Shown here piece after piece: positions 1 to 32,000 of a stretch of DNA of 32,000 bases. How positions within the stretch are numbered: position 1 is the stretch's first letter; each line of letters begins with the position of its first letter. The position numbers and the translations under genes are program-made. Location of the stretch: the NCBI RefSeq assembly GCF_018228765.1, contig NZ_CP073695.1:2309218-2341217 (forward strand), given 5' to 3'. Source of the stretch: Halorubrum ruber (GTDB lineage: Archaea > Halobacteriota > Halobacteria > Halobacteriales > Haloferacaceae). The notes under the pieces were generated by a model. That model did not search any database, had not been told where the DNA came from, and saw nothing but the letters and a program-made list of their open reading frames with translations.

Positions 1-1490
1 CGCGCGGGCAGTTGCTGTTCGACGTATTCGAGTATGCAGCGAATAATCTTCTAGACCCACGTGACGAGGGTGATCTGCGCGAAATTCCGGCATATGACGA
101 TCTTCGTGAGGAGTGGCCGGGAGTGGACGTCGCCACGGTCTACGAGCAGTGGCAGCAGTTCAAGGGGCATCAGGACTTGGTGGAGTTCCATGAACTCCTC
201 GAAGCCGCTGTAGACGGTCCGCTTCCACCCACTAAGGTGGTTGTCGTGGACGAATATCACGACGCGTACCCGCTTCTGGCCCAAGTTGCAGAACGGTGGG
301 TTGCAGCCGCTAACACGGCGATCGTGGCAGGCGACCCCCTACAAGTTGTCAATGCCTATGCGGGTGCTGACCCGCGGTTCTTTACCGACCGTATGGACCA
401 CTTGCCTGAGGTGCTCCTCGATAAGTCGTGGCGGGTGGCGGAGGAACACTGGCAGGTGGCGACTCGGATGCTGCAGAGAGAGTTCGAAGCGCCACCAATC
501 GACCGACACGGTCGCGGAGAAATCCACGAGTACCAGTCTCCCGAGTTCACCCACGCGCAGAACGCGGGGTGGACGGTTCCCGGGGCGAATCAGCCGGCGA
601 GCCCCGTGGCGCTCGCAGACGAGTACGTCGCCGGGAACGACAACCGCGACATGTTGCTCCTAGCGAGAACACAGAAACAAGCGCAAGGCGTCAGCGCAGC
701 GCTCGACAAAGGCGGGGTCGTTCACGAGACCCAGGACGCCGACGACGTCGGCGGGTGGACACAACGGCGTGTAGACGCGCTAAACGCCGTATTGAAACTG
801 CAGACTGTGCCGGGAAGTTACGGGCAGGACACCAATCAGTACGGACTCATGAAGTACGACGGTGACGCGGCAGATTTCCGATTAGACGCTGAGGAAGCGG
901 CAGTCATCTTAGAGCATGCGCACGGTAGGACACTTGAACACACAAGTGATGAACTCGATTCGTTTGTGGAATCCCTACGTAGCGACTCTGAGAACTCTGA
1001 TAACGGACAGACACTGTCCGCGGATGACCTTGATAAAGTTGTCAAGCCAGCATTCTGGCGTAAGTACACGGACGGTCCGGCGACGGTGAGGCGTCTCACG
1101 AAGGCCGGCGAGTTCGAGGATGAGGACCTGAAAGCGCTGCAGAAAGCCGCTGTAAGGTACGATGACCCGGTTCCTGGGGACGTGTTGAAGAAGGTCCGTG
1201 TTCTCACGATCCACGCTTCGAAGGGTAGTGAGGCGACGGATGTCGTGATTTATGACGGGATCACGTCCACGATCGGCACTGAAATGGAGCGCTCACGTTC
1301 GACACGCGAGAACGAAGCGCGGACATGGTACGTCGGGCTGACGCGCGCGTCAGAACGCCTCCACATCATGCGTGAGGGCTTTTCTTGGGTGCAACCACAC
1401 TTACCCCGAGATATTGCTCCGGTCGCTGCAGTAGCTGCAGAGCGCGCGGTAGAAGATGAATCTGCGCGGAGCGAAGGAGGTGAGGCGTGA
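1..1490 (+). CDS. UvrD/Rep-like superfamily 1 DNA helicase, 5' end outside window (partial)
   Basis: ORF open to window edge; motif II-like VVVVDEYHDAYP, motif III-like TAIVAGDPLQVVNAYAGADPRFF, C-terminal VLTIHASKGSEATDVVIYDG and TWYVGLTRASERLHI typical of UvrD-like helicases. Confidence 0.85.
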   Translation, partial: RGQLLFDVFEYAANNLLDPRDEGDLREIPAYDDLREEWPGVDVATVYEQWQQFKGHQDLVEFHELLEAAVDGPLPPTKVVVVDEYHDAYPLLAQVAERWVAAANTAIVAGDPLQVVNAYAGADPRFFTDRMDHLPEVLLDKSWRVAEEHWQVATRMLQREFEAPPIDRHGRGEIHEYQSPEFTHAQNAGWTVPGANQPASPVALADEYVAGNDNRDMLLLARTQKQAQGVSAALDKGGVVHETQDADDVGGWTQRRVDALNAVLKLQTVPGSYGQDTNQYGLMKYDGDAADFRLDAEEAAVILEHAHGRTLEHTSDELDSFVESLRSDSENSDNGQTLSADDLDKVVKPAFWRKYTDGPATVRRLTKAGEFEDEDLKALQKAAVRYDDPVPGDVLKKVRVLTIHASKGSEATDVVIYDGITSTIGTEMERSRSTRENEARTWYVGLTRASERLHIMREGFSWVQPHLPRDIAPVAAVAAERAVEDESARSEGGEA

Positions 1491-2812
1491 TGAGACGTGA
1501 AACGACGCGGCGGTTAGAAAACGCTGAGAGCGCTGTCAAGGTCATTGATGTTGGCGAGCAGTACATTACCCTCGATATCCCCGAGTCTGTGTACGACGCC
1601 GAGCGAGCCATCCCGTACGAGTTGGTGGAGTTCGACGCAAAGAACTGGTTCGTTTGGGACTTAGACGAGAAGGTTCCACGAGCCCCGCATCGAAACAACG
1701 GATGGGCCGGGCGCGTGACTTGGGGGCGGGAGAACATCGACTTCGACTCCCGCGCCGGTTCAACCTTTGAGGAAGTCATCGATGCTCTCAATGGCCGCTC
1801 AGACGGCTACGTGGATGATTCGTGGCGTTTCCACGATGACGAAGAACCCCGCGAACTGTATCCGATGAGTATTCTCCCGCACGCGGACTTCAGCCCCGAA
1901 CCGGGGTTGATGTTCTTCGACTTCGACGACGTCGTCGAACCTCGCGGAGACGGGACAGCGGTCATGACACGTGAGGTGTGGGATATCGTTCAGCGACTCG
2001 AATGTTACGCTGAATTATCCACGTCAATGACGGGTGTGCACTGCTTTACGCGCGGTGAAATGCCGGGTCAGGTAGATGGGAAGAAGGTACTGAAGGACTT
2101 GAACCAAGAACTTCCGGATGGTGAAGTAGGGCACATCGAGATTTACGGATACCCCGCGAACGGTCGCGTGATGGGGACGACGTGGATGCATATTGACCAG
2201 ACTCCTCGGCATACTGTCGCAGAACGTCAGGACACGATCGTGTCGCTCACAGACGAGTTGCTCGATGACGACGATACCCTCACCGAGCGCGAGCAGGCGA
2301 AAGAAGTGTTTGAGGAGCGTGCGGACGCGGACCACGGCGAGAGTCCCGGGTCGCAATCGGCGTATTACGGGCTCAACCCGGTAACGATTGCGAACACAGG
2401 AGCGTTCCGTACTTACGCGAGTAATGGACAAGGCCCGCATCCGGTTCATGGCGGAACTAGCACACCGGATAGTGAATCCACGAACTTCGCGGTCTCACGG
2501 TCGGACGGGTGGAAGTGTTGGGCTCACGATGATGGCGGTGGAGCACTACAGCTGATTGCAGTGGAGGAAGGAATTCGCCAGTGTGGACGCGCGAGTGACG
2601 TCATGCAGCACCCAGTTGATGCGCTCCGGACGTGTTTAGCGGCACGCGACAAACACGCGCCATCTACACTCCGAGGGGAGAGCCCGCCTACAGTCGCGCT
2701 CAAGGGCGTGTTGGACGTACAAGGCGTTGATTACAACGAAGACGGACGCTTGACACGATTGAATTACGAGTTGGCGAGCGGTCTGTTCAAGGAAATGGGG
2801 TACACCGGGTGA
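1487..2812 (+). CDS. PrimPol-like / primase-type replication protein of haloarchaeal mobile elements
   Basis: Overlaps upstream helicase stop by 4 nt; contains MFFDFDDVVEP...YAELSTSMTGVHCFTRGEMPG...HIEIYGYPANGRVMGTTW, the pattern of bifunctional primase-polymerase proteins of plasmids and viruses. Confidence 0.65.
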   Translation: MMRRETTRRLENAESAVKVIDVGEQYITLDIPESVYDAERAIPYELVEFDAKNWFVWDLDEKVPRAPHRNNGWAGRVTWGRENIDFDSRAGSTFEEVIDALNGRSDGYVDDSWRFHDDEEPRELYPMSILPHADFSPEPGLMFFDFDDVVEPRGDGTAVMTREVWDIVQRLECYAELSTSMTGVHCFTRGEMPGQVDGKKVLKDLNQELPDGEVGHIEIYGYPANGRVMGTTWMHIDQTPRHTVAERQDTIVSLTDELLDDDDTLTEREQAKEVFEERADADHGESPGSQSAYYGLNPVTIANTGAFRTYASNGQGPHPVHGGTSTPDSESTNFAVSRSDGWKCWAHDDGGGALQLIAVEEGIRQCGRASDVMQHPVDALRTCLAARDKHAPSTLRGESPPTVALKGVLDVQGVDYNEDGRLTRLNYELASGLFKEMGYTG

Positions 2813-2874
2813 CTGATATGAAAGAATCAACTGTCGGCACGAACGATGTTGTTAACATTGAGGTGGACGGCTAA
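2809..2874 (+). CDS. possible 21-aa micro-ORF (GTG start) bridging two genes
   Basis: GTGA overlap with the upstream stop and TAATG overlap with the downstream start; VTDMKESTVGTNDVVNIEVDG. Confidence 0.3.
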   Translation: MTDMKESTVGTNDVVNIEVDG

Positions 2875-3158
2875 TGCCACGCACAGAGAGCATTAACATG
2901 CGACTCAAGTGCAAGATTAACCGGTATATCGCTGATATCGAGCTCATACCTGGTCCTAATGCAGAATCGTGGCGGTGGAGCGATATCTTTGTCGCGCGTA
3001 CCGGAGCTGGCGCTGCGGATCCATCGATTGGGTACAAACTCCGCGATGCGGGGCTGCTAGTCAAACAGCCAGACGGTCGATATCGGACGACTGAGAAACT
3101 AAGCGAATACATGCAGGAAAATCACGGGGTGGATATGACAGGCCGATCTTCGGATTGA
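2874..3158 (+). CDS. small winged-helix-like protein (PhiH-like repressor type)
   Basis: 94-aa ORF; KCKINRYIADIELIP...DIFVARTGAGAADPSIGYKLRDAGLLVKQPDGRYRTTEKLSEYM resembles a winged-helix domain. Confidence 0.5.
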   Translation: MPRTESINMRLKCKINRYIADIELIPGPNAESWRWSDIFVARTGAGAADPSIGYKLRDAGLLVKQPDGRYRTTEKLSEYMQENHGVDMTGRSSD

Positions 3159-3639
3159 CAACATTGTCCGAACTGGCCCCCTCCCCGGCGGTCTCGCAGA
3201 GGCCTTCGACGACTTAGACGCCCAACCACCAAGCGAAGATCAACGAATACACTGACACGCCTGCTACCGGGGCTTCTGGGTCCCGCAAGAATGAGGGTTG
3301 ATCTCATAGTTATTGGACAATACTTGAACTCGGGGCCCGACCTAAGAGACGACGAGGCACAGACGGCGCTCGGGGTATTCGACGACACACGATCGTGTCT
3401 GCTAGAATTGTGAAAAGAATTTTCCTGTCGTTATGACTGTGAGATATTATCCATATCCGCGTGGTCCTTGATTAGGTTAGTGAACCACAAAATCAAATCT
3501 TGCTCCGCAAACGAAAATACATTCCACGAAACAAGTTCACTGAAGCGTTCGATTTGGCGCATAGCCACTCTAAAACCGAGCACCACTTTCTCAAACTCTC
3601 GCGGCCCCTCCAATTTACAGTTTTTAATATGGGCTAAGA

Positions 3640-3646
3640 TATAAAT
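3640..3646 (+). promoter_or_regulatory. archaeal TATA box (TATAAAT) for the SMC/Dnd-like operon
   Basis: TATAAAT lies about 24-30 bp upstream of the ATG at 3670, consistent with a leaderless haloarchaeal transcript. Confidence 0.5.
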
Positions 3647-3669
3647 GGCCGCCGATTACAGTTGCGATA

Positions 3670-3828
3670 ATGACTACTCTCTCTGATGACGAAGTCACAA
3701 TTTCAAGTGACAAGATTGAACAAATTCGGGAGCGCGTACTGAAAGCAGAAAAAGAGAAACTCCACTTAGATCTCCCACGTGGGATTAATGACGAAATTGA
3801 GCAAATAATTATAGAGGAAATTAACTAA
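3670..3828 (+). CDS. 52-aa small protein, first gene of SMC operon (absent from supplied ORF track)
   Basis: MTTLSDDEVTISSDKIEQIRERVLKAEKEKLHLDLPRGINDEIEQIIIEEIN; stop overlaps the next start (TAATG); TATA box upstream. Confidence 0.65.
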   Translation: MTTLSDDEVTISSDKIEQIRERVLKAEKEKLHLDLPRGINDEIEQIIIEEIN

Positions 3829-5858
3829 TGCAGCTACAACAGATTGAGTTACTAAACTTTCGGCAGTTCCGGCACGAAGCGATTGAATTTGCTCAGTCCT
3901 CTGATAAAAATGTCACCATCGTACATGGTGCCAATGGGTCCGGTAAATCGACATTACTCAACGCGTTTACTTGGCTGCTCTATGATGAGGTGGATTTCGA
4001 CACGCGTCCTGACAGACTGGCAAGTGAGGGTGCAATGGCCGAAGCATCTGTAGGTGACTCGATCTGTGTTTGTGTGGAGCTAGAATTTCTACATGATGGT
4101 ACTGAATACGTCGCTAGACGGGAGGTTGAATATGAAAAACGGGCTGACGGCGATTTTGATGGTGAACTTGTCGATGCCAATATGACAGTCAAGTACCGGG
4201 AGGGTGGCCAGTGGGAGGAGCGACTGAATCCTGATAATACGCTTGACCAGATTATCCCGAAACGATTGAGTGGCTTGTTTTTCTTTGACGGAGAGGATAT
4301 AGACGAACTTGCAGGGATTGACAATCAAGATCGCATTCAGGAAGCAATTCAAAATATAATGGGGCTCACTATTCTTGAGCGCTCTACCCGTCATTTGGAT
4401 ACTGTAGCGGACCGATTTGAAGATGAGGTGGAAAAGTATGCAAGTGATGAACTTTCAGATCTTATCTCTCAAAAGCGTGATATAGAGGAGGCTATTGATG
4501 ATCTTCAACGAAAACTCCAAGATACGAAGCGGTCTAAGGATCAAGTAGAACAAGAGATATTTGATCTTGAGCAAAAACTTGAACGGTTAGATGAGAGCGC
4601 CGCTCTTCAAGAGCGAAGAAATGAATATCGAGAAGAACGCTCCGATATTGAAGAGAATATTGAACAAATAAATGAACAGATCCGGAAAGAAGTCAGTGAT
4701 CACGGCTTCATTCCCCTCTCAATGCCCCTTATTCGGGAGACTGCAGAAGAGCTAGATTCGATGCGGGAACGTGGACTCATTCCTTCTGAATTGAGCAATT
4801 CATTCATTGATTCTTTACTTGAATCTGGGAGCTGTCTCTGCGGTCGTGAGTTGAAGCCAGGAACTGAACATTATCGTAAGGTGGAGGCGATGAAAGGTGA
4901 GGCAATTGGTGATGGCGTTGAACAAGGGGCACTTCGTATTGTTGGACACCTAAATCGGGTCTCCGAGGAAGAATCCAAATTCTTTGAAACTGCTGATGAA
5001 CTTATCGAGGAGAGAAAAGAACTTCATGACGAGCTTGACGATTATGATGAGCTAATCGATGAGATAAGTTCGGAACTACAGAAGCTTGATCAGACAACTG
5101 AATCTGGTCAGACAATTGGTGAGTTAGAATCTGAACGTGAAGAAAACGAAAGAAAGCGAGACGACCTCATTTCAGATATAGGCGGTATTGAAGAGCGAAT
5201 CGATCACAAGGAAGATGAGTTAGAGAGCCTCAAAGAGGAGATAGAGCAGCAACGCGATGAACATGAGGAGGCCCTCCTAGCCAAGCGTCGGCAAAAGGCG
5301 ACTGAACTTGTAGAAGAAGAGCTAGAATCTTCGTTCTCTGAGTTCAAAAATCAGGTCCGGGAGTGGGCAAATGACGAAATAAGAAAAACGTTTGGTGAGA
5401 TTGCGAGCAAAAACTTCACTGCTGAAATAACCGAAGAATTCAAGCTCAAAATCTGGCAAGAGGTCGGTGACGATCGTGTCGAAGTAGACAAATCAACCGG
5501 GGAACGCCAGATTGCTAGTCTTGCTTTTATTGGCAGTTTAGTCAAAATCGCCAGACAGAGATATGAATCTGAGAAAGACTCAGAGTACTTCACTGGTGGA
5601 ATTTATCCGTTGGTGATGGACTCTCCTTTTGGCGCTCTTGACAAGCGGCATCGACAAAAAGTTGGAGAGGTTATCCCCACTCTTGCAAACCAAGTAGTGG
5701 TCTTTGCGACCGACTCGCAGTGGGAAGGGCCAGTTGAAGAGGAGATGTCCGACAGGATCGGCGAACAATTTTGGCTTGATTACGACCCGGGAGAGTCGCC
5801 CGGCGAGTACCCCCAAACGAAAGTTCGCTCAGAGAGCACATCCATGGAAGCTAACTAA
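3828..5858 (+). CDS. DndD-like SMC/Rad50-family ATPase
   Basis: Walker A GANGSGKST, N-terminal LNFRQFRHEAIEF, LSGLFFFDGEDIDELAG, long coiled coil with central GSCLCGREL, Walker B/D-loop YPLVMDSPFGALDKRHRQKVG. Confidence 0.85.
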   Translation: MQLQQIELLNFRQFRHEAIEFAQSSDKNVTIVHGANGSGKSTLLNAFTWLLYDEVDFDTRPDRLASEGAMAEASVGDSICVCVELEFLHDGTEYVARREVEYEKRADGDFDGELVDANMTVKYREGGQWEERLNPDNTLDQIIPKRLSGLFFFDGEDIDELAGIDNQDRIQEAIQNIMGLTILERSTRHLDTVADRFEDEVEKYASDELSDLISQKRDIEEAIDDLQRKLQDTKRSKDQVEQEIFDLEQKLERLDESAALQERRNEYREERSDIEENIEQINEQIRKEVSDHGFIPLSMPLIRETAEELDSMRERGLIPSELSNSFIDSLLESGSCLCGRELKPGTEHYRKVEAMKGEAIGDGVEQGALRIVGHLNRVSEEESKFFETADELIEERKELHDELDDYDELIDEISSELQKLDQTTESGQTIGELESEREENERKRDDLISDIGGIEERIDHKEDELESLKEEIEQQRDEHEEALLAKRRQKATELVEEELESSFSEFKNQVREWANDEIRKTFGEIASKNFTAEITEEFKLKIWQEVGDDRVEVDKSTGERQIASLAFIGSLVKIARQRYESEKDSEYFTGGIYPLVMDSPFGALDKRHRQKVGEVIPTLANQVVVFATDSQWEGPVEEEMSDRIGEQFWLDYDPGESPGEYPQTKVRSESTSMEAN

Positions 5859-5859
5859 A

Positions 5860-6342
5860 ATGGGACGTATTATCAATTACAAGAAAACCGAGCTGTACGA
5901 CACGCTGGTTGATGAGTACGAAGTCTTTGAGAATTACTATGACCTTCTCATCTTCCTTGCGGTTATAGGATATAAGGAAGACAACCCCGTCCGCGAGGGA
6001 TACCGTGGTAGTAGTTCGGAGGGTACAGCTGGTGAATCGGGGCTACATAATGTTTATTCTCAGGATCTGTATCGTACGATTATGGCTAGTCTAGCCTTTC
6101 AGGATACCGGAGACCCAGAGGCTCTCGTTGACGAACAAACACATATGAAAGTTCTTGCTCAGTATGCTGCAGGTGGACTAGAGATTGCCGAAGACGAGTT
6201 CGGAGATATTGCTGGTGATCCTACAGATGCGATAATCAATTATATAAAAATGTCTCAGAGCGAGGGCACCGGAACTGAAGGAGAGCTAGCCAAGATTGTT
6301 CAGAGTTTTGATGACGAGATGATGAACATCGAAGGGGAGTAA
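5860..6342 (+). CDS. protein resembling DNA phosphorothioation (Dnd)-associated protein 4
   Basis: True start is probably the ATG at 5860, 2 nt after the SMC stop. VFENYYDLLIFLAVIGYKED...VYSQDLYRTIMASLAFQDTGDPEALVDEQTHMKVLAQYAAGGLEIAEDEF matches my recollection of the family pattern (GYK...NGGLxIL). Confidence 0.6.
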   Translation: MGRIINYKKTELYDTLVDEYEVFENYYDLLIFLAVIGYKEDNPVREGYRGSSSEGTAGESGLHNVYSQDLYRTIMASLAFQDTGDPEALVDEQTHMKVLAQYAAGGLEIAEDEFGDIAGDPTDAIINYIKMSQSEGTGTEGELAKIVQSFDDEMMNIEGE

Positions 6343-6416
6343 ATTAGCATTACAGCAAGTATTTTTAAATTAGCCATATCCACAACATTAAGACGCCGCT
6401 GAGTATCAAGGGGACC

Positions 6417-8903
6417 ATGGAAGAGGAATCCAATACGCCACTTTGTGGCAAAGAGATTTTTCTCTATCCGGGTGACCCGGATGGAACCGGTATGCTAGCG
6501 TACGATACCACCCAATACAGAGATCAGTATGATAATCTTCAGTTTGCAGACAGTACACAATTTATTAGTTCATTAGAAGAGAATATACGCCTTGAAAATC
6601 GTTCTCTCCTCCGCGTAGCAGAGGGAGAGAGATTTGTCGTACCTGAATACCAGCGGAATTTTACTTGGGAAGAGGATCAACATGAGGAACTTTGGAACAC
6701 TATATTATCTATTCAGGACCTAAAGCCGAAAGCGAATAATCTTCCTGTTGATACTTACTTTGGAACTGTGTACGTCGCCCGCGACGCCGACGGAGATGTA
6801 TTCGAGATTATTGACGGTCAGCAGCGTCTGACCACAGTAGCAATTATTCTAAAGAATCTAAAGCAGCAGCTAGAAGCTCGATTCGACAGTATAGATGGGC
6901 AGCTTCTCGAATATGCACAACATGTCTGTGACCGCCATTTAGAGGATCTATTATTCCGTGCTGACGGTCCGGCTATTACTCCCTTCATTACGTTGAATGA
7001 CCACGATCAGCCGTTCTTTGATATTGTGTTTAAAGAGAAAGAGGACCGGATTAAACCAGTAAAAAATCTCCCGCAATATGATGGACGAAAGACAAACTCA
7101 ATCACTGTGCAGTCACTTCTTGATGAACTTGATATCCCAGAAGAAGCATACGAAGAGGATGAAGACTTTGAGGACACTGACATGCTTGAATCGTACCGCT
7201 ACTATGGAGATGCACATAGACGACTCGTTAATGCTGACAAATTCTACAAGAAAAATATTAGACAGTTCATTGAGAAGGATATCTTTGAAACTCCGGCGAC
7301 AAAGGTCCGAGCGTTGCTAAATCTGACTCACTATATTCTCCGTTCCCTTCGCGTCTCAGAATGTATCTTTGAGACTAGTAATCAGGAGCTCCGAATCGAA
7401 GTCTTTCAATCGCTCAACGACCGTGGTGTTGAGTTATCGAATATGGATAAGATTCGAGCTCGTGTTGTGGGGCGATTCCAAGGAGAATCAGATAGTGGTG
7501 TACAGATCGATCGCTGGGAAAGCGTTGTCAAGACGTTTGGAGGAGATTCCGATGATGTTGAAGACTTTCTTGCCCACTATCTTGCAGCGACAGAGAAAGA
7601 ATTCTCTACGGTCACAGAAGCGAAAAACGAAATGCTCGAAGCATTTCGTCTCAAACAAATCGGTCATCACGATATCCAATCGAGACTGGCAAGCCCAGGC
7701 CAGGCTCGGGACTTCTTAGAAGAATTAGTGAATTATGCACAGCGATATCGTGAAATTGTTTCTGCCGATTTGACAGATGACGATTTAGAGCTGAAAGACC
7801 CAGAAAAAAGCGAGTGTGAGGAGATTCTCAAGCGGCTCAACAAACTTGGAACTAAACAGTGGCGGCCGTTCGTGATGTACGTCTACCAAGCGGTGACGGA
7901 AGCCCCACAAAAAGATCAGTTTTTGGTCGATGTCTTGAAAACAGTAGAGAATATCTCGTTCCGATTTTCTATATCGGATCTTGTCGGCACAGTCGTTGAT
8001 GACACTTATCCGGATTCCTGCCAAGAATTTCGAGAGCTTGAGCAGACGGGGAATCAATTTGATTCCGAGGAGGTATCTGAGATTCTTATTGAGAATATCG
8101 ATAATTCTGCACGACAGATGTTCGGCGAATCATTCATCGATCGACTTGTTAGTAAAGAGAGTTGGAACAACAACAAGACAAAACAACTGTACTTGAAGGT
8201 CGCGGATGAAGACTTTAGGAAGAGAAATCAGGTTGGGATCACGAACTCTCACCTCAGTTCAGACTCTAGTGAAGTACATATTGAACACGTACTCCCAGTA
8301 TCATACATTTTGCCTAAGAAAGACCATCCGTATGCGTGGTTAGAGCACTTCTTCCGTAATAACGGAGATAACAAGATTCGCACTCAGATCGATTATCTTC
8401 AGTCACGTGACGCACACGAGCTGTCACCCGGTGACGACGGCTATGATGAGATCGAGCGAATCGTAAATGGAATCGAGGAACGCTTCGTACGTGATCTTGG
8501 AAACATGATTTTGCTTGACGAAGCGGTCAACCGGCCGATTCAGAATCGTCTCTTTTCAGTCAAGCTCAAGGAGTACCACAAAGAGCACAGCAAGGACATG
8601 GAAAACATCATCAACCAATACTTCGGTACTGATGGAGCAATTGACGAAGCGGAACTTCAGCGCTTACTAGCGCTTGATATGCCCGATGATGAGACGAGAT
8701 CTAGTTCTCCCTCACTTGTTCAAGATTTCAACGAGTGGTGGACGTATGAGCGCCTCGTACAACGGAAATCACAGCTAGTGTCTGAAATTTTGGAATCACT
8801 CACATTCCCAACCAGACCAGACGAGTTCGAACCGTTTGTAGATGATATCGAAAATATAGTCGAGGAAGATGTTCAGAAGCGTTTAGCAGTTCTAACTGTC
8901 TAA
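6417..8903 (+). CDS. DUF262-DUF1524 fusion protein (GmrSD/SspE-like putative modification-dependent restriction nuclease)
   Basis: N-terminal VPEYQRNFTWEEDQHEELW and EIIDGQQRLTTVAIIL (DUF262); C-terminal VHIEHVLPVSY and LGNMILLDEAVNRPIQNRLFSVKLKEY (DUF1524, His-Me finger). Confidence 0.88.
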   Translation: MEEESNTPLCGKEIFLYPGDPDGTGMLAYDTTQYRDQYDNLQFADSTQFISSLEENIRLENRSLLRVAEGERFVVPEYQRNFTWEEDQHEELWNTILSIQDLKPKANNLPVDTYFGTVYVARDADGDVFEIIDGQQRLTTVAIILKNLKQQLEARFDSIDGQLLEYAQHVCDRHLEDLLFRADGPAITPFITLNDHDQPFFDIVFKEKEDRIKPVKNLPQYDGRKTNSITVQSLLDELDIPEEAYEEDEDFEDTDMLESYRYYGDAHRRLVNADKFYKKNIRQFIEKDIFETPATKVRALLNLTHYILRSLRVSECIFETSNQELRIEVFQSLNDRGVELSNMDKIRARVVGRFQGESDSGVQIDRWESVVKTFGGDSDDVEDFLAHYLAATEKEFSTVTEAKNEMLEAFRLKQIGHHDIQSRLASPGQARDFLEELVNYAQRYREIVSADLTDDDLELKDPEKSECEEILKRLNKLGTKQWRPFVMYVYQAVTEAPQKDQFLVDVLKTVENISFRFSISDLVGTVVDDTYPDSCQEFRELEQTGNQFDSEEVSEILIENIDNSARQMFGESFIDRLVSKESWNNNKTKQLYLKVADEDFRKRNQVGITNSHLSSDSSEVHIEHVLPVSYILPKKDHPYAWLEHFFRNNGDNKIRTQIDYLQSRDAHELSPGDDGYDEIERIVNGIEERFVRDLGNMILLDEAVNRPIQNRLFSVKLKEYHKEHSKDMENIINQYFGTDGAIDEAELQRLLALDMPDDETRSSSPSLVQDFNEWWTYERLVQRKSQLVSEILESLTFPTRPDEFEPFVDDIENIVEEDVQKRLAVLTV

Positions 8904-9097
8904 GACTAGACTCTGCTATGGCCTACTCTTCAAATATACACTTACAGGGAATAGTAGGTCACTGAAGGATTGGAATAGGGCAGACTGGCCTATTTAAAAC
9001 GGTACTTCATCTTTTTCGAACTCTCCTCCCAATCATAGCCCTAATCACAGTCTTCACAATCGCATATACATGGCCCCTCTAATCAAATCTGTCAGAA

Positions 9098-9757
9098 TCA
9101 GACTGGTTGCTTTACAAACTCTGTTACAACGTAGAACGGAAGCGTATCAATTAGCGCGACAAGCAGCTTCACGATGTACTGCCCAGCGACGATTGAGGCG
9201 AGTGCCCAGCCCCACGTTGGCTCCCCACCAAGGCCGAGTGCCGGGAAGATAGCGAAGCCGAGCGTGATGAACACGATCGTGTCCACGCCTTGACTGACTG
9301 CAGTAGACCCACAGTTCCGAAGCCAGCGATGGCGACCGCCGGTGCGAGTCTTCAGATTGGCGAATAATCGGACGTCGAGATGCTGGGCGAACGCGAGCGC
9401 GACGACGGAGGCGAGGATGATCGATGCGGAGCCGCCAAGCGTCGATACGAACGCGTCTTGTCCACCGTAGAACGGGGCAGACGGCATCCAAATGGCGAGG
9501 AACACGAGCGCATACGCGATGACGAGCGTGACGACGGTTCCGTTGACCACGGTCGCAGCGTACTCTTTCCCGTGGTACTCGACAAGCAGGTCTGAAGCGA
9601 GGTAAGCCACGCCGAAGGCGACGAAACCGGCGGGGACGGCGACGCCCCCAAGCCCGGGGAGCTCGATCCACGTCAGTTTCGCTGCGAGGACGTTTGCGAG
9701 AACGATTGAACCGGCGAACACGGCGGTGAAGATCGCGCGAGTATCCTCAGTCTCCAT
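9098..9757 (-). CDS. queuosine precursor transporter family (DUF165/YhhQ-like)
   Basis: Multi-pass membrane protein; ANVLAAKL...VPAGFVAFGVAYLASDLLVEYHGKEYA...FANLKTRTGGRHRWLRNCGSTAVSQGVDTIVFITLGF is typical of the family. Confidence 0.88.
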   Translation of the reverse strand: METEDTRAIFTAVFAGSIVLANVLAAKLTWIELPGLGGVAVPAGFVAFGVAYLASDLLVEYHGKEYAATVVNGTVVTLVIAYALVFLAIWMPSAPFYGGQDAFVSTLGGSASIILASVVALAFAQHLDVRLFANLKTRTGGRHRWLRNCGSTAVSQGVDTIVFITLGFAIFPALGLGGEPTWGWALASIVAGQYIVKLLVALIDTLPFYVVTEFVKQPV

Positions 9758-9911
9758 CAGCTGTCACCGTCTTGTATGGGCGTACAGTTTCCTGTGGTTC
9801 GCTGTCTTGAGCTGACCCCAGTAGAAACCGGTGCGCAACGACCGATAGGGTAGACGGTGGATGAGTGTGAGTCGGGTTGCTGTTCCATCGGTGAAGTAAC
9901 GAAACTCAATC

Positions 9912-9920
9912 TTTATATAT
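9912..9920 (+). promoter_or_regulatory. TATA box upstream of queD
   Basis: TTTATATAT about 25 bp upstream of the ATG at 9941 (leaderless arrangement). Confidence 0.5.
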
Positions 9921-9940
9921 TCCCCGAATATTCTTCGAGT

Positions 9941-10402
9941 ATGTCCCGAAGTATATCAAGAGATGAATCCGAATCAGACGTCCTTCGTGAGGCCGGCCAA
10001 CGAACCCTCCACATCGGAGAGGATAACCCCATCCGAATTAGCTCGGGCCACCGTATTCTCCACCACGACGGAAAGTGCTCGCGGCCACACGGCCACAACT
10101 ACGAGATCGCCGTCGAAGTTACCGGCGAACTCATCGAAGAGGGGTGGGTCGTCGACAAAGGTGACGTCACAGACGTCATCGACGCGTGGGATCACCGATT
10201 CCTTGTCGAGGAGGGTGACCCGCTCGTCGACGCATTCGAGGCGTCGGGCGACGGCGACGCCCTCGTCGTCCTCGATCACCCACCAACGGCAGAGGTAATG
10301 AGCGTGCTCCTCGAACAGCGAATGCTCGACGCGTTCCCCGACACCGTCTCCGACGTGTCGGTGTCGGTGAGTGAAACCGGCGAGCTCTGTGCGAGTTACT
10401 GA
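9941..10402 (+). CDS. queD: QueD-family 6-carboxy-tetrahydropterin synthase
   Basis: ISSGHRILHHDGKCSRPHGHNYEIAVEVTGE; WDHRFLV; HPPTAEVM; overlaps queE by 1 nt. Confidence 0.88.
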   Translation: MSRSISRDESESDVLREAGQRTLHIGEDNPIRISSGHRILHHDGKCSRPHGHNYEIAVEVTGELIEEGWVVDKGDVTDVIDAWDHRFLVEEGDPLVDAFEASGDGDALVVLDHPPTAEVMSVLLEQRMLDAFPDTVSDVSVSVSETGELCASY

Positions 10403-11178
10403 TGCCAGTCGTAAGCGATGTGGAAGAACCCACAACGGACGCTGACGCGGCTGGTGAGGGCCTCCCAATCAACGAGGTGTTCTACTCGTTGCAGGGTGAG
10501 GGGACGCTCGCAGGCGTTCCCTCTGTCTTCGTGCGGACTTCTGGGTGTAACCTGCGGTGTTGGTTCTGCGATTCCTACCATACGTCGTGGGAGCCGACCG
10601 GCGCGTGGCGCGATGTCGACACGATCGTGGAAGAAGTACAGTCGCACGAACAGGCGAACCACGTCGTACTCACGGGCGGGGAGCCGCTCATCCACGAGGA
10701 GTCCATCGATCTCTTGGAGCGACTCGACGCCGAGGGGTACCACACAACGGTGGAGACAAACGGGACCATCTACCGGGACGCACCAATCGACCTCGCAAGC
10801 ATCAGCCCGAAGCTGGCGAGCAGCACGCCGACGCCGGATCGGGACCCGAAAGGCGAGGGCGAGTGGGAAGAGAAACACGAGCAAAACCGGATCGATATGG
10901 ATGCGTTGTCCCAGATGGTCGACGACTACGAGACGCAACTCAAGTTCGTCGTGACCGATGAGACAGACCTTCCGGAGATTACGGACCTCGTCGATCGAGT
11001 GCGGGCGGCGGCGACGACGACCATTGCTGACGACGACGTGTTGTTGATGCCGGAAGGTATGACGCGGGAGCAACTTGACGGAACGCGAAGCCAGGTGGCA
11101 GAGTTAGCGATGGAGTACGGCTACCGATACACCCCCCGACTCCACGTGGACCTGTGGAATGACGCACCCGGGACATGA
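10402..11178 (+). CDS. queE: 7-carboxy-7-deazaguanine synthase, radical SAM
   Basis: NEVFYSLQGEGTLAGVPSVFVRTSGCNLRCWFCDSYHTSW with CxxxCxxC; VVLTGGEPL; TVETNGT. Confidence 0.92.
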   Translation: MPVVSDVEEPTTDADAAGEGLPINEVFYSLQGEGTLAGVPSVFVRTSGCNLRCWFCDSYHTSWEPTGAWRDVDTIVEEVQSHEQANHVVLTGGEPLIHEESIDLLERLDAEGYHTTVETNGTIYRDAPIDLASISPKLASSTPTPDRDPKGEGEWEEKHEQNRIDMDALSQMVDDYETQLKFVVTDETDLPEITDLVDRVRAAATTTIADDDVLLMPEGMTREQLDGTRSQVAELAMEYGYRYTPRLHVDLWNDAPGT

Positions 11179-11263
11179 ACGTCGCCTTGGTCGGCCCGAC
11201 CGATGGAGTGCCGTGGGGGCGTGGTGAACAGGACGACAATTGACTCAACACAACCGAAAATAC

Positions 11264-11953
11264 ATGAGCAATAAAAGCGCGGTCATTCTGGTTTCTGGCG
11301 GGATGGATAGTGCGACAGCGGTGTACGAAGCAATGGATCAGGGGTACGAGCCGTACTTCCTCCACACCTCATATGGGCAACGCACCGAAGACAAAGAGTA
11401 CGAGTGCGCACAGGCACTTGCCGAGGAGGTCGATGCGGCTGACTTCCTCCACATTGAAACGGGCCATCTCGCACAGATTGGGGCGTCGAGCCTGACGGAC
11501 GAAGAGATGGACGTCGCCGATGCTGACTTGGAGAGCGACGAAATTCCCACGTCGTACGTCCCCTTCCGCAACGCGAATCTACTGTCGATGGCAACATCGT
11601 ACGCAGAGGCGACTGACTCGGAGGCGCTGTTTATCGGAGCCCATTCTGAGGACTTCTCCGGGTATCCGGACTGTCGTCCGGCCTTTTTTGACGCCTTTCA
11701 GCAGGTGATCAACGTCGGAACGAAGCCCGAGACGGAAATCGAGTTGAAAGCGCCGTTCGTCGAGTGGTCGAAAACAGACATCGCTGAGCGTGGGTTAGAA
11801 CTTGGTGTCCCATACGACATCACGTGGTCGTGTTACCGGGACGAAGAGCCGGCGTGCGGGACGTGTGATGCGTGTGCGTTCCGGCTTGAGGCGTTCCGAA
11901 ATGCTGGGTCACGTGACCCGATTGCGTACGCTGAGCGACCTAAGTTTTCGTAA
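11264..11953 (+). CDS. queC: 7-cyano-7-deazaguanine (preQ0) synthase
   Basis: VILVSGGMDSATA PP-loop; VPFRNANLLSMATSYAE; FIGAHSEDFSGYPDCRPAFF; zinc motif SCYRDEEPACGTCDACAFR. Confidence 0.92.
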   Translation: MSNKSAVILVSGGMDSATAVYEAMDQGYEPYFLHTSYGQRTEDKEYECAQALAEEVDAADFLHIETGHLAQIGASSLTDEEMDVADADLESDEIPTSYVPFRNANLLSMATSYAEATDSEALFIGAHSEDFSGYPDCRPAFFDAFQQVINVGTKPETEIELKAPFVEWSKTDIAERGLELGVPYDITWSCYRDEEPACGTCDACAFRLEAFRNAGSRDPIAYAERPKFS

Positions 11954-11997
11954 TACTGCTTCAATAGTCATAGAGGCTGTCACTGTACTTTTTGAGA

Positions 11998-12399
11998 TTA
12001 GGATTTGTTGCTGGTGTCGCCAGTAAACTCATCCTCTCCGTTGAGTCGTCCCGTGACTCCATTTATAGCATAGATGAGTGTTGCTGCGACGTCGAACGCC
12101 TCTGTTCGTGACAGTCCCGAGATGGGCTTGGTCACGAACTCTTCTCCGTCCATATTCACACCAGTGATTGGAGTTACCGTATAGTCGCCATCGCCCATCG
12201 TCCCGTCAAGACGAACGAGGATTGTTTGATCGTCATCGTATATCCACTCAACGTAGTACTCATCATGAATCTCTTCGCTCCATCCTGACGGATAATAATC
12301 AAGACGCTCAGTTTCGCTTTCTGGCATGAGACGTATCTTGGTGTCGTCTACAGCAACAAATAAATCTGGTTGCGTGTCCTTCTGATGTAGTCCTCTCAC
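11998..12399 (-). CDS. hypothetical acidic protein
   Basis: 133-aa ORF (GTG start in track) lying between queC and a duplicated queC 3' end; DYYPSGWSEEIHDEYYVEWIYDDDQTILVRLDG. Confidence 0.55.
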   Translation of the reverse strand: MRGLHQKDTQPDLFVAVDDTKIRLMPESETERLDYYPSGWSEEIHDEYYVEWIYDDDQTILVRLDGTMGDGDYTVTPITGVNMDGEEFVTKPISGLSRTEAFDVAATLIYAINGVTGRLNGEDEFTGDTSNKS

Positions 12400-12421
12400 T
12401 GTATTAGCGCACGTGATTTTT

Positions 12422-12487
12422 GAAGCGTTCCGAAATGCTGGGTCACATGACCCGATAACGTACTCTGAGCGGCCAGAATTCTCGTGA
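12422..12487 (+). pseudogene. remnant of a second, diverged queC 3' end
   Basis: Reads EAFRNAGSHDPITYSERPEFS* in frame against queC C-terminus EAFRNAGSRDPIAYAERPKFS*. Confidence 0.85.
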
Positions 12488-12603
12488 ACCGCTTAATATG
12501 CGATTCAATCTACCACAGTGATCGGTACAATCTGCTGGTCTAGCCCAGGTGTGCTCCGTAGAGTAGCCGATACTCTGATGATATTCCTCTACCAATCAAG
12601 CCT

Positions 12604-12789
12604 ATGCCGAAGGTAAGCGTTGAAATCCCTCAAGAGTTACTTGACGATCTTGACGACCACGTCGGCGACGAAGGAAAATTCGTCAACCGAAGCGACGCGA
12701 TTCGCGCCTCAATCCGCAAAACGCTCGATCTGCTAGAGGAAATCGATGAACGACAAGGGCGGATTGACTCATCTGAGGCTGACGACTGA
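12604..12789 (+). CDS. ribbon-helix-helix (CopG-like) transcriptional regulator
   Basis: 61 aa; MPKVSVEIPQELLDDLDDHVGDEGKFVNRSDAIRASIRKTLD. Confidence 0.85.
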   Translation: MPKVSVEIPQELLDDLDDHVGDEGKFVNRSDAIRASIRKTLDLLEEIDERQGRIDSSEADD

Positions 12790-13006
12790 GATTTCTGATC
12801 GACATTGCTACTGTTCAACAGGAGAACTCACGTACCAACCAGCCTGGTAAATTCCCACAGTCTGCGGAGAATCTCTGTCGGATATAGAAGAGAGGCTACC
12901 CAGATGGGCACCACTTAGAGAAGATAGACCGAATTGATTCAAAAAATGATATATAGTTTATAATTCTAATGGAAAGATATATTTCATCACCTACAAACCA
13001 AAGAAT

Positions 13007-13732
13007 ATGGCTGATGATCCCGATATCATGACGGAGATTCTTGATGATATGAAATTGGATGACGATCGTGTCGATAATGAGTCCACCGATGGTCAATCCC
13101 AAAGTGAAGACATTCCGAATCTAGATGATTTACAAAAAGATGAGCGTCTTGAGCAACTAACCGAAGTAGGTCTTTTAACGGACGAAGAATATGATATACT
13201 GACTGAATATTATGATCGTACCACTAGTTCTGGCCAGCAAGAGTTCGGAACGCCGGTATACACCAGTGAAGGCTCAGAATTTGACTTTTCAATAGTTGGG
13301 GTTTTCCAAGATGTGAATACTAAAATTCTAACACTTCCGGAGTTCCTGAGCGTTGAGGAAGCTGACGATACCGAGACGTGGGATAATGAAGGGGGCCCTG
13401 GTCGAACGATTGTTTGTTTTCAGATTTACAATCACAGCTCCGAAGAAATCATGCTAAAACACAAAAATATCGAATATATCGGAGACAATGGAATTGCGTA
13501 CAATTATGACGGGAATCCATTAGTTAGTGATAGGCTTGAACCAGGCTGGCGAACCGATAACTGGGAATATATCGGACCAGATACAAGAATTCAGTACGCA
13601 TCTGTAATCGAGATGCCTGTGATTCCTGACTCATTGAAGCTCTCCGGATACTGGGAAGATACACATGAAATTGAACTAATAGATGACTTGTTTTTCCCAA
13701 AATCTGATTTACCGACTTCCGTTGAGATTTGA
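13007..13732 (+). CDS. hypothetical protein, acidic N-terminus, SHOCT-like segment, beta-rich C-terminus
   Basis: 241 aa; LEQLTEVGLLTDEEYDILTEYY, then FDFSIVGVFQDV...TIVCFQIYNHSSEEIMLKHKNIEYI resembling DUF4352-like domains. Confidence 0.65.
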   Translation: MADDPDIMTEILDDMKLDDDRVDNESTDGQSQSEDIPNLDDLQKDERLEQLTEVGLLTDEEYDILTEYYDRTTSSGQQEFGTPVYTSEGSEFDFSIVGVFQDVNTKILTLPEFLSVEEADDTETWDNEGGPGRTIVCFQIYNHSSEEIMLKHKNIEYIGDNGIAYNYDGNPLVSDRLEPGWRTDNWEYIGPDTRIQYASVIEMPVIPDSLKLSGYWEDTHEIELIDDLFFPKSDLPTSVEI

Positions 13733-13855
13733 GAAGCTGACTCACTCTTTACAGAACTTTCAAATCAGATAATCAATCGCTGAAAGCACGTATAGACCGT
13801 ATCAGAGTCAGAACTTGTCACCTGAGGGTGTCTCAATAGAGCCTCTAAGAAAAAT

Positions 13856-15463
13856 CTATCCGGCGAGGAGGTCATATCTACGCTTTACTTCTTGTAATGA
13901 CCCCGTGGATGTCGGAACACCATCAACATCGGCGTCCGGATGATTCCGAGCAGTTTCCGCAAACATCGAAACTCGTTCGAGTTCCTTCCGGATGAGTGTC
14001 CGCTCAATTTCATACTGATCGTCGGACAGCATTTCTGGGTGTCTTTGAGTATCTGGTATTGTGATGAAGTCATGAATTACGGCATATTTTTTACCTTCGT
14101 ATTTTCGAAGGATCCGTCCTCTTCGTTGGACGTATTGTCGTGGATTCGATGTACTTGCTAGGATGTATGCCGTCCGTGTAGCAGGAATATCAACGCCCTC
14201 GTCAAGACATCTAATAGAAGTTAGAACGTCAATTTCTTCCTCATCGAACCGTGTCAACAGCTGTTTTCGTTCCTGTTGATTTTCGCGTGCGGTAAAGCGC
14301 TCAACAGACAAGTTACACTCATTTCGGATTCTCTCTGTTGTCAGGTCTACGTGACGCTGTAATTGGCCATCAACCTCCAATTTGCCATCACTACAGTAGA
14401 CAAGCGTGTGCTTGGTATCTATCTCAGAATTCAATAAATCAATAAGCAAGAATAGCTTCTCACGAGCGGTACCAATTAATCGAGCTCTTTTAAAAAGAGC
14501 TTGCTGTAAAGCAGGATTCTGTTCAAGATTCAAATTCCCTTCTTTGTCATTCGATTTCCCTGCAAGTCGACCGATCTTTGTGGTCAAACGCATGTACTCC
14601 TCCATCTCTTCGTCCTGTAATTCGACTATATGGGGAATGTAGTAATACTCACATAGTGCACCGGCTTCGATAGCTTTCTCAAGTCCATATTCAAAAACGG
14701 TTCCTCCAAAATATGCATCCAATTCTTTCGTCCCTTCTTCATCATACCATCTTTCTGGCGTTGCCGAAAGACCAAGTCGGAGGTCAAACTGATCACTAAG
14801 TGCCTCCTGTGTCTGAGCAGCACCCATATGGTGTACTTCATCTGCAATCAGCATTGAATTCCCGTTAGCCCTTCGAATTGTTTTTCTCGCAGATTCTCCT
14901 GACAGCGTTCGGTGTGTTGTAACTACTACGCAGGTGTCACGCATTCCGTTGTTGAATTCTAGCAGCTCACGTTCAAGCCGAGGTTGCCAATTACGTCGTG
15001 ATTCAAAGGCAAGAACAGGGGTAGCACCGAAATCATCGAGGTTAGATTTCCACTGATTAACGAGATGTTGATATGGCACTGCGACGACGAGCAGGAATTT
15101 TTTATCGACAGACTGATCCACACGCGTCGCGGCAAGGAGGGCTGTGACCGTTTTACCAGTCCCTGTTGCCATTTCTAGTATTCCCTTTCCTCCGGCAGAC
15201 ATCCACTCTTGTATTGCTTCTTGTTGATATGGACGGGCTTCTATCCAATCAGGAACGTGGAGGCCCTCATGAGACATCTTATCTACCTCAAAATGGCCCG
15301 CTGATATATATCTAAGCCGTGATGTTAAATTCACCAAAGTTAGGATTCCAAAAGCATCCTTAGCGAGAGTTCGAGTTGTTTTGGTCAAGAGAAGATTTGG
15401 TAACGAGTACTCTTTTACCTCCTCGGGATCGATACGGTTGCAATGACAACGCTTCTGGTACAA
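13856..15463 (-). CDS. SF2 DEAD/DEAH (SSL2/XPB-like) helicase, resembling Dnd-system restriction helicases
   Basis: GILEMATGTGKTVTALLAA; MLIADEVHHMGA; LGLSATPERWYDEEGT; TSIRCLDEGVDIPATRTAYILASTSNPRQYVQRRGRILRKYEGKKYAVIHDFI. Start could instead be the internal Met near 15277. Confidence 0.85.
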   Translation of the reverse strand: MYQKRCHCNRIDPEEVKEYSLPNLLLTKTTRTLAKDAFGILTLVNLTSRLRYISAGHFEVDKMSHEGLHVPDWIEARPYQQEAIQEWMSAGGKGILEMATGTGKTVTALLAATRVDQSVDKKFLLVVAVPYQHLVNQWKSNLDDFGATPVLAFESRRNWQPRLERELLEFNNGMRDTCVVVTTHRTLSGESARKTIRRANGNSMLIADEVHHMGAAQTQEALSDQFDLRLGLSATPERWYDEEGTKELDAYFGGTVFEYGLEKAIEAGALCEYYYIPHIVELQDEEMEEYMRLTTKIGRLAGKSNDKEGNLNLEQNPALQQALFKRARLIGTAREKLFLLIDLLNSEIDTKHTLVYCSDGKLEVDGQLQRHVDLTTERIRNECNLSVERFTARENQQERKQLLTRFDEEEIDVLTSIRCLDEGVDIPATRTAYILASTSNPRQYVQRRGRILRKYEGKKYAVIHDFITIPDTQRHPEMLSDDQYEIERTLIRKELERVSMFAETARNHPDADVDGVPTSTGSLQEVKRRYDLLAG

Positions 15464-15877
15464 TCCTGTTCAGACACCAAAAACTCAGTCTCTACGCCCA
15501 CTCCGGCTCTTGATGTATATGATGGATATTTTTATAAAATTATCAAGAAGGCTATAAGAGAAGGAGAGTTTCGATCTGATATCGATATTCGAATTCTATC
15601 TGCAAAGCATGGTCTTCTCAAACCTAATGAGAAGATTCGATCCTATGACCGCCAGATGACTCAATCACGAGCTGCGGACCTTCGAGAGTCTGTCACAATG
15701 AATCTACAAGAACTGGTACAACAAAAGGAATACAACCGGATCGTTCTTAATATGGCCCGCGAGTATCGAAGTTCAATCGGAGAAATTCATGATTACCAAG
15801 GGCAAGTGAGTGAGATCTCTGGGAGTGGTATTGGCGAAAAGGGTGGGAAACTCAAGAAGTTCATCCGGGGAGACTGA
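15443..15877 (+). CDS. DUF6884-like small protein
   Basis: MTTLLVQSCSDTKNS...DIRILSAKHGLLKPNEKIRSYDRQMT...YNRIVLNMAREYRSSI; first gene of the TGT/GHKL operon. Confidence 0.65.
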   Translation: MTTLLVQSCSDTKNSVSTPTPALDVYDGYFYKIIKKAIREGEFRSDIDIRILSAKHGLLKPNEKIRSYDRQMTQSRAADLRESVTMNLQELVQQKEYNRIVLNMAREYRSSIGEIHDYQGQVSEISGSGIGEKGGKLKKFIRGD

Positions 15878-15881
15878 CTGA

Positions 15882-17123
15882 ATGGGATTCAAACAAAAAC
15901 AGCATGATAATAATGGATTTGAGATTGCTAATCAAGCAGGAGCAGCACGCACTGGGACACTCCAAGTTGGAGACACAGAATTAAAAACACCAAATCTCTT
16001 TCCTGTAGTGAATTTCTACGCAGGGGGGACCTCATCAAGCCTGTACGGGGGAGGCATACATCGCACAATGAAGGAGTTCATGAACGGAGATGAAGTCATA
16101 AACGGCGGTGACTACAGCGAATACTTTGACGGCGTGATGACGTCTGTGGCTTCTTTAACTGACTACGGGATAACAAAAGAGCGATATGAAGAGTACATTG
16201 ACACTCCAATCAAGGAGAGAGACCTGTTTGATTTTGACGGCGTTCTATTTATTGATTCAGGGGGGTTCAAATTCCTCGGAGACAAGACATTGGATGGTAG
16301 TGATTTTGAAGTCGATGTCGATCAGAGGACAATTATAGAGATTCAACGTAAGCTTGGTGCTGACCTCGTTTTGAATCTTGACCGCCCAATTGAGCCTGAT
16401 GATGATTACGAAACTCGGATTCAAAAAGCACGTATGACGGCACAAAATGTCGATCAATTCCTTGAATTGACTGACCGACAGAAACAGACACGGTACCTAA
16501 CTCTTCATGGGTACAACTACTCTATGCTGAATACGTTTCTCACCGAGATTGAGAAAGTAATTGGAAAAAACCGTGTACACCGAGAATTTGACGGCGTAGC
16601 TCTCGGAAGCCTGGTTCCGCTTAAAGATAACAAGGGTAAGTTGATCACTGCGGTGAGCGACTGCAGAGAAGTCCTCGACGACTGGGGCTTTGATGATCTT
16701 CCATTACACGTCCTTGGTATTTCTTCAAGCGCAATTCCACTGCTTGCAGCAGTTGGTGCGGATACATTCGACTCATCGTCTTATCTTCACGCTGCAATTA
16801 ACGGGAAGTATCATACGTCGTTGTACAATACAGAACCGCTTGATGACGTTGATTTCTCAAACTGTGATTGCCCAGTCTGCTCTGACGACAAGCTTGTGAA
16901 TTGGATGGAGGGTGATGCCGAGTATCAGAAAGACAAGCTTGGAGCAGTATCAATGCATAACCTCATAATACAGAAAGAGGAAATCAGTCGCGTTAGGGAA
17001 GCAATCAGCAAGTCGGGAACCGACGGTTTGATTGAATATTTCGAACAATCGCTCAGCCGTCACAAATCGATGCAGCAGCATGCACACAGGGTTGTGAATG
17101 ATTCTCTTGGAGGATACTTCTAA
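15882..17123 (+). CDS. TGT/DpdA-like transglycosylase 1 (putative 7-deazaguanine DNA insertion enzyme)
   Basis: GAARTGTL; LFIDSGGFKFLG; VALGSLVPL; LHVLGISSSAIPLLAAVGADTFDSSSY (predicted nucleophile Asp); CDCPVC...SMHNLIIQKEEISRVREAI (zinc site pattern). No PUA domain. Confidence 0.82.
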   Translation: MGFKQKQHDNNGFEIANQAGAARTGTLQVGDTELKTPNLFPVVNFYAGGTSSSLYGGGIHRTMKEFMNGDEVINGGDYSEYFDGVMTSVASLTDYGITKERYEEYIDTPIKERDLFDFDGVLFIDSGGFKFLGDKTLDGSDFEVDVDQRTIIEIQRKLGADLVLNLDRPIEPDDDYETRIQKARMTAQNVDQFLELTDRQKQTRYLTLHGYNYSMLNTFLTEIEKVIGKNRVHREFDGVALGSLVPLKDNKGKLITAVSDCREVLDDWGFDDLPLHVLGISSSAIPLLAAVGADTFDSSSYLHAAINGKYHTSLYNTEPLDDVDFSNCDCPVCSDDKLVNWMEGDAEYQKDKLGAVSMHNLIIQKEEISRVREAISKSGTDGLIEYFEQSLSRHKSMQQHAHRVVNDSLGGYF

Positions 17124-17125
17124 CA

Positions 17126-18679
17126 ATGTCAACAACAAAAACTCCCCAGGTAAATGAAGTAAACGAGTTCCTAGAAATTGCGAGTGACTTCGAAGATCCG
17201 CTCGAAGTAATCCGTGAATCCCTGTCTAATAGCTACGATGCAGGGGCTACTGAGGTCGAGATTACGATTAGAGACAGACCGATTGGATCCGAGATCGTGA
17301 TCGAAGATGATGGTGACGGGATGGACTATGCTGACCTAGAATCCTTCTTCGATTTGGGCAATTCGACGAAACGAGACCCGTCCTCTGATGCCATCGGCTA
17401 CAAAGGACATGGGACAAAAATATTCTATAAAAGCGAGGAGGTACTCGTCAATACTTCCAAAGAAGGAACGAATCTCCGTGCGCAAATGGAACAGCCCTGG
17501 GAAAAACTCAACAACCGAGTAATGCCTGAATACGAAGTTAGAGAACGCTCGGTGAAGGAGGGTAATAACGGGACTCACATCCGCATTACCGGATTCAAAT
17601 CCGGACGTGGATTCTCTCCTTCCTCACTTACTTATAATAAAATTGAACACTATTTGAAATGGAAGACGCTTGCAGGATCCACCGCTCACTACTTCACAGA
17701 TGACTATCACGAGATGGATATATATATCACGTTGGGTGACGAGATCGACGATACCCAGGAAACGCTCAAATTAGATAATAAACTCGAATTTCCCGATGAA
17801 CAGATTGAGCCCGGAGAAGGAAAATTTCCGGAATCAAGGATGTGTAAGCACTATCCACCTCGTGAGCTGACGGTGGAGACTGATGACGGAGATACAGCAA
17901 TTATCGAAGTAGTAGGCATGATTGGTGGGAAAGATGCTCGCAACGAACTCCCAACATACGGGAAGCATTCAGCGCAATTCGGGATCTGGCTTGCTAAGGA
18001 TTATATCAAAGTCGAACGTGTCAACGAAGTCATCTCACATGACAACGAGTTCCTCCACTTCTTTTTCGTGGCAAACTGCCAAGATATTGAGCTCTCTGCG
18101 AACCGTGAGAAAATCCGGAACAAATCGAGCTCTATCTACCAAGCAATTAAAGAAGAATTGAGCCACTATCTTTCCAAAATAGCTTCTGATCCTTGGTTCA
18201 AGGATTATCTCAATCAGCGACGAAAGGCCAAACTCTCGCGTCGAGCAGAATCTCAACAGTCTTCAGTCGAAGACCGTGAGAAGCGAATTCTCGATCGTGA
18301 GCAGTTTACTCCCTCTAATGATGCTGAGGTAGTTCTCGGTCTTGAAAGATCAAACCGGGAAGGTGCTCTCCCTAAGATTGTCGTTGAGGACTACGACCCC
18401 AGTGTAGAGGTTAACGCACTCGTCAAGCAGGATGATTCACTCTATGCGAGTTCGATCCATCATAAACTCACAGACCATTTTGAGGCAGACAAGCCTTTGG
18501 AGTCTGTTGATAAAATCATCTGCTGGTCGTATGGTGACCCCGACCAACTGAGTGAACTTGAGCGTCATGGATATCATGGGGGAGATATCACATTTGACCT
18601 CAATACAGGTCGGATTGAGTATCAGAACGGTCGAAAGCATAATATCCATATCGTTTCTGTCGAACAACGGTTTCAGTAG
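17126..18679 (+). CDS. GHKL ATPase (MORC/Hsp90-like N-terminal fold)
   Basis: VIRESLSNSYDAGATEVEI (N box), IVIEDDGDGMDYADLESFF, AIGYKGHGTKIFY, GTHIRITGF, ELSANREKIRN; starts 2 nt after the TGT 1 stop. Confidence 0.85.
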   Translation: MSTTKTPQVNEVNEFLEIASDFEDPLEVIRESLSNSYDAGATEVEITIRDRPIGSEIVIEDDGDGMDYADLESFFDLGNSTKRDPSSDAIGYKGHGTKIFYKSEEVLVNTSKEGTNLRAQMEQPWEKLNNRVMPEYEVRERSVKEGNNGTHIRITGFKSGRGFSPSSLTYNKIEHYLKWKTLAGSTAHYFTDDYHEMDIYITLGDEIDDTQETLKLDNKLEFPDEQIEPGEGKFPESRMCKHYPPRELTVETDDGDTAIIEVVGMIGGKDARNELPTYGKHSAQFGIWLAKDYIKVERVNEVISHDNEFLHFFFVANCQDIELSANREKIRNKSSSIYQAIKEELSHYLSKIASDPWFKDYLNQRRKAKLSRRAESQQSSVEDREKRILDREQFTPSNDAEVVLGLERSNREGALPKIVVEDYDPSVEVNALVKQDDSLYASSIHHKLTDHFEADKPLESVDKIICWSYGDPDQLSELERHGYHGGDITFDLNTGRIEYQNGRKHNIHIVSVEQRFQ

Positions 18680-18733
18680 ACGGCTGCAGGTAGCCGACTT
18701 TATCACATTCCGACTTCAATCAAAAGCCATAGA

Positions 18734-20755
18734 ATGGCATCGTTTGAGACTACATCTTCTGACGAGGCCGGTAATGCTCGAACCGGAACTCTCCACACTC
18801 CTCACGGTGATGTGGAAACGCCAGCGTTCTTCCCAGTTGTCAATTTCATAGGCGGACCAGATGAGAAATCAGGGGGAATATGGAGCCGACTTCGGAATCA
18901 CCTATTCGGCGAACCGGATTTTCAGGGAGCGATGTTTCAAGCGATGAGCTTCCTCGATTTTAACATCTCTCCCGATTCTCTCGATAACTGGCGATCAAAG
19001 TCTCTTCATGAGCATTTCACTGGGCATGAGCCAGTTAAGCCATATCATGATCAGCCGGAAGACTTTACCAAGCCGTTGTTTGTTGACTCTGGCGGATTCA
19101 AACTGCTGAATTCCGATACGTTCGGAGATAGACCTGAGGAGGGTGGTTCAGATAACGACTGGTCGATATACACCAATCCTGAGAGCATCCTTGAATTACA
19201 ACTTGACTACGGCGCGGACATAATTGCCACACTAGATTACCCCATTCCACCGAATCTCAACGAGGAAGAGACGACTCAGCGAATGGAAGACAGTATTGAT
19301 AGTGCTATACGCTGTCTTGAGCTTCTTGAACAAAGAGATGAGTCACCAGCAGTCTATGTGGCCATTCATGGCCACGACTACGAAACGATCAACTGGTATG
19401 TTGGTACGTTTCTTGACCGGGCAGGAGACCTTGACAACGCGTTCGAAGGGTTTGCAGTAGGGTCGCTAGTTCCACTCCGCACCAACGTAGAAACACTCGT
19501 TGATATTGTACAGGGTGCGAAGGATGCAATTCCTGAAAATCGGGTAGACGACCTCGGACTGCACCTGTTCGGCATTAGTGGGAAGTTCACTGCACTTCTT
19601 GCTCTTCTGGGTGCAGACTCGTTCGATTCATCTAGCTACATCCGTGCTGCCCAATTCAAGAAATTCATCAACCGCGAAATCGGTGTTGACGACGGTACGA
19701 CCGTTCGGCACCCAGATTCGGATAGCCACGATCTTGGCGATTTTGGTGTCGACATAGAACGGACATCTGAAGCGCGCTGGGCAGCGGACTGGTCAAAGTT
19801 CTCTGCCGATCAGATCCCCGACGACTGGGATTGCCAGTGCTCAGCTTGCGAAGCACTCCGCGAGATTGGGTATGACCAGATGCAGTCCACCCTATTCGAC
19901 AGCAAATCGTATGACCAGAGCGGAGATCATATGAAGAGCGATTTCTACGCGCTAATGGGGTATCACAACTTCCACGTTTATCAAGACGAGATGGACTATG
20001 TCCGCAATCTTATCCAACAGGGAGATGGTGAACTCCTCGACTACGTCGCTAAGATGGCCCGTAATGATGTAGGCGGCATTAGACAGGCACTCAAACGGGC
20101 TACTGTCCGCGACAGAGATTTGGCTACAGAACTCCGAGAACGTGGTTACGACAGACTCGTCGCTGAACGGGCGGACGGAGAGCAGGAACGCCTCAATGTC
20201 GACCTTCCGGTTGAAAGCCACGAGATCTCTCTTGAGTACACGCCCGAGGACTTCAATGTCTTAGAGCGTGACGACTATTGTCCGGGTGACGAACGAGTAC
20301 TTCTGATCATACCCTGCAGTCAAACCAAGCCGTACTCAAATTCCCGCACTCACCGAGTAGTCGCTGACGCGACTACCGAATGGAAGGATGAAATACACAA
20401 AGTCACCGTTTCAGGGATGTACGGTCCTGTCCCTGAAGAATTTGAGAATATTTCACCGATCAAATCATACGAATACGTCCTAACTGATGCCGAAACAGAC
20501 CGTCAGAATCTCATCAAAAATCGACTCGTCGAATATTTAAATCGTTTTGGCGGTGACTTCGATGTAATTGTTGGCTACGCCACGAGTAAGACATATCGTG
20601 AAGTCATCAAGCGATCCTTGGAAGAGTATGGCGAAGGTGTAGTTTTGCCTCGTGAACCCGAAATGCGAGCGTTGACAGAACACTTCCGTACAACGAATCT
20701 TCAGCAATTGGCAGACTATCTTGAGGAAGAATTAGCACCCCAAACCCGGAATTAG
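18734..20755 (+). CDS. TGT/DpdA-like transglycosylase 2 fused to DUF5591-like C-terminal domain
   Basis: NARTGTLHTPHGDVETPAFFPVVNFIGG; LFVDSGGFKLLNS; FAVGSLVPL; LHLFGISGKFTALLALLGADSFDSSSY; CQCSAC...MGYHNFHVYQDEM; C-term ERVLLIIPCSQTKPYSNS...IKSYEYVLTDAETDRQ...FDVIVGYATSKTYREVIKRSL. Confidence 0.82.
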   Translation: MASFETTSSDEAGNARTGTLHTPHGDVETPAFFPVVNFIGGPDEKSGGIWSRLRNHLFGEPDFQGAMFQAMSFLDFNISPDSLDNWRSKSLHEHFTGHEPVKPYHDQPEDFTKPLFVDSGGFKLLNSDTFGDRPEEGGSDNDWSIYTNPESILELQLDYGADIIATLDYPIPPNLNEEETTQRMEDSIDSAIRCLELLEQRDESPAVYVAIHGHDYETINWYVGTFLDRAGDLDNAFEGFAVGSLVPLRTNVETLVDIVQGAKDAIPENRVDDLGLHLFGISGKFTALLALLGADSFDSSSYIRAAQFKKFINREIGVDDGTTVRHPDSDSHDLGDFGVDIERTSEARWAADWSKFSADQIPDDWDCQCSACEALREIGYDQMQSTLFDSKSYDQSGDHMKSDFYALMGYHNFHVYQDEMDYVRNLIQQGDGELLDYVAKMARNDVGGIRQALKRATVRDRDLATELRERGYDRLVAERADGEQERLNVDLPVESHEISLEYTPEDFNVLERDDYCPGDERVLLIIPCSQTKPYSNSRTHRVVADATTEWKDEIHKVTVSGMYGPVPEEFENISPIKSYEYVLTDAETDRQNLIKNRLVEYLNRFGGDFDVIVGYATSKTYREVIKRSLEEYGEGVVLPREPEMRALTEHFRTTNLQQLADYLEEELAPQTRN

Positions 20756-20804
20756 ATCAACTAAGCCCGCATCCGGGTGGTGTACGACCTTACTGACTCA
20801 GATC

Positions 20805-20900
20805 AGCGGATCTGAAATCCTGTTCTTCAGAGACATCTTCTTCTGATACAGTTGGTCGCTAAAGAGTATACACCAATCATTAGCTTAGGTATCTAATAGG
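20805..20900 (+). repeat. diverged left-end copy (C) of MITE-like family
   Basis: GATCTGAAATCCTGTTCTTCAGAGACATCTTCTTCTGATACAGTTGGTCGCTAAAGAGTATAC aligns with the left ends at about 21.69 and 26.81 kb. Confidence 0.5.
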
Positions 20901-21013
20901 CAGAACTCGACTATCAACTATAGAACTTGCAGCCCTTCTGGTGTCGGCAATAACGACTATTGTAGGTAGAGCCAACATTTATACTGGTGTAGGAACAACC
21001 AACATATGTCGTT

Positions 21014-21568
21014 ATGACACAAAATGCTATCAGCGAAGAGGAAAGCAGAGAAGAATTGTACGAGACAGTTGTTCATATACTCAGTGAGCAGTTTTCGTAC
21101 AACATGACGCCCGCTGAAGCAGTGGACTACCTCGCTGTGGAGAAAGCTGGTGTTGCGACCGGAAAATGGGCAGACGTCCGTGAAGTCGCTCACTCAACCG
21201 TAAGCGGAAACGTCAGCGGTGCCAGAGACAAAATCAATATGAACCGCCTTGATGCCGAAGTAACAAACGAGGACGATCAAATCGTGGTCAGGGTGGCCGA
21301 TCAGGATGACGAGAAGCATGAACTTCAGTTCCAAAAAGAGACATCCGTAATGGGGAGGGAGACCACTGCCACGCTAACACTCGTGTATGAAGCGATGAGG
21401 GCAGTGCATGGGCATTACATTGGTGACGATGGTACGGAGTTTGAGTCAACATTATGGTTCGATGGCCGGATGACAAGCTCATTCGAGGAGTTCGACTTCA
21501 GGGGTGAATGGGGTTCACCAGAAGCTAAGGCAGATTCGATTCTGTGGAGCCGAGACTCTGGCCAATAG
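21014..21568 (+). CDS. hypothetical haloarchaeal protein with putative N-terminal HTH
   Basis: 184 aa; MTPAEAVDYLAVEKAGVATGKWADVREVAHSTVSGNVSGARDKI resembles a sigma-70-like or WhiA-like HTH. Confidence 0.55.
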   Translation: MTQNAISEEESREELYETVVHILSEQFSYNMTPAEAVDYLAVEKAGVATGKWADVREVAHSTVSGNVSGARDKINMNRLDAEVTNEDDQIVVRVADQDDEKHELQFQKETSVMGRETTATLTLVYEAMRAVHGHYIGDDGTEFESTLWFDGRMTSSFEEFDFRGEWGSPEAKADSILWSRDSGQ

Positions 21569-21687
21569 CGATTAGTTCTGCTGTGCGTTGTCGTCACTGC
21601 TTTTTGATTCTATTTTCGAATTTTTCGCGTAGCACTGTACGGATGACCGAGGTGCTGTTGTCTTAATCTGTGGCAACAGTCTATTCG

Positions 21688-21994
21688 AATCTGTTGTATC
21701 TCCTTTTTCAGATATCTTCTTGTCTGAAACAGCTGGTTGCTGAAGAGTACGAACCATCCTATTGCTCGGAGCATAGAACTAATAACAATCCGTCATACCT
21801 GATCCTATGACAGGGTATGACGCTCTCAGTCTCCGACAAATCTTGATACTCTTGCTCGGCGTCAGCATGATTGTGAGTGGTGCGGCCGGCCTCGCCGGAG
21901 TCTTCTAACTGATTCACTGTACTGAGCGATTCTTGATTCCCCTGTATTGCCGTAACGAGACAAACGTAGTTCCTATTGAGGATTTCACAGAACC
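21688..21994 (+). repeat. MITE-like element copy A (about 307 bp) with degraded terminal inverted repeats
   Basis: Internal sequence and 33-aa ORF match copy B; left end near ATCTGTTGTATCTCC and right end GAGGATTTCACAGAAC are degraded inverted repeats. Confidence 0.6.
21807..21908 (+). CDS. 33-aa hydrophobic micro-ORF inside element A
   Basis: MTGYDALSLRQILILLLGVSMIVSGAAGLAGVF; conserved length and sequence with the copy at 26932-27033. Confidence 0.6.
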   Translation: MTGYDALSLRQILILLLGVSMIVSGAAGLAGVF

Positions 21995-22093
21995 TCATCA
22001 TCCTAGTCACCAATGTATGCGGACACTAGACCGTGAACAGGTGTACACGGGTGTCGTCTTTTATAAGAATAGATCACTAATCTGAGGATGTAG

Positions 22094-22861
22094 ATGACAT
22101 CCGATCAAATTGCTGCGTACGTACGAGCATCCACCGACAAGCAAGAGACATCCCACCAGCGGGACGATATCAACGAATGGGCCAAGCAAAACGGACATGC
22201 TCCGACCGAGATTGAGTGGTACGTCGACCTCGCGGAATCAGGTAGCGACCCCGGGCGCAAACAATTCAATTCACTCATCGACGACGTCGAAGCAGGCAAT
22301 TATGAGCGGGTGATCACGTGGGAGATCAGTCGATTATCGAGACTCGGGAGCACGTATCAGCGATTCTTTGAAGTGGCAGCTGACGCCGACACGATCGTGA
22401 ATGTCACGAACGGGTGGACAGACACTATCCTACCCGACGGCACCGGCAAGCTCATCGCAGATATAAGCGCGGCAGTTGCCGAGGAGGAACGCAGAAAGCT
22501 CATCAGTCGGATCAATTCAGGAGTAAAAAGAGCACGAAAAGAGGGCAAGTGGTTGGGCGAAGTTCCCACGGGATTTGACCGGAACGAACTGGGATACCTA
22601 CGACCACTAATCAACCCAGGAGAGGGCAAAGTGGGATACCTCGAAATGCGGGAAGCGCTCGTCGACATCGAGGAGGGAGAGTCATACAATTCTGCAGCTG
22701 CATCGATGGCGACGACCCGACAGACGTTGAGCCGAATCGATCAGGATGACGAGCGGCGATCATGGTACCTTGACGGACGAGCCGAGGACGATCGTGTCGC
22801 TGAAGCTCTCGAAACAGTGTCGAGTAGTAGCGATAACTTGAGGACTCCGACAGACTCCTAG
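22094..22861 (+). CDS. serine recombinase / resolvase
   Basis: IAAYVRASTDKQETSHQRDDI; VITWEISRLSRLGSTYQRFF; AAVAEEERRKLISRINSGVKRARKEGKWLGEVPTGF; C-terminal HTH. Confidence 0.93.
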   Translation: MTSDQIAAYVRASTDKQETSHQRDDINEWAKQNGHAPTEIEWYVDLAESGSDPGRKQFNSLIDDVEAGNYERVITWEISRLSRLGSTYQRFFEVAADADTIVNVTNGWTDTILPDGTGKLIADISAAVAEEERRKLISRINSGVKRARKEGKWLGEVPTGFDRNELGYLRPLINPGEGKVGYLEMREALVDIEEGESYNSAAASMATTRQTLSRIDQDDERRSWYLDGRAEDDRVAEALETVSSSSDNLRTPTDS

Positions 22862-23108
22862 GAAACGCTCTTTGGATCGATGGACAACCCCCGTAAATGA
22901 ATATGTGATGATGGTGACTCTACATATAACGTAGAATCTCAATCACTGGTATTACGCCATAATAAGGATGTTTCTCATGGTGTAGGGCCCAGCGGAGTCG
23001 TTTCCGACAGGATTGGTTCGTCCTCCGCGGCATGGCCGCGTAGACGTTTTTCCTGCCGATCTTATCTCCGCCACTGTCTTAGAAGTTTATTAGATGAATA
23101 AAATTTTT

Positions 23109-23190
23109 GGCTCTCTTGAAATCCTACTCTTTAGACACATCCTAGCCTAAAACAGTTGTTCGGTGAGAACTGCGAACTTGCCTCGTCGAG
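23109..23190 (+). repeat. left-end remnant (copy D) of MITE-like family
   Basis: GGCTCTCTTGAAATCCTACTCTTTAGACACATCCTAGCCTAAAACAGTTGTTCGGTGAGAACTGCGAAC aligns over about 75 nt with the left end of copy B. Confidence 0.5.
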
Positions 23191-23294
23191 TCCCACCAGT
23201 TACAGATAGTGTTTAAAACGACGTACAAGATGTAGGACGCGTATCTGGCACGAGGAAAAATAATTTATTGAATGAAAATCGGAGTTAGTACCAT

Positions 23295-23777
23295 ATGTCA
23301 AGACCTCTTCCCGCTGATTGGAGAAACCGACGTAGAGAAATTCTCCGCAGAGATGATTACATGTGTCGGAATTGCGAAAGACATGAGGATATGCGAAACG
23401 TCTCGCTCGAAGTCCATCATATTGTTCCACGTCGTCGAGGCGGAACCCATGAAAAGTACAACCTCGTTACGATGTGCAGTCACTGCCATGACCGAGTACA
23501 TAATGGTGATGTGGAAACACCAGACGATCCGTTAGGATATATTGACCGTATAAAACAAGAAGTGAGGAGCTTTCGGTGGCGACAAGCGAATATCACAGAT
23601 ATCGACGCACAGTCTATTGCCAGAACAGTTGCCGGGTCATTCCCGGACCCCACCTCGATTCAAACTCATACGTCATTAAGAGATACTCTCAGAAATCCTC
23701 CGCAACGAACATTCCCCAACTTTTTGCTCGATATTGGTTATCATGTGACAGAAAGAGAGGCCACTTGTGCTGAGTGA
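23295..23777 (+). CDS. HNH endonuclease
   Basis: RREILRRDDYMCRNCERHEDMRNVSLEVHHIVPRRRGGTHEKYNLVTMCSHCHDRVHNG. Confidence 0.93.
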   Translation: MSRPLPADWRNRRREILRRDDYMCRNCERHEDMRNVSLEVHHIVPRRRGGTHEKYNLVTMCSHCHDRVHNGDVETPDDPLGYIDRIKQEVRSFRWRQANITDIDAQSIARTVAGSFPDPTSIQTHTSLRDTLRNPPQRTFPNFLLDIGYHVTEREATCAE

Positions 23778-24133
23778 ATCCTCAGGATTTGATAGTTTCC
23801 TCCCTCAATTGCTCAGTACAGGGAGACTGACGAGTAATCTGCGGTGCGGTGGCGCGCGCCTCCGAGCGCCCATCGGGTGCGAGGAGCGCCGCGCGAAGGA
23901 GCCGATGGTCCGGAGTTACTCTCGTTCTATGACGAGGCGGACGAAGACACGATGAGCGGGGCAGAACGGGTTGAGCTGTACCGTGTGGCGTGAGTACCAA
24001 GACGAGGTCAAGTAGTGATTGGTACCACACATTCTTCGTGGCGATCAGTGTTGGTGACATATGGATTTGGAACGCCAGAAGTCAGCATCTACCAGTAGAT
24101 GCGCCAATGCCAAAATCGAACTCTGAAGCGAAG

Positions 24134-24619
24134 TTAATCGCCGAATAGGCCCGTCTGGTCGTACAAAAGACCAATCCCAGCTAACCCGACTATTAATATG
24201 ACGAGTGTGTTCATCCGACTGCCCGACAATATCTGAATGTTCAGTCGAAACAGCCCGAATGCCGCGATAATCAACACTACTCCCCAATAGCCCCAAAGAG
24301 AGTCTGTATTCCTGAATTTCTGTACAAATCCAAGGAACGTCACTATAGCGGTGACAAATACGATATTTATCAGATTGATGGCCCCACTTTCACCGGTTAG
24401 ACCACTGGTAATGTTGGTCCATAAATTGGATATGAACGTTTGGAGGATGAACGAGCCGTTCTGAATTACTGTCTCAGCGTATGACCAGAGTGCCTGTCCT
24501 ACAAACCATAGTAGTGCCGCGCTCGCTATTGCCCCACCTACCCAAATGAGAAGCCTCTCCCACCAATACTTAGTTCGCCATAGTCGGGAACGCGCCCAGT
24601 CACTGATTCCGTCTGCCAT
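24134..24619 (-). CDS. hypothetical multi-pass membrane protein
   Basis: 161 aa with about 3-4 hydrophobic segments (IWVGGAIASAALLWFVGQAL, IVFVTAIVTFLGFV, YWGVVLIIAAFGLF, LVILIVGLAGIGLLY). Confidence 0.65.
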   Translation of the reverse strand: MADGISDWARSRLWRTKYWWERLLIWVGGAIASAALLWFVGQALWSYAETVIQNGSFILQTFISNLWTNITSGLTGESGAINLINIVFVTAIVTFLGFVQKFRNTDSLWGYWGVVLIIAAFGLFRLNIQILSGSRMNTLVILIVGLAGIGLLYDQTGLFGD

Positions 24620-24813
24620 TATGAAAGGTTAGCACAGGACGCTACAAAAACAGAAGGTGTAGGAATAGATGGCTCTGTTGAAATCCTCCAACCCTGATAT
24701 AAACGGCGTGCTGAATACAAGGCGCGAACGTGTTACGAAACGAGGTTAGTTTGTGGAGTGAATAGTTGTTAACTACGACTGATGTGCATACCAGTTACTT
24801 ATAGGATAGTTCG

Positions 24814-25437
24814 TTGAACCGAAATGTCGTGTCAGTTGATTATTTATTATTCTATCCCAAAACAATTGCCATGCCAGAAGTGTTCAGTAGTTTAGAAATG
24901 TTGATTATGGCCGTAGTGATAGTATTCCCACTGAGTATTACTGGTATTTTTCATCTGGTTGGTTGTAGATTAGGTGCGTGGTTCTTCGGAGGCGTGACTA
25001 CGGTTCTTTTTGTCATGACGTTCGGATATACTATTAATGCTATTTGGTATTCGAGTACTGCCCGATCTGGGTCTCTCTTTGTGGGAAGTCCGTTGATTAT
25101 AGGCAAGACCGCTTACTTACTTGGTCTTGCTGTAGAAGCAATCATAATTCTCATTGCTGGCCTAACCAGCGACTGGGAAAGTCATATTAATTCAGGACGG
25201 CTTCGAGAATTTGTTTTGCGTATTCTTTTTCTGCTTGCTACGGGTGGGATTCTTCATTACCACCCGGATATTCTCATCTCTTTATTCGGTTTGGTAGGTT
25301 GGATACTCACCACATCCGACATACGATCTTTACTGATTCCTGTACTAACCGCCCTTCTTGCGGCTAATCTTGTGGAGATATCGTACAATCTGTATTGCCA
25401 ATACAGCCAAACATATCTCACCAATAATTCCGAGTAG
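24814..25437 (+). CDS. hypothetical multi-pass membrane protein
   Basis: 207 aa with about 6 hydrophobic segments, e.g. MLIMAVVIVFPLSITGIFHLVG, AYLLGLAVEAIIILIAGL, LIPVLTALLAANLVEI. Confidence 0.65.
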   Translation: MNRNVVSVDYLLFYPKTIAMPEVFSSLEMLIMAVVIVFPLSITGIFHLVGCRLGAWFFGGVTTVLFVMTFGYTINAIWYSSTARSGSLFVGSPLIIGKTAYLLGLAVEAIIILIAGLTSDWESHINSGRLREFVLRILFLLATGGILHYHPDILISLFGLVGWILTTSDIRSLLIPVLTALLAANLVEISYNLYCQYSQTYLTNNSE

Positions 25438-25748
25438 TTATTGCTGAGATAGTCAGTAATGATTATTTGAAATATTATTTGTAGGATCACCGTCTGACAC
25501 GCCGGCAACACCTATCGGTTGTTCGATGATTATTTTTAGAAAACAACGCCGTTTTGATGCTGACTACAACGTCTATATTCAGCACGACAACGGAAATATA
25601 TCACCGCTTGAGGAGTTCAACAAAGCCGGTGATCTGTATCTGCCAGAAATCCGGTGCGTTCAACCCGTAAAGCCGCCAAAGGCTTACCTTCGAGCCCGGA
25701 TAAAATTAATTTGGAAGGAACACTGTCACACGCTCCTTCCACCCTTCC

Positions 25749-25901
25749 ATGAACGCTGACGAGTCGTCCCTCGGTCACTGTCCAAACTGTGGTGAGGATA
25801 TCTCGGAAGCGTGGATTCTTGTTGAATACGAAAAGGACGACGGCACTGTGGGTGTGTGGACCGAGTGCCCGATGTGTGAGGATGTCGTAGCCCCGGAGTA
25901 G
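25749..25901 (+). CDS. 50-aa zinc-finger micro-protein
   Basis: MNADESSLGHCPNCGEDISEAWILVEYEKDDGTVGVWTECPMCEDVVAPE; two CPxC knuckles; not in the supplied ORF track. Confidence 0.75.
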   Translation: MNADESSLGHCPNCGEDISEAWILVEYEKDDGTVGVWTECPMCEDVVAPE

Positions 25902-25955
25902 CGCAGACAGCAGAATAAAGTGCTCTTCGTCGCGTATTCGCTGTAAGTTCTTCAA

Positions 25956-26369
25956 ATGGAGATTTCAAAGCAACTTCGGTGTCTGTTCTCGGGTAAAGTC
26001 GAAGAGCGTGATGGGTCATATGTGGTTGAGGTACCACAGCAAGAGATCACTCTTGGCGAGCTACAGGCAGACAAGACGTATCGTGTGGCAGTCCTGCCGT
26101 CACCCGAGACCAACGGGGCCAAGAATACGAACACCGATCAACAGCCCGAGCAAACGCCACAAACGCCCCCTGTCGAAGAGGGCGAACAACGTACAGTCGA
26201 GATCGAAGATATTGGTGACCAGGGCGACGGTATCACCCGTGTAGAGCGTGGGTTCGTCGTCATTGTTCCCGATACCAAACAAAGCGAGCGTGTTACTATC
26301 GAGATTACCGATGTCCGCGAGAATGTGGCCTTCGCGGAAGTTGTCGAGCGCATCAGTTATTACGAGTAG
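25956..26369 (+). CDS. TRAM-domain-containing protein
   Basis: C-terminal TVEIEDIGDQGDGITRVERGFVVIVPDTKQSERVTIEITDVRENVAFAEVVE is a TRAM pattern. Confidence 0.85.
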   Translation: MEISKQLRCLFSGKVEERDGSYVVEVPQQEITLGELQADKTYRVAVLPSPETNGAKNTNTDQQPEQTPQTPPVEEGEQRTVEIEDIGDQGDGITRVERGFVVIVPDTKQSERVTIEITDVRENVAFAEVVERISYYE

Positions 26370-26400
26370 TCTGAAGTGTTGATTCTCTGTACTGAGCTGG

Positions 26401-26703
26401 TCAGGAACTGTGATCGATGTACTCGGCTTCCCACTCAGCTCGCGCCTGAATCTCTCTACTACCCCGACGTGTGGTAGTGTACTCGTTGGTCCGTCTATCG
26501 CGTTGACTTTTTTCGACAAGTCCCTTCTCAACAAGCGTGTCGAGATTCGGGTAGAGACGACCATGGTGAATCTCCTTTTCATAGTAGTTCTCAAGTTCGT
26601 CCTTGATTGCGAGCCCGTGTGGATCATCAAGGCCGGCGATTACGTACAGCAAGTCGCGCTGAAAACCAGTAAGATCATACATATCTTCACTTTTGGTGTT
26701 CAT
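26401..26703 (-). CDS. PadR-family transcriptional regulator
   Basis: LTGFQRDLLYVIAGLDDPHGLAIKDELENYYEKEIHHGRLYPNLDTLVEKGLVEKSQRDRRTNEYTTTRRG. Confidence 0.9.
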   Translation of the reverse strand: MNTKSEDMYDLTGFQRDLLYVIAGLDDPHGLAIKDELENYYEKEIHHGRLYPNLDTLVEKGLVEKSQRDRRTNEYTTTRRGSREIQARAEWEAEYIDHSS

Positions 26704-26809
26704 GTTTTGAAATACTATTGATCTTCGAAATGACGCTCTGATATCATATTTGTTGAACTATTCACTCCGGAACAGCTATGTCATGGAATTCAGCAGAGTC
26801 ATCCTATTG

Positions 26810-27123
26810 GCTTTGTTGAAACGTTCTTCTTCAGAGATATTCTTGTCTGAAACGGCTGGTCGTTGAAAGGTACGAACTGTCCTAATTGCTCGGAGCATAG
26901 AACTAATATACAGCCCGTGGTACTCCGTTCTATGATAGGGTATGACGCCCTCGGCCCGCAGCAGATCATGATCCTCTTGCTTGGCGTCACGATGATTGTG
27001 ACTGGTGGAGCCGGTCTCCTCGGAGCCTTCTAACTGAGTTCACTGTATTGACCGATCCGTACTTCAGCTGTACTGAGCGAGTGAGGGAGCGAAACTATCA
27101 ACTGATGAGGGTTTCAACAAAGC
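26810..27123 (+). mobile_element. MITE-like element copy B, 314 bp with 13-bp perfect terminal inverted repeats
   Basis: GCTTTGTTGAAAC at 26810-26822 and GTTTCAACAAAGC at 27111-27123; internal part is homologous to copy A. Confidence 0.7.
26932..27033 (+). CDS. 33-aa hydrophobic micro-ORF inside element B
   Basis: MIGYDALGPQQIMILLLGVTMIVTGGAGLLGAF; paralogous to 21807-21908. Confidence 0.6.
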   Translation: MIGYDALGPQQIMILLLGVTMIVTGGAGLLGAF

Positions 27124-27181
27124 ATCTACGACTCTACTTTTGCTCGTGAGACCACTATCACAGCTTGATGAATATTACCCT

Positions 27182-27415
27182 ATGACAGAGATTCCGGTGA
27201 AACAACTTAGTGTAGGTATTGGTGGTGTAGCTCTCGTTGCTATGGCCGCGGGGGTTGTTTACCGATGGGCAATCCGCTCCGATCCCGGTGGCCCGTTCTC
27301 TGTTCTCCTTCCGATGGTCGGAACTACTGGTGCTGCCGCGTTGATCCTTCTCGGTGGTGGTTTGCTGGTAGCTATTAGCTGGCTGTTTGACCTGTTCTTC
27401 GATAATAGAATGTAG
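27182..27415 (+). CDS. small membrane protein, hypothetical
   Basis: MTEIPVKQLSVGIGGVALVAMAAGVVYRWAIRSDPGGPFSVLLPMVGTTGAAALILLGGGLLVAISWLFDLFFDNRM; two TM segments. Confidence 0.65.
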   Translation: MTEIPVKQLSVGIGGVALVAMAAGVVYRWAIRSDPGGPFSVLLPMVGTTGAAALILLGGGLLVAISWLFDLFFDNRM

Positions 27416-27457
27416 CCTAGCCAAACCACTATGTAACAATCACTTCTTCTTTTGATT

Positions 27458-27901
27458 ATGACAGACCCTTCAGCGGCTCTCGGGCCACTCTCAAAGTTAG
27501 TGGACGGTGCGTCCGACTACTACGAGTTTTGGAAGGACTACAAGGGCGAGGAAATCCTAATTCGGACACACTCGGTCAACGTCGGCGGAATTGAATCAGG
27601 TGACAGAGGGAAGATCCGGCAGAACAGTCACATTATTCGAGGGACGGTGGCCGACGTTACATCCTTCCCCCCTGGTTTTCTTCTCGAAGATGTAGAGGAA
27701 TACGTGGAATTGAGTGATGTTTCTCTAATGTTCGGAATGGGGTCGCATAAGCCACAAGGGACAGCAGAAGGCGTCAAAGGCAAACAAACGCTCCGCAGGA
27801 TAGAGGAAAAATACGTCTCGTTTAATGCGATAGACGAATTGGAAACCGCCGAAGCCGCTGATTCAGCTACAGAGCCGTTCAGGGAAGACAAAGAGGATTA
27901 G
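27458..27901 (+). CDS. hypothetical protein
   Basis: 147-aa ORF from the ATG at 27458 with acidic haloarchaeal composition; no family recognised. Confidence 0.6.
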   Translation: MTDPSAALGPLSKLVDGASDYYEFWKDYKGEEILIRTHSVNVGGIESGDRGKIRQNSHIIRGTVADVTSFPPGFLLEDVEEYVELSDVSLMFGMGSHKPQGTAEGVKGKQTLRRIEEKYVSFNAIDELETAEAADSATEPFREDKED

Positions 27902-28267
27902 CACTTCAGACTACTCGCATCACGATCGCCGAAGCAAGTGGAGACTCATATTCTTGCTATCGGTATGTTACCCTCGGTGGTGATCTGGCATGAGAAGTGG
28001 TTGATTGGTCGATATTCGAACTCCTATCTGGGCACTTTCAGCCAGATGCCCTTGCCCGCGAACGGAACAGAATAGAATGGTCAGGGAGCGATCCGCCAGC
28101 ACCCCAAGACGGGAACGCACGGGCCTCAACAGCAGCCCTACCGAACACCGGCACCCCCAGAAGCGGGCGAATCTGATTTTCTAGATCTGCCACGATCGTG
28201 TCTGAGAAGGCGCGACGAAGCATTTTGCAATATTTTATGTGGGGTGATCCCACGTCGACAAGTGCAT

Positions 28268-28648
28268 ATGACGAACGAAGACGACCCAGACGGATTCAAA
28301 GAAGACGAGGAGTTTTTTGAGACGCCATCGATGAGGGCGACAATCGAAACCATTCAACTCGGAGAGGGTATCTCACCGACGAGGATTCTAATCGAGATCT
28401 CCCACGAGAATGGGTCGACGAAAGATGCGACCGGTAGTGTTGAGCTTGTCAACCTCTGCCGACACGATGCCAGCGACGAGTATGACGAAGAGACTCGGGA
28501 GCTCGATTATAGTGACTTGGAGAGAGACCTACAGCTGCGAGTCGATGCTCTGATCAATTGGACTCGATTCGACAATTCCACCTCCGAATCCGAGGGCGAG
28601 TCTGACGCAGATGTATTAAAACGATATCACGGTCAGAGGGACAAGTGA
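28268..28648 (+). CDS. hypothetical acidic protein
   Basis: ORF starting MTNEDDPDGFKEDEEFFETP; AT-rich TATA-like sequence (ATTTTATG) about 30 bp upstream. Confidence 0.6.
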   Translation: MTNEDDPDGFKEDEEFFETPSMRATIETIQLGEGISPTRILIEISHENGSTKDATGSVELVNLCRHDASDEYDEETRELDYSDLERDLQLRVDALINWTRFDNSTSESEGESDADVLKRYHGQRDK

Positions 28649-28901
28649 GATAGCTCGCGGGACAAGTGCGGACCGGATGCGGAGCGGCGGACCCCTACGG
28701 GATTGCGTCCTAAGTGCGGAGCGAATCCCTGTGTCGCATAACGCTACGCCGTGGATTACTTTTAAATAAACAGGGTGAGACACCCGCGATACAAGCAAAT
28801 CCGCGAGATACGAAATGGCTATAAGCGAGCGCAAAATATGCGCACACGGCGCGTTAGAGCCCTTGTGGTTGGCAATTAGGTGGCTCTGACCGCAAGAATA
28901 A

Positions 28902-28986
28902 GCGCGGGTTGCCGAGCCAGGCCAAAGGCGTAGCGCTTAGGACGCTATCCCGTAGGGGTCCGCCGGTTCGAATCCGGTCCCGCGCA
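28902..28986 (+). tRNA. tRNA-Leu, anticodon TAG
   Basis: Acceptor GCGCGGG/CCCGCGC plus discriminator A; anticodon stem-loop TAGCG-CTTAGGA-CGCTA; variable arm CCCGTAGGGG; T-arm GGTTCGAATCC; 85 nt, class II. Confidence 0.93.
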
Positions 28987-29051
28987 TACTGCCTCGAACG
29001 AACGTGAGAGGCATGTATGCGCGGATGAGCGAAGGGGCGGGACGGACCCGT

Positions 29052-29954
29052 TCACCACACGCTCCCGCGGTACTCGAGCCGCAGGTGGTCGGCCGTCTCC
29101 GGCGGGATCCCCATCTCCTCGAACATCCGCCGGAACGTCGCACGAACGTCGTCTTCCTCGAAGGATCGGGAAGCGCGCGTCTGGGCGTCGACCTCGACCC
29201 CGCCGTGGTAATCGAGGTGTACGCGGTAGGTGTACCCGTCGGCTTCGTGCGTGACGGTCGCCCGCGAGAGGACGAAGTCGATCCCGCCGAGCCGCTCCTC
29301 GCCCGCGTAGTACTCGCGAGCGTGTTGGCCGGTGCCCGGGAAGGAACGCTCCGTGACCGTCGTCGCGCGGGCGCTCAGCTCGTCGTACGTCGCGCGGAAC
29401 GCGACCGGCTCGTCGATCCGTACCTCCGGGGTGCCCGCTCCGGGCTCGGCGGGGTCAGCGGTGCGGACCTCCGCTCGGAGTTCCTCGACGTATCCCTCCG
29501 CGGTCGGCTCGTCCATCTCGAACAGCAGCGTGAGCCGATCGACGAGCCACGCTTCCGGCGGGAGGTCCTCGACGGTGAACTCGCCGCGGTTGTCGTCCGC
29601 GAAGACGGTCACGACGGTGACGCCCTCGTCCGCGTAGAAGGTGGCCCACAGCCGCTTCGTCTCCGAGTGGTCGAACGTGACCCTGAACGCCTCGTACTCC
29701 GGGCCCAGCTCGGCGTCGAGCTCGTCGATCCCCTCCGGGTGGAAGCCGCTGGACCCGACGCGCTCGACCGCGTACCCTGCCGCGCCGGCTCGGTCGAGCG
29801 TGTCCTCGTACGCGAGGTCCGACACGGTGACGCCGTCCGACGAGTACGACGCCACGTCGGATCCGATCAGGACCCCGCCGAAGACCGCGTACGCGGCGGC
29901 GACGACGATGACGGCCCCGACGATCGCGATCGCGGCCCAGCGGAGTACGTTCAT
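29052..29954 (-). CDS. hypothetical membrane-anchored/secreted protein
   Basis: 300 aa; N-terminal TM WAAIAIVGAVIVVAAAYAVFGGVLI; GC-rich core-like coding region. Confidence 0.8.
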   Translation of the reverse strand: MNVLRWAAIAIVGAVIVVAAAYAVFGGVLIGSDVASYSSDGVTVSDLAYEDTLDRAGAAGYAVERVGSSGFHPEGIDELDAELGPEYEAFRVTFDHSETKRLWATFYADEGVTVVTVFADDNRGEFTVEDLPPEAWLVDRLTLLFEMDEPTAEGYVEELRAEVRTADPAEPGAGTPEVRIDEPVAFRATYDELSARATTVTERSFPGTGQHAREYYAGEERLGGIDFVLSRATVTHEADGYTYRVHLDYHGGVEVDAQTRASRSFEEDDVRATFRRMFEEMGIPPETADHLRLEYRGSVW

Positions 29955-30069
29955 ACGTGTTGATACATCTCAGCCTCGTATAGCCCTGCCGGCGGTTCCC
30001 TCGCGGCGGCGACGGCCGCCGCCGCCGCCGAGTCGCGCTCGCCGAGTGACGCGTTCGAACGGGGTGCGG

Positions 30070-31089
30070 CTACGGCTCGCCCGCCGACACCCGAACCACC
30101 TGCTTGCCGATGTTGTCGCCCGAGAACAGGCCGAGGAAGGCGTCGGGCGCGTTCTCCAAGCCCTCCACGATCGTCTCGCGGTGTCCGAGTTCGCCGCTGG
30201 CGACCCACCGTCCGAGCCGCTCGCTCGCCTCGCCGAACCGGGTGGCGAAGTCGCTGACGAGCAGGCCCTGAACCGTCGCCCGCACCGGAATGAGCCCCGG
30301 GAGCTTCCGCGGGCCGGTCGGGACCTCCTCGTCGTTGTAGTGCGCGATCTGGCCGCAGACCGCGACGCGCGCGTCGAGGTTCAGCTTCGTGAACACGGCG
30401 TCGGTGATCGGCCCCCCGACGTTGTCGAAGTACACGTCGACGCCGTCGGGCGCCGCCTCGGCGAGCGCGGCGCGGTAGTCGTCGGTGGCCTTGTAGTTGA
30501 TCGCGGCGTCGAAGCCGAGGTCGTCGGTGAGCCAGTCGGTCTTCTCGTCGCTGCCGGCGAAGCCGACCACGCGGCAGCCGTTGCGTTTCGCGATCTGGCC
30601 GACGACCGAGCCGACCGCGCCGGCCGCGCCGGAGACGACGACCGTGTCGCCGGGCTTCGGCTCGCCGACTTCGAGGAGGCCGAAGTAGGCGGTCCGCCCG
30701 GGCATGCCGAGGACGCCGAGGTACGCCTCGGGGGCGGCGACGCTCGGGTCGACCGGCGCGACGTCGTCGGCGTCGAGGGTCGCGTAGTCGGCCCACTTGC
30801 CCTCGCCGGTCACGAGGTCGCCCGCGTCGTACGCGTCGCTCTCCGACTCGATCACTTCACCGACGACGCCGCCCTTGAGCGCGTCACCCACGTCCCACGG
30901 TTCCGCGTACGACTCGGCGTCGCGCATCCGGCCGCGCATGTACGGGTCGACCGAGAGGAACCGGGTGCGAACGAGGAGTTCGCCCGGCGCGGGGGCGGGG
31001 ACGTCCGTCTCGCGCAGTTCGAAGCTGTCCAAGTCGGGCTCGCCGGTCGGCCGCTCGGCGAGAAGCCACTCGCGGTTGGTGTTCGTCAC
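30070..31089 (-). CDS. NADP-dependent zinc-independent alcohol dehydrogenase / enone oxidoreductase (MDR family)
   Basis: VRTRFLSVDPYMRGRM; PGRTAYFGLLEVGEPKPGDTVVVSGAAGAVGSVVGQIAKRNGCRVVGFAGSDEK; DVYFDNVGG. Confidence 0.93.
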   Translation of the reverse strand: MTNTNREWLLAERPTGEPDLDSFELRETDVPAPAPGELLVRTRFLSVDPYMRGRMRDAESYAEPWDVGDALKGGVVGEVIESESDAYDAGDLVTGEGKWADYATLDADDVAPVDPSVAAPEAYLGVLGMPGRTAYFGLLEVGEPKPGDTVVVSGAAGAVGSVVGQIAKRNGCRVVGFAGSDEKTDWLTDDLGFDAAINYKATDDYRAALAEAAPDGVDVYFDNVGGPITDAVFTKLNLDARVAVCGQIAHYNDEEVPTGPRKLPGLIPVRATVQGLLVSDFATRFGEASERLGRWVASGELGHRETIVEGLENAPDAFLGLFSGDNIGKQVVRVSAGEP

Positions 31090-31249
31090 GCTCCTCGTTG
31101 GCGGATGGAACGCAATAGGGTTTTGACGCGGGCAGGCGCCGTGGGGATCCGGAACCCGCGGCCCGCGCGGCGACGGCGGCCCCGCGAGGGCTCTCCGTCG
31201 CGCGGCGGGACCGACACGCGACCGCCGGGCCGCCCGCCGACGGAGCGCC

Positions 31250-31450
31250 TCACGCGACGGCGACGCCGTTGCGCGTGAGGTAGTCGCTCGCGGCCTTGAT
31301 CTCGACCGGACTGCCGATGATACGGTACTGTTCGGCCGTCTCGACGACGGTGACGGTGAAGCGGGATTCGAGGCACTCTCGGTGTCCGTCGAGCGCGCGG
31401 CGCGGGAGGACGATCTGCGTGCTGTCTCGGAGGCTCGACGGGTCTGGCAT
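31250..31450 (-). CDS. small conserved haloarchaeal-type hypothetical protein
   Basis: 66 aa from internal Met: MPDPSSLRDSTQIVLPRRALDGHRECLESRFTVTVVETAEQYRIIGSPVEIKAASDYLTRNGVAVA. Confidence 0.6.
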   Translation of the reverse strand: MPDPSSLRDSTQIVLPRRALDGHRECLESRFTVTVVETAEQYRIIGSPVEIKAASDYLTRNGVAVA

Positions 31451-31651
31451 TCGGCGTGGGTTGGGATTATTCGGCGCCGATATAACCGTGTCGAAGTATC
31501 GGCGTTCCAACCACTCCTCCGGCGACGATCCGTCGGTTTGCGGAGGGCAGCCGGGCGGTTCGCGGAGCGTGGGCGGGCGGTTCGGTCCCCGCCGCCGGGC
31601 GGGCGGTTCGAAGGAACACCTTTAACGAGCCGACCGGCCGAGAAACGGGTA

Positions 31652-32000
31652 ATGGGACTGGAGGAGGAGATCGAAGACCTCCGCGAGGAGATCGCCGAGA
31701 CGCCCTACAACAAGTCAACGGAGGCTCACATCGGGCGCCTGAAGGCGAAGCTCGCGGAGAAGAAAGAGAAGCTGGAGAACCAGTCCTCCGCCGGCGGCGG
31801 CCACGGGTACGCGGTCGAGAAGCACGGCGACGCCACGGTCGCGTTGGTCGGGTTCCCGAGCGTCGGCAAGTCCACCCTCATCAACGCCCTCACCAACGCC
31901 GACAGCGAGGTGGGCTCCTACGAGTTCACGACGTTGGACGTCAACCCGGGCATGCTGCAGTACCGCGGCGCGAACATCCAGATCCTCGACGTGCCGGGGC
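31652..32000 (+). CDS. DRG/Obg-family GTP-binding protein, 3' end outside window (partial)
   Basis: MGLEEEIEDLREEIAETPYNKSTEAHIGRLKAKLAEKKEKLEN...ATVALVGFPSVGKSTLINALTNADSEVGSYEFTTLDVNPGMLQYRGANIQILDVPG. Confidence 0.93.
   Translation, partial: MGLEEEIEDLREEIAETPYNKSTEAHIGRLKAKLAEKKEKLENQSSAGGGHGYAVEKHGDATVALVGFPSVGKSTLINALTNADSEVGSYEFTTLDVNPGMLQYRGANIQILDVPG

Follow-up and report, generated by a model that had tools for sequence, protein, structure and literature searches.

A haloarchaeal genomic island in which a Dpd-like transglycosylase module may provide the self mark for Pbe-type restriction genes

Introduction

The bacterial Dpd system (dpdA-K; Salmonella Montevideo) depends on DpdA, which requires the ATPase DpdB, and on DpdC, which converts dPreQ0 to dADG (PMC10164549); some bacterial dpd clusters also have an embedded yhhQ (PMC5699537). 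In Vibrio phage nt-1, ArcS2, which has DUF5591 only, acts with DpdA2 to give dG+ in DNA via dPreQ0 (PMC10516641). In haloarchaea, the DndCDEA-PbeABCD system includes a Pbe machine that needs a host DNA mark, and dnd genes are missing from more than half of PbeAC pairs (PMC6459918).

The window analyzed here is a 32,000-nucleotide stretch of the Halorubrum ruber genome, in which the studied region is enclosed by a low-GC island (44-50% GC) that encodes a serine recombinase. At the tRNA-Leu gene, GC climbs from ~50% to ~70%. The island is like bacterial Dpd in linking a TGT-family enzyme to preQ0 genes and a yhhQ-type carrier, in having an ATPase partner and a protein like the nitrile-converting YaaA/DUF328 family, and in its position at a tRNA-Leu gene, and related loci carry helicases like DpdJ and PLD nucleases like DpdK. 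Unlike Dpd, it has an archaeal host and two paralogous TGTs that are arcTGT-like rather than bDpdA, a MORC-like GHKL ATPase replaces the ParB-like DpdB, DUF6884 replaces DpdC, one TGT carries a fused ArcS-type domain, and dpdD-K genes are missing from the window. The phage DpdA2 and ArcS2 pair shares with it a transglycosylase and DUF5591 core, the PCX3KPY motif and the lack of a PUA domain, whereas in the island, which is cellular and not viral, both activities would be fused in one 673-aa protein (TGT2), with a second TGT, the GHKL ATPase and DUF6884 added.

The likeness to DndCDEA-PbeABCD lies in the same host group, a PbeA-type helicase, and high-scoring PbeB, PbeC and PbeD in an unchanged order. 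Unlike that system, the island has no dndC, dndD, dndE or dndA in the window, its helicase lacks HKD and stands apart from PbeBCD, a GmrSD/SspE-type nuclease has been added, and the partner is a TGT/que module. This nuclease has the DUF262 (DGQQR) and DUF1524 (EHxxP) architecture of SspABCD-SspE and of the GmrSD/GrwAB type IV enzymes, and further likenesses are that SspE senses a host DNA mark and GrwAB recognises 7-deazaguanine DNA; it differs in closing a Pbe operon, and its similarity to SspE is weak and confined to the N-terminal region (E 5e-13). In BREX-related capture (BRC) systems carrying TGT and GNAT (2026), a TGT homolog has likewise been recruited, presumably for modification, into a defence system other than Dpd. 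Unlike the island, however, their core is HerA/FtsK, PglZ and BrxC-like, and they lack Pbe genes and any protein resembling DpdC or ArcS.

Results

Gene content of the island

A preliminary description of this DNA had proposed a Dpd-like and Dnd-like island with queD, queE, queC and a DUF165 transporter, two TGT/DpdA-like transglycosylases, a GHKL ATPase, a DUF6884-like protein, a Dnd-type SF2 helicase, a DndD-like SMC ATPase, a Dnd-associated-protein-4-like gene and a DUF262-DUF1524 nuclease. All of the named genes were found where it had placed them and were backed by profile matches (Table 1), although the identities of several required revision, as described below.

Table 1. Features of the Halorubrum ruber window and the evidence supporting each.
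Feature	Position	Strand	Evidence
PbeB-like 52-aa protein	3670..3828	+	translation; conserved motif
PbeC, CxC-type ABC ATPase, sister clade of DndD	3828..5858	+	PADLOC PbeC 760 bits, full length
PbeD / dnd_assoc_4 (DndE cognate)	5860..6342	+	TIGR04062 49.7 bits, below cutoff 74
DUF262-DUF1524 (GmrSD/SspE-type) NTPase-nuclease	6417..8903	+	GmrSD_N 104 bits, GmrSD_C 30.9 bits
Vut_1 (formerly DUF165) / YhhQ-family transporter, preQ0 salvage	9098..9757	-	PF02592 135 bits
QueD	9857..10402	+	PTPS 70 bits; TIGR03367 70.6 bits, below 89.25 cutoff
QueE, radical SAM enzyme	10402..11178	+	Radical_SAM 64 bits
QueC, preQ0 synthase	11240..11953	+	PF06508 246 bits
133-aa protein, recurs near que genes	11998..12399	-	cluster c37 in L001, L011, L025
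Older queC 3' end, relic	12419..12484	+	66-nt direct repeat of 11886-11951, 85% identity
241-aa protein	13007..13732	+	homolog follows PbeD in other clades
PbeA-type SF2 helicase without HKD nuclease domain	13856..15277	-	TIGR04095 560 bits (cutoff 600)
DUF6884 protein, DpdC/YaaA-like	15443..15877	+	PF21818 52 bits; PF03883 30.0 bits (cutoff 29.6)
TGT1, catalytic-domain-only transglycosylase	15882..17123	+	PF01702 97 bits
MORC-like GHKL ATPase	17126..18679	+	HATPase_c_3 63 bits
TGT2 fused to ArcS-type DUF5591 domain	18734..20755	+	TGT 109 bits, DUF5591 70 bits
tRNA-Leu gene	28902..28986	+	ARAGORN; right-hand edge of low-GC island

TGT module

Both transglycosylases retain the catalytic Asp residues and zinc site of arcTGT. 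In TGT1, whose best PDB match was the arcTGT catalytic domain (1IQ8, E 2.7e-24), the catalytic Asp residues and a Cys/His zinc site are conserved, and in TGT2 PCSQTKPYSNSRTH is invariant in alignment A1, as are D118, D295, D298, C367, C372 and H411. The DUF5591 domain of TGT2, which the preliminary description did not mention, has a complete ArcS motif (PCX3KPYX2SX2H). Neither protein came close to the equivalog cutoff for DpdA or for ArcS (19-30 bits for DpdA, against a cutoff of 200). That there are two TGTs was correct, but they, and the modification module with them, are nearer archaeal arcTGT and ArcS than bacterial DpdA.

The DUF6884 protein matched the PADLOC DpdC model (E 8.7e-7), and its CxxxK and LSAxxG motifs are conserved across 30 sequences; CxxxK is common to DUF6884 and DUF5591. 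We regard this protein as a candidate nitrile-group converter. The top Foldseek PDB matches of the GHKL ATPase were MORC2/3/4, the PMS1 N-terminal domain and GyrB (E 3e-5 to 8e-4). It resembles the MORC ATPases, which are DNA clamps. By analogy, this MORC-like ATPase occupies the place of bacterial DpdB.

preQ0 supply genes

The three que genes span 9857-11953, and no folE was found in the window. QueE scored 92-105 bits with the NCBIfam models (cutoffs 206-300), and the true start of QueD is probably near 9941, judging from the length of its homologs (152-155 aa). The 133-aa protein had no match in a Pfam search. The queC relic (tblastn, 22 aa, 77% identity) shows a long residence of the que genes in the island.

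Pbe-type restriction block

The stop codon of the PbeB-like ORF overlaps the PbeC start (TAATG), and its IRERVLKAEKEKLHLDLPRGIN motif is kept immediately 5' of PbeC in 53 loci. The supposed DndD-like SMC ATPase is PbeC, a member of the CxC sister clade of DndD, with C336, C338, G339 and R340 invariant (alignment A2). Assignment of 3828-5858 as a DndD or SMC protein was rejected, as it scored only 160 bits with DndD TIGR03185 (cutoff 246) against 760 with PADLOC PbeC. Homologs of the PbeD product carry PF27807 and invariably lie after PbeC. Earlier reported as lacking dndA/C/E, the window does lack dndA and dndC, with the caveat that dnd_assoc_4/PbeD is considered the DndE cognate (PMC10853773).

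The Dnd-type SF2 helicase is likewise present but is PbeA-type, without the HKD of canonical PbeA; it scored 550 bits with PADLOC PbeA, covering model positions 242-672 only. The restriction parts that had been likened to those of phosphorothioate systems are of Pbe/CxC type, and not DndFGH or Ssp. Haloarchaeal homologs of the helicase are ~470 aa and normally lie 5' of PbeB-PbeC, whereas the Pbe operon of the window is broken up and inverted in part, with the helicase apart from PbeBCD and diverging from the TGT operon, so that co-regulation is not evident. The 241-aa protein is 41-44% identical to the gene 3' of dnd_assoc_4 in loci L073, L077, L078, L079 and L091.

Both the DGQQR and IEHVLP motifs are visible in the DUF262-DUF1524 translation, and the gene has an identical post-PbeD position in L035, L036 and L040. 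Its product is a probable effector or sensor of this Pbe lineage. Nucleases of the GmrSD type are, as a rule, modification-dependent (type IV), and 7-deazaguanine DNA is the target of one relative (PMC12137116). Such an activity would conflict with a 7-deazaguanine self mark, except where the derivative attacked is not the one used as the mark.

Conservation and linkage of the two blocks

Of 34 related genome loci, 29 contained the genes for DUF6884, TGT1, the GHKL ATPase and TGT2-DUF5591 as a set, which occurred in three different orders. Adjoining que genes (queD/E/C) were present in 12 of these 29, and DpdJ-like and DpdK-like genes flanked the module in 7. Co-occurrence elsewhere was also surveyed, since the preliminary description would have been refuted had 3670-8903 and 15443-20755 never been found together in other genomes. 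This was not so: the Pbe-type block adjoins the TGT block in no fewer than seven independent lineages, with at least four different gene arrangements (L035/36/56, L040, L042, L052, L055, L121, L123, L039+L020). The blocks form co-directional runs in L052 and L055, while in L035 nine genes on one brine contig form a compact divergent operon pair, back-to-back. Within the PbeC clade of the window (defined at >=58% identity), linkage to TGT, que or DpdJ/K-like genes was seen in 11 of 14 lineages, two of the 11 resting only on contigs of matching length, and no dndC, dndA or methylase is linked in these lineages. In more distant PbeC clades the partners are DndCDEA or methylases.

Discussion

Our data lead us to favor, with moderate confidence, the interpretation that this is a composite restriction-modification-type immune island in which a Dpd-like module feeds Pbe-type restriction and the self mark is a 7-deazaguanine and not a phosphorothioate; its chemistry and phenotype are inferred. 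Defence genes cluster in islands even without functional coupling, and the two blocks could be independent neighbours, with the TGT/que genes acting alone or with other partners and the Pbe core and GmrSD protein as a separate defence. Pbe lies within 10 kb of the module in only 2 of the 29 genome loci, and the module is therefore not dependent on it; among the other loci are some with helicase sets of DpdJ/DpdK-like or different kinds. DruE-like, PglZ-like and GIY-YIG genes also adjoin it, Pbe cores elsewhere neighbour DUF499/methylase systems, and the split operon of the window is compatible with separate systems. We nevertheless consider independence unlikely, as only one PbeC clade shows the linkage and its linked lineages have no other modification gene, the blocks directly adjoin each other in several arrangements, and Pbe function requires a host DNA mark (PMC6459918).

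It is also quite unlikely that the module serves a mobile element, modifying its DNA against host restriction like phages with DpdA, rather than providing an immune self mark. The low GC, adjoining tRNA-Leu gene, serine recombinase and copies of the module on plasmids and megaplasmids are what such an element might display, and 7-deazaguanines protect phage DNA (PMC6884629). However, no relatives of the module were found in IMG/VR or INPHARED (2.9 million viral contigs, 50,697 phage records), it is constantly accompanied by helicase and nuclease genes, and the Pbe clade to which it is linked has no other modification partner.

That the four genes are a complete restriction-modification pair, in which the TGTs and DUF6884 write and the GHKL protein restricts, appears improbable to us. 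The GHKL N-terminus matches NF050001, the BbrUII/HgiDII restriction enzyme family (E 3e-12), and the protein is analogous to those GHKL-type enzymes and to the GHKL-Shedu nuclease; GHKL-nuclease fusions are known (PMC12137116), a Dam methylase and GHKL pair adjoins other Pbe clades, and the four-gene module moves as a unit. The GHKL C-terminal domain, however, has an unknown fold that, despite a model pLDDT of 94, matched nothing in the PDB, nuclease-like or otherwise (best E 0.17), a conserved (D/E)xK motif was not found in it, and the tight co-evolution of the GHKL protein with TGT1 (r=0.94-0.98) fits an enzyme and its helper. Least credible is action of the TGT paralogs on tRNA or other RNA (an alternative archaeosine pathway), or excision of deazaguanines from viral DNA: arcTGT and ArcS are the best sequence and structure matches and haloviruses carry dPreQ1 (PMC6884629), but the tRNA-binding domains PUA, C2 and C3 are all absent from both proteins, the distribution is sporadic and borne on islands or plasmids, haloarchaea hold housekeeping tgtA, arcS and queDEC elsewhere (supplement of PMC6459918), and the adjoining preQ0 synthesis and import genes favor insertion over excision.

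For the composite island that we favor, we hypothesize the following. Based on family membership, QueD, QueE and QueC would make preQ0, with FolE coming from the host and salvaged preQ0 imported by the YhhQ-type carrier. TGT1 and the MORC-like ATPase, working like bacterial DpdA and DpdB, may then with TGT2 swap guanine in double-stranded DNA for preQ0, and the ArcS2-type DUF5591 domain of TGT2 and the DpdC/YaaA-like DUF6884 protein could turn the nitrile into an amidine or amide. The mark is probably dG+ or dADG-like, although there are no chemical data. A Pbe-type machine, presumably comprising the PbeA helicase without HKD, the 52-aa PbeB, the CxC ABC ATPase PbeC and DndE-like PbeD, with the SspE/GmrSD-type nuclease appended in this lineage, would distinguish self from invader by the mark.

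The earlier suggestion that a base mark may replace the backbone mark is supported by the clade-specific Pbe-TGT linkage without dndC, dndA or a methylase, while the modified deoxyguanosines themselves are inferred. We found no description in the literature of a 7-deazaguanine mark paired with a Pbe machine; a virus-blocking machine previously known as reliant on sulfur-modified DNA may, in this haloarchaeal clade, be served by such a mark.

The TGT module and its distribution

The preliminary description of this region had proposed a 7-deazaguanine DNA modification and restriction island with Dpd-like and Dnd-like parts, and all of the genes that it listed were confirmed by scans with Pfam, NCBIfam and PADLOC models.

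Positions of the features discussed in the text
Feature	Position in window	Strand	Remark
UvrD-like helicase ORF	12-1490		left flank
PbeB-like ORF	3670-3828
PbeC	3828-5858
PbeD/dnd_assoc_4	5860-6342
GmrSD-type nuclease	6417-8903		DUF262-DUF1524
Vut_1 transporter	9098-9757	-	que block
queD, queE, queC	9857-11953		que block
Relic of another queC 3' end	12419-12484		22 codons
Small gene	13007-13732		homologous to the gene after PbeD in another PbeC clade
PbeA-type helicase	13856-15277	-
DUF6884	15443-15877	+	TGT module
TGT1	15882-17123	+	TGT module
GHKL ATPase	17126-18679	+	TGT module
TGT2-DUF5591	18734-20755	+	TGT module
Serine recombinase	22094-22861		inside repeat-bracketed 5.1-kb segment
HNH endonuclease	23295-23777		inside repeat-bracketed 5.1-kb segment
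TRAM-domain protein	25956-26369		inside repeat-bracketed 5.1-kb segment
Inverted partial copy of tRNA-Leu	28670-28717		matches 28933-28980
tRNA-Leu gene	28902-28986		coincides with right island edge

Homologs of TGT2, the larger of the two transglycosylases, fall into ~300 clusters, every named one of which is haloarchaeal. A scan of one genome per species yielded 34 loci with TGT2 (33 haloarchaeal and one from a Poribacteria MAG). An exact look-up of TGT2 gave no match, and the closest relatives of the window are Halorubrum sp. GN11_10-6_MGM (locus L001) and a brine metagenome contig (L040). The complete four-gene set was present in 29 of the 34 genome loci, arranged as DUF6884-TGT1-GHKL-TGT2, as TGT2-DUF6884-TGT1-GHKL, or with TGT2 on the strand opposite the other three genes. 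Identities of TGT1 and the GHKL ATPase to their window counterparts correlate (r = 0.94-0.98), TGT2 identity is uncoupled from both among distant loci (r = -0.27 to -0.38), and TGT2 occurs without the trio at L015, L018, L021, L030, L032, L121, and L123. From this we distinguish two sub-modules, one formed by TGT1-GHKL(-DUF6884) and the other by TGT2-DUF5591. Copies of the module are present on haloarchaeal plasmids and megaplasmids. A viral origin of the module was rejected based on the absence of TGT2 relatives from the 2.9 million viral contigs of IMG/VR and, in the INPHARED phage collection, of any relative beyond a distant Staphylococcus phage TGT.

Several other genes were noted during these searches. 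Many haloarchaeal plasmids carry a different TGT family, annotated as tRNA-guanine transglycosylase, which matches residues 16-312 of TGT2 over ~250 aa at 28-32% identity. In the Poribacteria MAG (L032, 17-13055), the TGT2-DUF5591 homolog (35% identity) adjoins genes for a 1103-aa PLD-SNF2 helicase and a methylase of Eco57I/MmeI type. A protein cluster of 390-430 aa without a family match (c9) lies directly beside the module, on the strand opposite to the adjacent module gene, in nine loci (L002-L006, L010, L022, L023, and L028), and a 157-aa unknown (c11) and a GIY-YIG protein (c16) recur in eight and seven loci, respectively.

Proteins encoded by the TGT module

TGT1 (413 aa) and TGT2 (673 aa) share 32% identity. 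The nearest relative of known structure is, for both, Pyrococcus arcTGT in its catalytic domain (1IQ8; E 2.7e-24 and 5.5e-25, respectively); their PDB sequence matches did not include a bacterial DpdA. Both proteins keep the pair of catalytic aspartates and the Cys/His residues of the zinc site, yet despite the TGT fold and motifs the NCBIfam equivalog model for DpdA (NF041059) scored them at only 29.7 and 19 bits versus a cutoff of 200. In arcTGT and ArcS, tRNA is held by the C2 and PUA domains, and a profile scan found neither domain in TGT1 or TGT2. A function of these enzymes on tRNA was rejected because these domains are absent and the genes are borne in islands.

TGT2 additionally contains a DUF5591 domain (70 bits), which is the catalytic C1 domain in archaeosine synthase (ArcS). 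Within it, PCSQTKPYSNSRTH is invariant in 14 sequences and fits the ArcS signature PC-X3-KPY-X2-S-X2-H (PMC5699537) exactly, by which the domain qualifies as an ArcS C1 domain. Of the ArcS model itself, only positions 288-432 match TGT2 (82.8 bits versus a cutoff of 440), and the protein ends shortly after DUF5591, without the PUA/C2 tRNA-binding domains of canonical ArcS. A precedent for such an enzyme was described by Cui et al., in which the DUF5591-only "ArcS2" of Vibrio phage nt-1, together with DpdA2, gave rise to dG+ in plasmid DNA, with ArcS2 converting dPreQ0 in DNA to dG+ (PMC10516641). TGT2 proteins of the Halorubrum clade also have a ~36-residue insertion (residues ~313-352; window 19670-19790) between the catalytic barrel and the zinc site that is absent in all other clades.

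The DUF6884 protein has DUF6884 as its best family match and barely exceeds the cutoff for YaaA/DUF328 (PF03883; 30.0 versus 29.6 bits), the family of DpdC; the PADLOC DpdC model matched it with E 8.7e-7. Its CxxxK and LSAxxG motifs, which are those of the DUF6884 family (PMC11701544), are conserved across 30 sequences. In a profile-profile alignment its CSDTK falls on the PCSQTKPY of DUF5591 (E 3.7e-4, probability only 36%).

The GHKL ATPase (517 aa) has intact Bergerat motifs, with E31/N35, DxGxG, and GxxGxG invariant. When its structural model (pLDDT 73) was searched with Foldseek, matches were obtained to MORC2, MORC3, MORC4, the N-terminal domain of PMS1, and GyrB; those to the three MORC proteins span 425-464 aligned columns (E 3e-5 to 2e-4), although their TM-score is low (~0.3). 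Having both the Bergerat motifs and a transducer (S5-like) domain, the protein meets the criterion for a MORC-type ATPase. The C-terminal 125 residues are predicted to form a confident fold (pLDDT 94), for which no PDB match was found. It is plausible, although only inferred by analogy, that a MORC-type clamp ATPase and the ParB-type clamp ATPase DpdB are functional analogues.

The Pbe genes

The preliminary description had likened the restriction genes to those of phosphorothioate systems and the ATPase among them to the SMC protein DndD. The genes are indeed present and are of Pbe/CxC type; the ATPase is PbeC of the CxC clade and not DndD, and the helicase is without an HKD domain. The 676-aa ATPase matches the PADLOC PbeC model over its full length (760 bits), scores 160 bits against DndD (TIGR03185) versus a cutoff of 246, and in the alignment has an invariant zinc hook, C336-x-C338, the mark of the CxC clade. 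Judged from its sequence, it meets the definition of PbeC as a coiled-coil ABC ATPase that has a zinc hook of the CxC type. The 52-aa ORF directly 5' of PbeC ends in a stop codon that overlaps the start of PbeC. It is conserved in 53 loci and meets the criterion for PbeB. PbeD scores 49.7 bits against TIGR04062, below the cutoff of that model, and its homologs carry PF27807; its position directly after PbeC is kept in all loci, and it meets the criterion for the small DndE cognate.

In the 828-aa nuclease, the DUF262 and DUF1524 domains both exceed their Pfam cutoffs and the translation contains DGQQR and EHxxP; as a predicted fusion of a DUF262 NTPase (DGQQR) and a DUF1524 His-Me nuclease (EHxxP), it meets the definition of the GmrSD/SspE group. 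The PbeA-type helicase scores 550-560 bits for the helicase part, and its match begins only at position 242 of the PbeA model, from which we conclude that the HKD nuclease domain is missing. Haloarchaeal homologs of the helicase are ~470 aa in length versus >700 aa in bacteria. The full definition of PbeA (HKD nuclease plus SF2 helicase, first gene of the operon) is therefore not met, the window gene also being detached from PbeBCD. The window and all loci of its PbeC clade are without PAPS_reduct and Aminotran_5 genes, which would be expected of DndCDEA partners; such dnd modification genes are present at L066, L076, and L085-89.

Linkage between the Pbe genes and the TGT module

Viewed from the TGT side, the linkage is weak. 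Among the genome loci, Pbe genes lie within 10 kb of the module only in L001, the near-twin of the window, and L020. Other neighbours of the module are a DpdJ-like helicase of 1370 aa (PADLOC 180 bits) with a DpdK-like PLD nuclease (43 bits) in seven loci, a 1574-aa DEAD and MZB helicase, accompanied by three or four further genes, in at least five loci, and GIY-YIG, PglZ-like, and SF1 helicase genes.

Viewed from the Pbe side, in a survey of 80 metagenome loci and nine further contexts, the linkage is strong. PbeC has ~500 homolog clusters, the named ones being haloarchaeal, and the core order helicase-small ORF-PbeC-PbeD is universal. Loci with a PbeC at least 58% identical to that of the window, which we refer to as its clade, were grouped into 14 non-redundant lineages. 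TGT genes were in the fetched stretch in seven of these (the window with L040, L035/36/56, L042, L052, L055, L121, and L123), and two more (L039/L053 together with L020; L122) have the que block, and the module lies immediately past it or elsewhere on that contig. A DpdJ/K-like pair occurs in another two (L037 and L120); their link to a TGT2 or GHKL homolog is only inferred, from the presence of such a homolog on a contig that has the same length (76,205 bp for L037 and 81,132 bp for L120). The remaining three (L045/46, L047, and L051/62) have no TGT, que, or DpdJ/K-like genes in the fetched stretch. No dndC, dndA, or DNA methylase gene was found in any of the 14 lineages.

The four-gene module was never found in lineages whose PbeC is 40-54% identical to that of the window, and these have other partners: DndC and/or DndA genes (L066 and L076), a Dam-type (D12-class) methylase with another GHKL ATPase of 620-650 aa (L063/64, L067, and L068), a DUF499/DUF1156-methylase system (L073-L091), or a lone short TGT-like gene (L069 and L090). 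In the bacterial relatives (L085-L089), DndCDEA is present and PbeA exceeds 700 aa. The methylase and GHKL pair at L063, L064, L067, and L068 parallels the writer-plus-GHKL layout of the TGT module. The short TGT-like gene (361 aa; ~30% identity to both TGT1 and TGT2) adjoins PbeC-PbeD at ~640-1700 in L069 and at the locus start in L090, with no PbeA helicase in the fetched stretch, and constitutes a second, independent TGT link to a CxC/DndE pair.

The preliminary description would have been contradicted if the Pbe and TGT blocks never co-occurred elsewhere. They do, and are adjacent at L035/36, L052, and L055, among others. On the brine contig of L035/L036 all nine genes form two back-to-back operons, one of TGT2, GHKL, TGT1, and DUF6884 and the other, in the opposite direction, of PbeA, the 52-aa gene, PbeC, PbeD, and GmrSD, with Vut_1 and queD nearby. 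L055 has PbeA-PbeC-PbeD-TGT2-DUF6884-TGT1-GHKL on one strand, and the order in L052 is DUF6884-TGT1-GHKL-PbeA-PbeC-PbeD. The window has a rearranged layout, which it shares with L040 and probably with L001: PbeB, PbeC, PbeD, and GmrSD are inverted relative to PbeA, from which they are separated by the que block and two small genes. Clustering of unrelated systems in islands would, by itself, be a hard way to explain both the clade-specific partners and the variety of direct adjacencies.

Genes for the proposed supply of preQ0

The que block comprises Vut_1 (YhhQ family), QueD, QueE, and QueC. No FolE (GTP cyclohydrolase I) is encoded in the window, so that the FolE-QueD-QueE-QueC set is incomplete there; folE is inside the que block at L039, L042, and L122. 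In 12 genome loci, queD/E/C, sometimes with folE, adjoin the TGT module. That the que block is a chromosomal neighbour by chance would fit its GC3 of 0.66-0.76, which is host-like, versus 0.36-0.50 for the other island genes. Recruitment or replacement is favoured over chance by the queC relic and by the que genes at 12 other copies of the module. The block is also 93-94% identical to the one that accompanies a far more distant module in Halorubrum alkaliphilum (L023). Together, the host-like GC3, this identity, and the relic suggest that the que genes were replaced in the island and not newly juxtaposed. Because genes for preQ0 synthesis and import are linked to the module, a role of the TGTs as glycosylases or erasers was rejected.

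The island and its edges

A low-GC island (44-50% GC) extends from ~3000 to 28900, between a left flank of 58% GC and a right flank of 69-73% GC. A tRNA-Leu gene is located at the right edge; an att repeat of its 3' end was rejected for the window, where no direct copy was found elsewhere and there is only an inverted partial copy of the 3' half (48 nt, 90% identity), at the island edge 215 nt upstream of the gene. The left flank (12-2812) is unlike both the island and the right flank in composition, and encodes a UvrD-like helicase, which begins a few bases inside the window edge and matches the UvrD N-terminal domain only partially, and a 441-aa protein without a family match. A direct repeat of ~210 nt (77-100% identity, 24-nt exact core) at 21703-21912 and 26826-27037 (also 20822 and 23126), of which a 59-nt part is present four times, brackets a 5.1-kb segment that may be a nested mobile cassette.

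The 12-nt palindrome ACACGATCGTGT has three exact copies in the window (2232, 3387, and 9271), versus none expected from shuffles. Near-copies are located at 10612 and 22388, and one of the exact copies is in the 858-nt gap that precedes the PbeB-PbeC operon. The palindrome includes GATC, the sequence at which the Dnd-Pbe system of H. jeotgali has its phosphorothioate.

Proposed mechanism and relation to known systems

We hypothesize that the que genes and the carrier would supply preQ0, which TGT1 with the MORC-like ATPase, and TGT2, would put into DNA, and that DUF5591 and DUF6884 would turn its nitrile into amidine-type or amide-type bases. The Pbe core would take this mark as the self signal and, having lost its HKD nuclease, may have been supplemented in the window's lineage by the SspE/GmrSD-type nuclease. 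Pbe is known to block virus replication only if host DNA is marked, and a marked virus escapes (PMC6459918). In the same study, 320 of 553 PbeAC pairs were without dnd genes, and Xiong et al. (2019) proposed that they have other modification partners. Rakesh et al. found CxC systems paired with phosphorothioate genes or cytosine methylases (PMC10853773). Relatives of GmrSD such as GrwAB attack 7-deazaguanine-modified DNA (PMC12137116), and the window enzyme might therefore target a viral derivative instead of reading the host mark.

A further reading, which we regard as rather unlikely, is that haloarchaeal chromosomes and plasmids bear two distinct 7-deazaguanine marks, one of the dG+/lysine-adduct type made by TGT2-DUF5591 and one of the dADG type made by DUF6884-TGT1-MORC, with Pbe, DpdJ/K-like, and DruE-like systems as interchangeable readers. 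If so, the Pbe/CxC machine would be a general reader of DNA marks, whether on base or backbone, and archaeosine-type bases would exist in cellular archaeal DNA.

As read here, the island would act like a fusion of the Dpd and Pbe systems, and it is a strict member of neither. The DpdA thresholds are missed, DpdB is absent, the relationship of the DUF6884 protein to DpdC is marginal, none of the dpdD-K restriction genes (helicases and PLD nuclease) is in the window, PbeA is without HKD, and there are no dnd modification genes. DpdB is a ParB-like ATPase (DGQQR) without a nuclease motif, whereas the ATPase of the module is GHKL/MORC-like, and the only DGQQR protein of the region, the GmrSD-type nuclease, retains EHxxP, unlike DpdB. 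To our knowledge, only bacterial Dpd islands, phages, and viruses of archaea have so far been shown to have 7-deazaguanines in DNA. Our literature search, which was incomplete and does not exclude a prior mention, returned no account of a TGT-GHKL-DUF6884 module, of deazaguanine systems for DNA in cellular archaea, or of Pbe paired with a TGT, including in the supplements of Xiong et al. (2019); the published idea that comes closest concerns BREX-related capture systems with their TGT/GNAT arm (PMC12839542).

Every component is of a size that permits tests in Haloferax or Natrinema with existing viruses. If the proposed mechanism is true, this would be the first case in cellular archaea of a system writing 7-deazaguanines into DNA, and a MORC-like ATPase would replace the ParB-like DpdB as the helper of a DNA transglycosylase. 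It would provide one Pbe clade that is without phosphorothioate genes with a concrete alternative mark, a question left by Xiong et al. (2019), and would represent a natural swap experiment in which the same reader core is combined with sulfur, methyl, or deazaguanine writers.

Follow-up and report, generated by a model that had tools for sequence, protein, structure and literature searches.

Gene content of the locus

We analysed a stretch of 32,000 nt of the genome of Halorubrum ruber (the window) and found a four-gene cassette that forms one operon on the forward strand, in the order DUF6884, TGT1, GHKL ATPase and TGT2::DUF5591. The DUF6884 gene (15443..15877; 144 aa) heads the operon and is followed after 4 nt by the short transglycosylase paralog TGT1 (15882..17123; 413 aa), after another 2 nt by a MORC-like GHKL ATPase (17126..18679; 517 aa), and after a further 54 nt by the long paralog TGT2 (18734..20755; 673 aa), which consists of a complete TGT domain, a helical linker and a C-terminal DUF5591 domain. 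A first-pass annotation had described the two TGT-fold proteins as paralogs of one operon. Both proved to be real genes with exact ORF positions, and the operon was confirmed, with the paralogs non-adjacent and the ATPase gene between them. The DUF5591 fusion, the DpdC-like DUF6884 gene, the MORC-like ATPase and the upstream genes for QueD, QueE, QueC and a YhhQ-family protein had not been mentioned there; jointly, these features define the identity of the locus.

The QueD/E/C and YhhQ-family genes are located 4-6 kb upstream of the TGT pair. QueD (ORF 9857-10402, homology from near 9998; Pfam PTPS 2.2e-19), QueE (10402-11178; Pfam Radical_SAM 2.2e-17) and a canonical QueC (11240-11953; Pfam QueC 2.5e-73, 246 bits) are encoded on the forward strand, and a YhhQ/COG1738-family (Vut_1) membrane protein (9098..9757; Pfam Vut_1 E 3.4e-39) is encoded on the reverse strand, divergent from queD. 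QueD/E/C are predicted to supply the base 7-cyano-7-deazaguanine (preQ0) and the YhhQ-family protein is predicted to import it. A role of this family in preQ0 transport has been reported (PMC5372724), and YhhQ is also found in bacterial dpd islands (PMC12235509). The que genes of the window showed 67-74% identity (tblastn) to those of a Haloarcula locus (L002). In 13 of the 35 loci retrieved through TGT2, QueD/E/C were encoded no more than 10 kb from the cassette, and in L002, L014-L016, L018, L027 and L038 they were directly divergent from TGT2.

Two transglycosylase paralogs with intact active-site residues

Both paralogs matched the Pfam TGT domain PF01702 (E 1.3e-27 for TGT1, E 2.7e-31 for TGT2). 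They aligned with each other over a span of 317 aa with 32% identity (BLASTP, E 6e-44) and with the Pyrococcus horikoshii arcTGT (1iq8) at 89 bits (TGT1) and 41 bits (TGT2), and the two are therefore nearer to one another than to 1iq8, which was the best solved relative of TGT1 (E 2.7e-24). The TGT2 model had a pLDDT of 74.4, and its top Foldseek matches were arcTGT and bacterial TGT.

All motifs listed in the first-pass annotation were found in both proteins: ARTGTL (residues 22-27 in TGT1, 15-20 in TGT2), (I/V)DSGGFK (124-130, 117-123), GSLVPL (242-247, 243-248), GAD(T/S)FDSSSY (292-301, 293-302) and the zinc pattern, which reads CDCPVC at 328-333 followed by HN at 359 in TGT1 and CQCSAC at 367-372 followed by HN at 411 in TGT2. 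The shared motifs aligned to the acid/base Asp95, substrate-binding Asp130, nucleophile Asp249 and zinc ligands Cys279/281/284/His307 of 1iq8. Residue mapping gave Asp125 (acid/base), Asp167, His209, Ser243, Asp297 (nucleophile) and zinc ligands Cys328/330/333/His359 for TGT1, and Asp118 (acid/base), Asp168, His212, Ser244, Asp298 (nucleophile), Cys367/369/372 and His411 for TGT2. The alignment agrees with the predicted Asp nucleophile. Both paralogs, and both families throughout, retain the two catalytic Asp residues, the substrate-binding Asp and the zinc site. The 14 pocket, catalytic and zinc positions examined were all identical between TGT1 and TGT2, which leaves the earlier idea of different deazapurine substrates unsupported.

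At the position of arcTGT Gln169 both proteins carry a His. The same Gln-to-His change is present at the base-binding position of Salmonella DpdA (His181), a match that we took from the description in PMC10164549. The difference in length noted before (413 vs 673 aa) is correct; it is not due to scattered insertions and is accounted for mainly by the C-terminal DUF5591 domain plus one lineage-specific insert of 36 aa in TGT2 (residues ~316-351). Profile scans with Pfam and NCBIfam found no PUA domain in TGT1 or TGT2, in agreement with the previously noted lack of a PUA-type tail.

Placement among TGT families

On the NCBIfam TgtA model TGT1 scored 137.8 bits and TGT2 98 bits against a cut-off of 350, where true arcTGTs reached 418-548 bits. 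On the NCBIfam DpdA model the scores were 29.7 and 19.0 bits, respectively (cut-off 200). In 53 of 60 bootstraps of a neighbour-joining tree, the smallest clade uniting TGT1 and TGT2 included no Gln-type arcTGT, and the TGT1 clade was monophyletic in 60/60. Identity with the tRNA arcTGTs was rejected on TgtA score, missing PUA domain and this position outside the arcTGT clade; orthology to bacterial DpdA was rejected on the DpdA scores. Phylogeny had been proposed earlier as a check, and the paralogs do not nest in the tRNA arcTGTs. The label "TGT/DpdA-like" holds for the TGT fold and for the Gln-to-His change shared with DpdA, but membership of the DpdA family by HMM was not found. The accompanying argument against a tRNA role agrees with a genomic context that is DNA-directed and defence-related. 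Database annotations name both paralogs tRNA-guanine transglycosylases.

Two related domains predicted to modify nitriles

The DUF5591 domain of TGT2 spans residues ~513-667 (nt ~20270-20755; Pfam E 3.3e-19) and carries the motif PCSQTKPYSNSRTH at residues 527-540, in which the PC-x3-KPY-x2-S-x2-H pattern is intact. In family alignments the Pro, Cys, Lys, Pro, Tyr and Ser of this motif were invariant and Ser-Arg-Thr-His was nearly invariant. The NCBIfam ArcS model matched residues 514-665 only, with 82.8 bits (cut-off 440), and AF0587 (PDB 2q07) aligned with residues 514-643. The TGT domain itself matched TGT models and not the N-terminal region of ArcS. By Foldseek, the C-terminal part resembled YaaA and DUF6884 proteins, and TGT2 also matched the TGT-like protein R9TGF0 of Vibrio phage nt-1. 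Canonical ArcS may need the radical-SAM partner RaSEA, which is absent here, and the product of the TGT2 DUF5591 domain is therefore uncertain. In phage nt-1 a DUF5591 core alone (ArcS2) converts dPreQ0 to dG+ in DNA (PMC10516641).

The DUF6884 protein is a short DpdC/YaaA-like protein of the "cantaloupe fold" with matches to DUF6884 (E 8e-14), YaaA (4.6e-7) and DUF5591 (0.006) in Pfam and to DpdC (8.7e-7) and PDC-M57A (3.4e-9) in PADLOC. It is net basic (K+R 0.16, D+E 0.13). Its CxxxK (SCSDTK, residues 8-13) and LSAxxG (ILSAKHG, residues 51-57) motifs were both invariant in the family alignment. DUF6884 is also a domain of bacterial DpdC (PMC12235509), and the predicted role of the protein is to act on the nitrile group once preQ0 has been placed in DNA. 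A comparison by hhalign showed remote homology between DUF6884 and DUF5591 (E 1e-4; 128 columns) and brought their CxxxK motifs into register.

A MORC-like ATPase between the paralogs

The GHKL ATPase (Pfam HATPase_c_3, E 3.4e-17) showed the Bergerat motifs E31xxxN35, D61xGxG65 and G91-K98, and in addition contains a transducer and a small C-terminal domain. Its AlphaFold2 model (pLDDT 79.8) matched MORC2 with DNA in the PDB (9cdh; target-normalised TM 0.50, rmsd 5.7), and further Foldseek matches were MORC3/4, the MutL N-terminal domain, GyrB 43K and Hsp90. Identity across Halobacteria was 58-80%, and in 32 loci the TGT1 stop and the GHKL start abut or overlap (median gap -1 nt). We predict that this protein is the ATP-driven DNA-handling partner of TGT1 and a functional analogue of DpdB, the ATPase that Salmonella DpdA needs for DNA modification (PMC10164549). 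Prokaryotic MORC/paraMORC proteins of R-M systems likewise combine GHKL and transducer domains in R-M-like operons (Iyer, Abhiman and Aravind 2008, PMC2292703), and the cassette ATPase resembles MORC and MutL proteins in its fold matches. Our literature searches found no MORC/paraMORC GHKL protein associated with a TGT-type base-exchange enzyme.

Conservation and genomic surroundings

All four genes were present in 31 of the 35 haloarchaeal loci, a set found via the long paralog TGT2. DUF6884, TGT1 and GHKL were always colinear (median gaps -4 and -1 nt), and TGT2 adjoined this trio but differed in strand and position between loci. TGT2::DUF5591 was found without TGT1 within 10 kb in four haloarchaeal loci (L017, L020, L023, L032) and in four bacterial loci, three cyanobacterial and one poribacterial, where its neighbours included a DUF262 protein and HEPN (Planktothrix) or a PLD-SNF2 helicase (Poribacteria). 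The cassette combines two sub-modules, the rigid trio and the separately placed TGT2::DUF5591 gene.

Divergent from the cassette of the window lies an SF2 helicase of the "dnd_restrict_1"/PbeA C-terminal type (13856..15463, reverse strand; likely start Met64, nt 15274), with Pfam ResIII and Helicase_C domains, 560 bits on TIGR04095 (cut-off 600) and a PADLOC match to PbeA (2.4e-165) covering profile positions 242-668 only. The helicase-cassette layout is repeated in Halorubrum sp. GN11_10-6 (L003) with 96% identity. For this genome we regard the helicase as the candidate for a restriction partner. Its association with the cassette extends to L003 and partly L022 only, and the family is named for phosphorothioate systems. 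DpdJ-like helicases were encoded in nine related loci (NF041067 E 1e-50; PADLOC 1.6e-53), in eight of them beside a DpdK-like PLD protein (3.4e-12; 2.6e-11), and seven loci carried a second, DpdJ/DruE-like helicase. The window contained no homologues of DpdD-K. Overall, the loci differ in their neighbouring helicase/nuclease modules, and in several of them no obvious nuclease gene adjoins the cassette.

The island has a GC content of ~0.45, compared to 0.69-0.73 in the host flank, with a step at ~28.9 kb. At this edge lies a tRNA-Leu gene (28902..28986, forward strand; ARAGORN), the probable integration site. The island also carries HNH genes and, as a mobile-island marker outside the modification chemistry, a serine recombinase (22094..22861, forward strand; Pfam Resolvase 1e-26). 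Copies of the cassette were found on plasmids (L038; H7, H8). In the window, as in L012 and L021, GmrSD-type enzymes are encoded close to the cassette.

Comparison with known systems

The cassette shares with the bacterial Dpd system (DpdA/DpdB/DpdC plus DpdD-K; Salmonella Montevideo) an island-borne TGT fold with Asp/Asp pair and base-binding His, an ATPase encoded with the TGT gene (required by Salmonella DpdA), a DUF6884-type nitrile modifier, co-located queD/E/C and yhhQ, and, in related loci, DpdJ- and DpdK-like genes. Unlike in Dpd, the TGTs are non-orthologous to DpdA and derive from a "His-type" clade of arcTGT-like proteins, the ATPase belongs to the MORC-like GHKL type and is not ParB-like as DpdB is, the DUF6884 protein has 144 aa vs ~319 positions in the PADLOC DpdC profile, a second TGT carries a fused ArcS-type domain, the host is archaeal and the window is without DpdD-K. 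We found no earlier account of this archaeal counterpart to the bacterial Dpd system.

With DpdA2 and ArcS2 of Vibrio phage nt-1, which produce dPreQ0 and then dG+ in DNA, the cassette has in common a DNA transglycosylase, predicted as such here, and a bare DUF5591 core with the same motif pattern and no PUA; here, however, both activities are fused in TGT2, the gene is cellular and island-borne, and a second TGT, an ATPase and a DUF6884 protein are added. The archaeosine pathway (TgtA and ArcS) resembles it in 1iq8 fold and sequence, catalytic and zinc residues, the ArcS motif and the preQ0 precursor, whereas the cassette TGTs are without the C1/C2/PUA tRNA-binding domains, fall below equivalog cut-offs in a separate clade, differ in residues (DSGGFK vs DSGxFQ, His vs Gln169, GSLV vs G(G/S)(V/I/P)V) and are accessory and mobile in distribution.

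BREX-related capture (BRC) systems with TGT and GNAT genes (PMC12839542) likewise place TGTs in defence islands of archaea and bacteria with a presumed deazaguanine self-mark, but that paper reports no DpdB/DpdC homologues or MORC-like ATPase and does not describe the four-gene cassette. A large Phosphodiest/PglZ-like gene was located beside the cassette in L002, L014, L031 and L038, with DUF87 (HerA-type) also in L002. The ~330-aa TGT of haloarchaeal plasmids, e.g. in L045 (344 aa as annotated), showed 26-28% identity to TGT1. As in eukaryotic QTRT1/QTRT2, two TGT paralogs are encoded together and might form a heteromer; in the cassette, though, both keep their catalytic residues, the long one also occurs alone and the presumed substrate is DNA.

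Proposed function and alternatives

Homology, conserved motifs, linkage of the genes and their phylogenetic position, all shown by computation, make it probable in our view that the cassette is a Dpd-like module which writes 7-deazaguanine into double-stranded DNA, as the modification half of an R-M or defence island. The genomic context makes DNA the most likely substrate, and we infer preQ0 as the inserted base as well as the product identities, the role of the ATPase and the restriction partner. Speaking against this reading, neither TGT comes near the cut-off of the DpdA HMM, and a tRNA enzyme is their nearest relative of solved structure.

Because the neighbouring modules vary so much, the cassette might act alone as protection outside an R-M system, a mobile element putting deazaguanine into its own DNA and that of its host to evade host restriction and CRISPR, with no dedicated cognate restriction partner. 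Phage DpdA systems work in this way (PMC6884629), and the recombinase, HNH genes, low GC, tRNA-Leu border, plasmid-borne copies and loci lacking an obvious adjacent nuclease would fit. We nevertheless find this rather unlikely, as the cassette recurs by DpdJ-like helicases (nine loci; DpdK-like in eight) and other helicase-nuclease genes, no virion or conjugation genes were seen around it in the window, and no close homologue was found among 50,697 phage records. An obligate TGT1-TGT2 heterodimer making one modification, with one subunit catalytic and the other positioning the nucleic acid, is improbable. In its favour, bacterial TGT is dimeric, eukaryotic TGT pairs two paralogs in a heterodimer (PMC10164549), and TGT1 and TGT2 co-occur in 31/35 loci. 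The first-pass suggestion of a heterodimer is weakened in its obligate form because TGT2 occurs without TGT1 within 10 kb at four haloarchaeal and four bacterial loci, and its strand and position relative to the trio vary. Moreover, QTRT2 lacks catalytic residues, while every catalytic and pocket residue is kept in both paralogs here.

That one paralog reads or erases 7-deazaguanines of invading virus DNA as an anti-halovirus defence seems quite improbable: haloviruses such as HVTV-1 have deazaguanine-modified DNA (PMC10516641), glycosylases attacking such DNA are known defence enzymes (bioRxiv 2025.10.29.685425) and the GmrSD-type enzymes nearby would be in line with it, but transglycosylation is exchange and not cleavage, linkage to preQ0 biosynthesis and to nitrile-modifying domains fits writing, and the two active sites are indistinguishable. 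An accessory modification of tRNA or other RNA, e.g. a second archaeosine pathway or another tRNA position, is very unlikely even with arcTGT as closest solved structure and best NCBIfam model, the ArcS motif in DUF5591 and the database names. The paralogs are without PUA or C-terminal tRNA-binding domains, score far under the TgtA and ArcS cut-offs where true arcTGTs pass TgtA, fall outside the Gln-type clade, are patchily distributed on islands or plasmids and are linked to DpdJ/K-like genes, a MORC-like ATPase and helicases. A preprint (bioRxiv 2025.04.06.647259) describes a TGT-family enzyme that deazaguanylates protein in a defence system with a QueC-like partner, Cap10 in type IV CBASS. 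We give hardly any weight to a similar conjugation to protein here, such as the GHKL ATPase, as no CD-NTase or other CBASS component was detected among the window ORFs scanned, QueC is canonical with QueD and QueE beside it, and DNA-directed partners are present (DpdC-like protein, MORC-like ATPase, DpdJ/K-like genes).

For the Dpd-like module, we propose that preQ0 would be made by the island-encoded QueD, QueE and QueC and imported by the YhhQ-family protein. Each TGT would then exchange a target guanine in DNA for preQ0, with Asp297/Asp298 as nucleophile and Asp125/Asp118 as acid/base (TGT1/TGT2). Base exchange by double displacement has been shown for tRNA TGTs and DpdA, and the same mechanism may be used by TGT1 and TGT2. 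The GHKL ATPase, translationally coupled to TGT1, might provide ATP-driven clamping or opening of DNA and so take the role of the unrelated ParB-like ATPase DpdB of bacteria. The DNA-borne nitrile would be converted by the two related CxxxK domains, to the amide dADG by the free-standing, DpdC-like DUF6884 protein and to the amidine dG+ or a related adduct by the fused, ArcS/ArcS2-like DUF5591 domain. There would thus be two pairs of transglycosylase and nitrile modifier, and the trio and TGT2::DUF5591 probably differ in sequence context or end product. Unmodified incoming DNA would be attacked by an adjoining helicase/nuclease, here the PbeA/dnd_restrict_1-type helicase and at other loci a DpdJ-like helicase, usually together with a DpdK-like PLD nuclease.

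The cassette and its genomic island

A low-GC island (GC ~0.45) extended from about 3 kb of the window up to a tRNA-Leu gene (28902-28986), and the flank at 29-32 kb showed a GC content of 0.69-0.73; the proteins encoded in the window were acidic. Located on the island were four genes on the + strand, separated by gaps of 4, 2 and 54 nt, that we refer to as the cassette. The first gene of this operon encoded for a DUF6884 protein of 144 aa (15443-15877) and was followed by the short transglycosylase paralog TGT1 (413 aa; 15882-17123), a GHKL ATPase of 517 aa placed between the paralogs (17126-18679), and the long paralog TGT2 (673 aa; 18734-20755). TGT1 and TGT2 both matched Pfam family PF01702 (E 1e-27 and 3e-31, respectively) and were 32% identical to each other across 317 residues (E 6e-44), which confirmed the first-pass annotation of two paralogous TGT-fold genes in one operon. 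The closest relative found was Halorubrum sp. GN11_10-6, with cassette proteins 95-97% identical.

Some 4-6 kb upstream of the cassette, a YhhQ-family (Vut_1) gene and the genes for QueD, QueE and QueC (9098-11953) make up a set for import and synthesis of preQ0. We considered whether these que genes were mere housekeeping copies of the host; their GC content of 0.56-0.61 was intermediate between island and host. The 3' 66 nt of queC (11886-11951) were duplicated 534 bp downstream (12420-12485) with 85% identity, and a small conserved ORF on the - strand (11998-12399) lay between the two copies. This repeat looks like an att-type duplication that arose when DNA integrated at the queC 3' terminus.

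The island cargo also included a serine recombinase and an HNH gene. A repeat was found at four positions in direct orientation (20822-20880, 21703-21761, 23126-23184 and 26826-26884), with a core of ~60 nt, TTCTTCAGAGATATTCTTGTCTGAAACAGCTGGTCGCTGAAGAGTACGAAC, that includes the dyad TTCAGA..TCTGAA. Copies 1-3 were situated in intergenic gaps downstream of TGT2, and two copies ran to ~230 nt (21690-21920 and 26813-27045, ~80% identity) and flanked the segment with the serine recombinase and HNH gene. The repeats could serve as sites for a recombinase or mark the borders of cassettes. Rfam, applied to the whole window at gathering thresholds, gave no match.

On the same island we found genes for a PbeC/DndD-like SMC-type ATPase (3828-5858; PADLOC PbeC E 7e-229) and for a GmrSD-type enzyme of 828 aa with DUF262 and DUF1524 (6417-8903). 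The divergent neighbour of the cassette was a PbeA/dnd_restrict_1-type helicase (13856-15274; TIGR04095, 560 bits); no dnd sulfur-modification genes were present in the window. None of the scanned window proteins matched dpdD-K at the family cut-off (NCBIfam, PADLOC), and the sole match to Dpd restriction in the window was a marginal one of the helicase to DpdF (E 0.003, 16 bits vs a cut-off of 550).

The two transglycosylase paralogs

All motifs that had been quoted for both paralogs were present, and when aligned to the Pyrococcus horikoshii arcTGT structure 1iq8 they fell on Asp95, Asp130, the nucleophile Asp249 and the Zn site Cys279/281/284/His307. According to this residue mapping, both paralogs keep the Asp acid/base, the Asp nucleophile, the substrate Asp and the Zn subdomain, and the predicted model of TGT2 matched the TGT fold (TIM-barrel). 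The identity of TGT1 and TGT2 at 14 catalytic, pocket and Zn positions argues against the earlier suggestion that the paralogs use different deazapurine substrates. The paralogs had further been described as differing in length and insertions; the difference in length (413 vs 673 aa) is real, but the extra length consists of a C-terminal DUF5591 (E 3e-19). After the nucleophile motif and ahead of the Zn site, TGT2 had an acidic insert of 36 residues with low pLDDT (residues ~316-351), which in the alignment was confined to Halorubrum-type sequences.

Neither paralog reached the curated cut-offs of the families compared. TGT1 scored 29.7 bits and TGT2 19.0 bits against NCBIfam DpdA (NF041059), both partial matches far below the cut-off of 200; the PADLOC DpdA profile was matched by TGT1 with 24.7 bits and not by TGT2, and no DpdA structure was among the PDB matches of either (phmmer, E<=0.01). 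Against TgtA (TIGR00432) they reached 137.8 and 98.1 bits with an equivalog cut-off of 350, and true arcTGTs recovered by the same search reached 418-548 bits and carried PUA-type domains. TGT2 matched ArcS (NF040592) with 82.8 bits vs a cut-off of 440, in a match limited to profile positions 288-432 of 575, and differs from the full ArcS architecture (ArcS-type N domain, C1, C2, PUA) in having no PUA domain. No PUA match was found for either paralog (Pfam, NCBIfam), as the first-pass annotation had stated: TGT1 ends ~50 residues past the Zn site and TGT2 runs on into DUF5591 only, unlike the comparison proteins P0308 and P0299, which showed PUA-type matches.

An alignment of 155 sequences revealed a signature common to TGT1, TGT2 and their relatives, namely DSGGF(K/R), His at the position of arcTGT Gln169, and G-S-L-V, whereas true arcTGTs and E. 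coli Tgt showed DSGxFQ and Gln. The base-binding His (His209 in TGT1, His212 in TGT2) was present in 99 of the 155 sequences, and corresponds to His181 of DpdA by the description in PMC10164549. In a neighbour-joining tree (a distance method only; 154 sequences, 335 columns, rooted with E. coli Tgt, 60 bootstraps) TGT1 was monophyletic in 60/60 bootstraps, and TGT2 formed a separate clade, likewise in 60/60. In the reference tree the TGT1+TGT2 clade contained none of the 53 Gln-type sequences, and in 53/60 bootstraps the ancestral node shared by the two paralogs excluded every Gln-type arcTGT; a nesting of both paralogs within the tRNA arcTGTs, named beforehand as evidence against a DNA-directed role, was therefore not found.

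The His/DSGGFK-type signature was also seen in about 100 cluster representatives from archaea and bacteria (P0245-P0388; 340-880 aa), and most of their named public relatives were annotated as 'tRNA-guanine transglycosylase'. This set is probably a large, misannotated clade of non-tRNA TGTs.

The MORC-like ATPase and the putative nitrile-modifier domains

The ATPase encoded between the paralogs was predicted to have a GHKL plus transducer fold (model pLDDT 79.8), and by Foldseek was closest to DNA-bound MORC2, MORC3/4, the MutL N-terminal domain and GyrB. In 26 homologues the Bergerat residues Glu31, Asn35, Asp61, Gly63, Gly65 and the run G91-K98 were invariant, with Tyr92 nearly so; these motifs, together with an S5-type transducer domain, are those of MORC/paraMORC GHKL ATPases. 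In the Dpd system the TGT gene adjoins the gene for ParB-like DpdB; the cassette instead couples a GHKL/MORC-like ATPase to TGT1, and no match to DpdB was found among the scanned window proteins (NCBIfam, PADLOC).

The DUF5591 of TGT2 (Pfam PF17884, E 3.3e-19) is the domain of the ArcS and viral ArcS2 core, i.e. the catalytic core of archaeosine synthase. The motif PC-x3-KPY-x2-S-x2-H was intact in TGT2 residues 527-540 (PCSQTKPYSNSRTH), and across 14 homologues, including bacterial ones, its Pro, Cys, Lys, Pro, Tyr and Ser were invariant and Ser-Arg-Thr-His nearly so. DUF6884 is also found in DpdC of bacteria, the enzyme that turns DNA-borne preQ0 into the amide dADG (PMC12235509; PMC10164549). 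The cassette protein with this domain carried CxxxK and LSAxxG motifs and matched PADLOC DpdC weakly (8.7e-7, profile positions 39-119 of 319), with no NCBIfam DpdC match. DUF6884 and DUF5591 showed Pfam cross-hits and an hhalign match over 128 columns with CxxxK aligned (E 1e-4, probability 56%), the predicted model of the TGT2 C-terminal domain matched YaaA and DUF6884 proteins, and pairwise BLAST of that domain with DUF6884 recovered the CxxxK stretch only. Profile-profile and fold evidence thus argue with moderate strength for a remote homology, by which the operon would combine two TGT domains with two related nitrile-modifier domains. A free-standing DUF6884 protein with a structure like that of the TGT2 C-terminal domain was also found in Halobacterium phage ChaoS9 (A0A481V9V6, BFVD match), where it may be a counter-measure of the virus or belong to a modification pathway of its own.

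Conservation and genomic neighbourhood

Homologues of TGT1, TGT2 and the ATPase number in the hundreds each in haloarchaea. A survey of one genome per species with TGT2 as query returned 35 haloarchaeal loci, of which 31 contained all four cassette genes; some copies were plasmid-borne, and bearers of the cassette included Halorubrum sp. GN11_10-6, H. cibi DSM 19504 and Natranaeroarchaeum sulfidigenes. The genes for DUF6884, TGT1 and GHKL were always colinear (median gaps -4 and -1 nt), and TGT2::DUF5591 adjoined this trio in variable placement (upstream, downstream or on the opposite strand), which suggests that the cassette consists of a rigid trio and a separate second unit. TGT2::DUF5591 with no trio within 10 kb was found in four haloarchaeal and four bacterial loci, the latter from three Cyanobacteria and one member of the Poribacteria (35% identity over the full length). 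Two bacterial loci were scanned for neighbours, which were a DUF262 protein plus HEPN in Planktothrix and a PLD-SNF2 helicase in the poribacterial locus; the DUF262-only protein following the Planktothrix homologue could be a DpdB-like partner there.

In 13 of the 35 loci the genes for QueD/E/C were no more than 10 kb away, in many cases as the immediate divergent neighbours of TGT2. Nine loci contained a DpdJ-like helicase (NF041067 E 1e-50), accompanied in eight by a DpdK-like PLD protein (E 3e-12), and a second DpdJ/DruE-like helicase was present in seven loci. Other defence-type neighbours varied by locus and comprised GmrSD (beside the cassette also in loci L012 and L021), pAgo, DUF87 (HerA-type), a Phosphodiest/PglZ-like gene and a MkoA-like helicase.

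Several neighbours absent from the window were recurrent elsewhere. Proteins of ~415 aa (cluster c8) were encoded near the cassette in 11 loci (L002, L004-L008, L012, L017, L024, L025 and L030) and directly adjoined TGT2 in six, and three proteins of ~975, ~278 and ~233 aa (c12, c18 and c19) occurred together in 8-9 loci. Clusters c8, c12, c18, c19, c20 and c31 had no significant family match in Pfam, NCBIfam or PADLOC; the c8 and c12/c18/c19 proteins are candidates for extra components of the system.

A pair of TGT-like genes unlike that of the cassette (964 and 344 aa) was located on Haloferax alexandrinus plasmid pBNX82-4 (L045, 6018-12562), adjoining genes for a 'BREX system ATP-binding' protein and QueD; a DUF262 protein was encoded about 1 kb upstream. 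TGTs of ~330 aa of this kind were found on ten haloarchaeal plasmids and were 25-28% identical to TGT1. The pair probably represents a BRC-type system, which would make it another type of defence locus with paired TGTs in Halobacteria. BRC, which includes TGT and GNAT genes, has been described as devoid of DpdB and DpdC homologues (PMC12839542).

Proposed function and alternatives

From homology, gene linkage and residue conservation, all of which were observed directly, we infer substrate, products and a partnership with restriction. We propose, as the most likely reading, that the cassette writes 7-deazaguanines into DNA. PreQ0 would be provided by QueD/E/C synthesis or by YhhQ-family import, and each TGT would exchange guanine in DNA for preQ0 by way of its nucleophilic Asp. 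ATP-dependent DNA handling, which DpdB confers on DpdA, would fall to the MORC-like ATPase that is coupled to TGT1. The nitrile would then be turned into dADG and/or dG+ by the DUF6884 protein and the DUF5591 domain, and unmarked DNA would be restricted by the neighbouring helicase/nuclease modules. A further reading, which we regard as possible rather than probable, is that Halobacteria possess a cellular, non-viral system for marking DNA with 7-deazaguanines whose origin from arcTGT was independent of that of bacterial DpdA. Two dedicated pairs of TGT and nitrile modifier would write two marks (e.g. dADG and dG+) or one mark in two sequence contexts, and a MORC-type ATP-gated clamp would replace ParB-type DpdB.

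The cassette might instead protect only the mobile element that carries it, with no cognate restriction partner, which seems plausible to us but rather unlikely. That TGT1 and TGT2 form an obligate heteromer, along the lines of the heterodimer suggested earlier, we judge quite improbable: it is weakened by the loci with TGT2 only and by the intact active sites in both paralogs. It is very improbable that one of the paralogs acts as a reader or eraser of a mark, and a role of the paralogs in tRNA modification is highly unlikely, being contradicted by architecture, phylogeny and context; the earlier argument against it has gained from the missing PUA domain, the position outside the arcTGT clade and the scores below the TgtA cut-off. 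Deazaguanylation of proteins as by Cap10 is barely conceivable, since Cap10 acts in the context of a CBASS operon with a CD-NTase and the QueC-like partner Cap9, and the scanned window ORFs had no CD-NTase or CBASS match (Pfam, NCBIfam, PADLOC). A recent viral origin was also considered. Searched with TGT1 by tblastn, 50,697 phage records yielded no more than six weak matches (23-28% identity), none of them from a halovirus, and such an origin is therefore not supported.

Relation to known systems and implications

DNA 7-deazaguanines are documented in bacteria (Dpd system) and viruses, and in archaea they are known as tRNA modification and from the DNA of archaeal viruses. No report of 7-deazaguanines in archaeal cellular DNA was found in the literature searched. 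Related systems described there are bacterial Dpd, phage DpdA1-4 and ArcS2, BRC with TGT and GNAT, and Cap10. In the full texts searched, with most subscription papers outside this scope, the cassette, a MORC-TGT association and a TGT::DUF5591 fusion were all undescribed, and the cassette genes were not mentioned in a paper on genomic islands of H. ezzemoulense. A census of bacterial dpd loci, which required dpdAB, reported bacterial phyla only (PMC12235509).

The cassette is compact and amenable to testing in Haloferax volcanii. This organism is already a maker of preQ0. Another possible benefit of the cassette would be new enzymes for sequence-specific DNA labelling at high salt. The His/DSGGFK/GSLV signature divides ~100 uncharacterised annotations from true tRNA enzymes and would thereby fix a widespread misannotation. 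If the dual-writer reading is true, the cassette would be the first example both of deazaguanine-marked cellular DNA in archaea and of a dual-writer system for this chemistry. If the cassette modifies DNA, then the TGT fold gave rise to DNA-directed transglycosylases on at least two occasions, ArcS-type chemistry became directly fused to a DNA transglycosylase, and the need for an ATPase partner would be general, filled by unrelated NTP-gated DNA-binding proteins that are ParB-like in bacteria and MORC-like here.

What the first reader, a model, noticed from the sequence alone, without database searches (positions are those of the whole stretch)
17126..18679. GHKL (MORC-like) ATPase inserted between two TGT-like genes
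All GHKL ATP-binding motifs are present, and the ORF starts 2 nt after the TGT 1 stop. I do not recall a GHKL ATPase as a standard component of described bacterial dpd clusters. MORC/Hsp90-like ATPases can act as DNA-loop clamps, so this one could load the transglycosylases, sense unmodified DNA, or act as an effector. The 140-aa C-terminal region matches nothing I recognise.
Basis: partly seen in the sequence, partly recalled or inferred. Interest (0 to 1): 0.75.

Follow-up and report, generated by a model that had tools for sequence, protein, structure and literature searches.

The report
GHKL ATPase partner of DNA transglycosylases
A conserved ATP-driven clamp-like protein is always encoded right after a guanine-swapping enzyme in salt-loving archaea, and probably helps that enzyme put 7-deazaguanine marks into DNA, a job done in bacteria by an unrelated ATPase.

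Summary
17126-18679 encodes a 517-aa GHKL ATPase with all ATP motifs. It starts 2 nt after the TGT1 stop and lies between two TGT-like genes.

It is not an insertion. In 33/33 related genome loci the order DUF6884 (DpdC-like), TGT1, GHKL is fixed and tightly packed. TGT2 (TGT + ArcS C1 domain) moves around or is absent.

The model (pLDDT 86) shows a GHKL + transducer module like MORC, Hsp90 and GyrB, then a long helix, then a 126-aa C-terminal domain with no database match. That domain is homologous (HHalign 95.8%) to the C-terminus of distant relatives that carry an invariant E..D..ExK nuclease signature. The window's family has lost the Asp and the ExK.

Every relative found next to TGT or DUF6884 genes lacks these residues (16/16 metagenome loci plus the window's family). 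Every stand-alone relative examined keeps at least the Asp and Glu (33/33).

Restriction-type neighbours vary: DpdJ/DpdK-like in 11/34 loci, also GIY-YIG, PD-ExK and PbeA-like helicases.

Best reading (about 0.5): the GHKL protein is the ATPase/DNA-handling subunit of an archaeal Dpd-like 7-deazaguanine DNA-modification module. It would be a non-homologous analogue of bacterial DpdB, derived from a GHKL-nuclease defence protein. No biochemistry exists. I rate it a new variant of a known kind.

The parts
17126..18679 (+). GHKL ATPase gene (517 aa), the finding itself
   Evidence: ORF. HATPase_c_3 at 3.4e-17. 261 homologues. AlphaFold model pLDDT 86.4, pTM 0.71.
17126..17515 (+). aa 1-130: N-terminal strap plus Bergerat (GHKL) ATP-binding fold. 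Motifs E31/N35/D38, D61xGxG65 and G91xKGxGTK98; the lid at aa 85-95 has low confidence.
   Evidence: Best PDB sequence matches are MutL and MORC2 over aa 18-92.
17516..18130 (+). aa 131-335: transducer (S5-like) domain. Holds the most conserved block of the family (HYLKWKT, QFGIWLAKD, LSANREKIRNK).
   Evidence: Foldseek aligns about 415-430 columns to the GHKL+middle domains of Hsp90, MORC2/3/4 and GyrB-43K at E~1e-13. The lowest rmsd, about 6 A, is to the MORCs. Conservation.
18131..18298 (+). aa 336-391: long helix. It contains the only net-positive stretch of an otherwise acidic protein (YLNQRRKAKLSRRAE).
   Evidence: Secondary structure H336-353 and H356-390. Charge analysis.
18299..18676 (+). 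aa 392-517: C-terminal alpha-beta-beta-beta-alpha-beta(+) domain. It is a degenerate homologue of a PD-(D/E)xK-like nuclease domain. E401 and D422-Y423 are kept; the beta2 Asp, the ExK and the NH are lost.
   Evidence: Model of the domain alone has pLDDT 95. HHalign against the C-termini of remote relatives gives 95.8%, E 7e-9. Those relatives have invariant E, D, ExK and H. No Pfam, PDB or Foldseek match. Weak BFVD hits are enriched in restriction endonucleases.
15882..17123 (+). TGT1: catalytic TIM-barrel only, arcTGT-like. It keeps DSGGF (D125), FDSSSY (D297) and CxCxxC...H. Candidate DNA guanine transglycosylase (DpdA analogue).
   Evidence: Pfam TGT 1.3e-27. arcTGT 1iq8 at 2.7e-24 with both catalytic Asp aligned. 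NCBIfam superfamily cutoff met; TgtA and DpdA equivalog cutoffs not met. Motifs.
15443..15877 (+). DUF6884 protein (144 aa, net basic): DpdC/ArcS-C1-related, with a CSxxK motif. Candidate enzyme acting on the nitrile of preQ0 in DNA.
   Evidence: Pfam DUF6884 at 8e-14 and a weak DUF5591 hit. PADLOC DpdC 8.7e-7 and PDC-M57A 3e-9. DUF6884 is given as the DpdC domain in PMC11888242. Present in 34/34 loci.
18734..20755 (+). TGT2: TGT domain with both catalytic Asp, fused to the ArcS C1 domain (DUF5591) carrying PCSQTKPYSNSRTH. No PUA domain was found.
   Evidence: Motif definition from PMC5699537. A DUF5591-only 'ArcS2' makes dG+ in DNA (PMC10516641).
9098..11953 (.). preQ0 supply block: yhhQ (9098-9757, -), queD (9857-10402), queE (10402-11178), queC (11240-11953)
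   Evidence: Pfam Vut_1, PTPS, Radical_SAM and QueC. queDEC lies next to the module in about 15 of 34 loci.
13856..15463 (-). SF2 helicase of the 'DNA phosphorothioation system restriction enzyme'/PbeA type, divergent from the DUF6884 gene. A variable restriction-type neighbour, not part of the core.
   Evidence: PADLOC PbeA 2e-165, C-terminal two thirds of the model only. NCBIfam TIGR04095 at 560 bits against a cutoff of 600. Found only in the window and L001.

Best explanation
The GHKL protein is the ATPase/DNA-handling subunit of a haloarchaeal Dpd-like system that writes 7-deazaguanine bases into DNA.

Proposed mechanism. Only the gene anatomy and comparative data are shown; every step below is inferred.
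1. queDEC and YhhQ supply preQ0.
2. The GHKL protein dimerises on ATP binding through its N-terminal strap and GHKL domains, as MORC, MutL, GyrB and Hsp90 do. Its transducer domains, basic helix and nuclease-derived (now inactive) C-terminal domains hold or distort duplex DNA.
3. This presents a target guanine to TGT1, and in other lineages to the TGT domain of TGT2-type fusions, which exchanges it for preQ0.
4. The DUF6884 (DpdC-like) enzyme and the ArcS-C1 domain of TGT2 then convert the nitrile, for example to dADG or dG+.
5. ATP hydrolysis resets the clamp.

Functionally this is the role DpdB plays for bacterial DpdA, carried out by an unrelated fold. The family appears to descend from stand-alone GHKL-nuclease defence proteins by loss of the nuclease active site.
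For: (1) Fixed, tightly packed operon. DUF6884, TGT1 and GHKL occur in the same order and strand in 33/33 genome loci spanning many Halobacteria genera and two Nanohaloarchaea MAGs. Stops and starts abut or overlap; in the window the gap is 2 nt.

(2) Co-evolution. The pairwise-distance correlation is r=0.955 for GHKL-TGT1, against 0.87 for TGT2, 0.74 for DUF6884 and 0.58 for QueC.

(3) The link persists at 30-39% identity. DUF6884-GHKL occurs without any TGT (L035). TGT-DUF5591 lies immediately next to GHKL, with queC/D/E and folE2, in L038, L044, L045, L047-50 and in 9 further metagenome loci. Those fusion proteins keep both catalytic Asp, the Zn motif and the ArcS motif.

(4) It is the only ATPase in the conserved core, and no ParB/DndB-like DpdB appears among the recurrent neighbours. 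Bacterial DpdA needs ATP hydrolysis by DpdB (PMC10164549).

(5) The nuclease residues are lost exactly where the gene is TGT-linked. 16/16 linked loci lack the Asp and the ExK, while 33/33 stand-alone relatives keep at least Asp and Glu. This mirrors DpdB, whose C-terminal domain is homologous to the SspE nuclease domain but lacks its catalytic motif.

(6) Candidate restriction parts vary around a constant core. DpdJ-like (1e-43) plus DpdK-like PLD (1.5e-11) occur in 11/34 loci, GIY-YIG in 9, a PD..EAK protein in 9, and PbeA-like helicases in others. Some loci have none, including one on a plasmid.

(7) The ATP motifs are intact and invariant, and the fold is that of DNA-clamping GHKL+transducer ATPases.
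Against: There is no biochemical or genetic evidence of any kind. It has not been shown that these archaea carry 7-deazaguanines in DNA, that TGT1 or TGT2 act on DNA rather than RNA, or that the GHKL protein binds TGT1 or DNA. Co-inheritance inside one operon would give a high mirror-tree correlation without any physical contact. Phage DpdA enzymes insert preQ0 without a dedicated ATPase (nt-1 DpdA2 alone), so an ATPase is not a general requirement. GHKL/paraMORC proteins in R-M loci were proposed to serve the restriction side (PMC2292703), and AIPR follows the gene in two remote loci. 'Nuclease-dead' rests on motif loss and profile alignment only; the nuclease fold itself has no significant structural match. 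The TGT-linked lineages may share a single ancestral loss, because the tree is unresolved. The 16-versus-33 contrast is therefore not 49 independent observations.
Confidence: 0.5

Rival explanations
1. The GHKL protein belongs to the restriction or sensing side. It would be a MORC/paraMORC-type ATP-driven clamp that scans or loops DNA, detects unmodified (guanine) sites, and recruits or licenses the variable nucleases and helicases encoded nearby (DpdJ/K-like, GIY-YIG, PD-ExK, PbeA-like, AIPR).
For: paraMORC GHKL+S5 proteins with family-specific C-terminal domains are components of R-M operons together with SF2 helicases, nucleases and AIPR (PMC2292703). 25/34 loci carry at least one nuclease candidate within 10 kb, sometimes directly after the GHKL gene (L022 GIY-YIG; L018, L020 and L030 DpdK/J-like). 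AIPR follows it in L038 and L044. The stand-alone relatives look like single-protein nuclease defences.
Against: The gene is translationally coupled to TGT1, or to TGT-DUF5591, and not to any nuclease. The nuclease partners differ from locus to locus or are absent (L024 on a plasmid, L026, L033). The protein's own nuclease residues are lost specifically in the TGT-linked forms. Distance matrices track TGT1 most closely.
Confidence: 0.25
2. It is still a nuclease effector. The C-terminal domain would cut unmodified DNA using a rearranged active site (conserved E401, E407, E421, D422, D471), making DUF6884-TGT1-GHKL a complete minimal restriction-modification system.
For: The domain keeps the alpha1 Glu and the 'DY' Asp shared with nuclease-motif relatives, and has further invariant acidic residues. 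Weak fold hits lean towards restriction endonucleases. The core is conserved even where no other nuclease is seen.
Against: The beta2 Asp is replaced by variable residues (N/H/T/P/E), the ExK strand motif aligns to a gap, and the NH is lost. No invariant Lys exists in the domain. All 33 stand-alone relatives keep Asp+Glu, while all TGT-linked ones lost them.
Confidence: 0.1
3. The cluster acts on RNA (tRNA archaeosine-type modification) or in small-molecule deazapurine metabolism, and the GHKL protein is a chaperone, regulator or kinase unrelated to DNA.
For: TGT1 is closest to tRNA arcTGT. TGT2 carries the ArcS catalytic motif. The que genes also serve tRNA archaeosine synthesis. The GHKL superfamily includes chaperones and kinases.
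Against: TGT1 and TGT2 lack the C2/PUA tRNA-binding domains. The module sits in low-GC islands next to a tRNA gene, with a recombinase and defence genes. DpdJ/DpdK-like, GmrSD, GIY-YIG and PT-type restriction helicases recur beside it. The patchy, island-like and plasmid distribution is unlike that of a housekeeping tRNA enzyme.
Confidence: 0.07

Closest known systems
DpdB of the bacterial Dpd system (ParB/DndB-like ATPase partner of DpdA)
   Same: It is an ATPase encoded beside a DNA-acting TGT paralogue and a DpdC-type enzyme, and is needed for preQ0 insertion into DNA. It forms a homodimer proposed to encircle DNA. Its C-terminal domain is homologous to a defence nuclease (SspE) but lacks the catalytic motif (PMC10164549). 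The window's protein shows the same logic: an ATP-dimerising module plus a degenerate nuclease-like domain.
   Different: The fold and ancestry are unrelated: ParB-like with a DGQQR motif versus GHKL+transducer. No sequence similarity exists. The archaeal partner TGT1 is arcTGT-like and does not reach the DpdA family cutoff. Function is shown for DpdB and only inferred here.
Prokaryotic MORC/paraMORC GHKL+S5 ATPases of restriction-modification loci (Iyer, Abhiman & Aravind 2008)
   Same: GHKL plus an S5/transducer module followed by a family-specific C-terminal domain. The neighbours are SF2 helicases, PLD/RE-fold nucleases and AIPR. In some families the C-terminal domain is an RE-fold nuclease with E-D-ExK. 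The fold match to MORC2/3/4 has E~1e-13.
   Different: The linked modification enzyme is a guanine transglycosylase rather than a methylase. This association is not mentioned in that paper (0 hits for TGT, queuine or transglycosylase). The nuclease motif is lost. No curated family includes the protein.
VcSduA / paraMORC3-type Shedu (GHKL ATPase + DUF4263 PD-(D/E)xK nuclease)
   Same: The stand-alone relatives of the window's protein have the same layout: GHKL, a clamp-like middle domain, and a C-terminal E..D..ExK domain.
   Different: Pfam finds no DUF4263 in any relative tested. The window's protein is operonic with TGT genes and lacks the nuclease residues.
MutL (N-terminal ATPase)
   Same: It gives the best sequence-level matches in the PDB and NCBIfam, over motifs I-II. 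It has the same GHKL+transducer architecture.
   Different: The matches cover only about 60 residues and fall far below the family cutoffs. The protein has no MutL C-terminal dimerisation/endonuclease domain and no mismatch-repair context.
ArcS / ArcS2 and DpdC (for the neighbouring genes)
   Same: TGT2 carries the ArcS C1 motif PCx3KPYx2Sx2H. A DUF5591-only ArcS2 makes dG+ in DNA together with DpdA2. The DUF6884 protein carries the domain reported for DpdC.
   Different: TGT2 has an apparently catalytically intact TGT domain, lacks PUA, and scores far below the ArcS cutoff (83 vs 440 bits). The DUF6884 protein has 144 aa against about 320 aa for DpdC.

Membership tests
GHKL ATPase superfamily | Bergerat-fold ATP-binding motifs: N box (ExxxN..D), G1 (DxGxG), G2 (GxxGxG) and motif IV (GT) | tested here: met
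   HATPase_c_3 scores 63 bits against a cutoff of 25. E31/N35/D38, D61/G63/G65, G91/G94/G96 and T150 are invariant in 73 sequences.
GHKL+S5 'MORC/MutL/GyrB/Hsp90-type' ATPase modules | A transducer (ribosomal-S5-fold-like) domain directly after the GHKL domain | tested here: met
   Foldseek aligns about 415-430 columns to Hsp90, MORC2/3/4 and GyrB-43K at E 1e-12 to 1e-14.
MORC family proper | MORC-specific sequence signature, or membership in a curated MORC model | tested here: inconclusive
   No MORC-specific model was available. Profile matches to MORC2/3/4 are weak (E 0.007-0.06) and limited to aa 22-92. Hsp90 and GyrB match the fold equally well.
paraMORC3 / GHKL-type Shedu | C-terminal DUF4263 PD-(D/E)xK nuclease domain with intact E-D-ExK | tested here: not met
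   No DUF4263 hit in the protein or in 10 relatives. The Asp and ExK are lost in the window's family.
DpdB | ParB/DndB-like fold with a DGQQR NTPase motif | tested here: not met
   The protein has a GHKL fold and gives no PADLOC DpdB hit. The resemblance is functional and by analogy only.
DpdB-like role (works like) | ATPase required for transglycosylase-mediated preQ0 insertion into DNA | not testable with these tools
   Only genomic association is available.
Bacterial DpdA (for TGT1) | NCBIfam NF041059 equivalog score >= 200 | tested here: not met
   29.7 bits. PADLOC DpdA only 2e-6. The TGT superfamily model is met (88.7 vs 47.6).
TGT catalytic competence (TGT1 and TGT2) | Two catalytic Asp (arcTGT D95 and D249) and the Zn site CxCxxC...H | tested here: met
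   DSGGF, FDSSSY and CxCxxC are present in both proteins. They are also kept in the remote TGT-DUF5591 partners.
ArcS (for TGT2) | C1-domain motif PCx3KPYx2Sx2H; C2 and PUA tRNA-binding domains; NF040592 score >= 440 | tested here: inconclusive
   The motif is present (PCSQTKPYSNSRTH). No PUA domain was found. The score is 82.8 bits, well below the cutoff. So TGT2 has an ArcS-type catalytic domain but is not a canonical ArcS.
DpdC / DUF6884 (for 15443-15877) | Pfam PF21818 above its gathering score | tested here: met
   52.4 bits against a cutoff of 30. The PADLOC DpdC match is only partial (aa 7-92 to model positions 39-119 of 319).
Dpd restriction module (DpdJ/DpdK) | DpdJ-type helicase plus DpdK-type PLD nuclease next to the modification genes | tested here: inconclusive
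   Absent from the window. Present in 11/34 related loci (DpdJ 1e-43, DpdK 1.5e-11).

The most novel reading that the evidence does not exclude
A previously undescribed class of DNA 7-deazaguanine writers exists in archaea and in uncultured prokaryotes. In it a TGT-family DNA transglycosylase is either split (DUF6884 + TGT1) or fused to an ArcS C1 domain, and it obligatorily works with a GHKL clamp ATPase. That ATPase was domesticated from a GHKL-nuclease defence protein by inactivation of its nuclease. This would be a convergent re-invention of the DpdA-DpdB partnership, and the first case of a MORC-type ATPase serving a base-exchange enzyme.
Probability: 0.4. Interest if true: 0.78.

Novelty: new variant of a known kind. 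Interest (0 to 1): 0.63.

Why it matters
Why bacterial DpdA needs an ATPase at all is an acknowledged open question (PMC10164549 discussion). A second, unrelated ATPase recruited to TGT-type DNA modifiers, again carrying a disabled nuclease domain, would argue that ATP-driven DNA clamping or opening is a general requirement for base exchange in duplex DNA. It would also provide an independent system in which to dissect that requirement.

The finding would extend Dpd-like 7-deazaguanine DNA modification to archaeal chromosomes and plasmids. It would give MORC-type GHKL ATPases a new kind of client. It also shows a concrete route by which a single-protein nuclease defence becomes an accessory subunit of a modification enzyme.

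In practical terms, it predicts modified DNA (dPreQ0, dADG or dG+) in many cultivable haloarchaea, including Halorubrum, Haloferax prahovense, Natrinema and Halosimplex. That bears on their genetics, on restriction barriers and on nanopore base-calling.

Tried and rejected
- Foldseek of the C-terminal domain against the PDB (best E 0.11, TM<=0.27) and BFVD (best E 0.066) gave nothing significant. I use the enrichment of restriction-endonuclease names among the weak hits only as a hint.
- Pfam on 30 C-terminal fragments and on 10 remote full-length relatives gave no domain beyond HATPase_c.
- A profile of the nuclease-motif C-termini against PDB sequences returned only spurious TrpRS matches.
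- NCBIfam, PADLOC and PHROGs place the GHKL protein in no curated family. The best matches were the BbrUII/HgiDII REase, MutL, MzaB, TmtA and phrog_6203, all partial and far below the cutoffs.
- Phage GenBank records gave no match. IMG/VR gave only three relatives at 26-28% identity, none with TGT. A mainly viral origin is therefore not supported.
- The Rfam scan of the window found nothing.
- The cluster look-up gave no organism names for the remote TGT-linked subfamily, so its taxonomy is unknown.
- Literature searches for GHKL/MORC/HATPase with deazaguanine, DpdA, DUF5591 or AIPR found no description of this association. The library lacks most subscription journals, so prior description cannot be excluded.
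- I rejected 'PbeA-like helicase is part of the system' because it occurs only in the window and its closest relative.
- I rejected 'insertion between two TGT genes' because TGT2 is the variable element.
- The NJ tree is too poorly resolved to count independent origins.
Full report
**1. What is in the window**

The window is haloarchaeal. Its proteins are strongly acidic, and the closest locus is Halorubrum sp. GN11_10-6_MGM at 95% protein identity (L001).

A low-GC stretch (0.43-0.52, roughly 3-28.9 kb) lies between flanks of 0.58-0.73 GC. It is interrupted by a 0.56-0.61 GC block at 9-12 kb and ends at a tRNA-Leu gene at 28902-28986.

The island holds, in order:
- an AAA_23/AAA_15 ATPase and a GmrSD-type enzyme (3828-8903);
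- yhhQ, queD, queE and queC (9098-11953);
- a divergent SF2 helicase of the phosphorothioation-restriction/PbeA type (13856-15463, minus strand);
- on the plus strand, DUF6884 (15443-15877), TGT1 (15882-17123), the GHKL gene (17126-18679) and TGT2 = TGT+DUF5591 (18734-20755);
- a serine recombinase and an HNH protein.

**2.

The ORF, its coordinates and its 2-nt spacing after the TGT1 stop codon are as stated. Pfam finds HATPase_c_3 (3.4e-17) over aa 27-123 only.

All four GHKL motifs are present and invariant in 73 homologues: E31xxxN35xxD38, D61xGxG65, G91xKGxGTK98 and G149-T150.

The protein has 261 homologues at E<=1e-3. The 120 listed are about 500-530 aa long and 57-99% identical across many genera of Halobacteria. 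This is a real gene under strong constraint.

**3. Anatomy of the protein**

An AlphaFold model built on a 73-sequence alignment has pLDDT 86.4 and pTM 0.71. Foldseek against the PDB aligns about 415-430 columns to the GHKL+middle/transducer modules of Hsp90, MORC2/3/4 and GyrB-43K. E-values are 1e-12 to 1e-14, and the lowest rmsd (about 6 A) is to the MORCs.

The domains are:
- aa 1-130: the ATP-binding fold with an N-terminal strap;
- aa 131-335: the transducer domain, which holds the most conserved blocks of the family;
- aa 336-391: a long helix containing the only net-positive segment of the protein;
- aa 392-517: a compact alpha-beta-beta-beta-alpha-beta(+3 beta) domain, modelled on its own at pLDDT 95.

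No curated family claims the protein. The best NCBIfam and PADLOC matches (BbrUII/HgiDII REase, MutL, MzaB, TmtA) are partial and far below threshold.

**4. The C-terminal domain is a degenerate nuclease-like domain**

It has no Pfam hit, no PDB sequence hit and no significant Foldseek hit.

An exhaustive HMMER search found 558 relatives at E<=1e-3. Many are 26-39% identical over nearly the full length, so the three-part architecture is older than the haloarchaeal family.

In a large set of these relatives the C-terminal domain has an invariant signature. It consists of a Glu in helix 1, 'DY' at the first strand, 'GxD' at the second strand, 'ExK' in the third strand and 'NH' after it (A4). This is the classic E..D..ExK pattern of restriction-endonuclease-fold (PD-(D/E)xK) enzymes on the matching alpha-beta-beta-beta-alpha-beta topology.

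Profile-profile comparison of the haloarchaeal C-termini with this set gives 95.8% probability and E 7e-9 over 123 columns. In that alignment:
- the window's family keeps the helix-1 Glu (E401) and the DY (D422-Y423);
- the 'GxD' Asp corresponds to N433, a variable position (N/H/T/P/E);
- the ExK falls in a gap, and the NH is gone;
- there is no invariant Lys in the domain.

The weak fold hits are enriched for restriction endonucleases, Holliday-junction resolvases and VRR-NUC proteins. That is only a hint.

I infer a nuclease-derived domain that is catalytically dead. This rests on sequence and topology, not on a significant structural match.

**5. Genomic context in the haloarchaeal family**

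A scan of one genome per species returned 33 loci. They span Halorubrum, Halopenitus, Natronocalculus, Haloprofundus, Halosimplex, Halarchaeum, Haloplanus, Haloarchaeobius, Halovenus, Natronorubrum, Halorussus, Natrinema, Haloarcula, Halorutilales, Natronosalvus, Salinigranum and Salinibaculum. Two are Nanohaloarchaea MAGs, and one lies on a plasmid.

tblastn with the window's proteins and clustering of all ORFs show the following:
- DUF6884, TGT1 and GHKL occur in this order on one strand in 33/33 loci, with abutting or overlapping stops and starts.
- TGT2 is within 10 kb in 29/33 loci, but it can lie upstream, downstream or on either strand. It is missing in L018, L020, L029 and L030.
- queDEC (with or without yhhQ) is adjacent in about 15 loci.
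- The window's helicase occurs only in L001.

Pairwise-distance matrices correlate best between GHKL and TGT1 (r=0.955). The values are 0.87 for TGT2, 0.74 for DUF6884 and 0.58 for QueC.

So the gene was not 'inserted between two TGT genes'. It is the third gene of a fixed three-gene unit, and TGT2 is the mobile piece.

**6. Variable restriction-type neighbours**

Around the constant core the neighbours change:
- a DpdJ-like helicase (PADLOC 1e-43) with a DpdK-like PLD nuclease (1.5e-11) in 11/34 loci;
- a GIY-YIG nuclease in 9;
- a 414-aa protein with a PD...EAK motif in 9;
- PbeA-like helicases in 6, plus the window and L001;
- an HNH-like protein in 7;
- a STAND-like NTPase pair in 6-8;
- GmrSD in several.

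25/34 loci have at least one nuclease candidate. L024 (plasmid), L026 and L033 have only que-TGT2-DUF6884-TGT1-GHKL.

The presence of DpdJ/DpdK homologues ties the module to Dpd-type systems. The constancy of the GHKL gene, set against the turnover of nucleases and helicases, places it with the modification genes.

No DpdB (ParB/DndB-like) protein appears among the recurrent neighbours or in the window.

**7. Context of distant relatives**

| GHKL relative | Locus | Context |
|---|---|---|
| P0127 (39% id) | L035 | DUF6884 gene 2 nt upstream, no TGT in 12 kb, Cdc6/Orc1-bearing element |
| P0133 | L038 | TGT+DUF5591 fusion immediately adjacent |
| P0159 | L044 | TGT+DUF5591 fusion immediately adjacent |
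| P0162 | L045 | TGT+DUF5591 fusion immediately adjacent |
| P0174 | L047/48 | TGT+DUF5591 fusion immediately adjacent |
| P0163 | L049/50 | TGT+DUF5591 fusion immediately adjacent |

P0133 to P0163 are all about 30% identical to the window's protein. In most of these loci the fusion gene lies upstream on the same strand, with a few nt of gap or overlap. queC/D/E and folE2 are usually nearby, and AIPR follows in L038 and L044. These fusion proteins keep both catalytic Asp, the Zn motif and the ArcS motif PCx3KPYx2Sx2H.

Seven relatives that keep the Asp/Glu nuclease residues are solitary, with no TGT: L034 (Caballeronia plasmid), L036, L037, L039, L046, L051 and L053.

A metagenome scan (79 loci) generalises this:
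- 16/16 TGT-linked GHKL genes lack the Asp and the ExK.
- 33/33 stand-alone genes with enough flank keep at least the Asp and Glu. Of these, 21 have strict GxD..ExK, 5 have ND/TD..ExExK/R variants, and about 11 have lost only the Lys. None has a TGT neighbour.

A crude NJ tree puts the TGT-linked forms in at least three places: the haloarchaeal family with P0127, P0133 alone, and the P0159 clade. The deep branches are unresolved, so the number of independent events is unknown.

**8. What the neighbours probably do**

TGT1 is a bare catalytic barrel closest to archaeosine tRNA-guanine transglycosylase (1iq8, 2.7e-24). Both catalytic Asp and the Zn site are aligned, and the tRNA-binding C-terminal domains are absent. 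It does not reach the DpdA or TgtA equivalog cutoffs.

TGT2 joins an apparently competent TGT domain to the ArcS C1 domain and has no PUA domain. A DUF5591-only 'ArcS2' converts dPreQ0 to dG+ in DNA when expressed with a phage DpdA2 (PMC10516641).

DUF6884 is the domain reported for DpdC (PMC11888242), which converts preQ0-DNA to ADG-DNA (PMC10164549). The window's 144-aa version shares the CSxxK motif with DUF5591 and is net basic.

Hutinet et al. noted in passing that Haloarcula vallismortis carries a DpdA homologue (PMC6884629). I found no paper describing the GHKL partner.

**9. Most likely mechanism**

In the bacterial Dpd system, DpdA inserts preQ0 into DNA only with ATP hydrolysis by DpdB. 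DpdB is a ParB-like homodimer predicted to encircle DNA. Its C-terminal domain is homologous to the SspE nuclease domain but lacks the catalytic motif.

The archaeal module has no DpdB. It has one invariant ATPase, which is:
- translationally coupled to the TGT;
- of a fold that dimerises on ATP and clamps DNA or clients;
- fitted with a disabled nuclease-derived domain.

I therefore propose that the GHKL protein is the functional analogue of DpdB. It would be an ATP-driven DNA-handling subunit that gives TGT1, and the nitrile-modifying DUF6884 and ArcS-C1 enzymes, access to a guanine or preQ0 base in duplex DNA. It would have evolved from a stand-alone GHKL-nuclease defence protein.

What is shown is the gene anatomy, the conservation, the synteny, the motif states and the fold. 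What is inferred is DNA as the substrate, physical interaction, ATP dependence and nuclease inactivity. Confidence is about 0.5.

**10. Rivals**

- (a) A restriction-side sensor or adaptor in the sense proposed for paraMORCs, recruiting the variable nucleases. Confidence about 0.25.
- (b) A still-active nuclease with a rearranged site. Confidence about 0.1.
- (c) An RNA or metabolite pathway in which the GHKL protein is a chaperone or regulator. Confidence about 0.07.

**11. Novelty**

Dpd systems and GHKL/paraMORC proteins in R-M loci are both known. Four things appear not to be described in the accessible literature:
- their combination;
- the replacement of DpdB by a GHKL ATPase;
- the TGT-ArcS-C1 + GHKL two-gene module in uncultured lineages;
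- the systematic loss of nuclease residues in the TGT-linked forms.

I rate it a new variant of a known kind, with moderately high interest.

**12. Limits**

- There is no experimental evidence.
- Context detection relied on tblastn, precomputed Pfam hits and short metagenome contigs.
- Motif classification used regular expressions checked by eye.
- The phylogeny is crude.
- The literature library omits most subscription journals.

Noticed in passing
window 28902-28986 (and GC profile 1-32000): A tRNA-Leu gene sits exactly where GC jumps from about 0.55 to about 0.69. The low-GC region from about 3 kb to 28.9 kb therefore looks like a genomic island integrated at a tRNA gene. A serine recombinase (22094-22861) and an HNH protein (23295-23777) lie inside it.
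   Followed up: partly
window 3828-8903: A second defence-type pair: an AAA_23/AAA_15 (SMC/OLD-like) ATPase (3828-5858) and a GmrSD-type DUF262+DUF1524 enzyme (6417-8903). GmrSD-type enzymes attack modified DNA, yet here one sits beside a putative DNA-modification module. GmrSD homologues recur near the module in L017, L020 and L032.
   Followed up: partly
window 13856-15463 (-): An SF2 helicase matches the 'DNA phosphorothioation system restriction enzyme' model (TIGR04095, 560 bits vs cutoff 600) and PbeA (2e-165). It matches only the C-terminal two thirds of the PbeA models, and no dnd/pbe genes were seen among the window ORFs scanned. The longest ORF overlaps the DUF6884 start by 21 nt on the opposite strand, so the real start is probably further downstream.
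   Followed up: partly
window 9000-12000: The yhhQ-queD-queE-queC block has higher GC (0.56-0.61) than the surrounding island (0.43-0.50), as if it had a different origin from the TGT/GHKL genes. Even so, it travels with the module in about 15 other loci.
   Followed up: partly
L035 4047-6145: On a 12-kb contig with Cdc6/Orc1 and many small ORFs (virus- or plasmid-like), a DUF6884 gene is followed after 2 nt by a GHKL homologue (39% id), with no TGT gene on the contig. This suggests DUF6884 and GHKL can work as a pair.
   Followed up: partly
L038 10583-12754; L044 8719-10590: AIPR (abortive infection phage resistance) genes follow the TGT-DUF5591/GHKL/que cluster in two unrelated metagenome contigs, together with SNF2 or UvrD helicases. 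This may be a distinct Dpd-like defence system in uncultured organisms.
   Followed up: no
L002-L007, L015-L017, L031 (e.g. L007 13683-14927, -): A 414-aa protein with no Pfam or PADLOC hit but a 'PD...(30 aa)...VVVEAKG' motif recurs in 9 loci right after TGT2 or GHKL. It may be a new PD-(D/E)xK restriction enzyme tied to this module.
   Followed up: no
L003-L005, L007, L017, L025 (e.g. L004 15484-19205): A conserved cassette of four unknown genes lies downstream of the module in 6 loci. One gene gives weak Cmr3-like (RAMP) hits in PADLOC (2.6e-5).
   Followed up: no
window 13007-13732 (+) and 21014-21568 (+): Two ORFs flanking the module have no family hits in Pfam, PADLOC or NCBIfam. The first is extremely acidic (net charge -45 in 241 aa).
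   Followed up: no
bioRxiv 10.1101/2025.02.15.638363, Fig. 3 legend: A preprint on Danakil haloarchaeal and nanohaloarchaeal viruses lists 'Hsp90', 'Queuine TGT', 'GIY-YIG' and '7-cyano-7-deazaguanine synthase' among the genes in its viral genome maps. The two Nanohaloarchaea MAGs carrying the module (L029, L030) are also from Danakil (DAL-WCL). The 'Hsp90' gene may be this GHKL family; I did not check.
   Followed up: no
P0084: One member of the haloarchaeal GHKL family (60% id) is labelled Streptomyces sanglieri in NCBI, on a 5-kb contig. This is probably contamination of that assembly.
   Followed up: no
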